Assembly (NCBI GenBank): GCA_041615815.1
Contig: JBFJCP010000014.1
Location: 32,001-96,000 of the forward strand
Direction of reading: 5' to 3'
Source: Gemmatimonadales bacterium
GTDB taxonomy: Bacteria > Gemmatimonadota > Gemmatimonadetes > Gemmatimonadales > GWC2-71-9
Length of the DNA: 64,000 nucleotides
This document shows, one piece after another, positions 1 through 64,000 of this stretch. The position numbers and the translations under genes are program-made. The first letter of the stretch is position 1. Each line of letters opens with the position of its first letter. The notes beneath the pieces were generated by a model. It saw only the letters and a program-made list of their open reading frames with translations. It ran no database searches and had not been told where the DNA came from.

Positions 1-1010
1 GCGATGTCCCCCTCGACGGGCCGTCCGAGCCGCCGGGCCGCCGCGTCCGGGCGTTCGGAATAGGGGAAGACATGCAGGTAGGTGTACGGCAGTGCCTCCA
101 CGAGATCGCAGGTGGCCTGGTGGTCGGTGCTCGTCTCGCCCGGGAAGCCGACGATGATGTCGGCCCCCAGCCCGAGATGAGGCAGTTCGCCCGCCAGCCA
201 CTCGATGCGATCGCGGTAGGCGGCGGCGGTGTACCAATGGCGTCCCATGCGCTTGAGCACCCGGTCGCTGCCGGACTGGAGTGGCGCGTGCAGGTGTGGC
301 GCCACCCGGTCGGGGCAGGCGATCATCAGCGCCGCGAGGCGCTGACAGACCTCGGTGGCTTCGACCGAGGACAACCGGAACCGGACGCGCGGGACCCGGG
401 CTACCAATTGCTCGACCAGGCTCCCGAGGGTTGAACCGTCATCTCGGTCCGCGCCATACGAGCCGATGTGGACACCGGTGAGTACGAGTTCATCGTGCTC
501 GTCGCTGAGGTACTCCGCCTCCCGCAGAATCGCTGCTTCCGAACGCGAACGGTTGCGACCGCGGGCTACCGTCGTTGCGCAGAAGGTGCAGTGCTCGTCG
601 CATCCATCTTGGATCTTGAGCCACGCGCGGGCGCCGCGCCGGAACGCCTGCAGGACGTCGCTGACCCCGGAGGTGGGAAGGTTCAAGGCCTCGAGCACCG
701 CGTGGGGATCGGCCCCCGTCACGACCCGAGTGACGCCCGGGAGCGCGGCGATCGATCCGTCGTCCACTGCCGCCGCGCATCCCATCACCACCGTCCGGCT
801 CTCGCCGTTGGCCCGGGCGATGCGCCGGACCAGGTTACGCATCTTGGCTTCGCTGACGTGGGTCACGGTGCACGAATTCACAACCGCGCAGTCGGCGCGG
901 GCGGGATCCTCCACCGGTTCGACGCCCACGGCCTCGAGGGCCTGGCGCACGACCTCGGTATCGTACTGGTTGGCCTTGCACCCGAAGGTGTGGAGATACA
1001 CGCGCCTCAC
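1..1010 (-). CDS. mtaB: tRNA ms2t6A methylthiotransferase MtaB (radical SAM), runs off the left edge
   Basis: Absent from the ORF track. Manual translation from GTG 1010 gives MRRVYLHTFGCKANQYDTE...VVNSCTVT and LKIQDGCDEHCTFC (UPF0004 N-terminus plus CxxxCxxC). GTGA overlap with the upstream stop. Confidence 0.88.
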   Translation of the reverse strand, partial: MRRVYLHTFGCKANQYDTEVVRQALEAVGVEPVEDPARADCAVVNSCTVTHVSEAKMRNLVRRIARANGESRTVVMGCAAAVDDGSIAALPGVTRVVTGADPHAVLEALNLPTSGVSDVLQAFRRGARAWLKIQDGCDEHCTFCATTVARGRNRSRSEAAILREAEYLSDEHDELVLTGVHIGSYGADRDDGSTLGSLVEQLVARVPRVRFRLSSVEATEVCQRLAALMIACPDRVAPHLHAPLQSGSDRVLKRMGRHWYTAAAYRDRIEWLAGELPHLGLGADIIVGFPGETSTDHQATCDLVEALPYTYLHVFPYSERPDAAARRLGRPVEGDI

Positions 1011-2143
1011 GGAATCAAGGACAGTCCGAGCGTCAGCTGCCACACGCGCTCCTGGGCACCGGCGCCGTCGCGCAGGATCCGCTCGAGGGTGGCTTCGATG
1101 AGCGCGCGATTGCTCGCAAAGGGATAGGCCGAGCCGACCGTCACGATCCACTCGTGGGGTTGGTCAGCATTGGGACTGAACGGCAGCTGGGCGTAGCGCA
1201 CCCCCAGGCGCAGGGGTATACGGGAGGCGCCGATATCCGGTCCGCCCAACTCGATGCCCGATCCAACCGCCCAGGTATCGAACGACCTCGTTCCTGCCAG
1301 ATCCACGTCGGACCAGTTGCGCCACGTTGCGGTCGCCGACCACCGTAGCGCACGTTGTGGGGCAACCGCCAAACCCACGGTCACCGAGATGGGCAGGTCG
1401 ACGCGGTCCGTCTCGACGGAGTCGATCGTGCGCTTCAGTCGGCCGTCACTGCGGAACGCCAGCCCGATACTGGCGCGCGGTACGAAGGTGTACAACAGCC
1501 CCACCGACAGCCCAGTGCCTTGAAAGGCGGCTTGCGTCGAGTCACGCAGGGCGACGAAGCTGGTGTCCGAGAACTCCCGAGTGGTGGCGAGCCGCGTCGA
1601 GCCAGTGAGGAAGTGGATGGCGCCGCCGACCTGGAGTTGCCGACTGATGCGCCACGCCAACGCCGCCCGGACATCCGACACCCCTCCGTCCGCCGAGATT
1701 CGATCCGCCACCTCCACCGTTTCACCGCGAAGCGTGATGGTGTCGATACTGGTGATGTCGAAGGTCCGGTCCAAATAGGGACCAAAGGATGCGCCGAAGG
1801 AGAGCGGGCTCCGACCGAGCCGACCCGCCACCTGGCCGAACAAGAATCTCGTCTGCCGAAGTCCGTCCACGGACGTGGCGCCGGTCGAGAAGCCGCGGAA
1901 CGACGACGTGGCCGTGGCTTCTACGGTGAGTCGCGGATAGAGACCGATCGTAGCCGGATTCACCGCCGAGCTGCCATCGAACGCAAGGAGGCCCCATCCC
2001 AAAGCCCGCGCGCGCGGTCCCACGGGTTGGCCGGGGAGACCCAGGCCCACGACGCCGTAGAGGGAGGCTTGCCCTGCCAGGGACGTGGGGACCGCAGCGA
2101 GCGTCGCCGCCATCACGGCGAGGACCGCAACACCGCCCCTCAC
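1007..2143 (-). CDS. Putative outer-membrane beta-barrel protein (FadL/PorV-like)
   Basis: Signal peptide ending SLAG-Q; GPRARALG...NPA N-terminal motif; alternating hydrophobic strands; C-terminal WQLTLGLSL strand. Confidence 0.6.
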   Translation of the reverse strand: MRGGVAVLAVMAATLAAVPTSLAGQASLYGVVGLGLPGQPVGPRARALGWGLLAFDGSSAVNPATIGLYPRLTVEATATSSFRGFSTGATSVDGLRQTRFLFGQVAGRLGRSPLSFGASFGPYLDRTFDITSIDTITLRGETVEVADRISADGGVSDVRAALAWRISRQLQVGGAIHFLTGSTRLATTREFSDTSFVALRDSTQAAFQGTGLSVGLLYTFVPRASIGLAFRSDGRLKRTIDSVETDRVDLPISVTVGLAVAPQRALRWSATATWRNWSDVDLAGTRSFDTWAVGSGIELGGPDIGASRIPLRLGVRYAQLPFSPNADQPHEWIVTVGSAYPFASNRALIEATLERILRDGAGAQERVWQLTLGLSLIP

Positions 2144-3330
2144 GGGAGAATCAACGGGACAAAGGTGAGCTGAAGGGCTGGGGGATTCCCACCGCGACTC
2201 GAACCGAAGCGCAGCTCGCCGAGTCCCGACCCTTCCGGCGACACCCGAATGGCGAACGACCGTGGCGCGTCAGGGTCGGTGCGCCACGGTTGCACGATGT
2301 GGGTGATGTCGACGCGAACAGTGTCCGACGTTCCCACCGCGACCCGGGTCGACCCAATGTCGGTGAGGAGCGGCACGATGGGGGACTTGGGACCGAAGTC
2401 GGCCGCCAGGATCTCGGCACGAAGGGAGAACGTATCGCGCGGCGCGCCGAGGGCCGGCTCGGACGGAACCAGGATCAGCGTGGCCCGTACGATTTCGGTG
2501 GAGTCGATGATCGAGGACGGCAGATCCACGCGAAGGATGGACCGAGCGGACGGCACCCCGCCGGCGAACAAGACATCCGCAGGCGGCGCCGTCAGACCCG
2601 TGAACACGAAACTATTGAAGACCGGCTGTTTGGCATCTTGGCGGGCGAGTGTATCCGCCCCGGCCGAATCGACCTGGACGAACCGCGTGAGGATGGGTGG
2701 GCTACTCGCCGCCAGCGTCCCGAGGTTGACGAAGCCACTGGCGGGAGCTTCCAGGGCGATCCCGATGGCGACCTCCCGCTCGTCCATCTCGAATGCCGGG
2801 AACGCATCGCTCGGCAGCACGATCTGCATCGCGCCTTGGTTTTCCAGGGTGTCCGGGATCTCGGCAGTGACGATCCGTGTGCTATCGTCGAAGAATGGGT
2901 CCAGTTCGGCGAACGTGGTCGCCGAGTCCACCGTGCGCGGGATCCGGTGGAGCGCGAGCTGGACACCCGCGGAGTCGGACCGACGGGCGATGATCAGCTG
3001 GACCCGAAACGAATCCACCGCCACGATCTCGCTGCCGATCGTATCGCCGGTCACCAACACGATTCGCTCGCTGAACGGACTGAAGCGGACAATGGCCCGA
3101 CTCAGCAGTCCCTGGCCGTCCGCCGCGGCTTGCAGCACGCGCGCCCGATGGGGACTCACGTATCCCCGAAACGCGCTGTCTCGGGCAATGCTCCCCTCGA
3201 TCACCGTGTCGACCACGGTGATGAGAGTCGATGGGCAGAAGTCAGGACAACTGCCGGGCGCCGTGAGACGCTCCTGACATCCCCAGATCGCGAGCAGGGC
3301 CAGACTATGCCAGGCGAGTCGTCGTCCCAT
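2140..3330 (-). CDS. Hypothetical lipoprotein
   Basis: Lipobox LAIWG-C near the N-terminus; overlaps both neighbours in operon fashion; no recognised catalytic motif. Confidence 0.6.
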
Positions 3331-3592
3331 GGGCCTCGAACGAGTCCAAGATGGCCATGATCACCGCGTCAACCGGCCGGTCGCGCGTCAGCGTGGTCTG
3401 CCGTGCCGAGGAGCCGGAGGCATACAGCACCACTTCCTGGGCCCCTGCCCCGACGGCGTCGACGGCAATCACATACCCGCCGTCGGGCTCGAGATCGGGA
3501 TTCAAGTTTTCGACCACGAGGAACTTGACTCCCTCGAGGGATGGATCCTTGCGTGTCGCAACGACGGTCCCAACGACTCTGCCCATCCTCAT
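3305..3592 (-). CDS. eutN: EutN/CcmL-family microcompartment vertex (BMC-P) protein
   Basis: [27 protein letters not shown]...[10 protein letters not shown]...GSSAR...[11 protein letters not shown], the typical BMC-P signature. Confidence 0.88.
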
Positions 3593-3978
3593 GTGGCGAG
3601 ATCCTCCCGGCCGAAGCTGTCCGGCAGTAGGTCACCCAACCGCCAGCGCTGCGCGCCGTCTGGTCCAATCGATTCGACCATTAGGTCTTCTCCGAATTCG
3701 GCCAGCACCTGACGGCAGGCACCGCAGGGGGCCACGGGACCCGCGCGCTCCGTCGTCACGACGAGCCGCATGAACCGTCGGGCGCCAGCGGTCGTGGCAG
3801 CGCCCACCGCCACCCGTTCCGCACAATTGGTCAATCCGTAGGACGCATTCTCCACGTTGGAGCCGTGAAAGATGCGGCCGTCCTCCGTCTCCAGGGCCGC
3901 CCCAACGCGGTACCCGCTGTACGGGGCATACGCGTTCTCCATCGCGGCCCGGGCCGCCCGAATCAGTGGATCATCCAT
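3589..3978 (-). CDS. cdd: Cytidine deaminase (homotetrameric type)
   Basis: [25 protein letters not shown] and PCGACRQ zinc motifs; start placed at ATG 3978. Confidence 0.93.
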
Positions 3979-5141
3979 GGCGCCACGCTCGGCAGAAACG
4001 AGGTCCCCACGTCCAGCGACGTTCCAAAGAATTCCGCGACGGTGGCGCCGATATCGGCAAACGTCGCGCGCGTCCCCAGGGCGACCGCCGGCACCCCCGG
4101 CCCCACCACGAGCACGGGCACCGCTTCTCGCGAGTGATCCGTGGACGGCGTGGTGGGATCGTTGCCGTGGTCGGCGGTGAGGATCATCAGATCCCCTTCG
4201 CGGAGCAACCCCACCAGCCGCGGCAACTCGCGGTCCAGTTCGGCTAGCCCCCTGTAGAACCCCGGTGGGTCGTTGCGGTGCCCCCACGTTTGGTCAAACT
4301 CGATCACGTTCACGAAGAGGAGCCCCTCCGTCATAGTCTCAAGCGCCTCCGCGATCAGCGCATACGCGTCCTGGTTGGTGGGTGTATGCGTACTCGTGAT
4401 GTTCCGGGCCGCAAAGAGATCGTCGACCTTGCCGACACCCACGCGTGGGATCCCCGCGCTCGCCAGCCGGTCCAGGAGGTTGTCCCGTGGTGGCTCCAGC
4501 GAGAAATCGCGGCGGTGGGGCGTTCGGCGAAACGCACCCGGCTCGCCCACAAACGGACGCGCGATCACTCGTGAAACGGCATCATCGCCGGTCAGAATCT
4601 CATCCCGTGCCGTTTGGCACGCCGCGTACAGCTCCTCCAGCGGCACGATGTCTTCATGCGCCGCCACCTGAAAGACGCTGTCGGCCGAGGTGTAGACGAT
4701 CCAGTCCCCACGGTCCAGATGCTCCCGGCCAAACTCTTCGATGATCACGGTGCCGGAGGCCGCCTTGTTTCCCACGACACCCCGGCCGGTCCGATCCGCA
4801 AACGCCGCGATCACCCTGTGCGGGAACCCCACGGGGTACGTGGGAAACGGTACACGGAGGAGGACCCCGCACAGTTCCCAATGGCCGGTGGTGCTGTCCT
4901 TCCCCGGCGACTTGGGGATGGCGATGCCGTGCGCGGCGCGCGGATCGTCACACGCCATTCCCTTGAGGGGGCGACAGCACCCGAGACCGAGCGACTCAAG
5001 ATAGGGCAGCTCGAAGCCTCCCACGGCATCGGCGACGTTGCCGAGCGTGTTACTGCCGTCGTCACCGAACGCCGCCGTGTCCGGCGCGGTGCCGATGCCA
5101 AGCCCGTCCAATACGATGAGGGCGCAGCGTCCGCGCGTCAC
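3963..5141 (-). CDS. deoB: Phosphopentomutase
   Basis: [57 protein letters not shown] 5141 overlaps the alr stop. Confidence 0.95.
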
Positions 5142-6214
5142 GCCGTGATGTACTCGCGGGGGAGTCGTGCGCCGAGCCGGGACAGAATCTCGTAGGAGAT
5201 GGTTCCGGCCCATCCGGCGAATTCATCCAGGGTGATTTCCACGGTTCCATCAGTGCCGATCAGGGTCGCCGCGTCCCCCACACGCACCTGGGTCTCCTCG
5301 TTTTCCAGATCGACCACGATGAAATCCATGGTCACGCGTCCCACCACTGGGCGCCGACAGCCTCCGACCAGCACTTGGGCACGGCGTTGCACGGACCGTG
5401 GGACCCCGTCGGCGTATCCGATCCCGAGCGTGGCCACCGTGGTCGGACGTGGCGCCGACCACTCCCCGCCATAACTGACGGTGGCGCCTGCCGGTAGCCG
5501 GCGGAGGCTGACCACGGTGGCACGCACCGCGGCCACGGGCAGCGGTGCTGGCAAGTCCGGCCCCGCGCGTCCACCGTAGAGAAAGATACCGGGACGCGCC
5601 AAGTCGAGACGCTCATCCAGGCGAAACGCGCCGGCGCTGTTGGCCGCGTGGACCAGGGCGGGTCGACGACCCAAATGCGCCACGGCCTCCTCGAACCGTG
5701 TCCACTGCTCCCGCACGGTCTCGGGCCGGGTATCGGCGGCGTAGAAATGAGTGAACGCACCCTCGAGATGGGGGGTGGCACAGGCGGCAATGGCCTCCGC
5801 GTCGTCCCAGCGGATTCCGCACCGTCCCATGCCGGTGTCGATCTCTAGATGAAACGGACCGTCCCACGCCGCTGCCACGGTGGGATCGTCCAACACCGCT
5901 CGGAGGTCGTGCCGGGCAAAGGCTGTCCGTTCAGCGAGACGTGCCGGCGTAAAAACGAGAATGGGCCGGCGAATGCCGGCCTCGCGGAGTTCGGCGCCTT
6001 CGGAAACCGTAGCGACTCCCAGCCCCCACGGCTCCAATTCCTCGAGCGTCCGCACCACGGGCACCGCCCCGAGCCCGTATCCATCGGCCTTGACCATGGG
6101 CAAGAGCCGCGCGCCCCCCGCCGCCGCCTGCACGGTGTGCGCGTTGGCGCGCAGGTTGGCCAAGTGGACCTCCACCCACGCTCTACTGGTCTCGCGGAGC
6201 GTTGACACAGTCAC
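5138..6214 (-). CDS. alr: Alanine racemase
   Basis: MVKADGYG PLP-lysine motif, IDTGMGRCG, VSYGG, IGYADG, VGRVTMD, GTISYE. Start GTG 6214 or 6208. Confidence 0.95.
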   Translation of the reverse strand: MTVSTLRETSRAWVEVHLANLRANAHTVQAAAGGARLLPMVKADGYGLGAVPVVRTLEELEPWGLGVATVSEGAELREAGIRRPILVFTPARLAERTAFARHDLRAVLDDPTVAAAWDGPFHLEIDTGMGRCGIRWDDAEAIAACATPHLEGAFTHFYAADTRPETVREQWTRFEEAVAHLGRRPALVHAANSAGAFRLDERLDLARPGIFLYGGRAGPDLPAPLPVAAVRATVVSLRRLPAGATVSYGGEWSAPRPTTVATLGIGYADGVPRSVQRRAQVLVGGCRRPVVGRVTMDFIVVDLENEETQVRVGDAATLIGTDGTVEITLDEFAGWAGTISYEILSRLGARLPREYITA

Positions 6215-6231
6215 AAGGAACCCGGTATTGT
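6202..6231 (+). promoter_or_regulatory. Putative sigma70 promoter for mazG
   Basis: TTGACA (6202-6207), 18 nt, TATTGT (6226-6231); in-frame GTG at 6241. Confidence 0.5.
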
Positions 6232-6255
6232 ACCGGCGCCGTGACGCAAATGCAA
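6227..6255 (-). promoter_or_regulatory. Putative sigma70 promoter for the alr-deoB-cdd operon
   Basis: Minus strand TTGCAT (6255-6250), 17 nt, TACAAT (6232-6227). Confidence 0.5.
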
Positions 6256-7059
6256 GAACCATCGGCGCTTGGACGCATCGTCAAACTCGTGCGCGACCTC
6301 CGGAATCGTTGCCCGTGGGATGCCGCACAGACGCCGGCGACGCTCCGACCCTATCTGGTCGAGGAGGCACTCGAGCTGGATCGGGCCCTTGCCTCCGGGG
6401 ACGCTCGCGCCATCCGGGACGAGTTGGGGGACGTCTTGCTCCACGTCGCCTTCCAGATCGTGCTGGGGGAAGAGATGGGCGCGTTTGGCGCGGAGGACGT
6501 CACCCGCGCCGTCGAGAGCAAGATGCACCGCCGTCATCCACATCTGTATGGAGAGCGGGGGGCGCAGAGCGAGGACCGGGTCGTGGAAAACACGGAGCGA
6601 CACCGTGGGCCCGGCGAGACTGCCGAAGCGCGGTGGGAGCGGTCCAAGGCCGACGAAGGCGAGGGCTCCAGCGTCCTCGACGGCCTTCCACCCAACCTCC
6701 CCGCCCTCATCATGGCGTTCCGGCTGCAGGAGCGGGCTGCGGGGGTGGGGTTCGATTGGCCCGACGCGGCCGGACCGCTGCACAAAGTTCGCGAGGAGCT
6801 ACACGAGCTCGAGCGCGAGATCGCTGCCGGTGCGGCATCACGAATCGACGATGAGCTCGGCGATCTGCTGTTCTCCGTGGTGAACCTCGCTCGCAAATTG
6901 GGTTGCGATGGACGAGCCGCTCTCGAACGCGCCAACCAACGCTTTCGCGATCGCTTTGCCCAGGTCGAGCGCTTGGCAGCAGAAAGGGGAATCGACGTCC
7001 ATCGCGCCGGGCTCGAGGTATTGGATGGGCTGTGGGAAGAAACAAAGAGTGAGGCGTGA
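6241..7059 (+). CDS. mazG: Nucleoside triphosphate pyrophosphohydrolase MazG
   Basis: CPWDAAQT, YLVEEALE, ELGDVLLH, RRHPH, GFDW, KVREE, ELGDLLFSVVN. Start GTG 6241 or ATG 6250. Confidence 0.93.
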   Translation: MTQMQEPSALGRIVKLVRDLRNRCPWDAAQTPATLRPYLVEEALELDRALASGDARAIRDELGDVLLHVAFQIVLGEEMGAFGAEDVTRAVESKMHRRHPHLYGERGAQSEDRVVENTERHRGPGETAEARWERSKADEGEGSSVLDGLPPNLPALIMAFRLQERAAGVGFDWPDAAGPLHKVREELHELEREIAAGAASRIDDELGDLLFSVVNLARKLGCDGRAALERANQRFRDRFAQVERLAAERGIDVHRAGLEVLDGLWEETKSEA

Positions 7060-7193
7060 GACGGCGGGAAGGCAGAGGGCCGAGGGCAGTGACCGAATGC
7101 TCCGTGGCCATCGCCGCGTGCTGGGTCGATTCCACAACGCACCTTCGCGCGTCATTCTGCTACGGTATTCGCTACTCTGCTATCGCGACTCTC

Positions 7194-8492
7194 TTACGGA
7201 TACAGTTTGTACATCATCCGGGGGAAGGCGATCGTCTCCCGAATGTGGGGAATGCCGCAGATCCATGCCACGGTTCGTTCGACGCCGAGCCCGAACCCTG
7301 AGTGCACGAACGTCCCGTATCGTCTCAGGTCCAGATACCACTGGTAGGGCTCCTCCGGGAGGCCGAACTCCCGGATCCGTGTTTGCAGGCGGTCATGATC
7401 GTCCTCCCGTTGACTGCCGCCGATGATCTCGCCGTAGCCTTCCGGGGCTAGACAGTCGTTGTTCAGCACGGTGCGTGGGTCGTCGGGATTTTCCTTCATG
7501 TAGAAGGCCTTCACGTCCCGAGGATAGTTATAGACAAAGACGGGACGATCGAACGCCTTGGCTAGCATCGTCTCGTCGTCGCCCCCCAGGTCTTTTCCCC
7601 ATCGCGTATCCGCGCCCAGCGATTCGAGCTTCGCAATGGCCTCGGTGTACGAGATACGCGGAAACGGTGGAGTGACGCGTTCGAGCGGCGTCGTATCCCG
7701 CTCCAGGATCGCGAGCTCTGCCGCTCGACGGTCGAGCGCGCGCCCGACCACATACGAGACGAACTCCTCCTGAAGACGCATATTGTCGTCAGAGTCGAGC
7801 CAGGCGACCTCGGGTTCCACCATCCAGAACTCGCTCAAATGGCGGCGCGTCTTGGATTTTTCGGCACGGAAGGTGGGCCCAAAACAGTAGACCCGCCCCA
7901 GAGCGGCCGCCGCGGCTTCCAGGTAGAGTTGTCCGGTTTGGGCGAGGTACGCCTTGCCGAGATCGAAGTATTCGGTCTCGAACAGCGTGCCTGCCGATTC
8001 GCCGATGGCGCCCGTGAGGAGCGGAGTGTCGACCAGCACGAAATCGCGCTCGTAGAAGAAATCGCGAATGGCCTGCACCACCTCATGACGAATGCGCATA
8101 ATCGCCGTCTGCCGCGAGCTGCGCAGCCAGAGGTGCCGGTGCTCGAACAGGAAGGCGGTACCGTGTTCTTTGGGCGAGATGGGAAAGTCCACGCTGGGGC
8201 CCAGGAGCTCGATCTCCGTGACGCCCAACTCGACGCCTCCCGGCGAGCGAGGATCGTCTCGCACTTGCCCGCGCACCAGCACCGAGCACTCGTGCGTGAG
8301 TCCACGGAACGCATCCCACACCTGAGGGGAGACTTCTTTCTTCGCCAGCACCCCTTGTACGGTCCCGCTCCCGTCTCGCAACACGAGGAATGCGATCTTT
8401 CCACTCGACCTCGTGGTGGCCACCCAGCCTCGTACGGTGACCTCGCTTCCCACATGAGCGGGAAGTTCGCTGATGCGCGCTCCGTCTTTCAT
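7194..8492 (-). CDS. asnS: Asparagine--tRNA ligase
   Basis: OB-fold start VRGWV..RSSGKIAFLVLRDGSG, FRAEKSKTRRHLSEFWMVEPE, GEIIGGSQRE, HSGFGLGVER; start ATG 8492. Confidence 0.96.
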   Translation of the reverse strand: MKDGARISELPAHVGSEVTVRGWVATTRSSGKIAFLVLRDGSGTVQGVLAKKEVSPQVWDAFRGLTHECSVLVRGQVRDDPRSPGGVELGVTEIELLGPSVDFPISPKEHGTAFLFEHRHLWLRSSRQTAIMRIRHEVVQAIRDFFYERDFVLVDTPLLTGAIGESAGTLFETEYFDLGKAYLAQTGQLYLEAAAAALGRVYCFGPTFRAEKSKTRRHLSEFWMVEPEVAWLDSDDNMRLQEEFVSYVVGRALDRRAAELAILERDTTPLERVTPPFPRISYTEAIAKLESLGADTRWGKDLGGDDETMLAKAFDRPVFVYNYPRDVKAFYMKENPDDPRTVLNNDCLAPEGYGEIIGGSQREDDHDRLQTRIREFGLPEEPYQWYLDLRRYGTFVHSGFGLGVERTVAWICGIPHIRETIAFPRMMYKLYP

Positions 8493-9599
8493 TGGGCGGG
8501 AATCGTAGCGGCGGCCGTTTTGGGTGTCAACGCGGTTGGCTGCGCCGCCGGGGTCACCGCTGCACCGGAGCAGGACGCCGGTCACTGGGTCACATACCTC
8601 GGGGCGCCGTCGCGCGCTCCGTCCGCAAATGAGACGATAGCCCGAGAGCCACGCCTGGTGTGGACGGTGCGAACGGGCAAAGCGCCCGCTGGCGCGCTCG
8701 CGCTCGGCGACAGCGTGGTCGTGGTACAGTCTTCCGATCGACACCTCATGGTGTACCGGCGGGAGACTGGCCAACGAGTGTGGCGCCGGAAGCTCCACGG
8801 TCGCGGTGCCACGGGTCCGTTGGTCGTCGAGGGGCGAGTATACGGCGCGAGCGGTGACGAACGAGGGCGCGTGCATGCGTACGCGCTGCGCTCGGGCGAG
8901 CGGATCTGGTCACGGGAGATGGGACCGATCGTGGATCCCATGGCCGTCTATGGAGCGAACCTGTACGCGGCCACGCGCACGGGCGATGTGGTTGCCTTGT
9001 CCCGCTCAGGCGGCGACGTGGTCTGGCAACGGCGGGTGAGTACCCGCCTCTCGGTGGGTGTGACCGCGCTGGGCCCGTACGTCCTGGTGGCCGCGGAGGA
9101 CTCACTCCATCTCCTTCGGCGCGAGCGGGGACAGCCGGTGGTCAGCAGGGCAACACCCGGCACCGCGATCGCGGCGCCAGCGGTGGCGGGCGATACCCTG
9201 ATCTTCGCGTCGCCCATGGGATTCGTCACTGGCCTGGACGTCCACTCGCTTCGAACCCTGTGGCAGGTCGACGTACAGGACCCGGTCTATGGCAGCCCCA
9301 CCGTGGCCAGGGACACGGTGTTCGCGGTCACGGCCCGTGGGACGCTGTGGGCCATACCCGTCCGGCGTCCCCTGGAAGGGCAGGCGCTCGAACTCACGTC
9401 ACCCGTGCGGGCACCGCCTGCGCCGGTGACCGCTGGCGTGCTCGTCGTCACATTACGCGGAGAGATCATGCACGTCGTGGAGAGTAACATTCCCAAGTGG
9501 CGAACACGCGTCGAAGCACCGGTGGAACAAGCACCGGTGGTGGACGGCAGCATGCTGTTCGTGGTGGACGGGCGTGGGGAGATGCACGCATGGCGGTGA
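8454..9599 (+). CDS. PQQ-like/BamB-like beta-propeller, probable lipoprotein (start uncertain)
   Basis: Repeated blade motifs (ETGQRVWRR, RSGERIWSR, SGGDVVWQR, SLRTLWQV); possible lipobox NAVG-C. The ORF portion upstream of ~8454 is antisense to asnS. Confidence 0.7.
   Translation: MSGKFADARSVFHWAGIVAAAVLGVNAVGCAAGVTAAPEQDAGHWVTYLGAPSRAPSANETIAREPRLVWTVRTGKAPAGALALGDSVVVVQSSDRHLMVYRRETGQRVWRRKLHGRGATGPLVVEGRVYGASGDERGRVHAYALRSGERIWSREMGPIVDPMAVYGANLYAATRTGDVVALSRSGGDVVWQRRVSTRLSVGVTALGPYVLVAAEDSLHLLRRERGQPVVSRATPGTAIAAPAVAGDTLIFASPMGFVTGLDVHSLRTLWQVDVQDPVYGSPTVARDTVFAVTARGTLWAIPVRRPLEGQALELTSPVRAPPAPVTAGVLVVTLRGEIMHVVESNIPKWRTRVEAPVEQAPVVDGSMLFVVDGRGEMHAWR
8502..8530 (-). promoter_or_regulatory. 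Putative sigma70 promoter for asnS
   Basis: Consensus TTGACA (8530-8525), 17 nt, TACGAT (8507-8502); 9 nt to the ATG. Confidence 0.65.
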
Positions 9600-10144
9600 A
9601 TCAGGAGGATCGCGGAGCGGGGGGCGGGAAGGCGCAGCGCCGGAAACCGATCCCTGGAAAATGGATGGTGGTCCTCGCAGGCGTGTTCCTCACACCGCCG
9701 ACGGCGGCGGCACAGGAAGCGGTCCCTGCTGTGCGATCGCGGCCGTGGCTCGTCACAGCGGCGCACTACGGCCGATGGGGCGCCCTCGCCAGCGCGGCAG
9801 GGCTCATCGCGTTTTCCGTAGTGCGGCGGGGCGACGCCCAGGAGGCCTTGGACCGGTTGGAGACGTTCTGCCTGGCCGATGTCACCCGCTGTGCATTGGT
9901 CTCCGGTTCTGGCGGCGAGGAACGCTACATCGACGGGCTCGCTGAGGATTTATTCCGCCAACATGTCCGGCGGGATCGCCAGGCACAGGGGTTGTTGATC
10001 GGCGGACAGGCGGCTCTACTCGTAACTGGTGGACTCTTTTTGATCGATCTGCTCTGGGACGACGAGCGGCCAGCCAACATTCCCTACACGCCGTTCGACG
10101 TGCACGCCGGCGTTGGGTGGGTCGGATTGGCGATCCCGTTCTGA
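9590..10144 (+). CDS. Hypothetical exported/membrane protein
   Basis: Signal-like segment ending AAA-Q, two hydrophobic helices, C-terminal Phe; overlaps the propeller stop. Confidence 0.55.
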   Translation: MAVNQEDRGAGGGKAQRRKPIPGKWMVVLAGVFLTPPTAAAQEAVPAVRSRPWLVTAAHYGRWGALASAAGLIAFSVVRRGDAQEALDRLETFCLADVTRCALVSGSGGEERYIDGLAEDLFRQHVRRDRQAQGLLIGGQAALLVTGGLFLIDLLWDDERPANIPYTPFDVHAGVGWVGLAIPF

Positions 10145-10195
10145 GCGCCGACTCCAAGCAGACCTCGCCTGCGTACCGGTACAGCACGGCGTGGA

Positions 10196-10224
10196 TTGCC
10201 ACGACCGAACGGGTTTTCTAGGAT
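10196..10224 (+). promoter_or_regulatory. Putative sigma70 promoter upstream of pterin dehydratase
   Basis: TTGCCA (10196-10201), 17 nt, TAGGAT (10219-10224). Confidence 0.45.
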
Positions 10225-10292
10225 TCACTGGGAACGGGATGTAGAAGAGCGCGTGCGACACCAATCGATGCCGAGGGGGAGATCGAGAATCC

Positions 10293-10628
10293 ATGGCCAG
10301 CAAACTCGCTGCGAAGCAGTGCGTACCGTGTAAGGGAGGTGTCCCGCCGCTTCGGGGCGGGGAGATCACGCAGTTGTTGGACCAGTTGGGGGGTGGGTGG
10401 AAGGCCGTCGACGGTCACCACCTGGCGAAGGAATACAAGTTCAAGGATTTCGCCGAGGCGTTGGCCTTCACCAATCGCGTGGGCGCCATTGCGGAGGACC
10501 AGGGTCATCATCCCAATATCTACCTGACCTGGGGAAAGGTGGGCCTCGAGATCTGGACCCATAAGATCGACGGGCTGACGGAAAGCGACTTCGTGCTCGC
10601 AGCCAAGGCGGACGAAGCGCTCGACTAG
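10293..10628 (+). CDS. phhB: Pterin-4-alpha-carbinolamine dehydratase
   Basis: CVPC N-terminus, FKDFAEALAFTNRVGAIAE, GHHP, WTHKIDGLTESDFVLAAK. Confidence 0.9.
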   Translation: MASKLAAKQCVPCKGGVPPLRGGEITQLLDQLGGGWKAVDGHHLAKEYKFKDFAEALAFTNRVGAIAEDQGHHPNIYLTWGKVGLEIWTHKIDGLTESDFVLAAKADEALD

Positions 10629-10632
10629 CGGG

Positions 10633-12249
10633 CTACGCAATACATCGCTCAATGAGGTCGTCGTAGCCATCTCGAGTCGGGTCCTGGGGTAGGTGCCGCA
10701 GGGTCGTCAGTTCGGCTCGGGCGCGAATGCCCGGTTCGTCGATTCCCGCGAGCGCACCCAGGTGGATCCACGACCCAAGGCGGTCGCAGACACGTCGCAA
10801 TAGCAGGGTGTCCTGCTCCTTCAGGCACCGGTCGAACGCCCGGCGATCGGGTCGCAGCCTGCCGGGCTCGAGCCGCTCCTCGAGCTGGGCAAAGAAGCCG
10901 TCGTGGAGTCCCAGTCGGAGGGCATCGTTCAGTACCTGCATCCGCAGCGTGTGGTTGGTGCCCTCCCAGTTTTCGAAGACCACATTGTCTCGCAGCAGGC
11001 GCGGCAGGACGCTGAAGGTCTCGATGGTGCCGTTGCCTCCCAGAATCTCGATCGCTCGGGTGATGGCATCGTGCGATAGATAGGAGGTCCGCACCTTGTT
11101 GAGGTTGAGACCCATCCGCAGAAAGGCTGTTTCGTCGTCGGGACCCTCACCGCTATCGACGCGCTGCTGGATCTGAGCGAGCCAGAAGGAACCCGCCAGC
11201 GCGGCTTCAGCATCGGCACGGATCATAGCAAGCGTTTCCTTGACCAACGGATAGCGGATGATGGTCTCGCCGAAGGCACGGCGGTGCTCGGCGTAGCCGC
11301 GTGCCACCAGGTAGGCTCGATGCGCGAGGGCCGCGCACGCGAACGCGTTGTAGAGACGGCTGGTGTCGATGATGAGCTCCATGGTATTGCGGAACCCGCG
11401 CTCGAGCGGCCCAAGCTGCTCGGCGTAGGCCCCCTCGAAACCGATCTCGGCCGTCACCATCGAGCGCGTACCCAGCTTGTCCTTCAAGCGCTTCAGCACG
11501 AAGCCGTTCGGCTCGCCACCGATCCGCCGGGGCACGAGAAACAACCCCAGCCCTTTGGTGCCCTCTGCGGCCCCCTCCGGCCGGGCCGTGACCAAGAACA
11601 GGTCCGCATCGGCGCTCGAACAGAACCACTTCTCACCCGTGATGCGCCAGCTGCCACCGGCCTCTCGGTGGGCGACCACGGCGTTGGCCCCCACGTCCGA
11701 GCCCCCCTGCACCTCGGTCAGGAATTGGGCACCCGCACAGTGGTCGCCATACACCGGGGTGAGCAGCCGGGGAAGCCACGCCGCTTTCTGCTCGTCGGTA
11801 CCGAGGGACTGAAGAGCCCGAATTGCACCGGCGGTGCACGCTAGCGGGCAGTTGTGGCCACCTTCACCGACGTGAGCCGACAAGTAGAAGAGGGAGAGGA
11901 TGAAGGGATGCGGATTGGGGATCGCTGCGTAGGCCGCCATCACCCCGCTCCCATAGATGAGGCTGCCAGCCCGGTGGTAGCTCGGATGGTGGGCGATTTT
12001 GGCCACGTAGCGGCCGATACCGTCGAACGTGTCCAGCACCGGCAGGTTCCCGGCTTGGTTGTTCTCAATGACCGCGGAATCCAGCGGCCCCGCCGCCACC
12101 GCACCAAAAGCCTCGAGGGCCGAACTACGGTTTCCCAGCCCTGCCCTGTCCACCAGCATCTGCAGCAGAGGGTCGGCGTGGTAGAAGTTTTTTGGCTGCG
12201 CCGCCAGCCATTCGCTGAGCGCCCTGCGGCCTTCTTCGACAGCCCTCAT
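10633..12249 (-). CDS. Acyl-CoA dehydrogenase (AidB-like subgroup)
   Basis: QFLTEVQGGSDVG, GEKWFCS, RLKDKLGTRS, RRAFG, EILGGNG, WEGT; GAGGAG SD 7 nt before ATG 12249. Confidence 0.88.
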   Translation of the reverse strand: MRAVEEGRRALSEWLAAQPKNFYHADPLLQMLVDRAGLGNRSSALEAFGAVAAGPLDSAVIENNQAGNLPVLDTFDGIGRYVAKIAHHPSYHRAGSLIYGSGVMAAYAAIPNPHPFILSLFYLSAHVGEGGHNCPLACTAGAIRALQSLGTDEQKAAWLPRLLTPVYGDHCAGAQFLTEVQGGSDVGANAVVAHREAGGSWRITGEKWFCSSADADLFLVTARPEGAAEGTKGLGLFLVPRRIGGEPNGFVLKRLKDKLGTRSMVTAEIGFEGAYAEQLGPLERGFRNTMELIIDTSRLYNAFACAALAHRAYLVARGYAEHRRAFGETIIRYPLVKETLAMIRADAEAALAGSFWLAQIQQRVDSGEGPDDETAFLRMGLNLNKVRTSYLSHDAITRAIEILGGNGTIETFSVLPRLLRDNVVFENWEGTNHTLRMQVLNDALRLGLHDGFFAQLEERLEPGRLRPDRRAFDRCLKEQDTLLLRRVCDRLGSWIHLGALAGIDEPGIRARAELTTLRHLPQDPTRDGYDDLIERCIA

Positions 12250-12281
12250 TGCGGCACTCCTCAAGAAAAACGTCACACGCG

Positions 12282-12349
12282 AAAAAAACGTAACACGGGG
12301 GCGTCCGGCACGCCTACCCGGCGCCGCATCCGGTGCCTGGGAATCCCCC
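12282..12349 (-). terminator. Possible imperfect intrinsic terminator after the small peptide gene
   Basis: Minus strand GGGGG-AT-TCC-CA-GGCAC...GTGCC-GGA-CG-CCCCC followed after 8 nt by a T7 run. Confidence 0.3.
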
Positions 12350-12378
12350 TGCCGGGTCGTCGAGCTGCCGGTGGGACG

Positions 12379-12573
12379 CTATTGAAGCGGCGGCTTGGGG
12401 ACCAACACCACCCGGCAGCACAGCGGACCGTAGCATTCCCCGAAACAAATGAGACTGCCGAAGATGTAATACGGCTGAAGAAACGATTGGGCGCGCACAG
12501 GACTCGGCATTGCCGACGCGCCGACCGTCAGCGCGAGCATCAACCACGCGTGCTTCACGAAGCGCATGAACAT
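12379..12573 (-). CDS. Small secreted Cys-rich peptide (64 aa; predicted 36 aa mature, C-x3-C-x4-CC)
   Basis: [10 protein letters not shown] 7 nt before ATG 12573; MFMRFVKHAWLMLALTVGASAMPSPVRA signal peptide, then QSFLQPYYIFGSLICFGECYGPLCCRVVLVPKPPLQ. Confidence 0.72.
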   Translation of the reverse strand: MFMRFVKHAWLMLALTVGASAMPSPVRAQSFLQPYYIFGSLICFGECYGPLCCRVVLVPKPPLQ

Positions 12574-13103
12574 CGCTGAACCTCCTCCGGTACGAGTGAG
12601 CCTTCCGGACAGGCGCACTCCTCATGGCTCATTCCTTGTTGAACGTCGATTGAATCGACGGCGAATCCGACCGGGCGGGCCGCTGGCACCCACACGGCAA
12701 TGACGGTGTCGTGCCGCACCACGTACAGGGCTGGCACGGATGCGCGGCCGAACATCTTGCGGTGCGCCCCGCGGTTCAGCCGACTCACGCGCGCCACGAT
12801 GCGTTCGGCCTCGAGGAAGGCTCGGACCCGGTCCTCCCCACGTCCGACGACGACGACTTGAATTGCCGCTTCCATTGGGATGCCGGACCATCGACGGAGC
12901 GCCCGGCTCGGCGTCCGGCATGTCAGGCAGTCTTGAGCGCGGATCACCCACGTAATGAGCAGCGGGGCCCGCCCGGTGGGACGCAGCAGCGGTGGGGCTC
13001 CATCCCCGACCTCGAGCGAACGGGTGCTTCCACCCCGCCCACACCACGCTACGCCGCCCATTGCTACGACGGCAATGATGAGCCGAGCCGTCCTACGCGC
13101 CAT
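12555..13103 (-). CDS. Membrane-anchored thioredoxin-fold (CxxC) protein
   Basis: N-terminal anchor, LEVGDGAP, LLITWVIRAQDCLTC, and cis-Pro-like SVPALYVV, consistent with a TlpA/redoxin-like fold. Confidence 0.6.
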   Translation of the reverse strand: MARRTARLIIAVVAMGGVAWCGRGGSTRSLEVGDGAPPLLRPTGRAPLLITWVIRAQDCLTCRTPSRALRRWSGIPMEAAIQVVVVGRGEDRVRAFLEAERIVARVSRLNRGAHRKMFGRASVPALYVVRHDTVIAVWVPAARPVGFAVDSIDVQQGMSHEECACPEGSLVPEEVQRCSCAS

Positions 13104-14098
13104 CGGTTTGGAACCATGGCTTCGGGATCCACAAAAACCAGACGGCCGGCGTCATCCACGGCGAGCAACCGTGGGGTATCCTCGACCTCGAAAAGCCCCC
13201 GCCCCCCCAACGTCATCGCCAGGAGATTCCAGCGAACGGTGGAGCCTTCCATGTCGTAGTACTGGAGCAGCAGTGTGTCCCCGCCCGTCCAAAACACCTC
13301 CGAGAGCCGAGAGAACGACTGGAGCCACTGCTGCACGGCTCGGGCATTGACGCGCGGTGGCGGGTCATGGACGTCCCGAAAGTGCCGGGACGGGAGGGGA
13401 ACGCGGCGGTGCTCCGTGCTTCCCAAGCCAAACAGGTGCACGGCCGGATCCGTTGCGAACACGGCGATCACCAGTGAATCGCGCTGCGTCGCATGGGCGT
13501 GACCGACCATCCACACGACACTCGCCAGGCTCGGGCGGACCCGTGGAACCGGAAAGAGGCGTGCTGTGACGGTCTGCTCCCCCGTGTCCCACACATGGAG
13601 GAGCCGAGTGTCCGCTCGGTTTGGACCCCGCCCCATCAGCAACAGGGTTTCTCGATCCAGCCCGACGAAACCATAGAGCGGGATCAACGACGTCACGGCG
13701 GTCCCGGTGACCTGACCAAGGGAGTCGAAGGTGCTCAGCCGACCGGAGAACTCGCTCACGATCATGGAGCCGTCTGCCAGCAAGCCTGCCGCCATGGGTG
13801 GCGTCGAGAACTCTCCCGGGCCGGTGCCATGAGCGCCGACGGTGCGCGTGAGTGTCCCGTCCAAGCGGTACTGACGTACTTGGTATTCCTTCATGTCCGC
13901 CACCAGGTATCCGCTCGTATCGACGCGGACACGAGGCGAGACATTGATGACCCGCGCGTTTTCTTCGAGCGAGATGGACCGTTCCCACACCACCACCTCA
14001 TCCAAGCGTCGCTCGACCGCCATCGGGCGCTCGCCACCTTGGGTACTACAGGCACCAATGCCCAGCGACACGAGGATGCCGGTCCGGTGGATGTGCAT
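13064..14098 (-). CDS. 6-bladed (NHL/TolB-like) beta-propeller lipoprotein
   Basis: Lipobox LGIGA-C after ATG 14098; YLVAD..YQVRQYRLDG..RTVGAHGTGPGEF motif typical of this family. Confidence 0.75.
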   Translation of the reverse strand: MHIHRTGILVSLGIGACSTQGGERPMAVERRLDEVVVWERSISLEENARVINVSPRVRVDTSGYLVADMKEYQVRQYRLDGTLTRTVGAHGTGPGEFSTPPMAAGLLADGSMIVSEFSGRLSTFDSLGQVTGTAVTSLIPLYGFVGLDRETLLLMGRGPNRADTRLLHVWDTGEQTVTARLFPVPRVRPSLASVVWMVGHAHATQRDSLVIAVFATDPAVHLFGLGSTEHRRVPLPSRHFRDVHDPPPRVNARAVQQWLQSFSRLSEVFWTGGDTLLLQYYDMEGSTVRWNLLAMTLGGRGLFEVEDTPRLLAVDDAGRLVFVDPEAMVPNRWRVGRLGSSLPS

Positions 14099-14217
14099 GC
14101 GGCCCGCCCTTGGAAAAGCCGGTGGCAAGCTGCAACGAGAAACCGACGACGGAGTAGGAAAAAACCGCTGTTGTGGACCGGAAAAACGCGGGGAGGGGAG
14201 GCTTGACGTGAGCAATG

Positions 14218-14295
14218 GGACGGTGAGAAGGTGTGACGGTTGGACGGTGAGGAGTGGCGCTGGCGACTTTCTAACCTTTTGACCTTCCGGCCGTC
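14218..14295. repeat. Short inverted array of degenerate 8-mers
   Basis: GGACGGTG AGAAGGTG TGACGGTT GGACGGTG, then complementary-sense CGACTTTC TAACCTTT TGACCTTC CGGCCGTC. Confidence 0.4.
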
Positions 14296-14322
14296 ACGAA
14301 CGTCCCGCCTTCCAACTTCTGC

Positions 14323-16431
14323 TCATCCGACGCGAAACAGCTCCATACCGCGTTCGTAGCGCCGCTCGATCCTCGCGCGCAGCGGTGCGTGGCGGGGCGT
14401 GGAGAGATTGGGATCCGCCTCGATGATCCGCAGGGCTGCTTCCCGCGCCGCCGTCACCAGATCGCCATCCGTGGCGAGATTGGCGTAGCGAAGGTTGAAT
14501 CCGCCCGATTGGCGCACACCTGCCAACTCACCGATCCCGCGGTCCTGCAGATCTTGATCGGCGATCTTGAAGCCATCCGCCGTTCGGGCAAACCGCCGCA
14601 AGCGCTCGACCGTTTGGGGACTCGCACTCACCAGCAGAATGCAATGACTTTCATTGGCGCCGCGACCCACGCGACCACGCAGTTGATGGAGCTGCGCCAG
14701 ACCGAACCGTTCGGGGTGCTCGATCAGCATCACCGCTGCGTTGGGAACGTCGATCCCAACCTCGATGACGGTGGTCGAAACGAGTACATGGAGATCGCCG
14801 TCACGGAACCGGCGCATCGTTGCCTCACGCTCGTCCGCTCGCATGCGGCCATGAATCAACCCCACGGTAAACGGCGCCAATCGCTGTCTGAGCACGTCAG
14901 CCATCGTCGTGGCCGCTTTGAGATCTACCTTCTCTGATTCCTCGATCACCGGATACACGACGTACGCCTGACGACCGGCGGCACATTGTTGCTGGATGAA
15001 CTCGTACACCGTGCGCCGGTCCTTCTCAAACCGCACGCCGGTCTTGACCGTGGGGCGGTTGGCCGGTCGTTGCTTGAGGATCGAAATGTCGAGATCGCCG
15101 TAAAGCGTGAGGGCGAGCGTGCGGGGGATGGGTGTGGCGGAAAGGAGCAAGACCTCCGGTGCTTCCCCCTTTTCGATCAGGGCGGCCCGTTGTTCCACCC
15201 CGAACCGATGTTGCTCGTCGATCACCACCAATCCGAGCCGCCGGAAATCCGTCTGTTCCTGAATGAGCGCATGGGTCCCCACGATCACTTTCGAATGTCC
15301 GGCGGCCACCCGTTCCCGTATAGACGCCTTCTCGCCCGCCGACAACCGACCCACGAGCACTTCCGGGACGATGCCCAGTGGCGCGAGCAGCTCGGCGATC
15401 GTGCGGCCGTGTTGTTCGGCGAGGAGCTCGGTGGGCGCCATGAAGACCGCCTGCGCATCGTTCTCCACCGCCAGCAGCATGGCGAAGAGCGCGACGATCG
15501 TCTTGCCGGTCCCCACATCCCCCATCAGAAGTCGATGCATGCGAACGTCTGAAGTCATGTCTGCCGTGGCCTCCCGAATGGCGCGCTTTTGATCGTCGGT
15601 CAGCTCGAATGGCAGCGAGCGCTTGAGCCGGGACGTGAGCTCGCGCTTGATCTCGAAGGACATCCCCTTCGTCGCGCGCTTGGCAAGATGGCGCGCCCGT
15701 GCCACTACGAGCTGTAGATCGAACAGTTCGTCGTACGCGAGACGGCGGCGGCCGGCTTCCCAGCTCGGCTCAGCAGCAGCGGCACCGGTGGCCGCAGGTG
15801 GACGGTGGAGGAGATCCAATGCCTTGGCGAGCGGCAGGAGTTTGGCTCTCTGCCGTACCTGTGCCGGCAGGTGATCCTCCACCGTTTCGAGGATCGCATC
15901 CAGGTGATCGGCAATCACATTACGAATGACGCGATGAGACAGACCCTCCGTGGCGGGATAGATCGGGATCATGAGGCCTGCGCCGTCTCCTATCGTGTCT
16001 GGCGCATTCGCGGTTCCGGCCGATTCCTCCAACACGATCTGCTCCCGAGGCACTACCTGCCGACCGTGGTAGTACTTGATCGGACCAGCCACCAGCAGCA
16101 GTTGCCCGGGCTTGATCATCCGATCCAGAAATGCTTGGCCCGGCCACGCGCACTCGATGACACCCGAGGCGTCTCGCAGCACGGCGCGAAAAATTCGGAG
16201 CCGCTTGCGGGTGGGCATCACGGCTTTGGACACGACCCGTCCCACAAACGTGCCCTCCGCTCCCACGACGGCTTTCGCGATGGGCGTGACGGAGGTGGCG
16301 TCCAGATATCGATGGGGGGTGTGATACAGGAGATCCTCGACGGTTCGAACGCCCAGCCGCTCAAACGCCTCGGCGCGCCGTGGCCCCACGCCTTTCAGGA
16401 ACTGAACCGGGGTATCCAGCCGGAATGCCAT
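14323..16431 (-). CDS. recG: ATP-dependent DNA helicase RecG
   Basis: LKGVGP wedge start, GDVGTGKT, IDEQHRFGV, SATPIPRTL, QLHQLRGRVGRG. Confidence 0.96.
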   Translation of the reverse strand: MAFRLDTPVQFLKGVGPRRAEAFERLGVRTVEDLLYHTPHRYLDATSVTPIAKAVVGAEGTFVGRVVSKAVMPTRKRLRIFRAVLRDASGVIECAWPGQAFLDRMIKPGQLLLVAGPIKYYHGRQVVPREQIVLEESAGTANAPDTIGDGAGLMIPIYPATEGLSHRVIRNVIADHLDAILETVEDHLPAQVRQRAKLLPLAKALDLLHRPPAATGAAAAEPSWEAGRRRLAYDELFDLQLVVARARHLAKRATKGMSFEIKRELTSRLKRSLPFELTDDQKRAIREATADMTSDVRMHRLLMGDVGTGKTIVALFAMLLAVENDAQAVFMAPTELLAEQHGRTIAELLAPLGIVPEVLVGRLSAGEKASIRERVAAGHSKVIVGTHALIQEQTDFRRLGLVVIDEQHRFGVEQRAALIEKGEAPEVLLLSATPIPRTLALTLYGDLDISILKQRPANRPTVKTGVRFEKDRRTVYEFIQQQCAAGRQAYVVYPVIEESEKVDLKAATTMADVLRQRLAPFTVGLIHGRMRADEREATMRRFRDGDLHVLVSTTVIEVGIDVPNAAVMLIEHPERFGLAQLHQLRGRVGRGANESHCILLVSASPQTVERLRRFARTADGFKIADQDLQDRGIGELAGVRQSGGFNLRYANLATDGDLVTAAREAALRIIEADPNLSTPRHAPLRARIERRYERGMELFRVG

Positions 16432-17357
16432 CACTCCGCCAGGAGTCGCTCCGCGAACCGCTCAGGGTCGAACGGCTCGAGATCCTCGAGATCTTCCCCG
16501 ACGCCGACGAACTTGATGGGGATGCCGAGCTCACGGTGGAGCAGCAGCACCGCACCTCCTTTCGCCGTCCCATCCAGCTTGGTGATCACCAGGCCGCTCA
16601 CCGGCACGGCTTTCGTGAATGCCCGTCCCTGTTGCAGGGCATTCTGCCCGACGGTCCCGTCGAGCACGAGCAGCGTTTCGTGGGGTGCTCCTTCGCGGCG
16701 TCGCGCGGCCACGCGGGCGATCTTGGCCAACTCCTTCATCAAGTCGCCTTGTGTGTGGAGCCGCCCGGCGGTGTCCACGAGAACGACCGTCGCCCCTCGG
16801 GCGGTCGCCGCTTCAATGGCATCGTAGACGACGGCGGCTGGATCTCCGCCGGCAGAACCGGTGACGCAGTCCACGCCGAGGCGGGTGGCCCATTCCTGCA
16901 GCTGCTCGCTCGCACCGGCCCGATACGTGTCCGCCGCCGCCAGTAGGACCCGATGGCCCTCGCGGCCCAACCGGTGTGCCAGCTTGGCGATTTGTGTCGT
17001 CTTCCCCACCCCGTTGACCCCGAGCACGAGCACGACCGCCGGGCCGTGGCCGTCGCCCAGATCGAGTCCCGTCCCACCCGCTTCCGGCGGGCACGCCGCC
17101 ACGATCTGCGTTTTCAGCCAATCCCGCACGCCCATCGAGTCCTTGAGCACCCCGCGGCGAAGTTGATCTTCTACCCCTTCCGCGAGGTCGAAAGCCAACG
17201 GCCCAAAGTCGGCTTCGATCATGACCCGTTCGAACGCGTCGAGTGTTCCATGATCCAAGCCCTTCACCAACACGCCTACATCCGTCAGGGCGACCTGCTT
17301 GATCCTTTGCCAGAGACTCTTCTTCACGGAAGCCCTCGGCGTTGCCGCCAAGCCCAC
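16431..17357 (-). CDS. ftsY: SRP receptor FtsY (no acidic A domain)
   Basis: GVNGVGKTT, DTYRAGA, DTAGRLH, TKLDGTAKGG, GVGEDLEDL. Confidence 0.95.
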   Translation of the reverse strand: MGLAATPRASVKKSLWQRIKQVALTDVGVLVKGLDHGTLDAFERVMIEADFGPLAFDLAEGVEDQLRRGVLKDSMGVRDWLKTQIVAACPPEAGGTGLDLGDGHGPAVVLVLGVNGVGKTTQIAKLAHRLGREGHRVLLAAADTYRAGASEQLQEWATRLGVDCVTGSAGGDPAAVVYDAIEAATARGATVVLVDTAGRLHTQGDLMKELAKIARVAARRREGAPHETLLVLDGTVGQNALQQGRAFTKAVPVSGLVITKLDGTAKGGAVLLLHRELGIPIKFVGVGEDLEDLEPFDPERFAERLLAE

Positions 17358-19153
17358 TCACCCACGAACGCGGCAATGGCCAGCACGAACAGCCACCACC
17401 GTCCCCGCGGATGATCCTCGACCAACGTGAATGCTTCACCCGCTCGCGCGGCGGCGGTCATGACGGCCCGAGGAGAGAATTCATCGGAGTATGCCTCCAC
17501 CGCGGCCTGTCCCCGTGCTCCCCGCGCTTCCGGTGCCGCCCATTGGTAGATGCCGGGGGCGAGGAGAACCGAGGCCACGCCCCCAGCGTCGAAACGCAGC
17601 CATCGCGTCACCGTGGCGGTGTCGCCGGTCAGGGTCACGGCGAGACTGTCGGGAATGGAGTCCCCGCGCCACTCGAACACGATAGGCATTCCCCGCTGCA
17701 CCACGGGACTGGCCGTGAGCAGTAGGCCGCTGGCGGCGGACCCACGATCCGCCAACAGCCAGTCGGTGCCGGCGGCGAGGATGGCCCGATAGGCCTCGCG
17801 CGCGGCGCCTCCCCGAAACCGCCAACGCCACAGCCCCTCGCCGGCGGTGGTCAGCGTGCGAATCCCCACCGAGTCTTTCCCGATGAGCACCGCTCGCTCT
17901 GCCCCGCGGCGGCCCTGTCGCGCCGCGAGCGCGACCCACTCCATCTGGGTCGGTACGAGCGGGACCACCCCGGCCAACGGCGCGAGGGAGTCCCATTCGA
18001 GTCCAGCCAGCCGACCCGCCAGCGGTGAGACGGGGAGATCCGGCGCGAGATACCAATCGCCCTCGAACGTCTCGAGTCTGGGATCCGCCGCGGGCCAGAG
18101 CCAGACGGGGCGCCGACCCCGCCCCAGGGCCAGCTCGCGCCGACCTCGGACGATCAGGAGCCCAGCCCCGCGCGCGGCGGTCCGGACCTGTGCCTCGGAC
18201 ACGCGGCTGAGTGTACGCATGTCGAGCCAGCTGGTGGGCGTGACACGGGCAAACCCGCGGACCGTAGTGCGGGCCACATCCGAGAGCTCGGTCACGAGGA
18301 AGCGTCCTTCCCAGTCCGGCGGATCGACGACGACCACGATCGCAGGTTGCTCCGATACGTCCACGACGAGCAGCCGCTCATCGTCGCGTGACTCCTGGTC
18401 ATCCGCCACCTCGACCCTCACACGCAACACCTGGGGTCCCGAGGGAAGAACCCGGGGCGGCAGCGTCACGGTCCGGCGTGCACTACCGGGCGCGGGCGGC
18501 AGAGCCACGGTCGTGCGCAGCAGTCGGCGCTCCCCAATGGCGACCGTGACGACGCCAGAATCAGCGGCCAACGGTCCCCACGTTGCGAGGGTCAGTGTGA
18601 GGGTGAGCGAGTCATTCCGCTGGAGACGCTGCGGCGCATTCACTCCCGTAACCGCCGCCGTGGCTACCGTGTCGCGTGCGAGCATCACGAAGCGGGTTCC
18701 CGGCGTGAGGGCGGGCGGTAGGCTCGCGGCGTCCTCGATTTCTCCGTCGGTCACCACCACGGTGGGTCCGCCGCGCGCCCTCGCCGCGGTGAGGGCGTCG
18801 CGGAGCCGTGTGGCTCCGCCTTCGGGGGCGGTGGTATCGAAGGGCGCCACCGCGGTGCCAAAACGCAGCACGGTACCGCCACGCGTGGTGAGCGCGAGTG
18901 CGGTGTCGACCGCGGCAGACCACTGTCCTCCGGTGCTCTGCATACTCAGGGAGGCATCGAGGAGGACGGTGGGCGCCCCACCCGATACGCGTCGGGTGCG
19001 GACAGGATTCACGAACAGCAGCACAAGCGCGCCCAGCGCGATCACCCGGAGCGTCGCGAGCCCCGCGCCGTGCCACCCCTGGCGCTCGTGCCAGAGGTAG
19101 ACGTACCCCGCCGCAAGGGCCGCAAGCACGATCACGACGCTCACGGCAAGCAC
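17324..19153 (-). CDS. vWA-like domain membrane protein
   Basis: N-terminal TM helices, MIDAS-like LLDASLSM and VVTDGE, LWRWRF, C-terminal EWAWRQRRGLP motif. Confidence 0.7.
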   Translation of the reverse strand: MLAVSVVIVLAALAAGYVYLWHERQGWHGAGLATLRVIALGALVLLFVNPVRTRRVSGGAPTVLLDASLSMQSTGGQWSAAVDTALALTTRGGTVLRFGTAVAPFDTTAPEGGATRLRDALTAARARGGPTVVVTDGEIEDAASLPPALTPGTRFVMLARDTVATAAVTGVNAPQRLQRNDSLTLTLTLATWGPLAADSGVVTVAIGERRLLRTTVALPPAPGSARRTVTLPPRVLPSGPQVLRVRVEVADDQESRDDERLLVVDVSEQPAIVVVVDPPDWEGRFLVTELSDVARTTVRGFARVTPTSWLDMRTLSRVSEAQVRTAARGAGLLIVRGRRELALGRGRRPVWLWPAADPRLETFEGDWYLAPDLPVSPLAGRLAGLEWDSLAPLAGVVPLVPTQMEWVALAARQGRRGAERAVLIGKDSVGIRTLTTAGEGLWRWRFRGGAAREAYRAILAAGTDWLLADRGSAASGLLLTASPVVQRGMPIVFEWRGDSIPDSLAVTLTGDTATVTRWLRFDAGGVASVLLAPGIYQWAAPEARGARGQAAVEAYSDEFSPRAVMTAAARAGEAFTLVEDHPRGRWWLFVLAIAAFVGEWAWRQRRGLP

Positions 19154-19854
19154 GCGGTCGCCTCCTCGAGTGTGAAACGTCCGTCGTACAGCGCCCGCCC
19201 CACGATGACACCGTCCAGCCCAAGGCCTCGAGCGACGGCGAGCTCGTCCAGCCTGGCCACCCCACCGGCGGCGATCACGGACACTCCCATCGTGGCCACC
19301 CGTGCCGCCCCTTCCAGGTCTGCTCCCTCGGCCCGCCCGTCGCGATCGAGATCGCGGTACACGACCGTGTGTATGCCATGGCCGCGGGCACGCCGGACGA
19401 GTGCCTCAATGGCCATGGGTTCCCCGGCGTCCTCTACCCGGTGAGCAATGGTCCCTTGCCGCACATCGATGTTGACGGCGGGCTCGACCGTGTGGCCCAA
19501 CAGCACGAGGAGCCGTTCGAACCGGCTCGACTGCGCCGCGGCCGTCCCAAGCACCACCCGGGTGGCGCCCGTATCCACCGCCTCGCGCACCCATTCTTCG
19601 CCGTCAACGTTGCCACCCAGCTGCACGCGAGCGCCGGGCAGCGCGCAGATGCGGCGGATCACCGCTGTGTTGCTCTTACCGGTGCTGAACGCGCGATCCA
19701 TGTCCACGACGTGCAGCCACGTCGCTCCCTGGGAGAGAAACGTTGCGGCCTGCGTCACGGGGTCCGGGAGCGCGTCCCAGCGCTCGCGTGGGACCCGCTC
19801 TGCCAGGCGAAGGAGCCGCCCGTCCTGAATGTCGATGGCTGGGAGAACCTGCAC
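19141..19854 (-). CDS. hisA: HisA/PriA-family TIM-barrel isomerase (divergent)
   Basis: VLPAIDIQDGRLLRL, LHVVDMD, VVLGTAA, IDVRQG, DLDRDG, VIAAGGV, GVIVGRALY; GTG 19854. Confidence 0.75.
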   Translation of the reverse strand: MQVLPAIDIQDGRLLRLAERVPRERWDALPDPVTQAATFLSQGATWLHVVDMDRAFSTGKSNTAVIRRICALPGARVQLGGNVDGEEWVREAVDTGATRVVLGTAAAQSSRFERLLVLLGHTVEPAVNIDVRQGTIAHRVEDAGEPMAIEALVRRARGHGIHTVVYRDLDRDGRAEGADLEGAARVATMGVSVIAAGGVARLDELAVARGLGLDGVIVGRALYDGRFTLEEATACLP

Positions 19855-19882
19855 GTCCGGAATGTACCCGCGGGGAGACGCC

Positions 19883-21142
19883 TCAGTCTCCTCCAGCGGT
19901 GACCGTGGGGGTGCTGTATTGAAAGATCCGATCGTAATACGTGCGCACCGAGTCGAACTCTGCACGACGGGCGGTGGGAACCGGCTCGCCGTCTCCGTAG
20001 CGCACCGCCGTCCGGGGGTCGAGGTGGCGACCGTTCTTGATGAACTCGTAGTGAACGTGGGCGCCGGTGGCCAACCCGGTGGAGCCAACGAAGCCGATGC
20101 GCTCGCCCTGCCGCACGGTGGTGCCCGGCCGAACCCCCCGCGCAAGGGAGCTGAGATGCGCATACCGCGTCTCGACATCCTTGGAGTGCCGAATGGCCAC
20201 CATGATGCCATACCCGCCCCACCGTCCAGCGCGGCTGACCACGCCGTCCGCGGTAGCCCAGACCTCGGCCCCGCGTGGGGCGCCGAAGTCGATTCCCAGA
20301 TGTGGGCGGTACCGTTTGAGGACCGGGTGGTAGCGACGGTTGGAGAAGCGTGACGTAATGCGGTACGGAACGGGCGACAGCTTGAAGTCCCGCAGCAGCG
20401 CGCGCCCTTCCTCGTCGTAATAGGCGTTGCGACCGTCGTCCAGCGGGAGCACGTAGGCGGAATTCAGCCGATTGCGGGTCTCGATACGGGCCGCCGTGAT
20501 GCGGCCGTAGCGAACATCGCCTTGGGGCGACTGGAGACGCTCGAACAGAATCTGAAACTCGTCACCGGGATGGATATCCCGCGTGAAATCGATCACCCAC
20601 CCGAATACGCCGTCGGCGAGATCCCATGCCAGCAAGGCCCGTTGCGCCGCCGGGAGCATGCTATCCGGAACGGCCGCATCCAGCGTCTCAAAGAGCGACG
20701 TTTGGATGGCACCCTGCACGAACTCCAGTTGCACGGTCCACGGGATGGGCTCCGAGGAGCCACTCCAAACTTCGCCGCCACTTCGTTCGAGCGTGAGGAT
20801 GCGCTCGTCCCCCACCCGGACCACGACCCGGTCCGGCTTGGGGTGATTGACCGCGTACGTGAACTGGAACACCTGTCCGGCGCGCACGCGGCGTGGATTC
20901 AGCCCCTCGGCAGCGTCCAACACGGCGAACAGCTCCTGCCCGGAGATGTTGTGGCGCGCAAAGAGGTGGGTGAGGGTTTCGTTCCGGCGCATGGTATCCG
21001 CACGAAGCTCGTGAGCGGTGGTCACCATGATCGGTGCCGCCGTCGGAATCGTATCCCGTGGCTCCCACAGCCAGATCAGCGTGCTGACCAGCAGGGCCAG
21101 CACGCCGAATGGTGCCGCTCCTCGGAGTATTGCTGCGCGCAT
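19883..21142 (-). CDS. M23 peptidoglycan DD-endopeptidase (MepM-like)
   Basis: RITSRF..RYHPVLK.YRPHLGIDFGAP (HxxxD), TRYAHLS, TGAHVHYE (HxH). Confidence 0.9.
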   Translation of the reverse strand: MRAAILRGAAPFGVLALLVSTLIWLWEPRDTIPTAAPIMVTTAHELRADTMRRNETLTHLFARHNISGQELFAVLDAAEGLNPRRVRAGQVFQFTYAVNHPKPDRVVVRVGDERILTLERSGGEVWSGSSEPIPWTVQLEFVQGAIQTSLFETLDAAVPDSMLPAAQRALLAWDLADGVFGWVIDFTRDIHPGDEFQILFERLQSPQGDVRYGRITAARIETRNRLNSAYVLPLDDGRNAYYDEEGRALLRDFKLSPVPYRITSRFSNRRYHPVLKRYRPHLGIDFGAPRGAEVWATADGVVSRAGRWGGYGIMVAIRHSKDVETRYAHLSSLARGVRPGTTVRQGERIGFVGSTGLATGAHVHYEFIKNGRHLDPRTAVRYGDGEPVPTARRAEFDSVRTYYDRIFQYSTPTVTAGGD

Positions 21143-22290
21143 CAATCCATTTGACGGCGGATGAACGTTGGGATCTCCATCTCTGAGATCTCTTCGGCAT
21201 CCGGCGGCGGTGCCGGCTTGGGAGCCGTCATCCCGCGGTTGGGGGGTGCCGCCGGCCGCGGCGCCCGTTGGGGAAAGGGTAGCACCCCGGGTGTCCCGGC
21301 GCGACCAAAGGGGCCTTCTTGCTGGCTCAGGGCCTTGTCGAATCCGGTGGCGATCACCGTCACCCGGACCTCGCCCTGCATGGCGGGATCGTGAACCGCA
21401 CCAAAGATGATTTCGGCCTGATCGCCGGAGGCATCGTGGATGATCTCGCTGATCTGGTTGACCTCCCCGAGCGTGAGATCTTCACCACCGGTGATGTTGA
21501 CGAGGACACCCGTGGATCCGTTGATGCTCACGTCGTCCAGCAGCGGACTCGCGATGGCCTGCTGCGCGGCTTCCATGGCCCGGTCGTCACCGCGGGCCAC
21601 CCCAGTCCCCATCAGGGCGGAGCCGCCGTTCTGCATCACGGTTCGGACGTCGGCGAAGTCCACGTTCACCAGGCCGGTGACGCTGATGAGCGTGGAAATC
21701 CCCTGGGTCGCGTGGAGCAGAACTTCATCGGCCTTCTTCAGCGCCTCCTGAAACGGCACGTTCTTGCCGACTACCGAGAGGAGCCGCTCGTTGGGCACGA
21801 CGATCATCGTGTCCACGTGCTTGCGCATCTCGGCGATCCCGATATCCGCCTGACGCATCCGCTTGCGCCCCTCGAAGAGGAACGGCTTCGTGATGATGCC
21901 GACGGTGAGGGATCCGACGTCGCGTGCGAGCTGGGAGATGATGGGCGACGCGCCCGTGCCGGTCCCACCTCCCATGCCGCAGGTCACGAACACGAGGTCG
22001 GCGCCCTCCAAGACGCGCAGCACCTCGTCCCGATTCTCTTCGATGGCCTGACGCCCAATCTCCGGCCGCGCCCCGGCCCCGAGACCTCGGGTGAGCTTCT
22101 TACCAATCTGAACTTTCACGTCGGCTTTGTTGTGCAGCAAGGCCTGTGCGTCCGTGTTCACCGAGATGAACTCGACGCCCGTGAGATGCTCGTCGATCAT
22201 GCGGTTGACGGCGTTCCCACCGCCACCGCCGACGCCCACCACCTTCATGCGGGCGTTCTGCGACACCGTCTCTTCCAATTCGAAGACCAT
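21142..22290 (-). CDS. ftsZ: Cell division protein FtsZ
   Basis: GGGGGNAVNRM, GMGGGTGTG tubulin signature, NVDFADV, C-terminal EIPTFIRRQMD. Confidence 0.99.
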   Translation of the reverse strand: MVFELEETVSQNARMKVVGVGGGGGNAVNRMIDEHLTGVEFISVNTDAQALLHNKADVKVQIGKKLTRGLGAGARPEIGRQAIEENRDEVLRVLEGADLVFVTCGMGGGTGTGASPIISQLARDVGSLTVGIITKPFLFEGRKRMRQADIGIAEMRKHVDTMIVVPNERLLSVVGKNVPFQEALKKADEVLLHATQGISTLISVTGLVNVDFADVRTVMQNGGSALMGTGVARGDDRAMEAAQQAIASPLLDDVSINGSTGVLVNITGGEDLTLGEVNQISEIIHDASGDQAEIIFGAVHDPAMQGEVRVTVIATGFDKALSQQEGPFGRAGTPGVLPFPQRAPRPAAPPNRGMTAPKPAPPPDAEEISEMEIPTFIRRQMD

Positions 22291-22308
22291 GGTCCCTCGT
22301 TCGCCCTC

Positions 22309-23541
22309 TTAGAAGAAGTCTTGCAGCCAGCGCCTGACTGGCGCGAGCAACTTACCGACAGACGTATCCACTGCTCCGTTGTCACGGAAACGTTGCCGGG
22401 CGGCAAACAACACCAGACCGACCGGCACGGCATACCGTGGCGCCTGCACGCTGTCGACGAGTCCCGAGACGTGCGCTTCCGGCACAGCGGTGCGCACGGA
22501 CATGGCAAACACCTCCCGCACCAACTCCACGATCCCCACCAGGTCCGCGCCGCCTCCCGTGAGGACGACACCGGCCGGCAACCGCCCACCAAACCCGGCG
22601 GCCTCGATCTGATTCAGAACGAGCCGCAGGATTTCGTCCATGCGCGAGTTGATGATATGGGTGAGGAGCTCGCGTTTGGCCTCACGCGGTCCCTGGCCCG
22701 GCGTCCCGGGAAGGGCCACTACTTCTTCCGGATCCACCAACGGAGGGAATGCGACGCCCCACCGTTCCTTGATGCGCTCGGCATCGCGTTGGGTCACGCC
22801 CAAACCTTGCACGAGATCACTCGTGACCAGCCAGCCGGCAAACGGCAGCGACGAGAGGTGCCGCAGCTTTCCCTCATGAAAGATGGCCGTGGTCGTGAGT
22901 CCACCACCGAGATCGATCAAGGCGCATCCGAGCTCTTTCTCTTCGTCACTCAGACAGGCCAGCGACGCTGCGAGCGGTTCCAGCACCAGACCGGCAATCC
23001 GATATCCAGCGCGGTCGACGGCTTTGCAGACGTTCTGCACGTCCTTGCTGTGCACCGAGACCAGACACATCTCGACCTCGAGGCGCATCCCCACCATGCC
23101 CACCGGGTCGTTGATCCCACCCTGAGAGTCGACTTTGTATTCGAGGGGGATGTAATGGAGGAGCTCGTATCCCTCCCCGAGGGGAACCGCCTTGGCCACT
23201 TCGTGCACCCGCTCGGCATCCGGCCGCGTGATCTCGTCACCCGTCACGGAGGCGAGTCCGTGGGACACCTGCGTGCGAATGTGCTCGCCGGCGATCCCGC
23301 AGTAGACACCGGGGACCTCCACACCGGCCATGCGCTCCGCGTCTCGGACCGCCCGGACGATGGATCGCGTCGTCTCCTCGATGTCCCGCACTTTGCCGCG
23401 CTTCACCCCAGACGTGCGAGCCATCCCGATCCCGAGGATCTTGGCGCCGGCCATCCCCTCCTCGGGCATGGCCTCGGCGATGATGGCGCACGTTTTCGTG
23501 CTCCCGAGGTTGAGACTGGCGACCAGATTCTCTCGCTTCAC
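22309..23541 (-). CDS. ftsA: Cell division protein FtsA
   Basis: LGSTKT, PVGMVGMRLE, EKELGCALIDLGGG, GVVLTGGGA, C-terminal amphipathic RRWLQDFF; GTG 23541. Confidence 0.96.
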   Translation of the reverse strand: MKRENLVASLNLGSTKTCAIIAEAMPEEGMAGAKILGIGMARTSGVKRGKVRDIEETTRSIVRAVRDAERMAGVEVPGVYCGIAGEHIRTQVSHGLASVTGDEITRPDAERVHEVAKAVPLGEGYELLHYIPLEYKVDSQGGINDPVGMVGMRLEVEMCLVSVHSKDVQNVCKAVDRAGYRIAGLVLEPLAASLACLSDEEKELGCALIDLGGGLTTTAIFHEGKLRHLSSLPFAGWLVTSDLVQGLGVTQRDAERIKERWGVAFPPLVDPEEVVALPGTPGQGPREAKRELLTHIINSRMDEILRLVLNQIEAAGFGGRLPAGVVLTGGGADLVGIVELVREVFAMSVRTAVPEAHVSGLVDSVQAPRYAVPVGLVLFAARQRFRDNGAVDTSVGKLLAPVRRWLQDFF

Positions 23542-24218
23542 ACGCCTCCTCGTCGGGCGAACACGCGTCCGGCGAACCGGGCATCGAGCAGCTCGAACCG
23601 TCGGCCCGTAGCGGCAAGGTGGTTCCGCACCGCGCCGAGCGCTCGAATCTCCTCGGCGCTCGGGATGCTGCGAACCACGAGCTCCTGATTCGTGAGCTCC
23701 AACACGACTCCGTCCGGGCCCAACCGACGAGCACTCTGGACCTCGCGGTAGAGCGCCGAATCGCGAACGCGCACCTGCCACAGGGTCCGGACCAGCTGTG
23801 TATCCGGCCGAGGGATCACGGGCAAGTCGAGCCCAGTCACGGCCGGATGGTACGGGAGCGGACGGGCGGCCGTGTCGAGCGCCACCAGTCCCTCCGGTCC
23901 CGGCGCGAACGCCACCGCCGGGCGCTCCCGGAAGACGAGCTGCAGCGTCCCCGGTGGGCGGCGCCGGACTTGCGCGGCGACGACACCAGGGAGACGCTCT
24001 GCCCGCTCCTCGAGCGCTCGCCGATCGTCAAAAAGATTGAGCTCCGCCGGGAGCTCGAGCGCCACCAGAATGCTTTCCGGCGCCAGGTAGCGGAGACCCA
24101 CCAGCTCGACCTGGCGCACCAGGAAGAAGTCCATGTGCCGCAGGAGGAGCGGACTGGCGAACACCGCCACGACGGCAAGGGCCAGGCCGAGACCAGCCAA
24201 TCGGAGTCGAGCGCTCAC
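23538..24218 (-). CDS. ftsQ: FtsQ/DivIB POTRA protein
   Basis: TM helix, FLVRQVELVGLRYL POTRA start, VRRRPPGTLQLVFRER, LDARF; lies between murC and ftsA. Confidence 0.85.
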   Translation of the reverse strand: MSARLRLAGLGLALAVVAVFASPLLLRHMDFFLVRQVELVGLRYLAPESILVALELPAELNLFDDRRALEERAERLPGVVAAQVRRRPPGTLQLVFRERPAVAFAPGPEGLVALDTAARPLPYHPAVTGLDLPVIPRPDTQLVRTLWQVRVRDSALYREVQSARRLGPDGVVLELTNQELVVRSIPSAEEIRALGAVRNHLAATGRRFELLDARFAGRVFARRGGV

Positions 24219-25594
24219 GCCGCGCTCCCCGCCAAACGGTGGAGAAGCTCGGCACCGACTTCCGTGATGTCCCCCGCACCCATGGTGAGCACGACATCTC
24301 CTTCTCTCACGAGTTGCAGCACCCGATCCGCCACATCCGCACGGTTCGGCACCCACACGACGGCGACGCCCGCCCCGCGCGCCGCGTCCGCCACCACTTC
24401 CCCGGTGACTCCCGGTATCGGCGCTTCACGCGCCGGATACACGGCCGTCACCAGCACCACATCTGCTGCGGCGAGGGCCGCTCCCATCGCGGCCCCATGC
24501 CGTTGGGTCCGCGTGTAGAGGTGCGGCTGAAACACGGCAACCAGGCGGGCGCCCGGAAAACGCTGCCGCGCCGCCTCAAGGGTCGCCGTCACCTCCGTGG
24601 GGTGGTGGGCGTAGTCATCCACCACCGTGATCCCGCGACGGGTGCCAAGCCGGTCGAAGCGCCGTCCAACGCCGTCGAAGCCGGCGAGCGCGCGTGCCGC
24701 CGTCGGAACATCTGCACCAACCGCCCATGCCGCGGCCACCGCCATGCCGGCGTTGCGGACGTTGTGGACGCCGGGCACCACGAGACTCACATCCACCTCC
24801 GTGGCATCGGGCAGGCGCACGCGCGCCCGGGATCCTTCGGCATCCGTCGCGACGTTCGTCAACCGAACATCGGCGTCGGCACGCACCCCCACCCCCAGCG
24901 CTGCCCTACCCACGGCCGTTGCGACTCGCCTCGCGCCGGGGTCGTCGGCGCCTACGAACACACGCTCCGCGCGAGCCGCGAATGTGGCGAACGCCGCTTC
25001 CAGGGCGTCCACGGAGCCGTAGCACTCGAGATGGTCCGGCTCCACATTGTTCACGACCGCGACGGTGGGGCTCAGGGTCAAGAAGGCCTTGTCGTATTCA
25101 TCGGCCTCCACGACGAACAGCTCGTCCCCACCGAAGCGCACGTTGCCGCCCCAGGCCGCCACCCGTCCTCCGACGATCCCCGTCGGATTCGCGCCCCCGG
25201 CGGCTAGGGCATGCGTCGTCATCGCCGTCGTCGTGGTCTTGCCGTGGGTGCCGGACACCGCCACGACCACGCCGCCCTCCACCACGTGTTGCAACGCCTC
25301 CGCGCGCCGAATCACCGGGATACCGGCCGCGCGAGCCGCGGACAGTTCCGGGTGGTCGGCCGGCACGGCGGCCGTGTGCACGACGGCACGGGCACCAGCG
25401 ATGTGGCTCGGGTCGTGTCCCGTCGCTACGGGTACACCTGCCCGGACCAGCTCCGCGGCCCCGCTCGCCTGAAGATCACATCCGGTGACTGCCACCCCAC
25501 GTCGCCTGGCAATGAGCGCCAGGGCACTCATCCCCGCGCCGCCTATCCCCATCAGGTGAAGGGGTCGAGGATTGTCCGGGGCGAACAGCTGCAT
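24215..25594 (-). CDS. murC: UDP-N-acetylmuramate--L-alanine ligase
   Basis: GIGGAGMS, GTHGKTTT, EADEYD, DDYAHHPTE, FQPHLYTRT. Confidence 0.96.
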   Translation of the reverse strand: MQLFAPDNPRPLHLMGIGGAGMSALALIARRRGVAVTGCDLQASGAAELVRAGVPVATGHDPSHIAGARAVVHTAAVPADHPELSAARAAGIPVIRRAEALQHVVEGGVVVAVSGTHGKTTTTAMTTHALAAGGANPTGIVGGRVAAWGGNVRFGGDELFVVEADEYDKAFLTLSPTVAVVNNVEPDHLECYGSVDALEAAFATFAARAERVFVGADDPGARRVATAVGRAALGVGVRADADVRLTNVATDAEGSRARVRLPDATEVDVSLVVPGVHNVRNAGMAVAAAWAVGADVPTAARALAGFDGVGRRFDRLGTRRGITVVDDYAHHPTEVTATLEAARQRFPGARLVAVFQPHLYTRTQRHGAAMGAALAAADVVLVTAVYPAREAPIPGVTGEVVADAARGAGVAVVWVPNRADVADRVLQLVREGDVVLTMGAGDITEVGAELLHRLAGSAA

Positions 25595-25607
25595 CGGTTG
25601 GGCAGCT

Positions 25608-25636
25608 AATATAAGGCGCCATCGAAACTTGCGAAA
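25608..25636 (-). promoter_or_regulatory. Possible internal promoter upstream of murC
   Basis: TATATT -10 (25613-25608) with a weak -35-like TTCGCA in the murG-murC gap. Confidence 0.3.
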
Positions 25637-25646
25637 GCTTCTGGAC

Positions 25647-26741
25647 TTAGCTCACCAGGGACCGCAGCGCTCGAGCGATTTCGATCGCGGCGTTCGGGCG
25701 GCCACGCGCGGCGGCTGCTCCGCTCATTTGAGCAAGTCGCGCCGGTGCTCCCAGAAGTTGCCGTATCTGCTCCCCAAGGATTCCAGGCGTCAGCGTGCGT
25801 TCCGGTTGGTGTACGGCCGCCCCGGCTGCTTCGAGCGCGAGGGCGTTGCGCGTCTGGTGATCTGCGGCGGCAGTGGGTAGGGGGATCAAGACCGACGGGA
25901 GCCCCCACGCGCAAAGCTCGGCCGTCGTCATGGCGCCCGCGCGGGTCACTGCGAGATCTGCCGCGGCGTACGCATGGGCGATGGGGTCCCAGAATGGGCG
26001 AAGCAGACACCCGGGCCGTTCTTGAAAATGCGCGTACTGCTCCCACAGGCGGATTCCGGTGCTCCACAGCACCGTAATCCCATCCAGTAGGCCCTCCTGC
26101 AGTGCTCCAGCCGTGGCTCGATTGATTCCCCGTGCTCCCTGGCTCCCGCCCATGACGAACGCCACCGGGCGCTCGATCGGGATCTGCAGGAGGGCGCGGG
26201 CTTCGGGACGGCTGGGACGGGGGGTGGGTGGAGGAACGATGGGGTTGCCGAGCGTGTGAACCGTGGTTTCGGGCCGGATGCTCAGGCGCGTGGCCGCTTC
26301 CGGGAATCCGAGGTGGATCTGGCGGGCCCGCCGAGCCAGACAACGTGTCGTGATGCCGGGGTAGGCGTTCTGCTCTTGGAGTGCGACCGGAATGCCGCGC
26401 CGCGCGGCGCGAAAGACGATCGGACCCGCCGCGTAGCCTCCGGTGCTGATCGCCAATGCGGGTGTTTCTTGGTCGAGGAGCGCAGAGCACGCCCGCCAGA
26501 TCCTGATCCCGACCCCGAGCCACCGTGTGTTTCTCCACCACGTGCGACGATAGATGGGCTCGAAGGGGAGCAGGTGGAAGCGATACGGGCGCCGTGGCAG
26601 GATGGTGGCTTCGACGCCGCGCTGCGCGCCCACCAGGACGGGTTCGACGTTAGGATCCAGCTGCTGGATGGCGTCGGCGAGTGCCAGGGCGGGCATGAGA
26701 TGCCCGCCGGTTCCGCCGCCAGCGATCAGGACCCGAGGCAA
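25647..26741 (-). CDS. murG: MurG glycosyltransferase
   Basis: GGGTGGH, TGGY, EQNAYPG, GNP, GGSQGA, RAGA, HQTRNA. Confidence 0.96.
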   Translation of the reverse strand: MPRVLIAGGGTGGHLMPALALADAIQQLDPNVEPVLVGAQRGVEATILPRRPYRFHLLPFEPIYRRTWWRNTRWLGVGIRIWRACSALLDQETPALAISTGGYAAGPIVFRAARRGIPVALQEQNAYPGITTRCLARRARQIHLGFPEAATRLSIRPETTVHTLGNPIVPPPTPRPSRPEARALLQIPIERPVAFVMGGSQGARGINRATAGALQEGLLDGITVLWSTGIRLWEQYAHFQERPGCLLRPFWDPIAHAYAAADLAVTRAGAMTTAELCAWGLPSVLIPLPTAAADHQTRNALALEAAGAAVHQPERTLTPGILGEQIRQLLGAPARLAQMSGAAAARGRPNAAIEIARALRSLVS

Positions 26742-26748
26742 CGGAACG

Positions 26749-27900
26749 TCAGCGGGCCGGCCGCTGGTGGGCGATGTTGATGAGAATGCCGGTGGCGATC
26801 AGCGCGACCACGAGGTGCGTCCCGCCGTACGACAAAAGGGGCAGTGGAAGTCCGGTGGTGGGCATGATGCCCAGCGTCACCGCGATGTGGAGCGCCGCCG
26901 TGAGACCGACGAGCGCGGTGACGCCGGTGGCCAAGAGCATCCCAAACCGGTCCGCGGCGGTCTTGGCGACGCGAAGGCCAAGCACCACGTAGAGGGTGTA
27001 GAGCGTCAGCGTCACCACCACCCCCACAAAGCCGTATTCCTCTCCGATCGTACTGAACAGGAAATCCGAAGCGGCGTGCGGGAGATAGCCCAACTTCTGG
27101 AGGCCCTCGCCCGGTCCCAGACCAAACAACTGTCCCGAGCCGATCCCCAGCAGCGATTGTCTCATTTGCCACCCGAGTGCGGCCGTGGTCTCCTCGCCGA
27201 TACCGAAGATCGAGAGCAGCATTTTGAGAAATGCCGTGACGCGCTCGAGCCGATACGGCTCCGCGATGATCGCCCACGCAAAGAAGGGCAGCGATGCCAA
27301 CGCCACGAGCAGGAAGTGCCCAATGCGGGCGCCCGCCGTGAAGACAACGATGCCGGTCAAAAGCGCCAACCGGGCAGCCGTCGAGAGATCTGGCTGGATG
27401 ACGATCAACCCGGTGAGGGGGACGAGAACGACGAGAAAGCGCGACAGCCCTTCCCGGAAGCTCCCCAACATTTTCTCCCGTTTGGTGGCGAGCATCGCCG
27501 TCCACATGACCGCGGCGAGTGTGGCCACCTCAGAGGGCTGGATGCTCAAGGGTCCGATCCGGATCCAGCGACGTGCGCCATTCACGACCGGGGCGATGCC
27601 GTGGGTGAAGGGCAGCACCACGATGACGAGGCCGATGGTGGCCACGGCCAGCAGAGACCAGGTAACCAGCTCGTCCTGCCACACGTGGTAATCCGTCTTG
27701 GCACAGACCACGAGCAGAATCCCTCCAAGGACGGCCGCGAGCAGCTGTTTGAACGCGAAGTACCAGCCCGGTCGCCCGAGCTCCACCGCGTGGATGCTGG
27801 ACGCTCCATAGACCAATCCGATCCCCACGATGACCAGCGCGACAGCGACGATCCCCACCATCCGTCCCTGGGTGAGATCGCGTTCGCTCAACACCTGCAT
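26749..27900 (-). CDS. ftsW: SEDS peptidoglycan polymerase FtsW
   Basis: NGARRWI, IQPSE, QPDL, LPHAASDFLF, EEYG, PTTGLPLPLLSYGG. Confidence 0.94.
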   Translation of the reverse strand: MQVLSERDLTQGRMVGIVAVALVIVGIGLVYGASSIHAVELGRPGWYFAFKQLLAAVLGGILLVVCAKTDYHVWQDELVTWSLLAVATIGLVIVVLPFTHGIAPVVNGARRWIRIGPLSIQPSEVATLAAVMWTAMLATKREKMLGSFREGLSRFLVVLVPLTGLIVIQPDLSTAARLALLTGIVVFTAGARIGHFLLVALASLPFFAWAIIAEPYRLERVTAFLKMLLSIFGIGEETTAALGWQMRQSLLGIGSGQLFGLGPGEGLQKLGYLPHAASDFLFSTIGEEYGFVGVVVTLTLYTLYVVLGLRVAKTAADRFGMLLATGVTALVGLTAALHIAVTLGIMPTTGLPLPLLSYGGTHLVVALIATGILINIAHQRPAR

Positions 27901-29246
27901 CGTTCCTCCACCAGCGCGCGGAACCGAGCGCCCCGCTCCTCGAAGTTGGCAAACTGGTCGTAGCTCGCGCAGGCCGGGGCCAGGAGGACAGTCGTGCCCG
28001 AGGTGGCCAGCTCGCCCGCACGGCGGACGGCCTCGTCGAACCTCTGCACCGTCTCTACCGGTGCGCCGCTCGCCGCGAGTGCGGGAGCCACCAAGTGCCC
28101 GGCTGCCCCATACGCGACGACGGCGCGACAGTGTTTGGATAAGGCTTGGGCCAACGGCTCGTAGCGTTCGCCCTTGTGGTGTCCGCCGACGATCAATATG
28201 AAAGGCCCTGTCATGGCCTGGACGGCCCGGATGGCGGCGGTGACGTTGGTTGCCTTCGAGTCGTTGACCCAGCGGACCCCATCGGTTTCCGCCACGGGTT
28301 CGAGGCGGTGGGCGAGCGGTTGGAACGTTCGCAGCCCCCCCGCGAGCGAAGAGGTCTCGACGCCGGTTGCGCGCGCGGCCAGGGCGGCAGCCAGGGCGTT
28401 GGCCACGTTGTGCTCGCCCAACAGGGGGAGCTCGTCCCGCCGCAGCACCGGTTCGTCCTCCACCATCAAATATTCGCCCACTCGATCGAACCAGGCATCG
28501 GCCTCCGCGCCAATTCGGAAGTGTCGCCTCGTTCCCGGCACGCCGCGGGCGAGCGCCAGTACGGCGTCATCGTCGCCATTCAGCACCCATACGGAGTCGG
28601 CCGTCGCGTTGCGGAAGAGTAGGCGTTTGTCCGCGTAGTACGCCTTGGCGTCGGGATACCGATCCAAGTGATCGGGAGCGAGGTTGGTCACGACACCCAC
28701 CGCCGGCGCGAGATGTGGCGCGTCATGGAGCTGAAAGGACGACGCCTCCACGGCAATCCAGTCCGGGAGGGTTGGCTCCCGCGCGACATCGATGAGCGGA
28801 CGGCCGATGTTGCCCGCCGCCTCGGCCCGCAGACCCGCAGTCTGTAAGAGATGGGCAATGAGCGCGGTGGTGGTGCTCTTCCCGTTGGTTCCCGTGACGA
28901 CCACGAGCCGCACACTTTCGAGCGCCCGAACGGCAAGATCCAGCTCCGCCACGATTTCACGACGAGCGGATCGCGCTGCCTTCAGCGCGGGGGCGTCCGG
29001 CGGAACGCCAGGAGAGACAACCACCGCCACCGCGCGCCGGATACGGTCCAAGTCGTGACGACCCACATCCACCGCAACTCCGTCGTGGCTCAGCGTGGCG
29101 GCGGCGGCCCGGAGCACGGGCGTGTCAGCCAGATCGGACCCATACACCGCGACTCCTTGGCGCACGAGCCACTGCGCCGCGGCGATCCCACTCCGCCCCA
29201 ACCCGATCACCGCCACTTCACCCGACCGCCACCCGCTGGGAATCAT
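27888..29246 (-). CDS. murD: MurD ligase
   Basis: GLGRSG, SPGVP, GTNGKSTT, EASSFQL, NDSKATN, LAPACASYDQF; ATG 29246. Confidence 0.96.
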   Translation of the reverse strand: MIPSGWRSGEVAVIGLGRSGIAAAQWLVRQGVAVYGSDLADTPVLRAAAATLSHDGVAVDVGRHDLDRIRRAVAVVVSPGVPPDAPALKAARSARREIVAELDLAVRALESVRLVVVTGTNGKSTTTALIAHLLQTAGLRAEAAGNIGRPLIDVAREPTLPDWIAVEASSFQLHDAPHLAPAVGVVTNLAPDHLDRYPDAKAYYADKRLLFRNATADSVWVLNGDDDAVLALARGVPGTRRHFRIGAEADAWFDRVGEYLMVEDEPVLRRDELPLLGEHNVANALAAALAARATGVETSSLAGGLRTFQPLAHRLEPVAETDGVRWVNDSKATNVTAAIRAVQAMTGPFILIVGGHHKGERYEPLAQALSKHCRAVVAYGAAGHLVAPALAASGAPVETVQRFDEAVRRAGELATSGTTVLLAPACASYDQFANFEERGARFRALVEERCRC

Positions 29247-30364
29247 CGGATCTTGAGCGTCGACAGCGCCAGCAACGCACATAGCACGCCAATGATGTAG
29301 AGACGCGTGACGACCTTGGACTCGGGCCATCCGATCTGTTCGAAATGATGGTGTAACGGCGCCATGCGAAAGAGCCGATGTTGATCCGCGTAGTCCCGGC
29401 CCCGCCGGCGCTTGTGCCAACGATATACACCGGTCTGGAGAATCACCGATACGGCCTCGGCCACGAACACGCCACCGATCAAGAGCAGGAGAAACTCCGA
29501 CTTCAACAGGATCGCCACCGTTCCAAAGGCACCGCCGATGGCCAGGCTCCCGGTATCACCCATGAAGACCTGGGCGGGATGCGCGTTGAACCAGAGAAAG
29601 CCGAGGGCGGCCCCCATGAGGCTGGCGCAGAAGATCGCCATCTCCCCTGCCCCCCGCAGGTAGTAGACCCCGAGGTACTCCGAGGCATCCACCCGCCCAA
29701 ACAGGTAGGCGAAGATGGCGAACGCACCAGCAGCAATGAACGTGAGGCCGGTGGCCAGCCCGTCGAGTCCATCAGTGAGGTTCACCGCATTACTCGTGGC
29801 GGTAATCACGAACGTGACAAATACCACGTAGAGGATGCCGGGAAGGTAGAGCAGCACGTATTTGAACAAGGGCAATTGCGTGGCATTGGCCGGGAGATTA
29901 TCCGCGAGGGGGAAGAACAGCAGGTACGACCCCAACGCCACTCCAAAGGTGATCTGGCCAATCAGTTTGTACCGCGCCACCAGCCCCCGGGACTTCTCCT
30001 GGATGAATTTGAGGTAGTCGTCGATGAACCCAATGGCACCCATCCACAGCGTGGCAACGACAGCGACCAACACGTATCGGTTGTCCAGACGAGCCCACAG
30101 CAATGCGGGGATCAGCGTGCCGATGAGAATGATCAGCCCCCCCATCGTGGGGGTGCCCCGTTTCGTGTGGTGCGACGGTGGACCCTCGGCCCGCACCACT
30201 TGCCCGACGCTGCGGCGCTGCAACTGACGAATTAGCGCCGGTCCCACGACGAAGCTCAACAGGATCGCGGTCACCGTGGCGCCGGCCGCACGGAACGTGA
30301 GGTAGTTGAACAGGTTGAAGGCGATGTGTTTCGCCGCGAGCGGACTCAGCAGGTGGTAGAGCAC
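29243..30364 (-). CDS. mraY: Phospho-MurNAc-pentapeptide transferase
   Basis: KRGTPTMGG, DDY, NAVNLTDGLDGL, FMGDTGS, MAPLHHHF. Confidence 0.97.
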   Translation of the reverse strand: MLYHLLSPLAAKHIAFNLFNYLTFRAAGATVTAILLSFVVGPALIRQLQRRSVGQVVRAEGPPSHHTKRGTPTMGGLIILIGTLIPALLWARLDNRYVLVAVVATLWMGAIGFIDDYLKFIQEKSRGLVARYKLIGQITFGVALGSYLLFFPLADNLPANATQLPLFKYVLLYLPGILYVVFVTFVITATSNAVNLTDGLDGLATGLTFIAAGAFAIFAYLFGRVDASEYLGVYYLRGAGEMAIFCASLMGAALGFLWFNAHPAQVFMGDTGSLAIGGAFGTVAILLKSEFLLLLIGGVFVAEAVSVILQTGVYRWHKRRRGRDYADQHRLFRMAPLHHHFEQIGWPESKVVTRLYIIGVLCALLALSTLKIR

Positions 30365-31710
30365 GAGCGTTCGCCGTCCGGGATGATAAAGGGAATCGCG
30401 CGTTCCAAGTGCATCCCGCGCGAGGCTTTCAGCAAGAGCAGTTCGTTTCCTCGGAGCCGAGCGGCCAAGGCCTCTCCCAGCGTCTCGGCGGTCTCGGCCG
30501 TCATCAGCCGCTCGCCCAGAACGGGACGATGCCGCTCGAATGCCGGAATGAAGGCTCCGATCGCAGCCACGAGCGCGGGACTCCGGGCCATCACGGCGTC
30601 CGCCATGCGATCGTGCAGCTCGGGACTGGCCGGGCCCAACTCCAGCATGGACCCGAGCGCCACCACCAACGGCCGGTTTCCCTGCATCGCCGCTGCCGTA
30701 TCCAGCGATGCTTCCAGGGACGCTGGGTTGGCGTTGTACGCATCGTACAGCACCACGAGCTCTCCATGGCGGATGACCTCACAGCGCCCCGGCGGGAGCG
30801 TGACCTGTTCCAGCGCCGCCGCCGCTGCCGCGAGATCCACTCCGAGCACCTCCGCCGCGCCAAGGGCAAGCATGGCGTTGTCCACCTGATGCGGCCCGAG
30901 CACCGGAAGTCTGATCTGGTGACCGCGAAAGGTGAGCACGGCCTTCCCGTCATCGTCGAGCCGCCAAGCATCCGGTCGCACGGTGGCGGACCGGTCCACC
31001 CCGGCCACGATCACGTGCCCGGCGAGCGTGGTTGCACGCGCCCCCAGTGCAGGTGGCGTGGTGCCCACGATGGCCACCGGCACGCGTTCGAGCAACGCGG
31101 TCTTCTCCTCGAAGGTCGCCTCGAGACTACCAAACCCCTCGAGGTGAGCGGCAGAGACGTTGGTCACGATCGCCATAGTCGGTTCAATGATATCCCGGAG
31201 CCGAGCCATCTCGCCGGGCACACTAGCGCCCGCTTCGACCACGAGCGTCTCGGTCTCCTCGGGAGCACCAAGAATCGTGAGCGGCACACCCACAAGGTTG
31301 TTGAGGTTCTCCCATGTGGCGTGCACGACCCATCGGGTCGCGAGGACACGGACGAGCATCTCTTTGGTCGATGTCTTTCCGTTGCTTCCCGTCACCGCCA
31401 GGACGGGGCCATCGAGCTCGCGCCGCCGGGCACGGGCGAGGCGGCCGAGCGCCGCGAGGGTATCCTCGACCTCGAACAGTCGCAGGCCTTCCACCGGGCG
31501 TGTCCCGCGCTGCACCACGGCACCCGTGGCGCCGCCCGTGCGTGCGTCCGCGAGGTAATCGTGCCCGTCGAATCGCGCACCGTGGAGCGCCACGAAGAGG
31601 GCGCCCTCCCCCAGTCTTCTCGTATCCGTGCTGATTTGGGTGAAGTGCTCTCCGCGCAGCGTGTCCGTTTCGAGTGCTCGGCAGACCCACTCGCTGGTCC
31701 AGCGTCTCAT
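30346..31710 (-). CDS. murF: MurF ligase
   Basis: ISTDTR, FDGHDY, TGSNGKTSTKE, NNLVGVP, DAYNANP, LKASRGM; ATG 31710. Confidence 0.95.
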   Translation of the reverse strand: MRRWTSEWVCRALETDTLRGEHFTQISTDTRRLGEGALFVALHGARFDGHDYLADARTGGATGAVVQRGTRPVEGLRLFEVEDTLAALGRLARARRRELDGPVLAVTGSNGKTSTKEMLVRVLATRWVVHATWENLNNLVGVPLTILGAPEETETLVVEAGASVPGEMARLRDIIEPTMAIVTNVSAAHLEGFGSLEATFEEKTALLERVPVAIVGTTPPALGARATTLAGHVIVAGVDRSATVRPDAWRLDDDGKAVLTFRGHQIRLPVLGPHQVDNAMLALGAAEVLGVDLAAAAAALEQVTLPPGRCEVIRHGELVVLYDAYNANPASLEASLDTAAAMQGNRPLVVALGSMLELGPASPELHDRMADAVMARSPALVAAIGAFIPAFERHRPVLGERLMTAETAETLGEALAARLRGNELLLLKASRGMHLERAIPFIIPDGERSCSTTC

Positions 31711-33173
31711 GCCGGTGCCCTCTGTCCCAAGGCGGTCCGCACGATCTCCCGCTCGTCGAACGGGAGCCGGTCCGTGCCAATCACCTGGTAGGTCTCGTGG
31801 CCCTTCCCTGCCAAGAGCAATGCATCTCCCGACCGTAACATGCTCACCGCCTGCTCGATCGCGGCCCGCCGCTCCGTGATGCGCAGGTGACCGCCTTCCC
31901 CCATGCCCCGTTCGATGTCGTCGATGATGCGCTCGGGGTCTTCGGTCCGAGGATTGTCGGACGTGACGATGGCAACATCGGCGCCGCGGGCCGCGATCGT
32001 GCCCATGAGCGGCCGCTTGCGCCGATCGCGGTCGCCCCCGGCACCGAAAAGCACGATCAGCCGACCGGCGGTCAGTGGCCGGAGCGCCTGGATCGCTCGC
32101 TCGAGCGCGTCCGGGGTATGGGCGTAGTCGCGCACGACCAGGAAGTCGCCCTTCGCCAATCGCTCCATACGTCCCGGAACCTGCGGCGCGTTCGCGAGCC
32201 GCGCGCCGATCTCTCCGGGGGCGACGTCGAGCGCCCATGCCATTGCCGCCGCTGCCAGGGCGTTGTGGACGTTGAACGCCCCGAGGAGCGGCAGACGGAC
32301 GTCCACCGACTCACCGGCGAGATCGAGGGTCAGCCCCGTCCCGCGGTCACCGACCTCGACACCCGACGCCCGCACGTCGCCACCGCGTTCCCATCCGTAG
32401 GAGATGCGGCGCACCCCATGGAGGATGGGCAAGGCCGTCCACGCAGGGTCGTCGGCGTTCACGACCTCCACCCCACCCGCGGTGAGGTAACTGGACAGCT
32501 TCGCCTTGGCCGCAAAGTACGCTTCCTCGGTCTCGTGGTAGTCCAGATGATCGTGGGTCAGGTTGGTGTAGACGGCGCCCGCGAGGGTGAGGGTCTCGAG
32601 CCGGCGCTGATCCAACGCGTGCGAGGACGCTTCCATGACCACGCCGCGCACTCCGCGCGCGGCGAGCGCGGCAAGGGCACGCTGGAGCTCGACGGCTCCC
32701 GGAGTCGTCAATGACTGGAACTCGGGAAGCAGCGCTCCGGTGCCGTCCACCGCGCCGAGCGTGCCAAGGGAGCCCACACGGCCGTCGCCGTTCAACAAAT
32801 GTCTCGTCAAGGCAACGGTGGTGGACTTGCCGTTGGTCCCGGTCACGCCTATGAGCCGGAGCCGTTCCCCCGGCCGCCCGAACCATTCTCGCGCGGCGAT
32901 CGCCGCAGCCGCCCGACCGTCCCGCACGACGATTTGCGTCGGCGCTGCGTCCGTCGGCCGCGTGACCAGAGCGGCGGCGGCGCCGCGGCGGGCCGCGTCG
33001 CCGAGAAAGCGATGGCCATCCGTCATCGTCCCTTCGATGGCGCAGAACAGCGATCCGGGCTCGACCTGACGGGAGTCGTCGACCACGCCCCGAATCTCCG
33101 GAACCTGGGACGGGGCATTCACGAGCTGCCCCGCCGCCCGAAGAGCGGCCAGGATATCGGCGGTGGCGGTCAC
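31707..33173 (-). CDS. murE: MurE ligase (meso-DAP type)
   Basis: GTNGKSTT, MEASSH, DHLDYH, DYAHTPD, DNPR (DAP specificity), GKGHE; GTG 33173. Confidence 0.96.
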   Translation of the reverse strand: MTATADILAALRAAGQLVNAPSQVPEIRGVVDDSRQVEPGSLFCAIEGTMTDGHRFLGDAARRGAAAALVTRPTDAAPTQIVVRDGRAAAAIAAREWFGRPGERLRLIGVTGTNGKSTTVALTRHLLNGDGRVGSLGTLGAVDGTGALLPEFQSLTTPGAVELQRALAALAARGVRGVVMEASSHALDQRRLETLTLAGAVYTNLTHDHLDYHETEEAYFAAKAKLSSYLTAGGVEVVNADDPAWTALPILHGVRRISYGWERGGDVRASGVEVGDRGTGLTLDLAGESVDVRLPLLGAFNVHNALAAAAMAWALDVAPGEIGARLANAPQVPGRMERLAKGDFLVVRDYAHTPDALERAIQALRPLTAGRLIVLFGAGGDRDRRKRPLMGTIAARGADVAIVTSDNPRTEDPERIIDDIERGMGEGGHLRITERRAAIEQAVSMLRSGDALLLAGKGHETYQVIGTDRLPFDEREIVRTALGQRAPA

Positions 33174-35095
33174 TGGGACGCGGGTCGCTCGGCCCCGGTC
33201 ACGGTCACGAGGGCCCCCATGGGCACGGCGGCGCCCGACGCCGGCTGGGTGGCGGCCACGCGGCCCCAACCGGTGAGACGCACCCGGAAGCCAGCCGCGT
33301 GCAGGCGTTCCACGGCCGCCCGCAGCGGAAGCCCCCGGACGTCGGGGACGGTGCGCCTGCCGACGGAATCGGGCTCCAACGGGGCCGGCCACGGCGTGAC
33401 GAACGGCGCACTGCCAGCCCCCACGGCCGGCAAGCTGCGTTCGTCGGCCCGCTCGCTCGCCAACCGCTGCACGTCCAGGGCGGGGCTCCGGGTGGCAAGG
33501 ACCTGCTCGAGGACCGCACGCGTCACGGGGGCCGCGGTGACACGCGCGTACACGCCGCGGGGGTCATCCAACTTGACCACCATGACCAACTGAGGATCGT
33601 CGGCAGGGAAGATCGAGGCGAAGGTGGCCGTATAGGAGCCCGGGATGTACCCGTCCGGCCCCGCCCGGCGTGCTGTTCCGGTCTTGCCCGCCACCTCCGA
33701 CGAGGTGAGCGCTACCGGATCGCCGGTGCCACCGCGGTACACGACCCCACGCAGCATCTCGCGGAGATGCGCCGCGACTTCGGACGACACGACCCGACGC
33801 ACGGGCTCGGGGACGTGGCGATACACGACCTCGCCATCGGGACGGCGAATCTCCCGTACGAGTGCAGGACGGAGCAAGACGCCCTCGTTGGCGATGGCGC
33901 CGTACGCCTGCGCGAGCTGCAGCGGTGTGACGGCCACTTCGTACCCAATCGCCAAGCTGGCGGCGGTGGTCCCACTCCACTGGTGGGGCGGACGAAGCAG
34001 ACCCTTGGATTCGGTCGGGTACTCGATCCCTGTGGGGGTGCCCAGGCCAAAACGACGCAGCATCTCGAACTGCGCGTCCGGGGTGAGTGACCTGGTGGCC
34101 TTTACGATTCCGATGTTGCTGGACCGCTCCACGACTTGTTGCAGCGTCAACCACCCTTCGGGGTGATCGTCCCTGATGGTGCGTCGGCCCAGCACGTAGG
34201 TGCCTTGCTCCCCGTAAATCGAATCGAACGGCGTGGCGAGACCGTGGTGCAGCAGCGCTGCCGCGGCGAAGATCTTGGCAGTGGATCCGGGCTCGAACAC
34301 ACTCGAGACGGCCGTGGCGCTCCGCGCCGCAGGACCTGCGGACGCGATGGCCAGGACTTCCCCCGTCCGCGCGTGGAGGAGCACGACGTCCCCCGCCACT
34401 GCATCGAGTCGATCGACCGCATCATCCAGGGCCTGCTGGCAGATGTCCTGCAGATCCGCGTCCAGGGTGAGCACGACATCGTGCCCAGGAATGGGAAAGG
34501 CTCCCAGTCGCGATGGAGACTCGTACTCGACACCAAAGCGATCTCTCAGGCGCACCGCCGTGCCCGGCGTTCCGGTGAGGAGCGAGTCGAGCGCGGCTTC
34601 GATCCCGCTGGCGGGCCGGCCGTGACCGCCGGGTCTTCCCAAGACGGGGCGCGCGAACCCCGGATTGGGGTGGAAGCGAACGAGTTCGCCGTCCAGGTGG
34701 ACGCCTCCCATGCGCCGCAGCGGTTGCACCTGGGTGGCCGCATACCGGCCGGGAATGGCGGCCCACCGGCCCCGAAAGCGGCGCTCCACATCGCGCCGCC
34801 TCAGTCCCAGCGCCTTGGCCACCGCCGCGATGTCGCGCGCCGGATCTCGCAGTTGGTCACGAGCGAGGCCAACCTGATAGACCTCCTGCGTGGCAGCGAG
34901 GGTCAGTCCATTGCGGTCGAGGAGCGCGCCGCGGGGTGCCGGGAGAGACACGCGCGTCGTGCGTTGCGCATCGGCATTGGCCCGATGTTCGGGACCCTCC
35001 ACCAGCTGCACCTGTACCGCGCGGGCCAGGATGAGGATGAGGCCCGCGGCAAACGCGAACTTGACGACATCCAACCGTACGGACGGATTGGCCAT
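33170..35095 (-). CDS. ftsI: Class B PBP FtsI with C-terminal PASTA domain
   Basis: EPGSTAK (SxxK), SSN, KTG motifs; VPDVRGL PASTA. Confidence 0.93.
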   Translation of the reverse strand: MANPSVRLDVVKFAFAAGLILILARAVQVQLVEGPEHRANADAQRTTRVSLPAPRGALLDRNGLTLAATQEVYQVGLARDQLRDPARDIAAVAKALGLRRRDVERRFRGRWAAIPGRYAATQVQPLRRMGGVHLDGELVRFHPNPGFARPVLGRPGGHGRPASGIEAALDSLLTGTPGTAVRLRDRFGVEYESPSRLGAFPIPGHDVVLTLDADLQDICQQALDDAVDRLDAVAGDVVLLHARTGEVLAIASAGPAARSATAVSSVFEPGSTAKIFAAAALLHHGLATPFDSIYGEQGTYVLGRRTIRDDHPEGWLTLQQVVERSSNIGIVKATRSLTPDAQFEMLRRFGLGTPTGIEYPTESKGLLRPPHQWSGTTAASLAIGYEVAVTPLQLAQAYGAIANEGVLLRPALVREIRRPDGEVVYRHVPEPVRRVVSSEVAAHLREMLRGVVYRGGTGDPVALTSSEVAGKTGTARRAGPDGYIPGSYTATFASIFPADDPQLVMVVKLDDPRGVYARVTAAPVTRAVLEQVLATRSPALDVQRLASERADERSLPAVGAGSAPFVTPWPAPLEPDSVGRRTVPDVRGLPLRAAVERLHAAGFRVRLTGWGRVAATQPASGAAVPMGALVTVTGAERPASQ

Positions 35096-35098
35096 GGG

Positions 35099-35386
35099 TC
35101 AGGGATCCCCTGCGTCTGGAACGGTAATACGCACCATCTCACTGTCGCGGGGCAAGTGGAGGCCGAGGGATTCGGCTTTGGGCACCAGCACGGCCCGGCT
35201 TTCGCCGCGGCGAATGCGCTGGAGCAGCTCGGCCCGGCGGGCCTCCAGCGTGGTCCGCTGCTCACGCAGCTCGTTCAATCTCGTGGCCGTCACGTGGGAC
35301 GAGGTTTGGCGCGCCACGATCCAGGTCAGGATCCCGAGCGCGAAGAGGAGCCAGAGCAAGACCCAGGATCGCCCTCTAGGGGTCAT
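35099..35386 (-). CDS. ftsL: FtsL-like cell division protein
   Basis: TM helix plus coiled coil ending AESLGL; located between rsmH and ftsI. Confidence 0.7.
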   Translation of the reverse strand: MTPRGRSWVLLWLLFALGILTWIVARQTSSHVTATRLNELREQRTTLEARRAELLQRIRRGESRAVLVPKAESLGLHLPRDSEMVRITVPDAGDP

Positions 35387-36284
35387 GGGCCACGTGAAAG
35401 ATGCGCAACTTGGCGCTCCGGGCTCGGCGGTTGGCGGCGATCTCTTCCGGACCGGGGGTCAGCGGTTTCCGCGGGGTGCGATGACCCAGGGAGCGCCCGC
35501 GGCACGTGCACACGGGCTGTTTGGGCGGACAAACGCACTCGCGCTCCCAGTCCTGAAACGCGTGCTTGACGATGCGGTCTTCGCCCGAATGGTAGGTAAT
35601 CACCGCGAGGAGGCCTCCGGGCCCGAGCGCGTCCCGCAAGGCTGGGAGGGCGCGTTCCAGTTCGGCCAGTTCATCGTTCACGGCGATTCGCACGGCTTGG
35701 AACAGTCGTGCGAAGTCGCGGGGGCCGGTGCGGGGTCCGAGGGCGGCGCGGATGGCACCCACGAGATCGTCACTCGTGCGTAAGGGCGCGCGGGTGCGCC
35801 GCGTGGCGATCCGATCTGCCAGGCGGCGGCTGCGCGGCTCGTCCCCGTAGCGGCGGAAGATCGTAGCCAACTCGGCCGGCGGGAGGGAATTGAGCAGTTC
35901 GGCCGCTGTGGTCCCGGTCCCGGAGAGCCGCATATCCAGCGGAACGCCGGGCCGAAACGAGAAGCCGCGGTCGTCACGATCGAGGTGCATGCTGGACACG
36001 CCGAGGTCGAGCAGGATCAAGTCCGGCTCGAACCTGGCGATGGCCTGCAGGGTGTCCGGCGCGCCGAACCGCCCCACCCGCCAGAGGATGCCATCCTCAC
36101 CGAGGCGCGCGCGCGCCTCGGCGATGGCGGCGGGATCACGATCGATCGCGAACACGTCTGCGCCCAGTTCGCGGCACCGTGCCGTGTGTCCGCCAGCACC
36201 GGCGGTGCAATCCACGACGCGTGACCGGCCGGCCGCCAGCCGTGCGATCTCGCCGGCGAGGACGGGCATGTGGCCGGCCGTCAC
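35376..36284 (-). CDS. rsmH: 16S rRNA m4C1402 methyltransferase
   Basis: HMPVL, DCTAGAGGH, DLGVSSMHLD, FQAVRIAVNDE, YHSGEDRIVK, NRRARSAKLR; GTG 36284. Confidence 0.96.
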   Translation of the reverse strand: MTAGHMPVLAGEIARLAAGRSRVVDCTAGAGGHTARCRELGADVFAIDRDPAAIAEARARLGEDGILWRVGRFGAPDTLQAIARFEPDLILLDLGVSSMHLDRDDRGFSFRPGVPLDMRLSGTGTTAAELLNSLPPAELATIFRRYGDEPRSRRLADRIATRRTRAPLRTSDDLVGAIRAALGPRTGPRDFARLFQAVRIAVNDELAELERALPALRDALGPGGLLAVITYHSGEDRIVKHAFQDWERECVCPPKQPVCTCRGRSLGHRTPRKPLTPGPEEIAANRRARSAKLRIFHVAHDP

Positions 36285-36360
36285 GGGCCCGCCCAATGCG
36301 GAACGGCCCCGCGTGCGGAGCAGGCGGGGCCGGGATGGGAATACATGTCGGGTTCTCAAG

Positions 36361-36434
36361 CGGGGCTGACGGGACTTGAACCCGCGGCCTCCGGTGTGAC
36401 AGACCGGCACTCTAACCAACTGAGCTACAGCCCC
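36361..36434 (-). tRNA. tRNA-Asp(GTC), CCA not encoded
   Basis: GGGGCTGTAGCTCAGTTGGTTAGAGTGCCGGTCT-GTC-ACACCGGAGGCCGCGGGTTCAAGTCCCGTCAGCCCCG cloverleaf. Confidence 0.97.
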
Positions 36435-36472
36435 AAAAAGCACAGCAGCGGAATGTAGGTCCGCTGCTGCGC
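36435..36472 (-). terminator. Intrinsic terminator abutting the tRNA-Asp 5' end
   Basis: GCGCAGCAGCGGA-cctacat-TCCGCTGCTGTGC 13-bp stem (one G-U pair) followed by TTTTT. Confidence 0.7.
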
Positions 36473-36480
36473 CAATTCAA
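36452..36480 (-). promoter_or_regulatory. Putative sigma70 promoter for tRNA-Asp/dcw
   Basis: TTGAAT (36480-36475), 17 nt, TACATT (36457-36452). Confidence 0.6.
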
Positions 36481-36501
36481 GCCATCCGCGGTTCGTATCG
36501 C

Positions 36502-38253
36502 TCAGCGGCAGAACGCCTGACGGAGCTGAGGAATGCGGGCTTCGAACTGCCGGTATTGTTGTAAGAACTGTTGTGCGGTCGAGGCCGAGACGGACGCCCC
36601 GATCTCGAGGGCCCGTTTCCCTCGGGACACCATTTGCGCGTCCTGGTTCACCAGCGCACACGACTTCTCTTCGGTCACCCGTCGGTCGAACTCGAAGATC
36701 TGGAACATGAGCCCGAAGCCGAGGAAGAAGTTGGCCTGCTCGGTGAGCCGGTTCTGCACGTCGTTCTGCAACGCTTTTTCGAGCCAGGCGATGGCGATGT
36801 CCAAATGCATCCGCAACTGCACCATCTTGGTGGTGGGCTGGTAGTACAGCACGGCGGCATTCATGAGAACCGCCGTGTCCCTGCTCATGCCCGTCACTTC
36901 GTCCAGGAACCGGCCGGCCTGCAGGAGCCGCGCGGTGTCCAGCGGTACGACGGTATCGATGGTGAGTCCCTCGATGATGGCTCGGGCGGCTCCCAGCCTC
37001 GTGGCGACGTCGCTCGGGTCGAGCATCAGGATCTGCTCGTACGCACCCACCACCGAGTCGGTCATGCCCGCTTCATTGAATGCGTTGGCCCGGGCCCGCC
37101 ACATGGTCACCGATTGGGGGAGCTCCTGGACCGCTTCACCGCTCCATCTCAGCAGCGCGTCGGTGTCATTGATCTGCTGGGACGCACCGATCACTTGTAA
37201 GTAGAAAATGCTATCGCCCTTGAGGGCGTCATTCAGAGCATACTGCCGACCCAACGCGTCGAGCGCACAGACCCAGAGTTCCCCTTCCACACAGGCACGC
37301 ACTTTGAGGTCGAGGAACTCTCGGTCGTCGGGATTCTCCATGAGCCACTCGTCGAGCAGCGAGCGTGCCCGGGTGTATTCGCCGAGCGTTATGTATCCCG
37401 CGGAGAGGCCCAGCCGCAACTGCCGGTCACCTGGGCGGGCCATGAGCTGATTGGCGAACGCGTCGATGGCCTTCAGGGAGTCCCCTTCGGCTTGGTACAG
37501 CCGACCCAGCCGCTCCCATGCGCGCGTCAGCAGGGAGTCGCCGGTGGCAGCGCGCTGGTACATCGCGATCTGCGAGTCTGCCGGCGCATTCGTGGCTTCC
37601 ATCACCACGGCGGCGCACAGGGAGGCCGACGGGTGGTTGGGAGCGATCCGGAACGCGCGTTCTGCACGATCGCGGGCGCCATTGAAGTCGCCGCGGTCCC
37701 GCCGGTCCGTGCATTCGCGCGCCTGCTCCGCGGCGTCGACCTGGCGATCGAGCGAGTCGACGGTCAACTCGGCAAGTTGCCTGGCACCTCCCGTGGCCGA
37801 GCCGTGGACGCGGATCCAGCCGGACAACCCCGAGCGTCCAATGTCCACCATGCGGAGTTGGATGTGCGGTGCGGAGTCGTTGCGACCGAAGTCGCCTTCG
37901 ATGTAGGCATCCGACCGCAGCGCTCGCGCCAACCGTTCCGCATCGGCGGCACCCAGAATCGCATTGGGGGGATAGCCGGATTCGCCCAGCATCTCCGATA
38001 CCTGATCCGTGGAGATGATCGTGAGCTTGTTGCGGAACTTGGACTCCATGCGGCGCCGGACCTCGTGCGCGTATTGGACCGCGAGCGCCGAGTCGGTGGG
38101 CACCGCGGGTGACGGGACGAGGAAGAGCACGCGCTCCAGCTGCCGCCGCTGCCCGAATTGGGCCTCGACAGGAGCGGGGACGATGAGCGTGGCAGCGGTC
38201 GCGATTCCTGCTGCGACCATTGCCAGACGAGTGTTGACACGCGTAAACGGCAC
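36502..38253 (-). CDS. Secreted TPR protein
   Basis: GGAGG SD 7 nt before GTG 38253; signal peptide ending VEA-Q; multiple TPR-like helices (AWERLGRLYQAEGD). Confidence 0.75.
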   Translation of the reverse strand: MPFTRVNTRLAMVAAGIATAATLIVPAPVEAQFGQRRQLERVLFLVPSPAVPTDSALAVQYAHEVRRRMESKFRNKLTIISTDQVSEMLGESGYPPNAILGAADAERLARALRSDAYIEGDFGRNDSAPHIQLRMVDIGRSGLSGWIRVHGSATGGARQLAELTVDSLDRQVDAAEQARECTDRRDRGDFNGARDRAERAFRIAPNHPSASLCAAVVMEATNAPADSQIAMYQRAATGDSLLTRAWERLGRLYQAEGDSLKAIDAFANQLMARPGDRQLRLGLSAGYITLGEYTRARSLLDEWLMENPDDREFLDLKVRACVEGELWVCALDALGRQYALNDALKGDSIFYLQVIGASQQINDTDALLRWSGEAVQELPQSVTMWRARANAFNEAGMTDSVVGAYEQILMLDPSDVATRLGAARAIIEGLTIDTVVPLDTARLLQAGRFLDEVTGMSRDTAVLMNAAVLYYQPTTKMVQLRMHLDIAIAWLEKALQNDVQNRLTEQANFFLGFGLMFQIFEFDRRVTEEKSCALVNQDAQMVSRGKRALEIGASVSASTAQQFLQQYRQFEARIPQLRQAFCR

Positions 38254-38310
38254 CACGACGCCTCCGGTTGTTGCTATCGCTCCGGGATCAGGTTCAATCG
38301 CTCCCGACCA

Positions 38311-38385
38311 TGGGCGAAGAGGGATTCGAACCCCCGACTTCCTGCTTGTAAGGCAGGCGCTCTGAACCAACTGAGCTATTCGCCC
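38311..38385 (-). tRNA. tRNA-Val(TAC), CCA not encoded
   Basis: GGGCGAATAGCTCAGTTGGTTCAGAGCGCCTGCCT-TAC-AAGCAGGAAGTCGGGGGTTCGAATCCCTCTTCGCCCA. Confidence 0.97.
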
Positions 38386-38392
38386 GCGCCCG

Positions 38393-38581
38393 CTACAGCG
38401 CGAGGCCGAGCGGGAAGAGCACGCAATACGCGAGCACCAATAAAATTGGTGCGAGCGTGGTCGACCCGCCAGCGAGCAACGCGTACCCAGCGGCGAGCGA
38501 GGCCACTGCACCGCCCAACAATAGCAGGTTGCTGCGCCGCAGGCGCAGCTGAGCGGCGGAATCCGCGCTGTTCCTAGACAT
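38393..38581 (-). CDS. Small two-TM membrane protein (DUF3098-like)
   Basis: NLLLLGGAVASLAAGYALL...TLAPILLVLAY pattern; own promoter upstream. Confidence 0.6.
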   Translation of the reverse strand: MSRNSADSAAQLRLRRSNLLLLGGAVASLAAGYALLAGGSTTLAPILLVLAYCVLFPLGLAL

Positions 38582-38589
38582 AGACACTC

Positions 38590-38618
38590 AGGCTAACCCG
38601 AGGTTCCAAGAGCGTCAA
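38590..38618 (-). promoter_or_regulatory. Putative sigma70 promoter for small membrane protein/tRNA-Val
   Basis: TTGACG (38618-38613), 17 nt, TAGCCT (38595-38590); 8 nt to the ATG. Confidence 0.55.
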
Positions 38619-39475
38619 GCAGCGGAATCCGACTCTCCGTCGGGAATGATCCATCCCTCGTCGAGTGCGGCTCGGCGGAGTCGGTTACGATCGCGGCGCC
38701 ACCACCACAGAATGGCGAGGAGCACGCCGACCACAGCCCAAAACGCCGAGAACGTGCTCATCAACAGCACCCATCCGTACCGATGACGCAGATCACGGCG
38801 CCAGCGATCTTCGAATTGTCCCAACGTGAGTTGATAGGTGGTCCGCAGGGCGCGATCGAAGTCGGACTCGCTCTTCAGCGTCGTGATGAGGGGCTCGAGA
38901 CCGCGCTCTCCGCCGAGGCGTTCCAGCAACAGCACGGCGGTGGCCGCCAACGCGTAACTGGTTTCCGCACTTGCGGCGGTCTCGCTCCGGAGCATGCGGT
39001 TCAAACCACCGAGCGTCGGCACATCCCCACGGAGCAAGGCCCAATTCACGCGCAAGGCGTCCAGGCGATTCCACTCGTCGGCAGCGCGCACGGCATACCC
39101 CTCGTCGAACCACCGGGGCACGACTGGGACCGCAGCGTGCAACGCCAGGTGCGCCAACTCGTGGCGGAGAATCTGCCGCGGGTCATCCACGAGACGCACG
39201 ATGACGAGATTGGCATGAGGAACGGCCGCACCGACTCCCCACTCCGGCAAGCGTCCGCGCGTCAGCGAATCGAACCGGCTGGCGTCACGGACGACAACGA
39301 CCCGAACCGCTGCGTCAAAGGGGTCGATGATACCGGGCCAGGGGCCCGCCCGATCCGCCAGCTCGGCCAACGCGGCTGCCGCATCTCGGTCGCCCGGCCA
39401 GTAGAGGGCGGTCACCCGGCCCACATGCACCCATGCCGGCTCCTGCACTAGCAGGAGCGTAGTAAGGAATAGCGT
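38615..39475 (-). CDS. MA-clan (HExxH) metallopeptidase-like protein with C-terminal TM; probable non-canonical start
   Basis: ILRHELAH...VPRWFDEGYA gluzincin-like motifs; the signal-like LFLTTLLLVQ begins at ACG 39475. Confidence 0.75.
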   Translation of the reverse strand, partial: TLFLTTLLLVQEPAWVHVGRVTALYWPGDRDAAAALAELADRAGPWPGIIDPFDAAVRVVVVRDASRFDSLTRGRLPEWGVGAAVPHANLVIVRLVDDPRQILRHELAHLALHAAVPVVPRWFDEGYAVRAADEWNRLDALRVNWALLRGDVPTLGGLNRMLRSETAASAETSYALAATAVLLLERLGGERGLEPLITTLKSESDFDRALRTTYQLTLGQFEDRWRRDLRHRYGWVLLMSTFSAFWAVVGVLLAILWWWRRDRNRLRRAALDEGWIIPDGESDSAA

Positions 39476-40338
39476 TAGCGTGGTGGCTCCTGCCCTGCCT
39501 CCACCTGCTCCAGGATGTCCTGGCACCGCTTGCCCCAAGGACTGTATTTGTTGGCCTTGAAACCGCTGGCCCAGGTTTGCTTGGCAAGCTCGTGATCTCC
39601 ACCGAACCACTGGGCCCGGCCCAGCTCGTAATAGGCTTCGATGAGATTGGGACCGAGCTTCAGCGTTTTTTCGAAGAAGGTGGTGGCATCTTCGTACATC
39701 TCACGTTCCAGGTACACCAAACCCAAGTAATAGTGCGCGTAGAGGGTGGCTTTCTTGTCGTTGTCGAGTCGGATCGCCTTGCTGAGGTGCTCGATGGCCT
39801 CGCCAAAGATCCGTTTCTTCAGACAGATGTATCCCACATTGATCCGGGCCAACGAATTGGCCGGCTCGGCCATCAGCACTTTCTGGAAGGTCCCGAGGGC
39901 TTCGTCGTAGTCCTCGCTCAGCATTTGCGCCCAACCGAGGAGCGACTGTGCCTGCGTATCGCCCGGTGCCAGCTCCAAAGCCCGGCTGAGGGCCTGGGTA
40001 GCAGCCCCGTAGTCGCCGAGGGAAATGAGGTGCCAACCCTTCTCGATGTAGGTGGAGGCACCGAGGTTGTCCACGCGGGCGGCCGGCGCCGCTCCGGTGA
40101 ACTGCGGAGCGCGATCCCCGGTCCATCCGGCCGCGATCTGCTTGTAGGTGTCAACCAGCTTCCGGATGTCCTCCTTCAGATCCGAGAGCTGGGCGATTTC
40201 GTAATCCACCGTCTTGAAGAGTTTGATGATCTCGCGTTTCACGGCCTCCCGGCTCTCGGCCGACGACCGCACGTTCTCCAACCGTTTGGCGATGGCGTCG
40301 TACTCCTCGCGCAGGGTCTGCACCATGGGCTCATTCAT
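39475..40338 (-). CDS. Coiled-coil plus TPR protein
   Basis: N-terminal heptad-rich helix followed by about five TPRs (AHYYLGLVYLER, AYYELGRA). Confidence 0.85.
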   Translation of the reverse strand: MNEPMVQTLREEYDAIAKRLENVRSSAESREAVKREIIKLFKTVDYEIAQLSDLKEDIRKLVDTYKQIAAGWTGDRAPQFTGAAPAARVDNLGASTYIEKGWHLISLGDYGAATQALSRALELAPGDTQAQSLLGWAQMLSEDYDEALGTFQKVLMAEPANSLARINVGYICLKKRIFGEAIEHLSKAIRLDNDKKATLYAHYYLGLVYLEREMYEDATTFFEKTLKLGPNLIEAYYELGRAQWFGGDHELAKQTWASGFKANKYSPWGKRCQDILEQVEAGQEPPR

Positions 40339-40807
40339 GACCTACCTCCACGGTGAGGGCCTCCAGGGCGATTCGCTCGGTGGAGGTGAGCAACTTGGAC
40401 GCGGCGAGGATGACCACCGTTCGTTGCCCCGACGACAGAATACCCGTGATGTACTCCGCCGCCAGGCCCCGAACCAGAGCGGGCGGCGGCGTGACGCGCT
40501 CGGCGTCGACCTTGAGCACCTCGAGGACGGCATCCACGACGACACCGACTCGGCCACTGTCGGATTCGACGATCATGATGCGCGTCTCATCGCGCACCGG
40601 CGCCTCGGCCCCCACCCGCGTGCGGAGATCGATGACCGGGACCACGGCCCCACCGTAGGGCAGCATGCCCTCCAGAAACTCTGGCGCCTTGGGAAGTGGC
40701 GCAGGCTCCTGATAACGCAGAATCCGCTCCACCTCGAAGACGTTGATCGCGAAATCGCGTCCACCGAGGCGAAACGTGACGAGCTGGACTTCGTCGCCGG
40801 CGCTCAC
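40331..40807 (-). CDS. cheW: CheW adaptor
   Basis: QLVTFRLG..FAINV..VERI, LPKAPEFLEG, VVPVIDLR, VGVVVDAV; GTG 40807. Confidence 0.9.
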   Translation of the reverse strand: MSAGDEVQLVTFRLGGRDFAINVFEVERILRYQEPAPLPKAPEFLEGMLPYGGAVVPVIDLRTRVGAEAPVRDETRIMIVESDSGRVGVVVDAVLEVLKVDAERVTPPPALVRGLAAEYITGILSSGQRTVVILAASKLLTSTERIALEALTVEVGHE

Positions 40808-41229
40808 GGGACGGCCACGGCCGAGGGCGGTGCCAGCCGTTCGGCGAGGTTCGCCACATCGATGATGGGGACGAGCCGTTCCGAGCGCGCGATTCCGAGC
40901 GCCCAGGGCAGCTGCCATCCCGCCGGCAGCGGCAGGTGATCCTCGCCCACCACGGTGTCGACGTCATCGACTTCGAACACGATCGGACCCGCGGGACAAT
41001 GGGTGAGCACCCCCGTCCCGCGAAGCGCCGCGGGCGGGCGATCGTGCGCGATGAGCGCGGCGAGGTCCACCAGCGGAATGAGCCGGTCGCCCACGGCAGT
41101 CACGCCGCGGACTGCGGGCAGGACGCCGGGTGCCCGGTACACAGCGTCCAGATCGAATACGTGATCGAGATCTTCCAGCCGGAAGCCGTACTGCTGGCCG
41201 TCGGTCCAGGCGAGGAGGTAGCCTTTCAT
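40804..41229 (-). CDS. cheW: CheW-like adaptor (divergent)
   Basis: [38 protein letters not shown]. Confidence 0.75.
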
Positions 41230-42305
41230 GCGGTGCGCATCCGCTCGAGCGCCTGGACGATCCGCCTAGCGAGGTGCGGCAGCGACACCGGTTCCTCCGC
41301 AGCCCCACTGCTGAGGGCGACCTGGGGCATGCCGAAGATGACCGCGGTTTCGCGATCCTGCGCCATCGTTCGTCCCCCGGCTTCTCGCATCGCCTGCAGT
41401 CCTTCCGCGCCGTCCCGGCCCATGCCCGTCAGCACGACGCCGACGGCGTCGCCTCCGAAGACCGTCGCCACCGATCGGAAGAGTGGATCGGCCGCCGGTC
41501 GCACGCCCCAGACCGGGACGTCGCGGCTGAGCGCCAGATACGGTCCGTCTTCATTCACAGCCACCCGCATATGATAATCTCCGGGGGCCACGTACGCCGT
41601 GTCTTGAAGGAGGGGGACGCCATCCTCCGCCTCGACCACACGGAGCTGGCTCGCGTGGTCGAGACGTTGCGCCAGGCTGCGGGTGAACTTGGGGGGCATG
41701 TGCTGCACGATGAGGATGGCCGCACCCTGGCCTGGGGTGATCCGGGGAACGATCTCGGCCAAGGCCCTCGGTCCCCCTGTGCTCGCGGCGAGCGCGACGA
41801 CCGCCCGGGCCCGACCCACGAGGGGAGGGCGCGGTGGTCGCGACGGCGCAGGTGCAATCCCCGCCAGCATCGGCACGCGATCCAGGTGGGCCTGGCGGGC
41901 CGCATCCAACGCGCCGAGCAGCCCATCGCGCAGGGTGTCGAGCGCCCCCGCGTCTCGACCTTCCGGTTTCGCCACGACTTCCACGGCGCCCAACTCGAGT
42001 GCGCGAATCGCCGCGTCGGTGCCCGGACCGACGTAGGCGCTCACCACCACGATTGGACGAGGCGCCTCGCTCATGATGTAGCCGATGGCATCGAGGCCGT
42101 CGAGACGGGGCATCTCGATATCCATCGTGACCAGGTCGGGCTCGTAGCGATGCGTCTTCTCGATGGCATCCTGCCCGTCACGGGCGGTCGCGACGACCCG
42201 GAAGGCGTCGCTGCAACCGATCAGGTCGGACAGGACTCGGCGCATGAACGCGCTGTCGTCGACCACCAGCACGGTGGTCCGGCCGTCAGAGCTCTTCGAC
42301 CGCAT
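41226..42305 (-). CDS. cheB: Chemotaxis methylesterase CheB (REC plus catalytic domain)
   Basis: [38 protein letters not shown] 42305. Confidence 0.96.
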
Positions 42306-42780
42306 GCCCGACGGACCGCACGTGCACCGTACCGTTGGCCACATCAAACCACACCGACCGGCCGGTCTCGCCACCCACCGCTTCCCCAACGATGGGGATG
42401 CCGGCGCTTCGCAGGCCGAACCGGCAGGCGACGACATTGCGCTCGCCGATGTGAATGGTCCCCGCTTGGAGGAGATCAGCGAACATGCTCGCGCCTCCAA
42501 TGAGGCGCGCCGTCACGCGGCGGACATCCGCGCCGCACTCCCGCATCTGCGCCACGGTGTGGGGTATGGCCGTATCCGCGGCCCGACCGGGATGGGCCGG
42601 ATGCTTGGAGAGCGCGCGTGTGGGGAGGAGGACGTGCGCCAACGCCCCGACCTGCGTGGCCTCGTCGTACAAGATGACCGCTACGCAGCTGCCAAGGCCC
42701 AACGCGGAGAGGGTACCGGTCCCGCGCGCAATGGCGACCTCACCCATCCGCACCAACCGCTGGTCGGGTATCGTGGTCAC
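42286..42780 (-). CDS. cheD: Chemoreceptor deamidase CheD
   Basis: [39 protein letters not shown] 42780. Confidence 0.92.
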
Positions 42781-43589
42781 GGACGGCGGTAGATGCGCTC
42801 CCGGGCGTTTTCCAGCACGAGTCGCTGCCGCGCCTCGCCAAACAGCACTTCCACCTTGCCGAGGATCAGGAATCCTCCCGGGCGCAGCGCATCGATGAAG
42901 CGGGCAAAGAGCCGGTCCTGACTGGGGCGGTCGAAGTAGATGACCACGTTGCGGCAGACGATGAGATCGTAGGGCGGCGACGGCGGTGGGTCTCGGAGCA
43001 CATCGTGCTGGGCGAATTGCACCAGGTCTCGGACGGCTGGAGCGACGATCCATCGCTCGCCCGGCGTGAAGTACCGGGCCATCACCTCGGGCGGCGTTTC
43101 CTCGAGCGTTCCCTGAGGATACGTGCCGCGGGCAGCGCGTTCGAGACTCTTGCGATCGAAATCCGTGGCGTCGATGGAGATGCGGACCGAATCGTCACCG
43201 GTCCGCCGGGCGTGCTCGAGAAACACGATGGCGAGCGTATACGGCTCTTCACCGGAGGCGCAACCGGCTGACCACACGCGCCGGTGCCCAGGTCCTCGCC
43301 CCCACAGTGCCGACACCACGTCCCGCATCACCACGTCCCACGTTTCGCGATTGCGAAAGAACTTCGTCACGTTGATCGTCAACGCTTCGAGCAGCCGGTC
43401 GTATTCGCCGCGGTCGTCGTCCAGTACCTCCGCATACTGGGCGTACGTGTGCACGCCCCGGGCCCGCATGCGAACGGCGATCCGCCGGCGCAGACAACTC
43501 TCCTTGTACGACTCGCACCATACGCCGCGCTCGGCTGCGACCTTTCCCATCAATCGGACCAGGTCCGCATCCCGCTCGTTGGGCTTCAC
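42777..43589 (-). CDS. cheR: Chemotaxis methyltransferase CheR
   Basis: TINVTKFFRN, WSAGCASGEEPY, CRNVVIYFD. Confidence 0.96.
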   Translation of the reverse strand: MKPNERDADLVRLMGKVAAERGVWCESYKESCLRRRIAVRMRARGVHTYAQYAEVLDDDRGEYDRLLEALTINVTKFFRNRETWDVVMRDVVSALWGRGPGHRRVWSAGCASGEEPYTLAIVFLEHARRTGDDSVRISIDATDFDRKSLERAARGTYPQGTLEETPPEVMARYFTPGERWIVAPAVRDLVQFAQHDVLRDPPPSPPYDLIVCRNVVIYFDRPSQDRLFARFIDALRPGGFLILGKVEVLFGEARQRLVLENARERIYRRP

Positions 43590-45205
43590 TTGAGGGCTTG
43601 CATGGTTTCGAGGTTCGCCCGGGCCAACTCGTGATTCGGGTTCAGCTCGAGCACCATCTGCCAGAGGCTCGCTGCCCCGTCGTGGTCATGTTGCTTGTAG
43701 GCGATGTTGCCCAACCGGAAGTAGACGTCCTCCCCGAGCTTGGGATCGAGGCGAACCGCTCGCTGGTAGCTGTCCCACGCGTCGTTGAAGCGGCCAGCCC
43801 GATAGAACAGGTCACCCAGATTCTTGGAGATTTGGGGCAGCGAAGGGTCGTCGGTGAGCGCTTGTTCCAGTACTTCCTGGGCGTCGTCGCGATCGCCGCG
43901 CACTTCCAGGAGGACCGCAAGGTTGTTACGCAGCACGACCTGATCGGGGAACTGCTCGAGCCCCTCGCGGATGAGACGCTCGGACTCGTCGTACCGCTCC
44001 AGACCTGCCGCCGCGAGCGAGCGCGCCCAATACCACAGTTCGGTGAGCGCGCGGTCCCGAGCGACCTCACGCGCGCGGTCGAGCCGACCCGCCGCCACCT
44101 CGCAATCGCCACGGCGCAGAGCCGCCACTCCCCAGCCGGTGAGCACTCGGGGATCGTGGCGCGCCTTCGAGGCCGCTTCGGCGTACACACTTTCGGCTTC
44201 CTCGAGCCGGTCCGCCTTCTCATAGCTGAGCGCCAGGTTGTACAGGATCGACGGCTTGGGCCCCTCCCGCTCCGCCGCCTTCTTGAGGAGTTCCGCCGCC
44301 TCGGACCACCGCGCCTGTTTGAGCGCGATCAAACCCAAATGGAACCACGCCGACCCGTCCTCCGGCCGGAGCTCGACGACCTGCCGGAACTCGCGTGCCG
44401 ATTCATCCAACATCCCGGCCTTGAAGAAGGCGACCCCGAGATTCCGGTGCTCGCCCATGCGCGTGTCACTGACCTCTTCGGTCGGGGGCGCTTGACTGCG
44501 CCCCGTGGGGTGCAGAAAGCCGGCGGTCAGGAGCCCATACAGCGCCTTGCCCACGTCGAACTCGTTCATCCCCGAATCTTCGACCACGTGTGCCACGTCC
44601 CGCACGCCGTCTACGAGCGGCAGAATACGCTCTTGCTCCGATGTCAGCGTGACGTCCGAGCTGCTGAGCCGGCCACGGTCGACGGAAAAGATGATATCGA
44701 ACGACGGAATCTTCTTTTCGATGAGGCTCCACTCGTCCACGCGGCGAGCGCCCTCCAGCAACAACGATTCCGGATTGATGGAGATGGCGAAATCGTGCCG
44801 GTCGGGACGCACGTCGCCTTCGAACTGGAAGTTTCCGCTGGACCAGGTGAAGAGATTGTAGACGGCCTCCTCGATCTGCACCCGCACGTAGTGCTCGAGG
44901 TCGTCTCGCGAGAGCGCGCCCTGCTGCACCAGGATTTGTCCCAATCGTTGGTCCGGCGTTCGCCCTTGCTGCTCCACCGCGGCCACGAGCTCCTGCTGGG
45001 TGATCTTGTCGTTCTTGACCAGGATATCGCCGAGGCGATCGCGTCGATTCACGATCATCGCGTCCGCGATCCGTCCCCGTTCGAAGTAGATGTGCCCCAG
45101 ATTCTGCCGATCGCTGATGGTCAGGCATCCCGTCTTCTGCCCGAGGGCGAGGAGCTGGAGCACGTCGGGAAGTGACGCCTCTTTGAGGCTGCCGCGGATG
45201 GCCAC
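43586..45205 (-). CDS. DUF4388/PATAN domain, MshEN-like motifs and TPR repeats
   Basis: GSLKEASLPDVLQLL...KTGCL, RLGxxL repeats, LFTWSSGNFQFE, LLLEGARRVDEW, C-terminal TPRs. Confidence 0.85.
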   Translation of the reverse strand: MAIRGSLKEASLPDVLQLLALGQKTGCLTISDRQNLGHIYFERGRIADAMIVNRRDRLGDILVKNDKITQQELVAAVEQQGRTPDQRLGQILVQQGALSRDDLEHYVRVQIEEAVYNLFTWSSGNFQFEGDVRPDRHDFAISINPESLLLEGARRVDEWSLIEKKIPSFDIIFSVDRGRLSSSDVTLTSEQERILPLVDGVRDVAHVVEDSGMNEFDVGKALYGLLTAGFLHPTGRSQAPPTEEVSDTRMGEHRNLGVAFFKAGMLDESAREFRQVVELRPEDGSAWFHLGLIALKQARWSEAAELLKKAAEREGPKPSILYNLALSYEKADRLEEAESVYAEAASKARHDPRVLTGWGVAALRRGDCEVAAGRLDRAREVARDRALTELWYWARSLAAAGLERYDESERLIREGLEQFPDQVVLRNNLAVLLEVRGDRDDAQEVLEQALTDDPSLPQISKNLGDLFYRAGRFNDAWDSYQRAVRLDPKLGEDVYFRLGNIAYKQHDHDGAASLWQMVLELNPNHELARANLETMQALK

Positions 45206-47169
45206 TAGTACATCTCCTCGATGGCCCGCTCACCGGGATCGGGCCAGGTCCACACCATCTTCTCACGGCTGGTGACCCCACCCCGCGGCGACGCGATGAC
45301 ACCACTGGTGCGCATGCCGGTGGGCCGCGGCCGGACGGGTTGCGCTCCCTCTACTAGCTCGCGAGCCAGGCTCACCGACGGCGACACGCCCCGCGTCTCC
45401 GCGGTGTCGAGCACGCGCTGGACCATGCCGACCACCGCTCGAATCCCGTCGGCCGAGCGGGCTGCGAGGTAGTCCGCGAGGTCGTCACTCACCTCACCAT
45501 GCCGCTCCTTGAGCTTGCGGGCCACGATGGCGCGCCGCAGCTCGCGGTCCGGCGTCCCGATGGCGACCACCTGTCCCATTTCCAAGAGCGCCGCGAGTTC
45601 CCCGCCAAGACCTTCCGAGACGCGGGGCGCGGTGGTGAGCGTGACCACCACCTGTCGGTGCGATGCCCGGAACTGCGCGATGAGATGGGCCAGCTCTTCC
45701 TGCGGACGCTCCTTGCCAGCCAGCAGCTGCACGTCATCCAGCAAGAACGCGGTCACGGGTTGATAGCGGGACAGCCAGATGCCCAGTCGGTCACCCTCGA
45801 GCGCGTCCTCGAGCTCGTCTTCGAATTGTTGGGCGGAGAAGCACGCGACCATGGCGCTGGGCTTGGCGGCGAGGGCGTTGCCGATCGCGTGGAGCAAGTG
45901 CGTCTTGCCGACCCCGCTGGGACCCACCAGAACCACGAGGGGCCGTTCCACACCCGGCGCCTCGAGCGCGACACGAGCCGCTTGGAGTGCCGCGCGATTG
46001 GCCTCTCCCTCCACGTAGGTCTCGAACCGCCATGCCGCCGACGGCGCGGGCGGGGGAACCTGATGCTTGGTCGCCTCTTGCACGAGCGCCTCGGCTTCCG
46101 CCACGCGGTCCGGATCGGTGAACGCCGGGTCTTCCACCCGAGCGGGATCGACGGTTTGCATGACACCAGCCAGCGAGCGAAGACGTTTCACATCGCGCTC
46201 GAACTCGCGCAGGGCCTGGTCGACGGCGACCGAGACGTCCTGGAGCAACAGCTGTTCGAGCCGCGCCGTGCGATACCCCTCTTGCTGCCACCGCTCGATC
46301 CCCGCCTCGAGACGGGTCCGCCACTGCTCGACCTGGTGCTCCACGGCCTCGGTGACGTCGGACAAGAATGCCGCGAACTCGTCACGCGACGGCGCGGCTC
46401 CAGCTCCCACCGGCATCGGCGTGCCACCCCCCACCGCCGCAAGGGCGGCGCCCTCTCCCGCCACCAACGCCTGGACCATGTCCGCATTCAGGGCCTGCTC
46501 GCTCACCGCCTGAAGCGCGACAACGCGATTCAGATAGCCGAGGAGCTCGCGAATGCTCGAGACTTCGAGCCGCGCCAATGTCTCGACCACGTCTGCAGCC
46601 AATTCGGCGCCGCGTTCCCGGGCGCGTTGTTCCAGCACGGCAATTCGCGTCTGGAACTCTGGGAGGCCGATGTCCACCACCAGACCGCCGGCCAGGTTGG
46701 CGCGGAGCTGATCGTCGAGATCCTCGATCTCCGACGGCGCCTTGGTGCCCGTCAACACGACCTGCTTACCCGACTGCTGGAGCTGGGTCAGCACTCGGGA
46801 GAGCTCGCTCTGGAGGTCGGTCCGACGGGAGAGATACTGTACGTCGTCGAGCAACAAGAAATCGACCTGGCTGAAGCGGTTGCGGAACGCTTCTGTCTGT
46901 CCCGCGGCGGCGGCGGCCTGGAACGCCTCCTGAAACTCCTCCAGCGACAGGTAGGTCACGGTGCTGGCGGGCGTGAGCATGTTGGCCAGCTGACCGATGG
47001 CCATCACGAGGTGCGTCTTCCCGAGACCCGGGCCCCCATGAATCACCAAGGGGTTGTACGCGGTCCCCGGCGCCTCGGCCACGGCGCGTGCAGCGCTGAC
47101 GGCCAGTTGATTGGCCGGCCCCACGACGAAGGTGCCGAACGTGTACCGCGGATTGAGGCCCGCCGTCAC
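45205..47169 (-). CDS. Tandem DnaA/Hda-like AAA+ ATPase (two ATPase modules, no domain I or IV)
   Basis: [29 protein letters not shown]; second copy [27 protein letters not shown]. Confidence 0.85.
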
Positions 47170-47765
47170 GCCGGCGTCTCCTGGCTCAGTCTCCGGAGCA
47201 CTCGCTCCGAAACCGCCTTGAGGGTCTCGAAGATCCCACTGCCGTTGAGCGCCTCGGCCGAGAAGCTCGGCACGCCTCGGAAGTTCAGGGCGTCGTCGAG
47301 TTCTTCGGGCGAGAGAATGAGATCTCTGGGCAGATCTTGCTTGTTGTACTGCAGCACCAACGGCAGCTCCCGGATGTCGACGCCTTGCTCCAGGAGGTTG
47401 ATCTGTAGGTTCTGCATGCTCTCGAGATTCTCGTCGAGCTGCCGCGCTTGGGAGTCGGCGACGAAGACCACACCATCGGCGCCTTGGAGCACGAGCTTGC
47501 GCGTGGCGTCGTAGTAGACCTGCCCGGGCACCGTGTACAGCTGAAAGCGGGTGGTGAAGCCCGAAATGGCACCGAGCTCGAGGGGCAGAAAATCGAAGAA
47601 CAACGTGCGATCCGTTTGGGTCGCCAGCGACACCATTCGGCCCCGCCGACCCTCGGGTACTCGGGCGTAGATATACTGCAGATTCGTCGTCTTGCCGGAC
47701 CGACCGGGCCCGTAGTAGACGATCTTACAGGTGATCTCGCGGGTGGTGAAATTCACGAGGGACAT
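47166..47765 (-). CDS. mglA: Ras-like small GTPase MglA
   Basis: [53 protein letters not shown] 47765. Confidence 0.95.
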
Positions 47766-47769
47766 GGGA

Positions 47770-48240
47770 TCACCGTCCGAAGAGGGCCGCGAGGCTCTCG
47801 TTGAGCTCACGCTCGAAGTCTTTGGCGAGCACGAGTTTTTTGGCCGTGGGCTCGGGGCTGGCTTCGAGCAGCTCGCGCACGAGCTCTTCGAAAAACAGTT
47901 GCACCAACCCCACCGAGGAGTCTCCGCCATACACGGCAAGGAGCAGCATGCGCCCCCGCGGCAGCTCGAAGCCGCCGAGGAAAACACCGTGTTGCGCGCC
48001 CTGATGATTCAGGGACTGGAACGACGCGTCGCTGAGCATCTTCGCGATTTCCCTGCTCGACGACATGATGGCCGCGCCAAGGGCCGCAGCGGACATCACG
48101 TCCACAGCGCGCGTGAACCCGTGTTGCGCGAGCACCTGACCGGCCGGCGTCATGAGGAGCGTCAACCGAGCCTGGCTTTCCCGTACGAACCGCTCCAACG
48201 GTTCGACGGTCCACGGCTCGACCGCCCGGGTGAGATTCAC
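47770..48240 (-). CDS. mglB: MglB-like Roadblock/LC7 GAP
   Basis: AGQVLAQHG...[20 protein letters not shown]...F.SLNHQG, SSVGLV, C-terminal helix ending LFG; directly upstream of mglA; GTG 48240. Confidence 0.85.
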
Positions 48241-48587
48241 ACGACCGCCTCGGCGACCCGCCGCATTTCCAACCGAAGCAGTCCGATATTCACGTCCCGA
48301 TCCCCCACGGCCACCACCAGCACGCCATCCGGTGCCGGAACGGCCAGAATGGTCCCCCCGTGCGCCTGGAGATGGAGAAACCGCGGAACCCCTCCCCCCG
48401 CGGCTTCGCTTGCCTTTCGCAACCGCTTGGCGAGGCTCGCCGCCAACGCCGCCACGGCGTTGCCGCGCACGCCTTCCATGAGCGACTCGGCCACGACGAG
48501 TCCGTCCTCGCCGGCCACCAGCATCGCACCGCGCACTCCCCGAATGCGGGTGATCCGTTCCAACGCATCCGTGAACGCGAGCGTCAC
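48237..48587 (-). CDS. Roadblock/LC7 protein (MglB/MglC-like)
   Basis: GVRGAMLVAGEDGLVV, AVAALAASL, VNIGLLRLEM; GTG 48587. Confidence 0.85.
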   Translation of the reverse strand: MTLAFTDALERITRIRGVRGAMLVAGEDGLVVAESLMEGVRGNAVAALAASLAKRLRKASEAAGGGVPRFLHLQAHGGTILAVPAPDGVLVVAVGDRDVNIGLLRLEMRRVAEAVV

Positions 48588-49435
48588 CGACGTTGCTCCT
48601 TGAGCCATTGGCGCGCGCGGCGCGATGCCCGTTCCGCCAGTACCCCGAGCCGTCCCTGCGGGACGGACCGGTCACGGGACATGAGCAGGACGGTCCGCTC
48701 ACTCGGTCGAGCGAGCAGCAGGTTGCCGCCGTCCCCCTCGACGAGCATCGACCGCCACTCGCCGAGCTCCAAGAGCCTGGCGGTGCGCTCCGCTTCTTGC
48801 GCCGCTCCTGCGAGGTGGGCCGCCACCTCTTCGGCGATATCGGCCCCATCCACGGCGTGGAGGGACCCGGTGAGCACCAACCCGCGCTCGTCGACCAGCA
48901 GGATCCCATCGCCGCCGCCGCCTTCCAGATCTTCCCACGGGGTCGGTGGGGTGGGAGGGGCCCGCGGCGCCGACGCTCGGGGTTCCTCTGGGGCCGGCGG
49001 TGCGTCCGGCCCCGCGGCCGGTTCCGTAGGTGGCGCCGAGCCCTCACGAACGCGTTGGAGGGCCTGGACCACGGTTTGATCAGTCGGATCCGCCGCCAGG
49101 GCAAACTCGAGGTGCTCGACCGCCCCATCCAAGTCCCCCCAGCGATAGCACAAAAACCCCAGCCCTTTGTGGGCTCCGAGATGGCCAGGGTCCAGCTCCA
49201 GACCCACGGTCCACTCGTGGTACGCCCGCTCGAAGTCACCCAGATCGATCAGGACCCGGGCGTACAGATCGTGCGCGGCCGAGAGGTCGGGATGCCGCAC
49301 GACACCCGACGCGGCGATGCGCGCGGCGGAATCGGTCTGCCCCCGCGTCCGCAGGGCCTCGCCGAGCCGCAGGAAGACGAGGCTCGCGGGATCGCGAGCG
49401 AGCTCGGCTGTCATGGCCTTGATGTCGTCAGCCAT
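48584..49435 (-). CDS. TPR, Pro-rich linker and Roadblock/LC7 fusion protein
   Basis: DPASLVFLRLGEALR TPR start, Pro-rich linker, LLVDERGLVL...LELGEW Roadblock; ATG 49435. Confidence 0.8.
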   Translation of the reverse strand: MADDIKAMTAELARDPASLVFLRLGEALRTRGQTDSAARIAASGVVRHPDLSAAHDLYARVLIDLGDFERAYHEWTVGLELDPGHLGAHKGLGFLCYRWGDLDGAVEHLEFALAADPTDQTVVQALQRVREGSAPPTEPAAGPDAPPAPEEPRASAPRAPPTPPTPWEDLEGGGGDGILLVDERGLVLTGSLHAVDGADIAEEVAAHLAGAAQEAERTARLLELGEWRSMLVEGDGGNLLLARPSERTVLLMSRDRSVPQGRLGVLAERASRRARQWLKEQRR

Positions 49436-50585
49436 GAACCGAGCGCACGAGCGCGTCGAGTGTCTGTGCGGCCGTGACGGCCTCCTGCACCCGCTGGAGG
49501 TCGGCCACATCGGCTTGGGAGTCGTGCTCGCCAATCTTCAGCCACCGCTGCCACCACTCCACCGCCTCGTGGAAGCGGCCCTGGAGCGCCAGTGCGTCCC
49601 CCAGCAACCGATGCGCGGAGACGAGCAGCGGATCCAACCTGAGGGCGCGCCGCAAGTTTTCTTCCGCCTCGTGCGAGCGGTTGGCCGCCAGCTCCAACCG
49701 GCCCAAGAGGGCGTACACCACGGGCTCGTGGGGTCGGAGGGAGCGGGCCTGCTCCGCCCATCGTCGGGCTGCTTCCAGGTCGCCGGTCTCAGCGGCTGTG
49801 GTGGCGCGGGCCATCAGGTCGTCCAAGTCCTCAGGAGCCTCGACAGATTCACTACTGGACCGCCGGCGATCCGTGATCACCAGCACACCCGCGCTTTCCA
49901 GCCCGAAAATCGTCTTGGCGACCTCGAATTCGGACCGGCCAAGGAGAGTCGCGATGCCGCGAACGTCGCGATCCCCATCGATCGCGGCCATGACTTCCCA
50001 CTCCGTGGGCAACAGATCGAGCGCTCCCTGGTCGCCACCCCCCGTGGGCGCGAAACTCGGTACCACGCCGAGGTTGGGGATCTTGCCCTCGATTTGCGAC
50101 CACTCGTCGATCCGCCGAGCGCCTTCCATGAGCAGGGACTCGGTGGGGATCCGAACCGTGGCGTCCGCGGGCATGTCCGCCGCATTCTCTTCGGCGAAGG
50201 AAAAATACCCCTCGCGCCAGCTCAACAGCTCGAAGATGACCTCTTCCACCTGGAACCGGACGTGCCGCTCGAGCTCGCGCTGGGAGACGGCACCGATGGT
50301 CACCAACAGCTCGCCGAGCCGGCGCCGATCTCCTCGGTGTTGCATGTCACGGGCGCGCTGCAGATCGGCTTCACTGACCTTCCCCGCCCGGATGAGCAGA
50401 TGACCGAGGGGATGCGGGTTGCTCTGGATCTGCGCAAACACCACGGCGCCGTCCTGAAACACGACGGTTCCCTGGTTGCGCCGGAGGTTGGACACCACGG
50501 TGAGGGTACCGGTCTTGCGGCTCAGGTCCAGTAGCTGGAAGACATCGTGGATTCCCAGCTCCTTGAGGGGTCCCTCGATGGCCAT
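49428..50585 (-). CDS. DUF4388/PATAN domain, MshEN-like motifs and TPR repeats (paralog of 43586-45205)
   Basis: GPLKELGIHDVFQLL..RKTGTL, LLSWREGYFSF, LLMEGARRIDEW. Confidence 0.85.
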   Translation of the reverse strand: MAIEGPLKELGIHDVFQLLDLSRKTGTLTVVSNLRRNQGTVVFQDGAVVFAQIQSNPHPLGHLLIRAGKVSEADLQRARDMQHRGDRRRLGELLVTIGAVSQRELERHVRFQVEEVIFELLSWREGYFSFAEENAADMPADATVRIPTESLLMEGARRIDEWSQIEGKIPNLGVVPSFAPTGGGDQGALDLLPTEWEVMAAIDGDRDVRGIATLLGRSEFEVAKTIFGLESAGVLVITDRRRSSSESVEAPEDLDDLMARATTAAETGDLEAARRWAEQARSLRPHEPVVYALLGRLELAANRSHEAEENLRRALRLDPLLVSAHRLLGDALALQGRFHEAVEWWQRWLKIGEHDSQADVADLQRVQEAVTAAQTLDALVRSVHG

Positions 50586-50588
50586 GGA

Positions 50589-53288
50589 TCAGGCCGCCTC
50601 CGTCCGGAAGATCTGCTGAAGATCTTGTGCGGTCCGGACGTGTTTCCGCGCCTCTTGGGCGTAGCGACTCGAGGGATCGACCGCGACCACGCGCTCCCAC
50701 CGCCCAACGGCATCGCGGTAGCGACGCAGGCGCGCCAGCGCCACGCCTTCAAAGAACAGCGCGGCCGGGTGATCGTGCTCGAAGGCCAACACCCGGCGGA
50801 AGGCGTGCAGCGCGTCCGGCACCCGATTGTCGTCCAGCAACGCATGTCCGAGCGCCAAGATGGCCTCGACGTCGGACGGGTCGCTGGCAAGGGCTTCCAC
50901 GAGCAGGTGGATCGCGGCTTTGGGCTTTCCGTTTCGTCTATGGAGCTGCGCGAGCGCCAGGGCAGCCTCGGTGAGGGTCGGTAGGGCCTCCAGGGCGGAG
51001 CGATACGCGGTCTCGGCCTCGTCGTCACGGCCGCGGGCTTCGTGCACTTTGCCGAGGTCAACGCGCAATTGGACGATGCGCGGATCGAGGCTCAGCGCGT
51101 CCCGATAGGCGCGCTCGGCGGCCTCGAGATCCCCCATGCGCATGGCGACATCCCCTTCCAGCTTCAGGATGTCGGCCCTCTGGGGTGCCTGCCGACGCGC
51201 CTGCTCGAGTGAGGCGAGTGCCGCGGCGGGATCGCCCGCGGAAAGCTGGGCTTGGCCAAGGGCCGTAAGGACATCCGCGTCCGCGGGACGATCCCGGGCC
51301 AGGGCACCGGCGTCGTCGACGGCTTCGCTGCCCCGACCGAGCGCCACTAGTTGGCGCACGATGCCGAGCCGTACATCCTGCCGATCCGGGGCGAGCGCCT
51401 GCGCGTCACGGAAACGGTCGAGCGCCTCCCCGTGCAATCCCCGTCGGGCAAAGATCTCACCCGCCAACACCTGCGCGTCCACCTGATCCGCACCCCGGCC
51501 CAGCGCGCGGTTGACCTCCGCGGCGGCGAGCTCAAGGAGCCCCTTGTGCAGGTAGTCCCGCGCCAGAGCCAAGGGGTCGGTGGATGCGGGCGCTTTCCCG
51601 ACTGGCTCCCGCTCCAGCTCGGCGAACAGGCCGTCCAACATCTGCTGGTCGAACTCGATGTGCTGGCCGGACAGCTCCGTCGCCACTTCACCCGAAATCT
51701 CCGGGACCACCGCGATCGTGGGATCCTCGTACTGGAGGTCGATGGCGAGCTGGAACTTCTGCGGGATGTAATACGGATCGAGCTGTTGTGCCCGCGTGAC
51801 GGCCCGAAGCGCGCCGTCGTAGTCGTTGAGCTGCGAGAGTACGAAGCTCAGGTTGTAGTGCGCCTCCGCGTTGTTCGGCTCGCATTCCACGGCCCGGGCG
51901 AATGCGTTCCGAGCGTCGGCGATACGATCCATCTCGGTGAGGACCCACCCAATGCCATTCCACGCTGAAGCCGAGCGTCGATCCGAGCCCAGCGCCTGCC
52001 GGAATGCCTGGATGGCGAGCTCGAACCGCCCGAGCTTGAATAGCAGGAACCCGAGGTTGAGCTGGGGCACGGTGAGCCCGGGCTGCGCGCGCAGCGCGTC
52101 CCGCAACGTCTCGACCGCTTCCTCATGCCGCCCCGTCTGTGCGAGGGTAATGGCCAGGTTGTTCTTGGCGAGCGCATAGTCCGGCGAGGCGGTGACGGCC
52201 TGCTCGTAGCAGGCGACAGCCTCTTGGAACTGGCCCAGCTGATGAAGGACGACGCCGCGCTCGTTCCAAATCTTGGGAGAGTCCGGTTGTTCCTTCGCTA
52301 AGCGCTCATATTGCTCAAGCGCCGCGGGGTAATCGCGCTTGAGCAGCTCCACCTCGGCCAACGCTTGCAGCACGAGGTGACGGTCCTCACCCCGCTCGAG
52401 TGCCAGCCGGTATTCGCGAATGGCCTCGTTGTAATACCCCTGTTGCCGAAAGGCCAGCCCCAGATTGAAGTGCGCCAACTCGTCCTCGGGGTCCTGCATG
52501 GCCGTGAGGGCCTCGAGGCTGCGCCGGGAGACCCGTTTTCGCTCCGCCTTGAACCGTTCGAGCGACAGATTGGTTTGGGCGCGGGCAAACGTGGGGTTGA
52601 GCTGGATGGCTCGTTTGGTGGCGGCGCGGGCGTCTTCGTGACGACCGAGATCACCGAGGACGAAGGCCATTTGGTAGTACGCCTCGGCATTGTCCGGGCC
52701 CAGGGCCGTGGCTCGCTCCAGGATGCCCAAGGCGTCCTGGTTGAGTCCTCGATTGTACAGGACCTCGCCGAGATAGAGGTGTACCACGCTGCTCTCGGGG
52801 TCGAGCTCACGCGCGCGCTCGAGGGCGTTCGCAGCCGCTTCGAGATTCCCACGGTTCTTTTCCACGAGCCCGACCTGTATCAACGCGGCCATGTCGGCGC
52901 GGTCTCGCTCCAGCATGGCGTGAAACTCCCGGAGCGCCGCATCGGCCTCGCCCAGTGCCGCGTAGGCCCGACCCAACTCCCACCGCGCGGACCGATCCGT
53001 CGGGTCCCCCCGCAGCCGCTCTTTGAGCTCGGCCACCCGCTGGTCGTAGTAGCCAGTCTCGGTGTAGGCCAACTCTAAGTTCCGCTGCGCCACCTGCATC
53101 TTGGGGTCGAGCTCGAGGGCGCGCAGGAACTCCCGGATGGCCTCCTGCACCAAGCCACGTTCGTAGTACAGCACGCCGAGATTGTTATGGGCGCCTGCAT
53201 CGGACGGATCGATGCGGTTCGCGAAGGACCGCAGCGTACTGCGGTCCTCCGGGGACATGACGTGTGGGGCTCCGACGTCAGCCGACAC
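50589..53288 (-). CDS. Large multi-TPR protein (~900 aa)
   Basis: Near-continuous TPRs (AHNNLGVLYY, AHFNLGLAF, IWNERGVVL, AWNGIGWVL); no signal peptide. Confidence 0.88.
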   Translation of the reverse strand: MSADVGAPHVMSPEDRSTLRSFANRIDPSDAGAHNNLGVLYYERGLVQEAIREFLRALELDPKMQVAQRNLELAYTETGYYDQRVAELKERLRGDPTDRSARWELGRAYAALGEADAALREFHAMLERDRADMAALIQVGLVEKNRGNLEAAANALERARELDPESSVVHLYLGEVLYNRGLNQDALGILERATALGPDNAEAYYQMAFVLGDLGRHEDARAATKRAIQLNPTFARAQTNLSLERFKAERKRVSRRSLEALTAMQDPEDELAHFNLGLAFRQQGYYNEAIREYRLALERGEDRHLVLQALAEVELLKRDYPAALEQYERLAKEQPDSPKIWNERGVVLHQLGQFQEAVACYEQAVTASPDYALAKNNLAITLAQTGRHEEAVETLRDALRAQPGLTVPQLNLGFLLFKLGRFELAIQAFRQALGSDRRSASAWNGIGWVLTEMDRIADARNAFARAVECEPNNAEAHYNLSFVLSQLNDYDGALRAVTRAQQLDPYYIPQKFQLAIDLQYEDPTIAVVPEISGEVATELSGQHIEFDQQMLDGLFAELEREPVGKAPASTDPLALARDYLHKGLLELAAAEVNRALGRGADQVDAQVLAGEIFARRGLHGEALDRFRDAQALAPDRQDVRLGIVRQLVALGRGSEAVDDAGALARDRPADADVLTALGQAQLSAGDPAAALASLEQARRQAPQRADILKLEGDVAMRMGDLEAAERAYRDALSLDPRIVQLRVDLGKVHEARGRDDEAETAYRSALEALPTLTEAALALAQLHRRNGKPKAAIHLLVEALASDPSDVEAILALGHALLDDNRVPDALHAFRRVLAFEHDHPAALFFEGVALARLRRYRDAVGRWERVVAVDPSSRYAQEARKHVRTAQDLQQIFRTEAA

Positions 53289-53898
53289 GTATGGCGTCGA
53301 AGATGGCCTTCAGAGACGCGAGATCCGGCAGGAGGAGGAAGTGTCCCTTGAGCTTCCTGCCCGCATCCTCGAAATGGAAGTTGCTTTCCACGCAGAACAC
53401 AACGTCCCGATCGTGGCTGAAGCTCACGAAGGCCGTGGTGAGGACGGCCGCGGCCTGATCGATCACCAGGCCCGGCACCGAGGGCAACAGCATCATCCCC
53501 ATGAAATCCGAGAGGGCGTTCATATAGGCACCACCGAGGATGTTCCCCGCCTCTTTGAGCGCGGACTGTTCCAATTCCCCAAACGTGGTGGTGGAACCCG
53601 GCTGGCGGCGCAGCAGCAAATCGCACAGCAGGCGCGCGTTGGCGTCCGGCAGGATCAGCAGCGTGCGGCCGGTGAGATCGCCTAGCATATGCATCAGGAC
53701 CGCGGCCACGACATCCTCGGGATCGCCGAGCATCTCCGGGACTTGCTCGACCCCCCGAACCTCGATCTCGGGCACGCTGATCATGATCTTGCGCTGGGTC
53801 AGCTGGGACAGCGCCGTCGCGGCGTGACCGGCTCCGATGGTAGCTACCTCTCGGACCGCGTCGAGTTGCAGCTGATGTAGGTCGCGAAGGTCGTCCAT
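53278..53898 (-). CDS. cheC: CheY-P phosphatase CheC
   Basis: DAVREVATIGAGHAATALSQL, ISVP, SALKEAGNIL, NALSDF, PSVP, FLLLPD. Confidence 0.93.
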   Translation of the reverse strand: MDDLRDLHQLQLDAVREVATIGAGHAATALSQLTQRKIMISVPEIEVRGVEQVPEMLGDPEDVVAAVLMHMLGDLTGRTLLILPDANARLLCDLLLRRQPGSTTTFGELEQSALKEAGNILGGAYMNALSDFMGMMLLPSVPGLVIDQAAAVLTTAFVSFSHDRDVVFCVESNFHFEDAGRKLKGHFLLLPDLASLKAIFDAIRVG

Positions 53899-53910
53899 GC
53901 CGTCTTTCTC

Positions 53911-55773
53911 CTAGACCAGCCCGCCGGCGTCCAGAATGAGAGCGGGAGCCCCGTCCGCCAAGATAGTGGCGCCGCCGAAAATGGGCATCGTCCCGCGGGG
54001 GGGATCAAAGGACTTCACCACGATCTCCTGCTGGCCAGCCATCCGATCCACCACCAGCCCGGACAGTCGATCCCCAATCTCGATGACGATCACCGGGCGC
54101 TGAAGCGGCCCACCCTCGGGGGTCCCCACCAGCGCTCGAAGATGGAGCAGCGGGATCACGCCGCCCCGGAACTGCATGGCGTCCCGCCCATCCACCTGGG
54201 TGACGGCCTGCGGATCGAGGTCGACGGCCTCGGCCACGTGCGTGATGGGAAGCGCGTAGCGCTCGTCCCCCACCTCGGCGATCAGCGCCCGCACGATCGC
54301 GAGCGTCGTGGGCAGCCTGAGCGTAAAGGTGGAACCCTCCCCCGCCACGCTCCTGATCTCCAGCGTTCCTCCCAGGGACCGCAGCCGACTGGCCACCACG
54401 TCGATGCCGACCCCGCGCCCCGAAACGTCGGAGACCTGCTCGGCGGTACTGAAGCCCGGGCGTCCCAGCACTCGCAACAAGAGATCGTCGCTGAGCCGGT
54501 CCACGTCTTCGGCCACCAGCCCGTCCTCCTTCGCACCCGCCAGAATCCGCTCCCGGTCAATCCCCTGACCGTCGTCCTGCACCCGAATCGCGACCGTGGC
54601 CCGCTCCCTCGTCGCGCTCAGCAGGATGCGTCCTTCCGGGGGCTTACCCTCCAGCTTACGCTGGTCGGGCATCTCGATACCGTGATCTACGGCGTTGCGG
54701 ATGAGGTGGACCAGCGGGTCCCCGATTTCGTCCAGGATGGCCCGGTCCAGCTCGATTTCCTTCCCCTCCAGCTGGAGCGCCACCCGTTTCCCCAGTTGCC
54801 GGGCGAGATCTCGGACCAGGCGGGGGAACCGATCGAAGACCTGCCACACCGGCGTCATGCGTGCCTCGATGATCTCGCTCTGCAGCTCGGTGGCCAGACG
54901 GGAGATCTTGAGGGTTACGTCCTCGAGGTCGGGGTCGGCTCGCGCGGCCACCAACTCCGCCAGACGTCCCCGGGCGGTGACCAGCTCGCCAATCCGGGTC
55001 ATGAGCCCGTCCAGCCGCCGCAGATCCACCCGCATGTGACGCGCGCGGCCCGCCCCGACGGCCGCCCCACCGGTGTCGATCTCGCCGATCATCACTTCGG
55101 CCACGTCGCCAGCCGCCCGAATGGTGGCTTCGAGCGTGGCGTCGTCCACCGTGGCCTCGATCCGGAGGGCAAAGCGGCCGTCGAACTCGTCGCGCTCCAG
55201 CGCCACCGGAGCGGGGCGCAGCGAATGGACCGCGCCCAGCTGCTCGAGCCGGCGCACAATCACCAGCGCTCGCGCGCCCTTGAGCTGGGTCTCTTGGCGC
55301 AGCGCGATTCGCACGCCGCGACCACCGGCCTCCGCACGCGCGACCATGGGTGCCGCCGGACGGGAACCACTGGGACGGGCGACGCGCCGCTCCATCGTGC
55401 CCGCGAGCCGGTCGAGGCCCTGGAGCACGTCAGCGGTTTCCACCTCGTCTTCGCGTCCCGCCACCGCCGCCTCGGACGCTTGCTCCAGCACGTCAGCCGC
55501 GCGAAACAGGAGCTCCAGGCTCTCCTCGGTGACGGCTCCTTCACCGCGCCGCAGGAGATCCAGGAGGTTCTCGGCGCGATGTGCCAGCTCCGCCACGGTT
55601 GCATACCCCAGCGACGCGGCCATGCCCTTGATGGTATGCACCGCCCGGAAGATCTCCACCACGGGCTCGGTCGCGGCCGGATCACGTTCCCAGTCCAGCA
55701 GCATTCGGTTGAAAGTGGCCAGGTGGTCCCGAGTCTCGGCGAGAAAGAGCTCGGCGTACTGCGGGAGGTCCAT
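53911..55773 (-). CDS. cheA: Chemotaxis histidine kinase CheA
   Basis: Hpt IFRAVHTIKG, RVDLRRLDGLM, HLIRNAVDHGIE, DDGQG, GRGVGIDVV, C-terminal CheW-like domain; ATG 55773. Confidence 0.97.
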   Translation of the reverse strand: MDLPQYAELFLAETRDHLATFNRMLLDWERDPAATEPVVEIFRAVHTIKGMAASLGYATVAELAHRAENLLDLLRRGEGAVTEESLELLFRAADVLEQASEAAVAGREDEVETADVLQGLDRLAGTMERRVARPSGSRPAAPMVARAEAGGRGVRIALRQETQLKGARALVIVRRLEQLGAVHSLRPAPVALERDEFDGRFALRIEATVDDATLEATIRAAGDVAEVMIGEIDTGGAAVGAGRARHMRVDLRRLDGLMTRIGELVTARGRLAELVAARADPDLEDVTLKISRLATELQSEIIEARMTPVWQVFDRFPRLVRDLARQLGKRVALQLEGKEIELDRAILDEIGDPLVHLIRNAVDHGIEMPDQRKLEGKPPEGRILLSATRERATVAIRVQDDGQGIDRERILAGAKEDGLVAEDVDRLSDDLLLRVLGRPGFSTAEQVSDVSGRGVGIDVVASRLRSLGGTLEIRSVAGEGSTFTLRLPTTLAIVRALIAEVGDERYALPITHVAEAVDLDPQAVTQVDGRDAMQFRGGVIPLLHLRALVGTPEGGPLQRPVIVIEIGDRLSGLVVDRMAGQQEIVVKSFDPPRGTMPIFGGATILADGAPALILDAGGLV

Positions 55774-55774
55774 C

Positions 55775-56137
55775 CTACCCCAGGACCCGTTGGACGGCCT
55801 CGAGCACCCGCGACGGCTGAAAGGGCTTGACGACGAAATCCTTGGCCCCGGCCTGGATGGCTTCGACGACGAGTGCCTGCTGCCCCATGGCACTGCACAT
55901 CAAGACGCGGGCATTGGGATCGACCTTCACGATCTCCCGCACCGCGTCGATGCCGCCCATGTCCGGCATCACGATATCCATCGTGACCAGGTCGGGGTTC
56001 AGCTGTTTGTACTTCTCGACAGCCTGCACACCGGTTTCGGCTTCGCCAATGATTTCGTAACCTGCTTGCGACAGGATGTCGCTGATCATCGTCCGCATGA
56101 AGATCGCGTCATCGCAGACGAGCACCGTGTGGCTCAC
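55775..56137 (-). CDS. cheY: Response regulator CheY (Bacillus/Thermotoga/DifD-like)
   Basis: VLVCDDAIFMR, MDIVMP, CSAMGQ, DFVVKPF. Confidence 0.95.
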   Translation of the reverse strand: MSHTVLVCDDAIFMRTMISDILSQAGYEIIGEAETGVQAVEKYKQLNPDLVTMDIVMPDMGGIDAVREIVKVDPNARVLMCSAMGQQALVVEAIQAGAKDFVVKPFQPSRVLEAVQRVLG

Positions 56138-56145
56138 ACACCCTC

Positions 56146-56580
56146 CTACGACGGAAACATCGGACCCAACAACGCATCGAAATCGAGGAGTACGAACGAC
56201 AGGTCCGCGCGACGGCCGACCGCGCGGACCACCGCCGGGTCCACCCCGGGGAGCGCACTGCGATCGGCGAGATCGGCAGACGGCACCGCCAACAGATCGA
56301 TGACCTCGTCGACCACCAAGCCCACGGTCCGCGGCCCCACATCCAGCAACAGGATCGAGCCCCCGTCGCTCGCCGCCTCGTGGCCGAGTGCCCGCCGTCC
56401 GTCGACCAACGTGACGAGGGCCCCTCGCACGTTGATGAGGCCGGCCACCGCATCAGGCGCGCCCGGGACTCGGGTGGCTGACTGCGTCGAGAGGATCTCA
56501 CGCACGGTCGCGGCCTCGGCCGCACAGGCCAGATCGGCCACTCGAAACACGAGAAGCCGGACGCCGGAAAAGTCGGCCAT
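56146..56580 (-). CDS. cheW: CheW adaptor
   Basis: LLVFRV, TRVPGAPDAVAGLINVRG, VGLVVDEV; ATG 56580. Confidence 0.9.
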   Translation of the reverse strand: MADFSGVRLLVFRVADLACAAEAATVREILSTQSATRVPGAPDAVAGLINVRGALVTLVDGRRALGHEAASDGGSILLLDVGPRTVGLVVDEVIDLLAVPSADLADRSALPGVDPAVVRAVGRRADLSFVLLDFDALLGPMFPS

Positions 56581-56581
56581 C

Positions 56582-57577
56582 TTATTTGAAGAAGCCAAGA
56601 TACTCCAGCGGGGTTGAGCGAGCAAGCAGTGTCGGATCACCGCTTGCCACCGCCAGACACTGCCGTAGATCCGCGGGCCATTCGGAGCGGTAGCAGACCT
56701 CTTGGCGCGTCGTCGGATGGCGAAACCTGAGCATCGCCGCGTGCAGGGCCTGACGCGGCGCCGACGCTTCCAGGGCCTGGGCACGCTCCCGCCCCACCCC
56801 AGAAATCCGCCGGGCCCCGCCCCCACCATAGGTGGGATCGCCCACGACCGGATGGCCGATGTGGGCCGCATGAACGCGGATCTGATGCGTACGTCCGGTC
56901 GCGAGGCGGACCCGCACCAAATCGCAAACGTCGAACCGAGCCACCGGCTCGAATCTGGTCTGCGCCGCCCGCCCGGACGCGAGCACGGTCATGCGTTTGC
57001 GGTCCTTCGGGTGCCGGGCCACGGGTGCATCGACCTCCCGCGGTCCGTCCATATGCCCCCAGATCAAGGCGGCATAGACCCGCTCCACCGCTCGCCGTCC
57101 CAGGGCGGCGGTCAGCCGTCGATGCGCGTCATCGACTTTGGCGACCACCATGAGGCCCGAGGTGTCCTTGTCCAGTCGATGCACGATGCCCGGACGTCCG
57201 GCCGCGGACTTGGACAGCGGCGTGTTCCGGGCAACCAAGGCGTTGAGCAGCGTCTTGTCCCAATGGCCCGGCGCCGGGTGGACCACGAGACCAGCGGGTT
57301 TGTCCAGGATCAACAGGGCTTCGTCCTCGTGCACGACGTTCAGATCCACGGGATACGGGGAGAGTGTGCGCGGCGGGTCCCGGTCCTCGGCGATGAGCAC
57401 GTCGATGAGGTCGCCCCGCTCCAACGTACGCGATGCCCGGGCGGTCCGTTCATTGACGCGGACGGCTCCATCGGCGATGAGCCGGGCAGCCTGCGTGCGC
57501 GAGAGGGCGAGCTGATCGGCGAGGAAGCGGTCGAGCCGCTCGGTCTCAGCCAGGACCTGAAAGGTACGGGTGGAAAT
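56582..57577 (-). CDS. rluD: RluD-type pseudouridine synthase with S4 domain; probable ATT start
   Basis: KPAGLVVHP, GIVHRLDKDTSG, TGRTHQIRVH. The S4 domain ERLDRFLA...SRTQ..RLI.DG.V.VN lies in frame upstream of the track's TTG start. Confidence 0.92.
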   Translation of the reverse strand: MSTRTFQVLAETERLDRFLADQLALSRTQAARLIADGAVRVNERTARASRTLERGDLIDVLIAEDRDPPRTLSPYPVDLNVVHEDEALLILDKPAGLVVHPAPGHWDKTLLNALVARNTPLSKSAAGRPGIVHRLDKDTSGLMVVAKVDDAHRRLTAALGRRAVERVYAALIWGHMDGPREVDAPVARHPKDRKRMTVLASGRAAQTRFEPVARFDVCDLVRVRLATGRTHQIRVHAAHIGHPVVGDPTYGGGGARRISGVGRERAQALEASAPRQALHAAMLRFRHPTTRQEVCYRSEWPADLRQCLAVASGDPTLLARSTPLEYLGFFK

Positions 57578-57583
57578 GGCCGG

Positions 57584-58105
57584 TCAGGCCTCGGCGGCGT
57601 CCGCGCGCTCCCCAGCCGTGAGGGTGTCCTGCCGTCCCTCCTGCCAAAAGGCCATTGCCAGCGCGATGGCGCCGCAGGTGACGGCGATGTCGGCGACGTT
57701 GAAGGTTGGCCAGTGGAACGGACCGATCCAGACGTCAATGAAGTCGATCACGCCTTGGGCGCTACGGATGCGGTCCACGAGATTCCCCACCGCGCCACCA
57801 CACACGAGGCCGAGCGCGGTGAGGCGGAACCACTGGGACGGATGGGTGCGCTGAGCCATGGTCCCCAGCACCACCAGGGCGGCGATCGCGAGCCCCATGA
57901 ACACCCACCGCGAATACTCGCCCACGTGAATCCCGAACGCGGCACCCGGATTGTAGACGAGCCGGAAGAGCAGCCAGTCTCCAACCACACGGACCGGGAT
58001 CCGGGATAGTGTGCTGACGGCGATCTGCTTGGTGATGAGGTCCAGCACCACCACCGTGACGCCAACAGCCCAAAACAGCCTCCGCCAATTACGCCCGTTT
58101 TCCAT
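57584..58105 (-). CDS. lspA: Lipoprotein signal peptidase II
   Basis: DLITK, NPGAAFG, GGAVGNLVDR, VIDFI, FNVAD; ATG 58105. Confidence 0.96.
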   Translation of the reverse strand: MENGRNWRRLFWAVGVTVVVLDLITKQIAVSTLSRIPVRVVGDWLLFRLVYNPGAAFGIHVGEYSRWVFMGLAIAALVVLGTMAQRTHPSQWFRLTALGLVCGGAVGNLVDRIRSAQGVIDFIDVWIGPFHWPTFNVADIAVTCGAIALAMAFWQEGRQDTLTAGERADAAEA

Positions 58106-58472
58106 CTTCTTCCTTGGCCTTGCACTTGATGCAGAGTCTCGCATGCGGAAGGGCGTCGAGCCGCTCGAAGCCGATGGCCTCGCCGCACTCGTGACACTGC
58201 CCGAATTTGCCCGGATCAAAATAGAGTCGCCGCAACGCCTCGTTGACGTGCCAGAGGTAGCGGCCCTCTTTGGACGCAAAGAGGAACTGTTTCTCGCGCT
58301 CCATCGCGTCGGTCCCCTGGTCCGCCATGTGGAACGAGTATGACGACAGGTCCCCGTCGGAAGACTGCAGGGTACCGCTGAACTGCTCGCCATAGTAGCC
58401 GAGCTCCTTCATGACGCGGCTGCGCTCTTCCAACAGCCGCTTCTCCAGGTGGGCCAGCTGTTTCTTGTTCAT
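58089..58472 (-). CDS. dksA: TraR/DksA C4 zinc-finger protein
   Basis: Coiled coil with HMADQGTD tip; CHECG..I..ERL.ALP.ARLCIKC. Confidence 0.85.
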   Translation of the reverse strand: MNKKQLAHLEKRLLEERSRVMKELGYYGEQFSGTLQSSDGDLSSYSFHMADQGTDAMEREKQFLFASKEGRYLWHVNEALRRLYFDPGKFGQCHECGEAIGFERLDALPHARLCIKCKAKEEDGKRA

Positions 58473-61400
58473 CGTGTATTCCCGCCGCTCCCGCGGCTCT
58501 TCGAATCGGCCGGCGGCCCGTCGTGTCGGCGAAGCGACAGGACGACCTCGCGACCATCGATGTCCACTGTTTCACGCACGTCGGATGTAGAAAGGTCCCT
58601 TCCTACCTCGACGTGCCGAGCCAGGGTCTCCCCGGCGATGAAGCTTCGGAAAGCCCCGGCAGCCGCCAAGACATCTCCAGCGCCGGAGATGCTCAATTCG
58701 ATCCGTGTATTGTAATCGTACGCGGCCTCTTTGCGCAGGCGCTGGACCCGATTGACGACTTCCCGGGCCACGCCTTCGCTGCGCAGCTCGTGGGTGAGCT
58801 CCGGATCCAAGGCCACCACCAGCGGTCCTTCGCTCTCCACCAGCCAATCGGTGATGACCTCACGCTCGACGATCACGTCCTGGGGCTGGTACTCGAACGT
58901 GCGGCCGTTTACCTGGACGGTCTGTGGCGCTCCACCTTCGAGCGCGCGCAGCTGATCGGCGGTGAGCTGGGCGGTTGCCCGCGCGGCCACGGGCGTGTCC
59001 TTTGCATAAACCTTGCCAAGCGTGCGGAAGTTCGGTTTCGCCCGGAGCCGCACGAGGTCCTCATCAGAGGCCACCATACTCACTTTGCGAACGTTCACCT
59101 CACCCGCGAGGAGATCGAGCAATTCCCGGGACACATGACTGCGCACGGCGCCGGGCATGGCCACGCGCATTTGCGCCAAGGGCTGCCGCACCCGGAGATT
59201 GGCCCGCTCCCGGGCGGCGCGGGCGAGAGACGCCAGTCGGCGGACCGCGTCCATGGCGGTCTCGAGTCCCTCCACGCGGCGGCCGCAATCCTCCGGGATC
59301 GGGCTCAGGTGCACCGACGTGCCGGTCAACCGCCGGTGGATCGCGTCGCTGAGGAAGGGAGCTGCCGGCGCCAGGAGCCGCGTGACGGCCACGAGCGCCT
59401 CGTGGAGTGTGGCGAGCGCCGCCGGGTCCGCGGCGGTGTCCGGCGCCCAGAAGCGCGGACGGTTGACCCGTACGTACCAGTTGGACAATTCCTGATCGCA
59501 AAACTGCATGATGGCCCGCGCCCCGGTCGTGACGTCATAGCCAGACCACGCCTCCCGCACCGCCCTGCTCAGCGAATCGAGTCGGGAGAGGAGCCAACGA
59601 TCCACCAGCGGGCGCTCCGCTGCCGACGGGGCGCCGGTCTCCGGTGTCCACGCTTCGGCATACAGCGCGAAGAAGCCATACGTATTGCGGAGCCGCGTCA
59701 GGAACCCAAGCGAGACCTCGGGAATCTGACTCGGATCGAACCGCTTCTCCAGCCACACCTGGCTCGAGGCCACCAAGTACAACCGAACCGCGTCCGCACC
59801 GAATTGGCGGACCACGTCCACGGGGTTCACCACGTTGCCGAGCCGCTTGGACATCTTGCGTCCCTCGGCGTCGAGCACGAGCCCATTCACGATCACGTGG
59901 CGGTATGCCGGACCGTCGCGAACGCCCACGGCAATGGCGAGGAGCGAATAGAACCACCCGCGGGTCTGATCGAGCCCCTCGCAAATGAAATCCGCTGGGA
60001 AGTGTTCCTCGAACGCCTCCCGATGCTCGAAGGGGTAGTGCCATTGCGCAAACGGCATGGCGCCGGAATCGAACCAGGCGTCGATGACCTCCGGGGTGCG
60101 CCGCATCACGCCGTCGCACTCGCGACAGCGAAACGTCAGCTCGTCGATGAACGGCTTATGTGGATCGAAGTCCTCGGGGAGGGCACGCCCAGCCTGCGCG
60201 GCCAGCTCCTGATAGGACCCAATGACGACCCGGTGCTCCTTGGGATCGCGATCGCAGAGCCAGACGGGGAGGGGGGTGCCCCAATATCGATCGCGGGAGA
60301 GCGCCCAATCCACGTTGTTCTCGAGCCATTCACCAAACCGACCCGCCCCTACCTCCGGGGGGTTCCAGTCCACCGCCCGGTTGACCTCGATCATCCGGTC
60401 TTTGAAGGCCGTCGTACGCACAAACCACGATTCCCGCGCGTAGTAGATGAGGGGTTCGTCGCACCGCCAACAAAAGGGATACGTGTGTTCGTACCCTTTG
60501 GGCTCATAGCGCCCGAAAACCTTGCCTTCCGCCACGAGCCGATCCGCGATGATCTGGTTGGCTTCGAACACCGTGAGCCCTTCGATCGCATCCCAGTTGG
60601 TGGCGGTAAACCGACCACTGGCGTCCACGGGGTTCACGAAGAACAGCCCCTCGCTCATCACGGTGGCATAGTCGTCGGCCCCGAAAGCCGGAGCCATGTG
60701 CACGAGCCCCGTTCCTTCTTCGTTCGTGACGAACTGGCCGGCCACGACGCGAAACGCCCGCGCCGCGTCCACCTCGACCGCGTCGAGCAGCGGCTCGTAC
60801 CGTTGGTCCACCAGATCCGCCCCGCGCCACGTGCCGACCGTGGACAGACTCGCCAGGGGTGCGCCGCCGGTGGCACCGGGGATGGCCTTGGTGCGGGCGA
60901 TGGTCTCTTCCACGATGATGCGTCGTCCGTCGCCGACTTCCAGCTCCAAATATTGAAAGTCGGGATGCACGGCGATGGCGACGTTGGATGGCAAGGTCCA
61001 GGGTGTCGTGGTCCACACGAGCAAATAGCGATCGTCTTCCCCAACCAGCCGGAACAGCGCGTATATGGACGGACTGCGATGCGTGGCGTAACCCTGCGCC
61101 AATTCGTGGCTGGACAACGTCGTTCCGCACCGTGGACAGTACGGCAGCACCTTGTGCCCCTGATAGAGTAGGTCGCGATCGGCGAGTTGCTTCAGGATCC
61201 ACCACACACTCTCGACGTAGTCGTTGGCATAGGTCACGTAAGGACGTTCGTAATCGAGCCAGTATCCAATGCGCTCGGAGAGAGCCTCCCAGTCTTCTTT
61301 GTATCGAAACACACTCTCCTTGCATCGCCGATTGAACTCTGCCACCCCGAGACGCTCGATATCCGGCTTGCCGCTGATCTCCAGCGCTTTCTCGACCTCA

Positions 61401-61681
61401 ATCTCCACCGGGAGCCCGTGGGTATCCCACCCGGCAATCCGTGTCACGGATCGGCCCAGCATCGTGTGATACCGATTGATCAGGTCCTTGATGGTCCGCG
61501 CGAAGACGTGGTGGATCCCGGGCCGCCCGTTGGCGGTGGGCGGGCCTTCGTAGAACACGAACGGTTGGCCGTCGCGGGTGCGTTCCAGTGTGCGCCCGAA
61601 CAAATCCTCGGCGCGCCATTGCTCGAGGAGACCGCGCTCCAAGACGTCGGGCTCTTCTGCGGGCAGTGGATCGTAAGGCAT
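58469..61681 (-). CDS. ileS: Isoleucine--tRNA ligase (type 2)
   Basis: EGPPTANGRPGIHH, GWDTHGLPVE, WTTTPWTL, SRDRYWGTP, EGLDQTRGWF, KMSKR; ATG 61681. Confidence 0.97.
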   Translation of the reverse strand: MPYDPLPAEEPDVLERGLLEQWRAEDLFGRTLERTRDGQPFVFYEGPPTANGRPGIHHVFARTIKDLINRYHTMLGRSVTRIAGWDTHGLPVEIEVEKALEISGKPDIERLGVAEFNRRCKESVFRYKEDWEALSERIGYWLDYERPYVTYANDYVESVWWILKQLADRDLLYQGHKVLPYCPRCGTTLSSHELAQGYATHRSPSIYALFRLVGEDDRYLLVWTTTPWTLPSNVAIAVHPDFQYLELEVGDGRRIIVEETIARTKAIPGATGGAPLASLSTVGTWRGADLVDQRYEPLLDAVEVDAARAFRVVAGQFVTNEEGTGLVHMAPAFGADDYATVMSEGLFFVNPVDASGRFTATNWDAIEGLTVFEANQIIADRLVAEGKVFGRYEPKGYEHTYPFCWRCDEPLIYYARESWFVRTTAFKDRMIEVNRAVDWNPPEVGAGRFGEWLENNVDWALSRDRYWGTPLPVWLCDRDPKEHRVVIGSYQELAAQAGRALPEDFDPHKPFIDELTFRCRECDGVMRRTPEVIDAWFDSGAMPFAQWHYPFEHREAFEEHFPADFICEGLDQTRGWFYSLLAIAVGVRDGPAYRHVIVNGLVLDAEGRKMSKRLGNVVNPVDVVRQFGADAVRLYLVASSQVWLEKRFDPSQIPEVSLGFLTRLRNTYGFFALYAEAWTPETGAPSAAERPLVDRWLLSRLDSLSRAVREAWSGYDVTTGARAIMQFCDQELSNWYVRVNRPRFWAPDTAADPAALATLHEALVAVTRLLAPAAPFLSDAIHRRLTGTSVHLSPIPEDCGRRVEGLETAMDAVRRLASLARAARERANLRVRQPLAQMRVAMPGAVRSHVSRELLDLLAGEVNVRKVSMVASDEDLVRLRAKPNFRTLGKVYAKDTPVAARATAQLTADQLRALEGGAPQTVQVNGRTFEYQPQDVIVEREVITDWLVESEGPLVVALDPELTHELRSEGVAREVVNRVQRLRKEAAYDYNTRIELSISGAGDVLAAAGAFRSFIAGETLARHVEVGRDLSTSDVRETVDIDGREVVLSLRRHDGPPADSKSRGSGGNTR

Positions 61682-62511
61682 CAGGGCATGCGCTCCAGGA
61701 CGGTGCTGACGAGACGGGTCAGATTGGGCTCCGCTCGCTGTGCCACCGCAATGATCTTCTGGATGTCCGCAGGCTCCAGCGCGTCCGGGAGGCACATGTC
61801 CGTGATGATGGAGATTCCCAGCACTCGCATCCCGCCATGGATGGCCACGATGACCTCTGGGACCGTCGACATCCCGACCACGTCCGCCCCGATGCGTCTG
61901 AGAAATCGATACTCAGCACCGGTCTCGAGGTTTGGCCCCGTGACGGCGACGTACACCCCCTCGCGCATGACGATCTGGAGCGCTCGGGCCGCCTCGCGGG
62001 CCAGCGCCCGCAATCCCGGATCGTACGGAGCGGACATATCCGGAAAACGCGGTCCCAACGCGTCGTCGTTGGGCCCCACCAACGGATTGTCGCCCAGCAG
62101 ATTGATATGGTCCGCGATCAATACCAGATCGCCAGCCTGCCACAACGGATGCATGCCTCCACATGCATTCGACACGACGAGGGTCTCCGCTCCCAGGGCA
62201 CGCATCACCCGCACCGGGAACGTGATCTGCTGCATCGAGTACCCCTCGTAGCGATGGAATCGACCCTGCATGGCCACGACGGCCTTACCGCCGAGTGTTC
62301 CCAGCAGGAGGCGCCCCGCGTGGGTCTCCACGGTCGAGAGTGGGAAGCCGGGGATCTGGTCGTACCCGATGGCTGACGCCACCGTCATCTCATCCGCGAG
62401 TCCCCCCAGTCCCGTGCCGAGAATGAGCGCCACGGTCGGATCCACCTCGCTCTGCTGCCGAACCGCGGCCACGGCCTCTCGAATGGACTGCGGAAGCGCG
62501 ACCGTTGTCAC
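61681..62511 (-). CDS. punA: Purine nucleoside phosphorylase (trimeric)
   Basis: ILGTGLG, QGRFHRYEG, GPRFPDMS, GPNLET, VGMSTVPE. Confidence 0.94.
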   Translation of the reverse strand: MTTVALPQSIREAVAAVRQQSEVDPTVALILGTGLGGLADEMTVASAIGYDQIPGFPLSTVETHAGRLLLGTLGGKAVVAMQGRFHRYEGYSMQQITFPVRVMRALGAETLVVSNACGGMHPLWQAGDLVLIADHINLLGDNPLVGPNDDALGPRFPDMSAPYDPGLRALAREAARALQIVMREGVYVAVTGPNLETGAEYRFLRRIGADVVGMSTVPEVIVAIHGGMRVLGISIITDMCLPDALEPADIQKIIAVAQRAEPNLTRLVSTVLERMP

Positions 62512-63011
62512 GAATCCTCCGGCATCCGCGGCACGGCGCCATCGTTTGCATGACGCGACAATGCTTCGACCTGGGCCATGTACCGTTCCAACAGCGACCG
62601 AAACGCCGTGAGATATCCGCTGAACTCATGGTGCGCGGATTCAATGTCCCGGCGAAGCGTCACTTCGCGGGTGCGAGCCGCCGACACGATCTGCTCGGCA
62701 CGCACTCGCGCCTCCTGCAACACGAGCTCCATCTGCTTCTTGGCCGCCTCCTCGGCATCCTGCCGCACCGTCTGCGCCAGCAAGACACCGTCGTTGATCG
62801 CTTTCTCGCGGTCGCGGTATGCCTTCAGTTGCTCGCGCATGTTGTTGAGCCGCTCTTCGAGCAGCACGCGCTCTCGAAACAACCGCTCCATCTCGTCGGC
62901 CACGCGCGCTTTGAAGTCTTCGACGTCGGCGCGATTGTAGCCAAACATCTCTCGGTGGAATTCCTGACCACGGACATCGACCGGTGTGAGGCGGAATGCG
63001 TCATCGTTCAT
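62508..63011 (-). CDS. divIVA: DivIVA-domain protein
   Basis: LTPVDVRGQEF...FGY....VEDF...V followed by a long coiled coil; ATG 63011. Confidence 0.9.
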   Translation of the reverse strand: MNDDAFRLTPVDVRGQEFHREMFGYNRADVEDFKARVADEMERLFRERVLLEERLNNMREQLKAYRDREKAINDGVLLAQTVRQDAEEAAKKQMELVLQEARVRAEQIVSAARTREVTLRRDIESAHHEFSGYLTAFRSLLERYMAQVEALSRHANDGAVPRMPEDS

Positions 63012-63703
63012 TGTGGGCGTTCTCCAAACAACACGGTCCCCAAACGCAGAATAGTGGCGCCTTCTGCCACGGCCGCGGGAAAATCCCCCGACATCCCCAT
63101 CGAAAGCGCCGGTAACCGCCACCCCTCTCCCGACAGCGCCTCTCGCAAGCCGCGCAGCGCTCCAAATACGGCCCGCTGTCGTCGCTCATCGTCCGTGAAG
63201 GGCGCCATCGTCATCAGCCCCTCCAGCCTGAGATGGGCGCTCGCCCCAATTCGCCCCGCGAGCTCACTCGCCATGACAGGGTCGCACCCACTCTTCTGTG
63301 TCTCCCCTGCCACGTTGACCTGGAGTAACACCGGCAACCTGGCGTCCGGCGCGAGCCGACCCATCGCCTGTTCGAGCGCCCGTGCCACTCGCTCGGAATC
63401 CACGGATTGCACCATGGCAAACCGGTTCGGGACGAGCTTGGCCTTGTTGGTCTGGAGGTGGCCGATGAGGTGCCAACGGACCGGCACGGTCGCCAGTTCC
63501 TCCTGTTTGCGCAACGCTTCCTGTACACGATTCTCTCCCACATCCAGGAGCCCGGCCGCACACGCCGCCTGGACGGCGAGTGGGGGGTGTCCCTTCGTCA
63601 CCGCCACGATGCGCACGTCGCCCGCGAGCCCCTCACGGGCCTGAATGCCGGCGATCGTCTCGCGCACCCGGGCCAGGTTTCCCGGAAGCGCGTCAAAAGT
63701 CAT
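63008..63703 (-). CDS. yggS: PLP homeostasis protein YggS
   Basis: VAVTK, GENRVQE, WHLIGHLQTNK, GLMTM, LSMGMSGD, RLGT.LFG; ATG 63703. Confidence 0.95.
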   Translation of the reverse strand: MTFDALPGNLARVRETIAGIQAREGLAGDVRIVAVTKGHPPLAVQAACAAGLLDVGENRVQEALRKQEELATVPVRWHLIGHLQTNKAKLVPNRFAMVQSVDSERVARALEQAMGRLAPDARLPVLLQVNVAGETQKSGCDPVMASELAGRIGASAHLRLEGLMTMAPFTDDERRQRAVFGALRGLREALSGEGWRLPALSMGMSGDFPAAVAEGATILRLGTVLFGERPQ

Positions 63704-63711
63704 AGCCTTGA

Positions 63712-63740
63712 AACTTAGTCGCCAGGTTGGGGGGCTACAA
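63712..63740 (-). promoter_or_regulatory. Putative sigma70 promoter for the yggS-divIVA-ileS operon
   Basis: TTGTAG (63740-63735), 17 nt, TAAGTT (63717-63712); 8 nt to the ATG. Confidence 0.5.
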
Positions 63741-63815
63741 CGTGAATGGGCGGGATGGAGATGAGCCCAACGGGCCAAACGCGGCGTCCCACGCGATCGC
63801 CCATCCCGCGCACTC

Positions 63816-64000
63816 TCACTGACTGTCCGGAAACACCTCGAAGCTGTCCGGCGGCTCCACGCCCAACTGGGCGTCGAGGAGCAGATCCGCCAGCTGCGGG
63901 ATGGGCGCCAGCTTGAAGGCCCGCTGCAAGTTCTCCAAGGCGCGCGCCGAATTCCCTGCGGCGGCGTAGGCCTGCCCCAGCGCATAAAACGGATAACTCA
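63816..64000 (-). CDS. 3' end of a TPR-containing protein entering from the right edge
   Basis: Manual translation ...SYPFYALGQAYAAAGNSARALENLQRAFKLAP...FPDSQ*, a single TPR-like motif. Confidence 0.6.
   Translation of the reverse strand, partial: SYPFYALGQAYAAAGNSARALENLQRAFKLAPIPQLADLLLDAQLGVEPPDSFEVFPDSQ

Follow-up and report, generated by a model that had tools for sequence, protein, structure and literature searches.

A three-gene cassette conserved among Gemmatimonadota links a predicted Sec-exported four-cysteine peptide to a thioredoxin-fold protein and a beta-propeller lipoprotein

Three overlapping genes, for a six-bladed beta-propeller lipoprotein, a thioredoxin-fold protein with a CxxC motif (the redoxin) and a small cysteine-rich peptide with a Sec-type leader, form a cassette that is real and is conserved as a unit in the Gemmatimonadota. 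They were picked out in a sequence-only reading of a 64,000-nucleotide stretch of a Gemmatimonadales genome (the window), in which they were taken for an undescribed disulfide peptide system. Linkage at homologous loci bears out a Sec-type cysteine-peptide system that has a dedicated thioredoxin-fold partner and neither a modifying enzyme nor an exporter; no description of the cassette was found in full-text searches of the literature, which covered few subscription papers. As to function, our main reading, to which we give a probability of about 0.45, is that the peptide is exported through Sec for interbacterial antagonism, with the redoxin as its folding catalyst and the propeller as an immunity or binding lipoprotein.

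The locus

The ORFs of the propeller, redoxin and peptide are co-oriented on the minus strand, flanked by recG and an AidB-like acyl-CoA dehydrogenase gene, just as the sequence-only reading had placed them; the propeller and redoxin genes overlap by 40 nt and the redoxin and peptide genes by 19 nt. The features are as follows.

13064..14098, minus strand: six-bladed beta-propeller lipoprotein, 344 aa, DUF5128/NHL-like subfamily, lipobox Cys17 (I-G-A-C) (model and alignment)
12555..13103, minus strand: TlpA/ResA-type thioredoxin-fold protein (redoxin), 182 aa (model and alignment)
within 12555..13103, minus strand: redoxin N-terminal hydrophobic helix and conserved Cys21, likely a lipoprotein; its C-terminal tail is non-conserved and modelled at low confidence
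12918..12929, minus strand: redoxin CxxC motif, C59-L-T-C62 (redoxin alignment, 36 rows)
12379..12573, minus strand: peptide precursor gene, 64 aa (ORF and family profile)
12581..12588, minus strand: Shine-Dalgarno sequence GGAGGAGG, inside the 3' end of the redoxin gene, 7 nt before the peptide ATG (sequence)
12490..12573, minus strand: Sec-type signal peptide and short Pro/Ala spacer, residues 1-28 (sequence pattern and alignment)
12382..12489, minus strand: predicted 36-aa mature peptide, with an aromatic hairpin-like stretch, C-x3-C-x4-CC and a hydrophobic tail
10629..14322: segment without a counterpart at the same site in two same-genus genomes, comprising the cassette and the acyl-CoA dehydrogenase gene
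10633..12249: acyl-CoA dehydrogenase gene, AidB-like, outside the conserved cassette

An assembly artefact is ruled out, because over 11800-14097 the sequence agrees, with zero differences, with a contig obtained in a second study. Each of the three genes is single-copy in the 4.19-Mb genome (95.7% complete). Pfam gave no significant match for any of the three window proteins, and NCBIfam only a weak NHL-type match to the propeller. No promoter, convincing terminator or insertion-site repeat was found at the cassette. In the two same-genus genomes (G001 and G002) recG runs straight into the gene that lies here at 10293-10628, so that either the cassette and the acyl-CoA dehydrogenase gene entered this genome as a 3.7-kb insertion or the two relatives have lost them. 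Occurrence of the cassette is generally patchy and insertion-like. In a quick tree, itself weak at this depth, a long branch leads to the window propeller (at most 36% identity), which does not group with the copies of its own family, a placement that would fit transfer or repeated loss.

Conservation across the phylum

A propeller profile matched 40 of 401 genomes of the phylum, in 15 of 147 genera (E<=1e-20, with only five candidates scored per genome). When all propeller places in the Gemmatimonadota at E<1e-40 were read, both a redoxin and a peptide were present on the same strand within 1.5 kb in 37 of 46 loci, a peptide being defined as a signal-peptide ORF with C-x3-4-C-x4-9-CC; each positive locus has one to three of these. 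The remaining loci have a peptide only (one), a redoxin only (one) or neither (seven), and the redoxin is broken in three of the 37 (L036, L037 and L048). Weaker propeller loci have both partners in three cases out of seven. The converse search started from a redoxin profile, which matched 66 of 400 genomes of the class; 40 of the 49 new places were read, the nine weakest being left out, and peptide and propeller adjoin 23 of 26 cassette-type redoxins, whereas of 14 TlpA genes of the canonical W-x-T-W-C-x-P-C kind none has them. A search with the redoxin alone matched one of 60 relatives, both of whose loci have a propeller and a signal-peptide ORF ending C..C..CC. Full cassettes occur in seven families of the class, in at least five gene orders; all these counts include related genomes, which are not independent, and many of the loci come from one genus.

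The sequence-only reading had staked its proposal on a conserved peptide beside homologous propeller and redoxin genes, and had named peptide-less loci as what would tell against it. Such loci were looked for, and the proposal withstood the comparison in both directions; the peptide cores are, in addition, under purifying selection. That the peptide gene is a chance ORF is ruled out by its linkage, by dN/dS (below) and by the rarity of matches to the peptide rule, of which the 4.19-Mb genome has 11, the window peptide included. A profile of the peptide family, in which the window gene is itself included, finds that gene at E 2e-10 and no other match in the genome under E 0.2.

Retention or loss of the peptide almost always goes with that of the redoxin, whereas propellers persist alone. 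Among 67 propellers at 200 bits or more, 58 have both partners, one has a peptide only, one a redoxin only and seven neither. Two of the genomes with a solitary propeller, G222 and G272 (97% complete; 2 and 4 contigs), gave no match to the redoxin or peptide profiles; in two others, G276 and G327, the redoxin profile matched only weakly and the peptide profile not at all. There are also loci with repeated peptide-propeller pairs (L124 and L125). Related loci were not found in the genomes searched with the window propeller (P0001), in metagenomes queried with P0005 or in viral contigs scanned with A7, and a search of plasmids gave no match. Giant NHL-repeat proteins are among the 1,493 propeller representatives retrieved at E<=1e-30, a number that should not be taken for the size of the family.

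Across lineages the cassette has no recurrent fourth gene (74 loci; 75 neighbours scanned). The acyl-CoA dehydrogenase gene, absent among recurring neighbours, is not a core part of the cassette. No modifying enzyme of the lanthi-, ranthi- or MNIO type lies in the window or recurs among neighbours, though enzymes encoded elsewhere may act on the peptides. The same is true of peptidase-containing ABC exporters, in keeping with what the sequence-only reading had observed for the immediate surroundings; plain ABC genes are near L071 and L082 only. MacB-type permeases flank the cassettes of one lineage, on the opposite strand, and are for both reasons rejected as a dedicated exporter. Proteins with a carboxypeptidase-regulatory domain follow eight loci.

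The peptides

The loci yielded 101 distinct peptide candidates of 58-97 aa, a set that includes one evident false positive and two of an opposite-strand, eight-cysteine type. A good ribosome-binding site precedes 94 of them. Four cysteines are present in 83, six in 10, eight in 2 and an odd number (5 or 7) in 6; 95 have an even number beyond the hydrophobic stretch, and the extra cysteines are mostly paired (12 of 18). The spacing is mostly C-x3-4-C-x4-6-CC, and the start Met and the four cysteines are the only invariant positions of the alignment. Upstream of the first cysteine is an aromatic hairpin-like stretch with a Gly/Pro/Trp turn. The net charge of 100 cores runs from -7 to +5, by which a cationic membrane-lytic peptide is ruled out. 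Two or three peptides are found in 30 of 63 loci, and tandem peptides share on average 27% of their non-cysteine positions; the core closest to that of the window peptide, in L046, has 58% non-cysteine identity.

The true cleavage site is uncertain because a Pro/Ala spacer, mostly of 8-21 residues, separates the hydrophobic stretch from the last AxA site. In the window peptide A-S-A after residue 21 and V-R-A after residue 28 are both candidates; of the sequence-only reading, then, the 64-aa ORF and the four-cysteine pattern stand, and the single cleavage site assigned behind the Sec signal, VRA/Q, becomes one of two. The 36-aa peptide that would result from the second has a predicted monoisotopic mass of 4073.01 Da with two disulfides, or 4055.99 with pyroglutamate; cleavage at the first would give a longer product. 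Cyclisation of an N-terminal Gln, which had also been suggested, has to be abandoned as a family trait: only 43 of 101 candidates have Gln after the last AxA site, and a search of the genome for a type II glutaminyl cyclase came back empty.

Evidence that these are real coding genes comes from purifying selection in 18 close locus pairs, with pooled dN/dS of 0.22 for the propeller, 0.32 for the redoxin, 0.34 for the peptide core and 0.39 for the leader; the pairs were hand-picked and are not independent, peptide pairs below 45% identity were dropped and two locus pairs gave none. Pfam and NCBIfam searches with 51 peptides returned no naming family and no bacteriocin match. It had been supposed that annotation pipelines miss the window peptide. 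This is not so, as public protein data (NCBI, Logan; 107 contigs) already contain an identical 64-aa entry, called and unannotated; gene callers do not, therefore, overlook it.

The redoxin and the propeller

The redoxin model (AlphaFold, pLDDT 78.8) matches FetE (8t4c; Z 12.6, rmsd 2.8, 124 aligned), and its nearest folds include reducing proteins of the TlpA/ResA/CcmG/DsbE type and peroxiredoxin-like folds. In the 36-row alignment the motif is C-[LVF]-[GST]-C; C62 is present in all 36 sequences, C59 in 34 and Cys21 in 33, and Arg101 is invariant. Measured against the TlpA/ResA/DsbE proteins, the thioredoxin fold and the CxxC are there, while W-x-x-W-C-x-x-C is not and the cis-proline often is not: there is no TlpA Trp before the first cysteine, and Pro124, the cis-Pro, is found in only 21 of 36. 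The fold and the CLTC motif were thus correctly read from the sequence. To judge from Cys21, the redoxin is more likely a lipoprotein than a protein with a plain transmembrane anchor. Elsewhere in the genome a VKOR gene adjoins a gene for a DsbA-like protein, and two DsbD-family genes were counted.

The propeller model is of high confidence (AlphaFold, 120 sequences, pLDDT 93.4) and its strand list, on our reading, gives six blades and two extra helices in the top-face loops. Lipobox Cys17 is present in 92 of 120 alignment rows, and model and alignment agree with the six-bladed propeller lipoprotein of the sequence-only reading. Structurally it comes closest to NHL domains and to Bacteroides proteins without a known function, with 4raa among the top matches; a DUF4221 protein (3s9j; Z 22.2, rmsd 3.6, 308 aligned) and the NHL domain of Mei-P26 (Z 22.2, rmsd 3.5, 260 aligned) are examples. 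Its language-model (Atlas) neighbours include DUF5128 at 0.95. PF17170 (DUF5128) matches 24 of the 120 homologues, and the window propeller has no Pfam match. One homologue, P0081, is a 482-aa fusion of propeller (1-314) and redoxin (313-466, E 2e-23) with no signal helix between the two.

Conserved polar residues (E46, D68, E71, R75, Y77 and H168 are near-invariant) and the presence of a peptidyl-amidating lyase-type structure, PAL (3fvz; Z 18.5, rmsd 3.9, 259 aligned), among the structural neighbours might be taken to mean that the propeller is a peptide-modifying enzyme resembling an amidating lyase or a glutaminyl cyclase, but this is very improbable, as the alignment has one conserved His only and no obvious multi-blade metal site, PAL ranks 38th, below non-catalytic NHL domains, and the peptides have no conserved C-terminal Gly and too rarely a Gln at +1.

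Proposed function

In the antagonism reading, the precursor would cross the inner membrane by the Sec system and signal peptidase I would free a peptide of ~4 kDa. The general VKOR-DsbA pair would supply disulfides, and the redoxin, as a dedicated TlpA/ResA-type lipoprotein fed by a DsbD/CcdA-family protein, would set the pairing of the four cysteines. Since the adjacent CC cannot easily self-pair, this pairing would be C1-C3/C2-C4 or C1-C4/C2-C3. The constrained aromatic hairpin would then bind some protein of another cell's envelope; a protein target is preferred to membrane lysis because of the spread of core charge. Finally, the top face of the propeller would capture the peptide, as immunity protein or receptor, and for this reason propellers would be kept alone in genomes without peptide and redoxin. 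The tie between peptide and redoxin would give the redoxin a producer function; the orphan propellers point to a receiver function.

Several observations favour antagonism, namely the linkage, the orphan propellers, the even cysteine numbers, the VKOR/DsbA and DsbD genes, the patchy occurrence and the unlikeness of tandem peptides; the oxidoreductases linked to bacteroidetocins and to pediocin (below) are precedents. Solitary propellers might just as well be receptors, or remnants in decay. Other observations count against it. Immunity proteins are usually cognate-specific, whereas here two or three dissimilar peptides often share a propeller. Core dN/dS is close to that of the redoxin, and among the close locus pairs it gave no sign of diversifying selection or an arms race. 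No conserved exporter or outer-membrane route is found among recurring neighbours, and the P0081 fusion is better suited to a joint folding machine. Immunity as the role of the propeller is further weakened by the bacteroidetocin clusters, in which, according to the accessible text of PMC6671954, no immunity protein was found.

Such a machine, acting in the periplasm as a split counterpart of NHLRC2/SOQ1 or of MauB/MauD/MauA, would have the CxxC protein oxidise or shuffle the disulfides of a peptide held by the propeller, and the propeller may then display the product. We regard this as unlikely, though deserving of serious attention. Besides the fusion, the overlap of the genes suggests it, and so does the fact that a single propeller may be accompanied by as many as three dissimilar peptides, with nothing but the cysteine scaffold in common. 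There are possible precedents, in the accessible parts of the two sources, in the conserved cleft that lies between two domains of NHLRC2, the Trx-like one and the six-bladed NHL one (PMC6107167) and in MauD, by which a small subunit acquires its disulfides (bioRxiv 10.64898/2026.03.05.709764). The fusion is, however, one sequence on one 3.3-kb contig, the CC(I/V)NC motif of NHLRC2 is absent, and seven propellers, some of them in near-complete genomes, have neither partner. Moreover, a folding machine accounts for production of the peptide and not for its action, and is compatible with antagonism.

The orphan propellers could also be eavesdroppers, if the peptides are kin or quorum signals for which the propeller is the receptor. 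Variable cores on a fixed scaffold, under purifying selection within lineages, would suit this improbable reading, as would the ECF sigma genes near L046, L074 and L124 and the AraC-type genes next to L082 and L132. A lipoprotein alone, however, cannot signal across a membrane, and among neighbours common to several lineages, as next to the window cassette, there is no sensor kinase, anti-sigma factor or transporter.

It is more improbable still that the four cysteines bind Cu or Zn, kept reduced by the TlpA/ResA-type protein, and that the propeller receives the loaded peptide. The reducing proteins among the nearest folds of the redoxin, the DsbD-family genes and the six candidates with 5 or 7 cysteines are consistent with it; but the fold class also includes oxidases, presumably among them SdbA (5um7, one of the fold matches), the extra cysteines mostly come in pairs, and chelation needs neither hypervariable aromatic cores nor tandem arrays. 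The recurring neighbours include no metal transporter, TonB-dependent receptor or metal regulator.

Relation to known systems

With the bacteroidetocins (class IIf, Bacteroidales), as presented in the accessible text of PMC6671954, the cassette shares a diderm host, an unmodified ~40-aa four-cysteine peptide, an even cysteine number and a linked thiol oxidoreductase, which the four-cysteine bacteroidetocins need. They carry three things, however, that are absent from the cassette, a double-glycine leader (~15 aa), a peptidase-ABC exporter and a five-TM protein; the cassette differs in its Sec-type leader, lack of an exporter, other cysteine spacing and propeller lipoprotein, the last without mention in that text. 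The accessible part of PMC4919988 describes further peptide genes with a dedicated CxxC thioredoxin-fold accessory, in pediocin PA-1/PedC, sublancin BdbA and thermophilin BlpG, and reports that PedC raises the potency of pediocin. Their hosts are monoderm and there is ABC export, a small immunity protein and, in pediocin, YGNGV, none of which belongs to the cassette. The class IIa motif YGNGVxC is absent from the peptide alignment. The cassette would thus appear to resemble the bacteriocin clusters that have a dedicated thiol-disulfide oxidoreductase while falling outside each of them as they are defined.

A pairing of a thioredoxin-like domain with a six-bladed NHL-type propeller is known from NHLRC2 and SOQ1 which, in the accessible text of PMC6107167, are single chains with the Trx domain first, CC(I/V)NC and no linked peptide. 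By contrast, the cassette has two separate predicted lipoproteins (and one fusion in the reverse order), C-x-x-C and a linked peptide. Its domains match NHL-type and TlpA-type folds broadly, and NHLRC2 and SOQ1 are not among the fold-search matches listed.

MauB is a propeller, and MauA carries the Trp-Trp cofactor TTQ. The MauB/MauD/MauE/MauA cluster offers a propeller, a CxxC folding protein and a small disulfide-rich exported protein together (bioRxiv 10.64898/2026.03.05.709764, accessible part). MauA differs in having six disulfides and two invariant Trp, the cassette peptides mostly having two predicted disulfides at most and no invariant Trp. MauE (PF07291) was not found in the genome (95.7% complete), and the MauD model is not among the 19 NCBIfam families weakly matched by the redoxin alignment.

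The DUF5128/DUF4221/TolB-like propellers of Bacteroidota (PF17170, PF15869) are of the same fold class; neither they nor the NVEALA proteins (which we take to be PF14055) have a known function. Membership of the peptides in the NVEALA family is ruled out by the absence of Pfam matches at E<=0.1 (0 of 51), and the DUF5128-type and NVEALA names are absent from the literature searched. A survey of Gemmatimonadota (PMC11651109) lists ranthipeptide, RiPP-like and proteusin clusters and, in its accessible text, makes no mention of a propeller.

There is a fair chance, though rather less than an even one, that the cassette is a system of its own. The same degree of reserve applies to the suggestion that its peptides are a conotoxin-like class of mini-proteins, with a variable aromatic hairpin on a fixed C-x3-C-x5-CC and Sec export, for which the dedicated propeller-thioredoxin pair would be the sole maturation machinery, a split, peptide-specific, NHLRC2/SOQ1-like folding and receiving station.

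Implications

If the proposal is true, Gemmatimonadota encode a large library of small disulfide-constrained peptides, with ~100 distinct precursors in the loci read. These are unnamed by Pfam and NCBIfam, and enzyme-centred RiPP mining would not flag them. The system is testable because the peptides are short enough to synthesise and that of one cassette has the same sequence as WP_170039328.1 of Longimicrobium terrae, a species presumably in culture. The six-bladed DUF5128-type lipoproteins, abundant and of no known function, also acquire a concrete ligand hypothesis. Were the conotoxin-like reading true, it would provide the first function for the very large DUF5128-type propeller group, and the cassette would be one branch of a multi-phylum system.

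Variation in the redoxin

The TlpA/ResA-type redoxin of the window ends in a non-conserved C-terminal tail (12555-12630, minus strand) that contains four additional cysteines, modelled with low confidence; the coding sequence of this tail overlaps the ribosome-binding site of the peptide gene. At three homologous loci in other Gemmatimonadota (L037, L042 and L049), the first cysteine of the redoxin –CXXC– motif is substituted (Y-x-x-C or similar), which suggests either that a single thiol can be enough or that the proteins concerned are holders. Redoxin or propeller genes are frameshifted or truncated at L036, L037, L048, L079, L134 and L146, through either decay or long-read error.

Surroundings of the cassette

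The following features were noted in the window and elsewhere in its genome (G000).

Window 12266-12297: two 14-nt direct repeats, spaced 18 nt, immediately 5' of the acyl-CoA dehydrogenase start
G000 C2:75171-76442: DUF5128-type propeller
G000 C3:159102-160748: DUF5128-type propeller
G000 C24 (+), in the interval 46341-46955, not part of the window: small ORF whose product has a hydrophobic leader and the cysteine spacing C-x6-C-x5-CC-x3-C-x9-C

The repeats are a possible regulator site. At the two further propellers, neither the peptide rule nor the peptide profile gave a match to a peptide. The cysteine spacing of the small ORF is one that we take to be knottin-like. Large proteins with carboxypeptidase-regulatory-like domains are encoded near eight cassettes (L005, L046, L074, L075, L077, L132, L133 and L146), at several of them immediately 3' of the peptide gene.

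Variant peptides

Directly upstream of the L058 propeller lies a 29-codon ORF (C-x4-C-x4-CC) that lacks a clear signal peptide and may encode a shortened precursor. Eight-cysteine secreted peptides, each with three CC pairs, occur near cassettes at L066 (7614-7808) and L125, on the strand opposite to the cassette. A six-cysteine class shares a C-x3-C-x6-CC core (L137, L139, L155, L049 and the second peptides of L040 and L055). Most of these peptides lie next to more distant propellers (56-105 bits) and redoxins; the cassette system thus extends beyond the subfamily analysed here.

Follow-up and report, generated by a model that had tools for sequence, protein, structure and literature searches.

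Introduction

F1-type chemosensory systems, known from Bacillus, Thermotoga and archaea, pair a CheA kinase that has domains P1 to P5 and no receiver with both CheC and CheD, and take their input from 44-heptad receptors. The Myxococcus kinase FrzE, by contrast, is a hybrid of CheA and a receiver. How a chemosensory kinase reaches the small GTPase MglA is only partly resolved even in Myxococcus, and the genes involved are scattered there. The mglA gene of Myxococcus is located away from those of its partners (PMC4316618). In Synechocystis, PilB1 is bound by a PATAN domain (10.1101/2021.06.11.447907). For Gemmatimonas aurantiaca GAU_1409, Wuichet and Søgaard-Andersen list PATAN>MglA>-PATAN> alongside a separate MglB>MglA locus (PMC4316618, Table S2).

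Here we describe a locus from a Gemmatimonadales genome, analyzed within a stretch of 64,000 nucleotides (the window), which, judged by its sequence, encodes a complete CheC/CheD-type pathway and, in addition, a second MglA, a DnaA-type double ATPase, three proteins of the Roadblock family and two scaffolds of PATAN-TPR type. The Table S2 row has the same order as the core of this locus, but che genes do not appear in it, and the gene that separates mglA from the following PATAN is given no name; such PATAN-mglA adjacency is all that we found of the arrangement in print. A preliminary description knew of no characterization of the arrangement, which needs one qualification: the order PATAN-mglA-x-PATAN had been tabulated in 2015, without a test of function. 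Why would chemoreceptor signaling, a GTPase module and a DnaA-derived ATPase share one cluster?

Results

On the minus strand of the window, 19 abutting, co-oriented genes occupy positions 38615..56580 (all coordinates below are on this strand), and Pfam and NCBIfam recovered all of them in the order previously described. The first encodes a CheW (56146..56580; PF01584, E 4e-25), and its ATG lies 1 bp past the rluD stop, a gap reported earlier and read directly in the sequence. The block had been placed between divIVA and the dcw cluster; these flanks hold, but neither is directly adjacent: about 6 kb, including pnp-ileS-lspA-rluD, separates the block from divIVA upstream, and a TPR gene and two tRNAs lie between it and rsmH, about 2 kb downstream. 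With the starts chosen in this analysis, spacing runs from -20 to +12 bp at 17 of the 18 junctions, and the 18th depends on an uncertain start of the final, peptidase gene. Co-transcription of the module is predicted from this spacing; scans of the region gave no promoter-like sites (1.4 in shuffles) and three terminator-like sites (8.4 in shuffles). The gene order is not a product of chance, to judge from its recurrence in relatives at 25-93% protein identity. The final gene, for a peptidase-MA-like protein (38615..39526; PF13485, E 2e-8) with an HExxH motif and a C-terminal hydrophobic helix, is probably a flanking gene: it is still found, complete or as a remnant, in three of four relatives that lost the module and was undetected in the pieces of the cluster found in WOR-3 genomes, so we count the module as 18 of the 19 genes.

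The chemosensory genes open with the first cheW, a CheY with a single receiver domain (55775..56137; PF00072), a CheA of architecture Hpt-P2-dimer-HATPase-CheW without a receiver domain (53911..55773), whose gene is the sole cheA copy in the genome, and a CheC phosphatase (53278..53898; PF04509, E 1e-20; NF041093 at 173 bits, under the cut-off of 250). Beyond the core follow a CheR methyltransferase (42777..43589; PF01739, E 5e-50), a CheD deamidase (42286..42780; PF03975, E 4e-25), a CheB with receiver and methylesterase domains (41226..42305; PF01339 and PF00072, NF001965 above cut-off) and two further CheWs (40804..41229 and 40331..40807; PF01584, E 3e-12 and 5e-32). Catalytic motifs are intact in CheA (H46), CheY (D54), CheB, CheD and CheR. 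CheY is 78-93% identical across 22 relatives, and its best PDB matches are CheY entries of the ordinary chemotaxis type (e.g. 1tmy, E 1e-52). No MCP gene lies in the cluster within the window; the five MCPs of the genome are all encoded outside it.

The domains of CheA and the presence of CheC and CheD agree with the F1-type class. The best NCBIfam models for the Che proteins were Thermotogales and haloarchaeal ones, all under cut-off, and all five MCPs extend 155-172 residues past the hairpin tip, which would be compatible with a 154-residue arm. An output to a flagellar switch, also characteristic of F1-type systems, was not found in this genome (95.7% complete). In a CheA tree built without named references, WOR-3 and Gemmatimonadota copies were neither joined nor clearly separated.

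Two DUF4388/PATAN proteins and the larger of two further TPR proteins are the predicted scaffolds of the system. Protein a (49428..50585; PF14332, E 4e-32) joins PATAN to TPRs and carries a partly degenerate MshEN-type insert, scoring 39.2 bits against NF053729 over residues 1-240 and 37.5 bits as a whole protein (cut-off 38). Protein b (43586..45205; PF14332, E 2e-38, and a model) has the architecture PATAN-MshEN-winged-helix-like-TPR; it reaches 49.8 bits (cut-off 38), and carries, above the family cut-off, the tandem RLG-type motif of MshEN c-di-GMP receptors, with residues 54-117 matching PilB, PilF and MshE chains in the PDB. Both are thus predicted c-di-GMP binders via this motif, and a six-frame scan found the MshEN pattern solely in PilB and in these two proteins. 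The architecture is PATAN-TPR, without the PATAN and receiver in one chain of PatA-type regulators; a fold search with whole protein b returned TPR superhelices alone, and an Atlas search returned PatA_N clusters alone. We considered whether the MshEN insert is always lost together with the ATPase, which fits all five ATPase-less loci of one comparison, but these form one clade, and another relative (G112) retains the insert despite having no ATPase.

The TPR proteins, both recognized by Pfam, comprise an 899-aa protein (50589..53288) and a 287-aa protein that is the final product of the module (39475..40338) and also follows cheB in WOR-3 loci. An acidic linker helix is conserved in the larger one (49-row alignment; consensus LDxLFxEL at about residues 552-559); we set it aside as a CheY-binding peptide because it is retained in che-less lineages. 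The helix resembles the C-terminal end of canonical MglB, which offers no more than a separate lead.

The GTPase of the core (47166..47765) matches MglA 6h17 in a profile search (E 2e-89) and has the P-loop, switch I Arg/Thr, switch II Gln and NKxD motif of Group 1 MglA, with R53, T54 and Q82 intact and invariant across 26 aligned rows. It is a second paralogue, in a clade separate from canonical copies (support 0.986) and not orthologous to the copy in the canonical, recR-linked mglBA pair on contig C3. Next to it lies an MglB-like Roadblock, the predicted GAP (47770..48240), which matches the MglB structures 6h5b, 6izw and 3t1r (E 1e-8 to 6e-7) and is 35% identical to the canonical MglB; this adjoining partner is missing in 5 of 40 loci that retain mglA. 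A stand-alone Roadblock/LC7 protein (48237..48587; PF03259, E 7e-11; PDB 7f8m, E 1e-7) and a TPR-Roadblock protein (48584..49435; PF03259 and TPR) complete this part.

The ATPase (45205..47169; PF00308 twice) is built of two AAA+ modules of the DnaA domain-III type with a helical linker between them. Its model (pLDDT 88) is closest in fold to DnaA domain III (8bv3), and both Pfam and the model show domain I and the DNA-binding helix-turn-helix domain IV to be absent; the true dnaA is located on contig C8. Walker A, Walker B and sensor II motifs are retained; the Box VII arginines, present in 29-35 of the 37 aligned rows, are replaced in both modules of the window's copy. MshEN-DnaA-ATPase fusions occur inside pilD-pilB-pilT loci in three of six metagenome loci examined, and a tree of AAA modules, in which one such fusion (L230) clusters with an ordinary DnaA, neither supports nor excludes a common origin with the ATPase described here. 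The ATPase alignment held no conserved stretch usable for a locus scan, and a metagenome scan using P0083 alone gave no matches.

The same gene order is kept across the little-studied Gemmatimonadales. The che and mgl halves, whose separation in relatives had been named among the outcomes that would speak against a joint circuit, stay linked: in 79 of 95 relatives cheA lies within 12 kb of the operon's mglA, and 59 of these 79 have no FliG. Natural deletion variants exist in che-less, mglA-less and ATPase-less form. At least three lineages have lost cheA and kept the core (G147/G107/G110, G091/G042 and G068), one (G070/G072) has lost mglA and the ATPase and kept the che genes with protein b, and in G114 the ATPase and protein b are all that remains; in several relatives the ATPase or the entire module is deleted and the flanks close up. 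Protein b is present in every partial locus examined, be it che-only, mgl-only or ATPase-only. In one che-less lineage the 899-aa TPR protein has fallen to 45-47% identity, compared with 56-63% in che-bearing kin, and the other genes are unchanged.

In WOR-3/TA06 genomes the order is retained but split into two pieces. The break lies within the core, either separating mglB from mglA or next to these genes, such that each piece holds both che and core genes; these pieces lie in other contexts, not adjacent to divIVA or dcw genes. An MCP gene heads cheW-cheY-cheA-cheC in four of five such loci. At most about 3 kb upstream of mglA lies pilT in 13 of 14 operon-type loci of the WOR-3 phylum (the contig of the 14th ends there), with pilM-pilQ further upstream in 6 of 24 mapped loci. 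This pilT-mglA adjacency belongs to one lineage and may reflect a single rearrangement; in the window's own genome pilT is unlinked to the operon, in the same efp-acc context. The window had been described as free of flagellar and pilus genes, and none was seen, the genes outside the cluster being judged from the starts of their reading frames. Elsewhere the genome encodes pilM, pilQ, five PilB/GspE-type and three PilT-type ATPases. Because pilM occurs almost throughout the phylum (144 of 151 genomes, families without the operon included), its co-occurrence does not discriminate. The MshEN motifs, the second, canonical mglBA locus and the links to pili are additions to the preliminary description.

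Discussion

What does this cluster control? Sequence shows the parts, with their motifs intact and their order conserved, and a genome with pilus machinery in which the flagellar switch is missing; on these grounds we regard it as an evenly balanced proposition that the cluster is a chemosensory and c-di-GMP circuit controlling type IV pilus activity or polarity. The five receptors encoded elsewhere would drive CheA via the three CheWs, CheR, CheB and CheD would adapt the response, and CheC would reset CheY. CheY-phosphate would act on one of the PATAN scaffolds, protein b being the most plausible candidate, in the manner of a cyanobacterial PATAN-receiver regulator divided over two proteins, and c-di-GMP would gate this scaffold through its MshEN motif. 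By positioning the DnaA-derived ATPase and the MglA paralogue with its Roadblock regulators, the scaffold would let these proteins jointly switch the activity of PilB/PilT or its pole. The earlier reading of a one-cluster circuit linking a CheCD-type pathway to a GTPase survives in the conserved single cluster and the non-flagellar output here, but must be qualified, as the halves are separable in several lineages. Its suggestion of surface motility fares well, type IV pili being the likeliest target in a non-flagellar genome with pilus genes.

Pili might alternatively serve as upstream surface sensors in a Dif-like system, whose che core would act on exopolysaccharide or attachment through another response regulator, with CheY as a phosphate sink and the MglA/PATAN/MshEN part coupling to pilus state and c-di-GMP. 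By position, our CheY matches the five primary specificity residues of DifD given in PMC4671073 (F13, M14, M17, D20, I21), a match that may be common to all CheYs of the class; Dif-like clusters of Geobacter, in passages of PMC2577667, contain CheA, CheW, CheY, CheC, CheD and CheR, and both the MCP gene heading most WOR-3/TA06 che loci and the 14 GGDEF matches in the genome would suit such a role. We consider this unlikely, since CheY is matched best in the PDB by ordinary chemotaxis CheYs, the flanks of the module in the window hold no polysaccharide genes and 'MglA' does not occur in the same passages of PMC2577667. From the independent losses of either half one could read the cluster as two or three modules (Che; MglA-Roadblock; ATPase-PATAN) that can exist apart and are co-transcribed for a shared surface lifestyle without direct cross-signaling. 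Interleaving kept in two phyla, a WOR-3 break that avoids the che/core border and the faster divergence of the 899-aa TPR protein in one che-less lineage, albeit a single event, make this quite unlikely in our view.

A link to replication or asymmetric division, in which the ATPase would modulate DnaA as Hda does and MglA would mark the division pole, is invited by the DnaA domain III folds of both AAA modules and by the position between the divIVA block and the dcw cluster. It appears very improbable, however, for an ATPase without a DNA-binding domain, in a cluster where the ATPase or the entire module can be deleted and the flanks closed up, and with related MshEN-ATPase fusions adjoining pilB; because the divIVA and dcw neighbors are just an insertion site and the WOR-3 pieces lie elsewhere, the idea of asymmetric or budding division put forward earlier is unsupported. 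We give hardly any credence to ordinary flagellar chemotaxis with CheY binding FliM, an outcome that had been raised as a test. The parts do resemble Thermotoga and archaeal chemotaxis proteins, and in eight flagellated relatives the operon's cheA is the only one detected. Yet FliG, FliM and flagellin were looked for and not found in this genome, FliG occurs in a minority of the two main families (14 of 72 and 13 of 31 genomes), a second cheA lies at a distance of 19-71 kb from fliG in 11 flagellated relatives, and among 61 genomes of the WOR-3 phylum none of the five with FliG above cut-off has an MglA match.

Returning to pilus control, the candidate links between a chemosensory kinase and MglA are here encoded together and conserved: CheY, two PATAN-MshEN scaffolds, two TPR proteins, three Roadblocks and one AAA+ protein. 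If the reading is right, it would define a surface-sensing route for a widespread, mostly flagellum-less group and show the ATPase core of DnaA reused outside replication. More tentatively, and with some doubt, we speculate that this is an ancient, undescribed pilus-control machine common to at least two phyla, in which receptor signals and c-di-GMP meet on a PATAN-MshEN scaffold that loads a Ras-like GTPase and a DnaA-derived AAA+ ATPase onto the pilus motor. The ATPase core of DnaA would then have taken on a new role, either as a motor remodeler or as a third class of pilus ATPase, and one operon would hold the chemosensory-to-polarity wiring that is scattered and incompletely known in Myxococcus.

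Each known system shares part of this design. With Frz-MglA/MglB/RomR(X) of Myxococcus xanthus the locus has in common an input from a chemosensory pathway, a Group 1 MglA whose catalytic residues are intact, an MglB-like partner, extra Roadblocks and pili as the likely output; here, however, all share one cluster, its MglA being a second paralogue and its CheA lacking a fused receiver, and the cluster also encodes CheC, CheD, PATAN-MshEN scaffolds and the DnaA-derived ATPase. Myxococcus Dif and the Dif-like systems of Geobacter likewise have CheW, CheY, CheA and CheC (Geobacter also CheD and CheR), DifD-type residues and a non-flagellar, pilus-related role, whereas our cluster in the window has no receptor, includes CheB and two more CheWs, and embeds the MglA/Roadblock/PATAN/ATPase core. 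PATAN/DUF4388 also lies inside a chemosensory cluster with pili as output in the cyanobacterial Tax systems, whose PatA-type regulators bind PilB1 and PilC; here PATAN is fused to TPRs, CheY is separate, and the cluster further includes a GTPase module and an AAA+ protein. The ATPase shares its AAA+ fold, Walker A, Walker B and sensor II with DnaA domain III and Hda, and differs in its tandem modules, its lack of domains I and IV and the true dnaA elsewhere in the genome. Finally, the tandem RLG-type motif is that of the MshEN receptors of MshE and PilB (PDB 5htl, 5tsg, 6f8l), but instead of heading a secretion ATPase, MshEN is here inserted in the PATAN domain of a TPR scaffold.

Gene content of the cluster

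A run of 19 consecutive minus-strand genes extends from cheW, whose ATG lies at 56580, to a peptidase-like gene with its stop at 38615. Every label assigned in the preliminary description is borne out by Pfam and NCBIfam, 17 of the 18 gene junctions overlap or are at most 12 bp apart with the start codons chosen, and the reported 1-bp gap to rluD is real in the sequence. GC content is flat over the whole window, and none of CheA, CheY, CheB, CheD, CheR and MglA has lost its catalytic residues. Eighteen of the genes (39475..56580) form the module, in which che genes enclose a core of TPR, Roadblock, mglB, mglA, ATPase and DUF4388 genes. Between the module and rsmH lies a 584-aa TPR gene flanked by tRNA-Asp and tRNA-Val (36360-36434 and 38311-38385).

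Conservation in two phyla

We searched 150 Gemmatimonadota genomes. Among the matches listed, cheA lies within 12 kb of the module's type of mglA (operon-type) in 79 of the 95 genomes that have it; in nine the two genes are on separate contigs, with mglA at most 6 kb from a contig start, and seven have no cheA orthologue. The diverged g11 copies (g11 being a genus) do not enter this count, nor do two unpublished genomes. The linkage of che and mgl halves proposed from the window alone thus extends to relatives. Forty loci picked for the presence of the ATPase keep the window's order, with cheA in 37, mglA in 39 and protein b, the second DUF4388 protein, in all 40. Protein b occurs in 71 of 72, 28 of 31 and 2 of 2 genomes of the order's three families, in 5 of 28 other genomes of the class and in none of 17 outside it. 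Related genomes in these counts are not independent, and the phylum-wide tallies include the unpublished G055 and G095, on neither of which singly does any claim depend.

Scanning with a distant ATPase homologue led to records from WOR-3, TA06 and Stahlbacteria, so that synteny reaches another phylum, with the order kept in two pieces. One reads (mglB)-mglA-ATPase-protein b-cheR-cheD-cheB-TPR, and cheW and an MCP gene often come next. The other, at a separate site in all five such genomes searched for cheA, reads cheY-cheA-cheC-TPR(899), then TPR and Roadblock genes; protein a, the first DUF4388 protein, comes directly after TPR(899), the 899-aa TPR scaffold, in three of these five loci, and MCP and cheW genes precede cheY in four. 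Because the split falls inside the core, both pieces still combine che and core genes, and this layout is the strongest argument for a functional interleaving. A large chemoreceptor heads one WOR-3 che half (L144:3601-6939; similar ORFs in L145, L146 and L148); its signalling domain sits towards the N-terminus, and its C-terminal domain is a family-5 solute-binding one. That che half follows dnaX-ybaB-recR, the usual site of canonical mglBA.

A second MglA paralogue

The window's own assembly (4.19 Mb, completeness 95.7%) has its sole copies of cheA, cheC, cheD and cheR in the module and five MCP genes, all outside the cluster. Full-length dnaA is on contig C8, and a second mglB-mglA pair on C3 adjoins dnaX-ybaB-recR. 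Since this canonical pair is present, and since a 37-sequence MglA tree sets the operon-type copies from both phyla apart from canonical ones (support 0.986), the window's MglA is a second paralogue. Strongly diverged operon MglA (35-42% identity) is found at L024:10385-10990 (G105), where the switch motifs are altered and the gene is still in place, and in L068 and L069 (genus g11); beside it TPR(899) is shortened to about 380 aa. In five loci (L036, L040, L041, L042, L053) mglA remains where cheR and the three Roadblock genes are gone, and a canonical MglB may act for both paralogues there.

PATAN-MshEN proteins and a DnaA-type ATPase

Both DUF4388 proteins, a (49428..50585) and b (43586..45205), carry within the PATAN domain a tandem MshEN-type motif that the preliminary description overlooked. 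The c-di-GMP motif model gives 49.8 bits for protein b and 39.2 or 37.5 for protein a (cut-off 38), the insert of protein b matches PDB chains of PilB, PilF and MshE, and a six-frame scan with an MshEN pattern hit only PilB and these two proteins. G067 and G091 have extra, unlinked copies of protein b's PATAN-MshEN N-terminus (58-62% identity), within ORFs that are much longer (L080:8858-9553, L081:4885-5571). Besides canonical PilB (C6), the window's genome encodes four extra PilB/GspE-type ATPases (C18, C19, C23; L007-L010); one has 1,281 aa, and no RLG-type motif matched in any of the four.

The module's ATPase (45205..47169) comprises two DnaA domain-III modules, domains I and IV being absent. 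The window's copy has other residues in place of both Box VII arginines in each AAA module (Q154, N158, E524, L528), whereas 29-35 of 37 aligned rows keep the arginines; this copy may have lost oligomer-dependent ATPase activity. Among 32 of 150 profile matches scanned, MshEN is fused to two DnaA-type modules in P0074 and P0083, and a tandem ATPase to a receiver domain in P0066. Two metagenome loci (L169:5764-20745, L170:5032-20074) have a string of proteins that begin with MshEN between pilD and pilB-pilT; most of these proteins have DnaA-type AAA+ modules, and one, about 2,000 aa long, has two such modules. At L230:9914-13549 an MshEN-ATPase fusion lies immediately ahead of pilB-pilT. Fusions adjoin pilB-pilT in three of six metagenome loci examined. 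In a tree of 67 AAA modules, those of the window fall with most fusions, apart from full DnaAs, at a node that lacks a support value; the L230 fusion clusters with an ordinary DnaA. The pilus-locus fusions are thus at least a functional analogy to the window's ATPase, a common origin being no more than possible. Further large proteins of 1,000-2,200 aa, an uncharted set of DnaA derivatives, have their DnaA-type module close to the C-terminus; none has a helix-turn-helix tag, and some contain zinc ribbons (P0103, P0107, P0124, P0125, P0134; L176-L178, L181, L182, L185, L192, L206).

A candidate circuit and its alternatives

What might such a cluster do? We give an even chance to a single circuit, its wiring inferred throughout from sequence, in which receptors would drive CheA and CheY, CheY-phosphate would likely act on a PATAN scaffold that c-di-GMP would gate, and this scaffold would position the ATPase together with the MglA paralogue so as to switch the activity or the pole of pili. 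An analogy underlies the proposed PATAN step: in Synechocystis the PATAN domain binds PilB1 and PilC (10.1101/2021.06.11.447907). TPR(899) has a conserved acidic helix similar to the end of canonical MglB, and helices of this kind have an allosteric effect on MglA in Myxococcus (PMC6785124). The window's genome has 14 GGDEF matches, pilM, pilQ, five PilB/GspE-type and three PilT-type ATPases. Presence of pilM in 144 of 151 genomes fits a pilus output without discriminating. A Dif-like polysaccharide or attachment pathway is a possible, if doubtful, reading. Twenty mglA loci were fetched in the WOR-3 phylum, and pilT lies within about 3 kb upstream of mglA in 13 of the 14 operon-type ones, the contig of the fourteenth ending there; pilM and pilQ are upstream in 6 of 24 mapped loci, a partly overlapping set. 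This adjacency may reflect one ancestral rearrangement. The window genome's pilT lies in a TPR-efp-accB-pilT-accC string (C9:50347-57676), parts of which precede mglA in WOR-3 loci.

That the module is instead a set of separable, co-transcribed parts we consider unlikely. In at least three lineages (G147/G107/G110; G091/G042; G068) cheA is gone and the core intact. The reverse loss, of mglA, the Roadblocks and the ATPase, is seen in G070 and G072, where che genes and protein b remain. Remnants comprise mglA, protein b, cheR and the module's short TPR gene in G112, and the ATPase and protein b in G114. Protein b is the single gene present in every partial locus, four near-total deletions excepted. 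Such retention suggests that it acts as a hub, or it may stem from the gene's location in the middle of the module. The MshEN insert is cleanly removed in five ATPase-less loci, all of one clade, and G112 is a counter-example to joint loss of insert and ATPase. Genomes without the module have rluD directly beside the peptidase gene or the TPR gene that follows it. The nearby divIVA and dcw genes thus show where the module is inserted and lend no support to the suggested division role, and a replication or division function is improbable. Flagellar chemotaxis is more improbable still. FliG, FliM and flagellin were looked for in the window's 95.7% complete assembly and not found, which would leave the module's CheY without the flagellar FliM envisaged as its possible target. 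Of 151 genomes, 40 have FliG, which is absent from 59 of the 79 with cheA-mglA linkage. A second cheA lies 19-71 kb from fliG in eleven flagellated genomes, but eight have the operon's cheA only, which counts against a clean split. Five of 61 WOR-3-phylum genomes have FliG over the cut-off, none of them with an MglA match.

Relation to known systems

Full-text searches, with most subscription papers outside their coverage, returned nothing joining MglA, DnaA-like and chemosensory proteins or MshEN, DnaA and PilB, and for MglA, chemotaxis and DUF4388 cyanobacterial work only. Papers listed for Gemmatimonadota, chemosensory systems and type IV pili were, by their titles, not about this cluster. 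PMC4316618 remarks on PATAN genes near mglA, and its supplementary table lists the core order PATAN-mglA-x-PATAN for Gemmatimonas aurantiaca, without che genes. The claim that the arrangement is uncharacterised thus carries one qualification, since that core order has been listed in print. We regard the cluster as a real, conserved and apparently undescribed combination of known part types, one component being unusual. It would work like Frz-Mgl or the cyanobacterial Tax systems, yet it is a member of neither.
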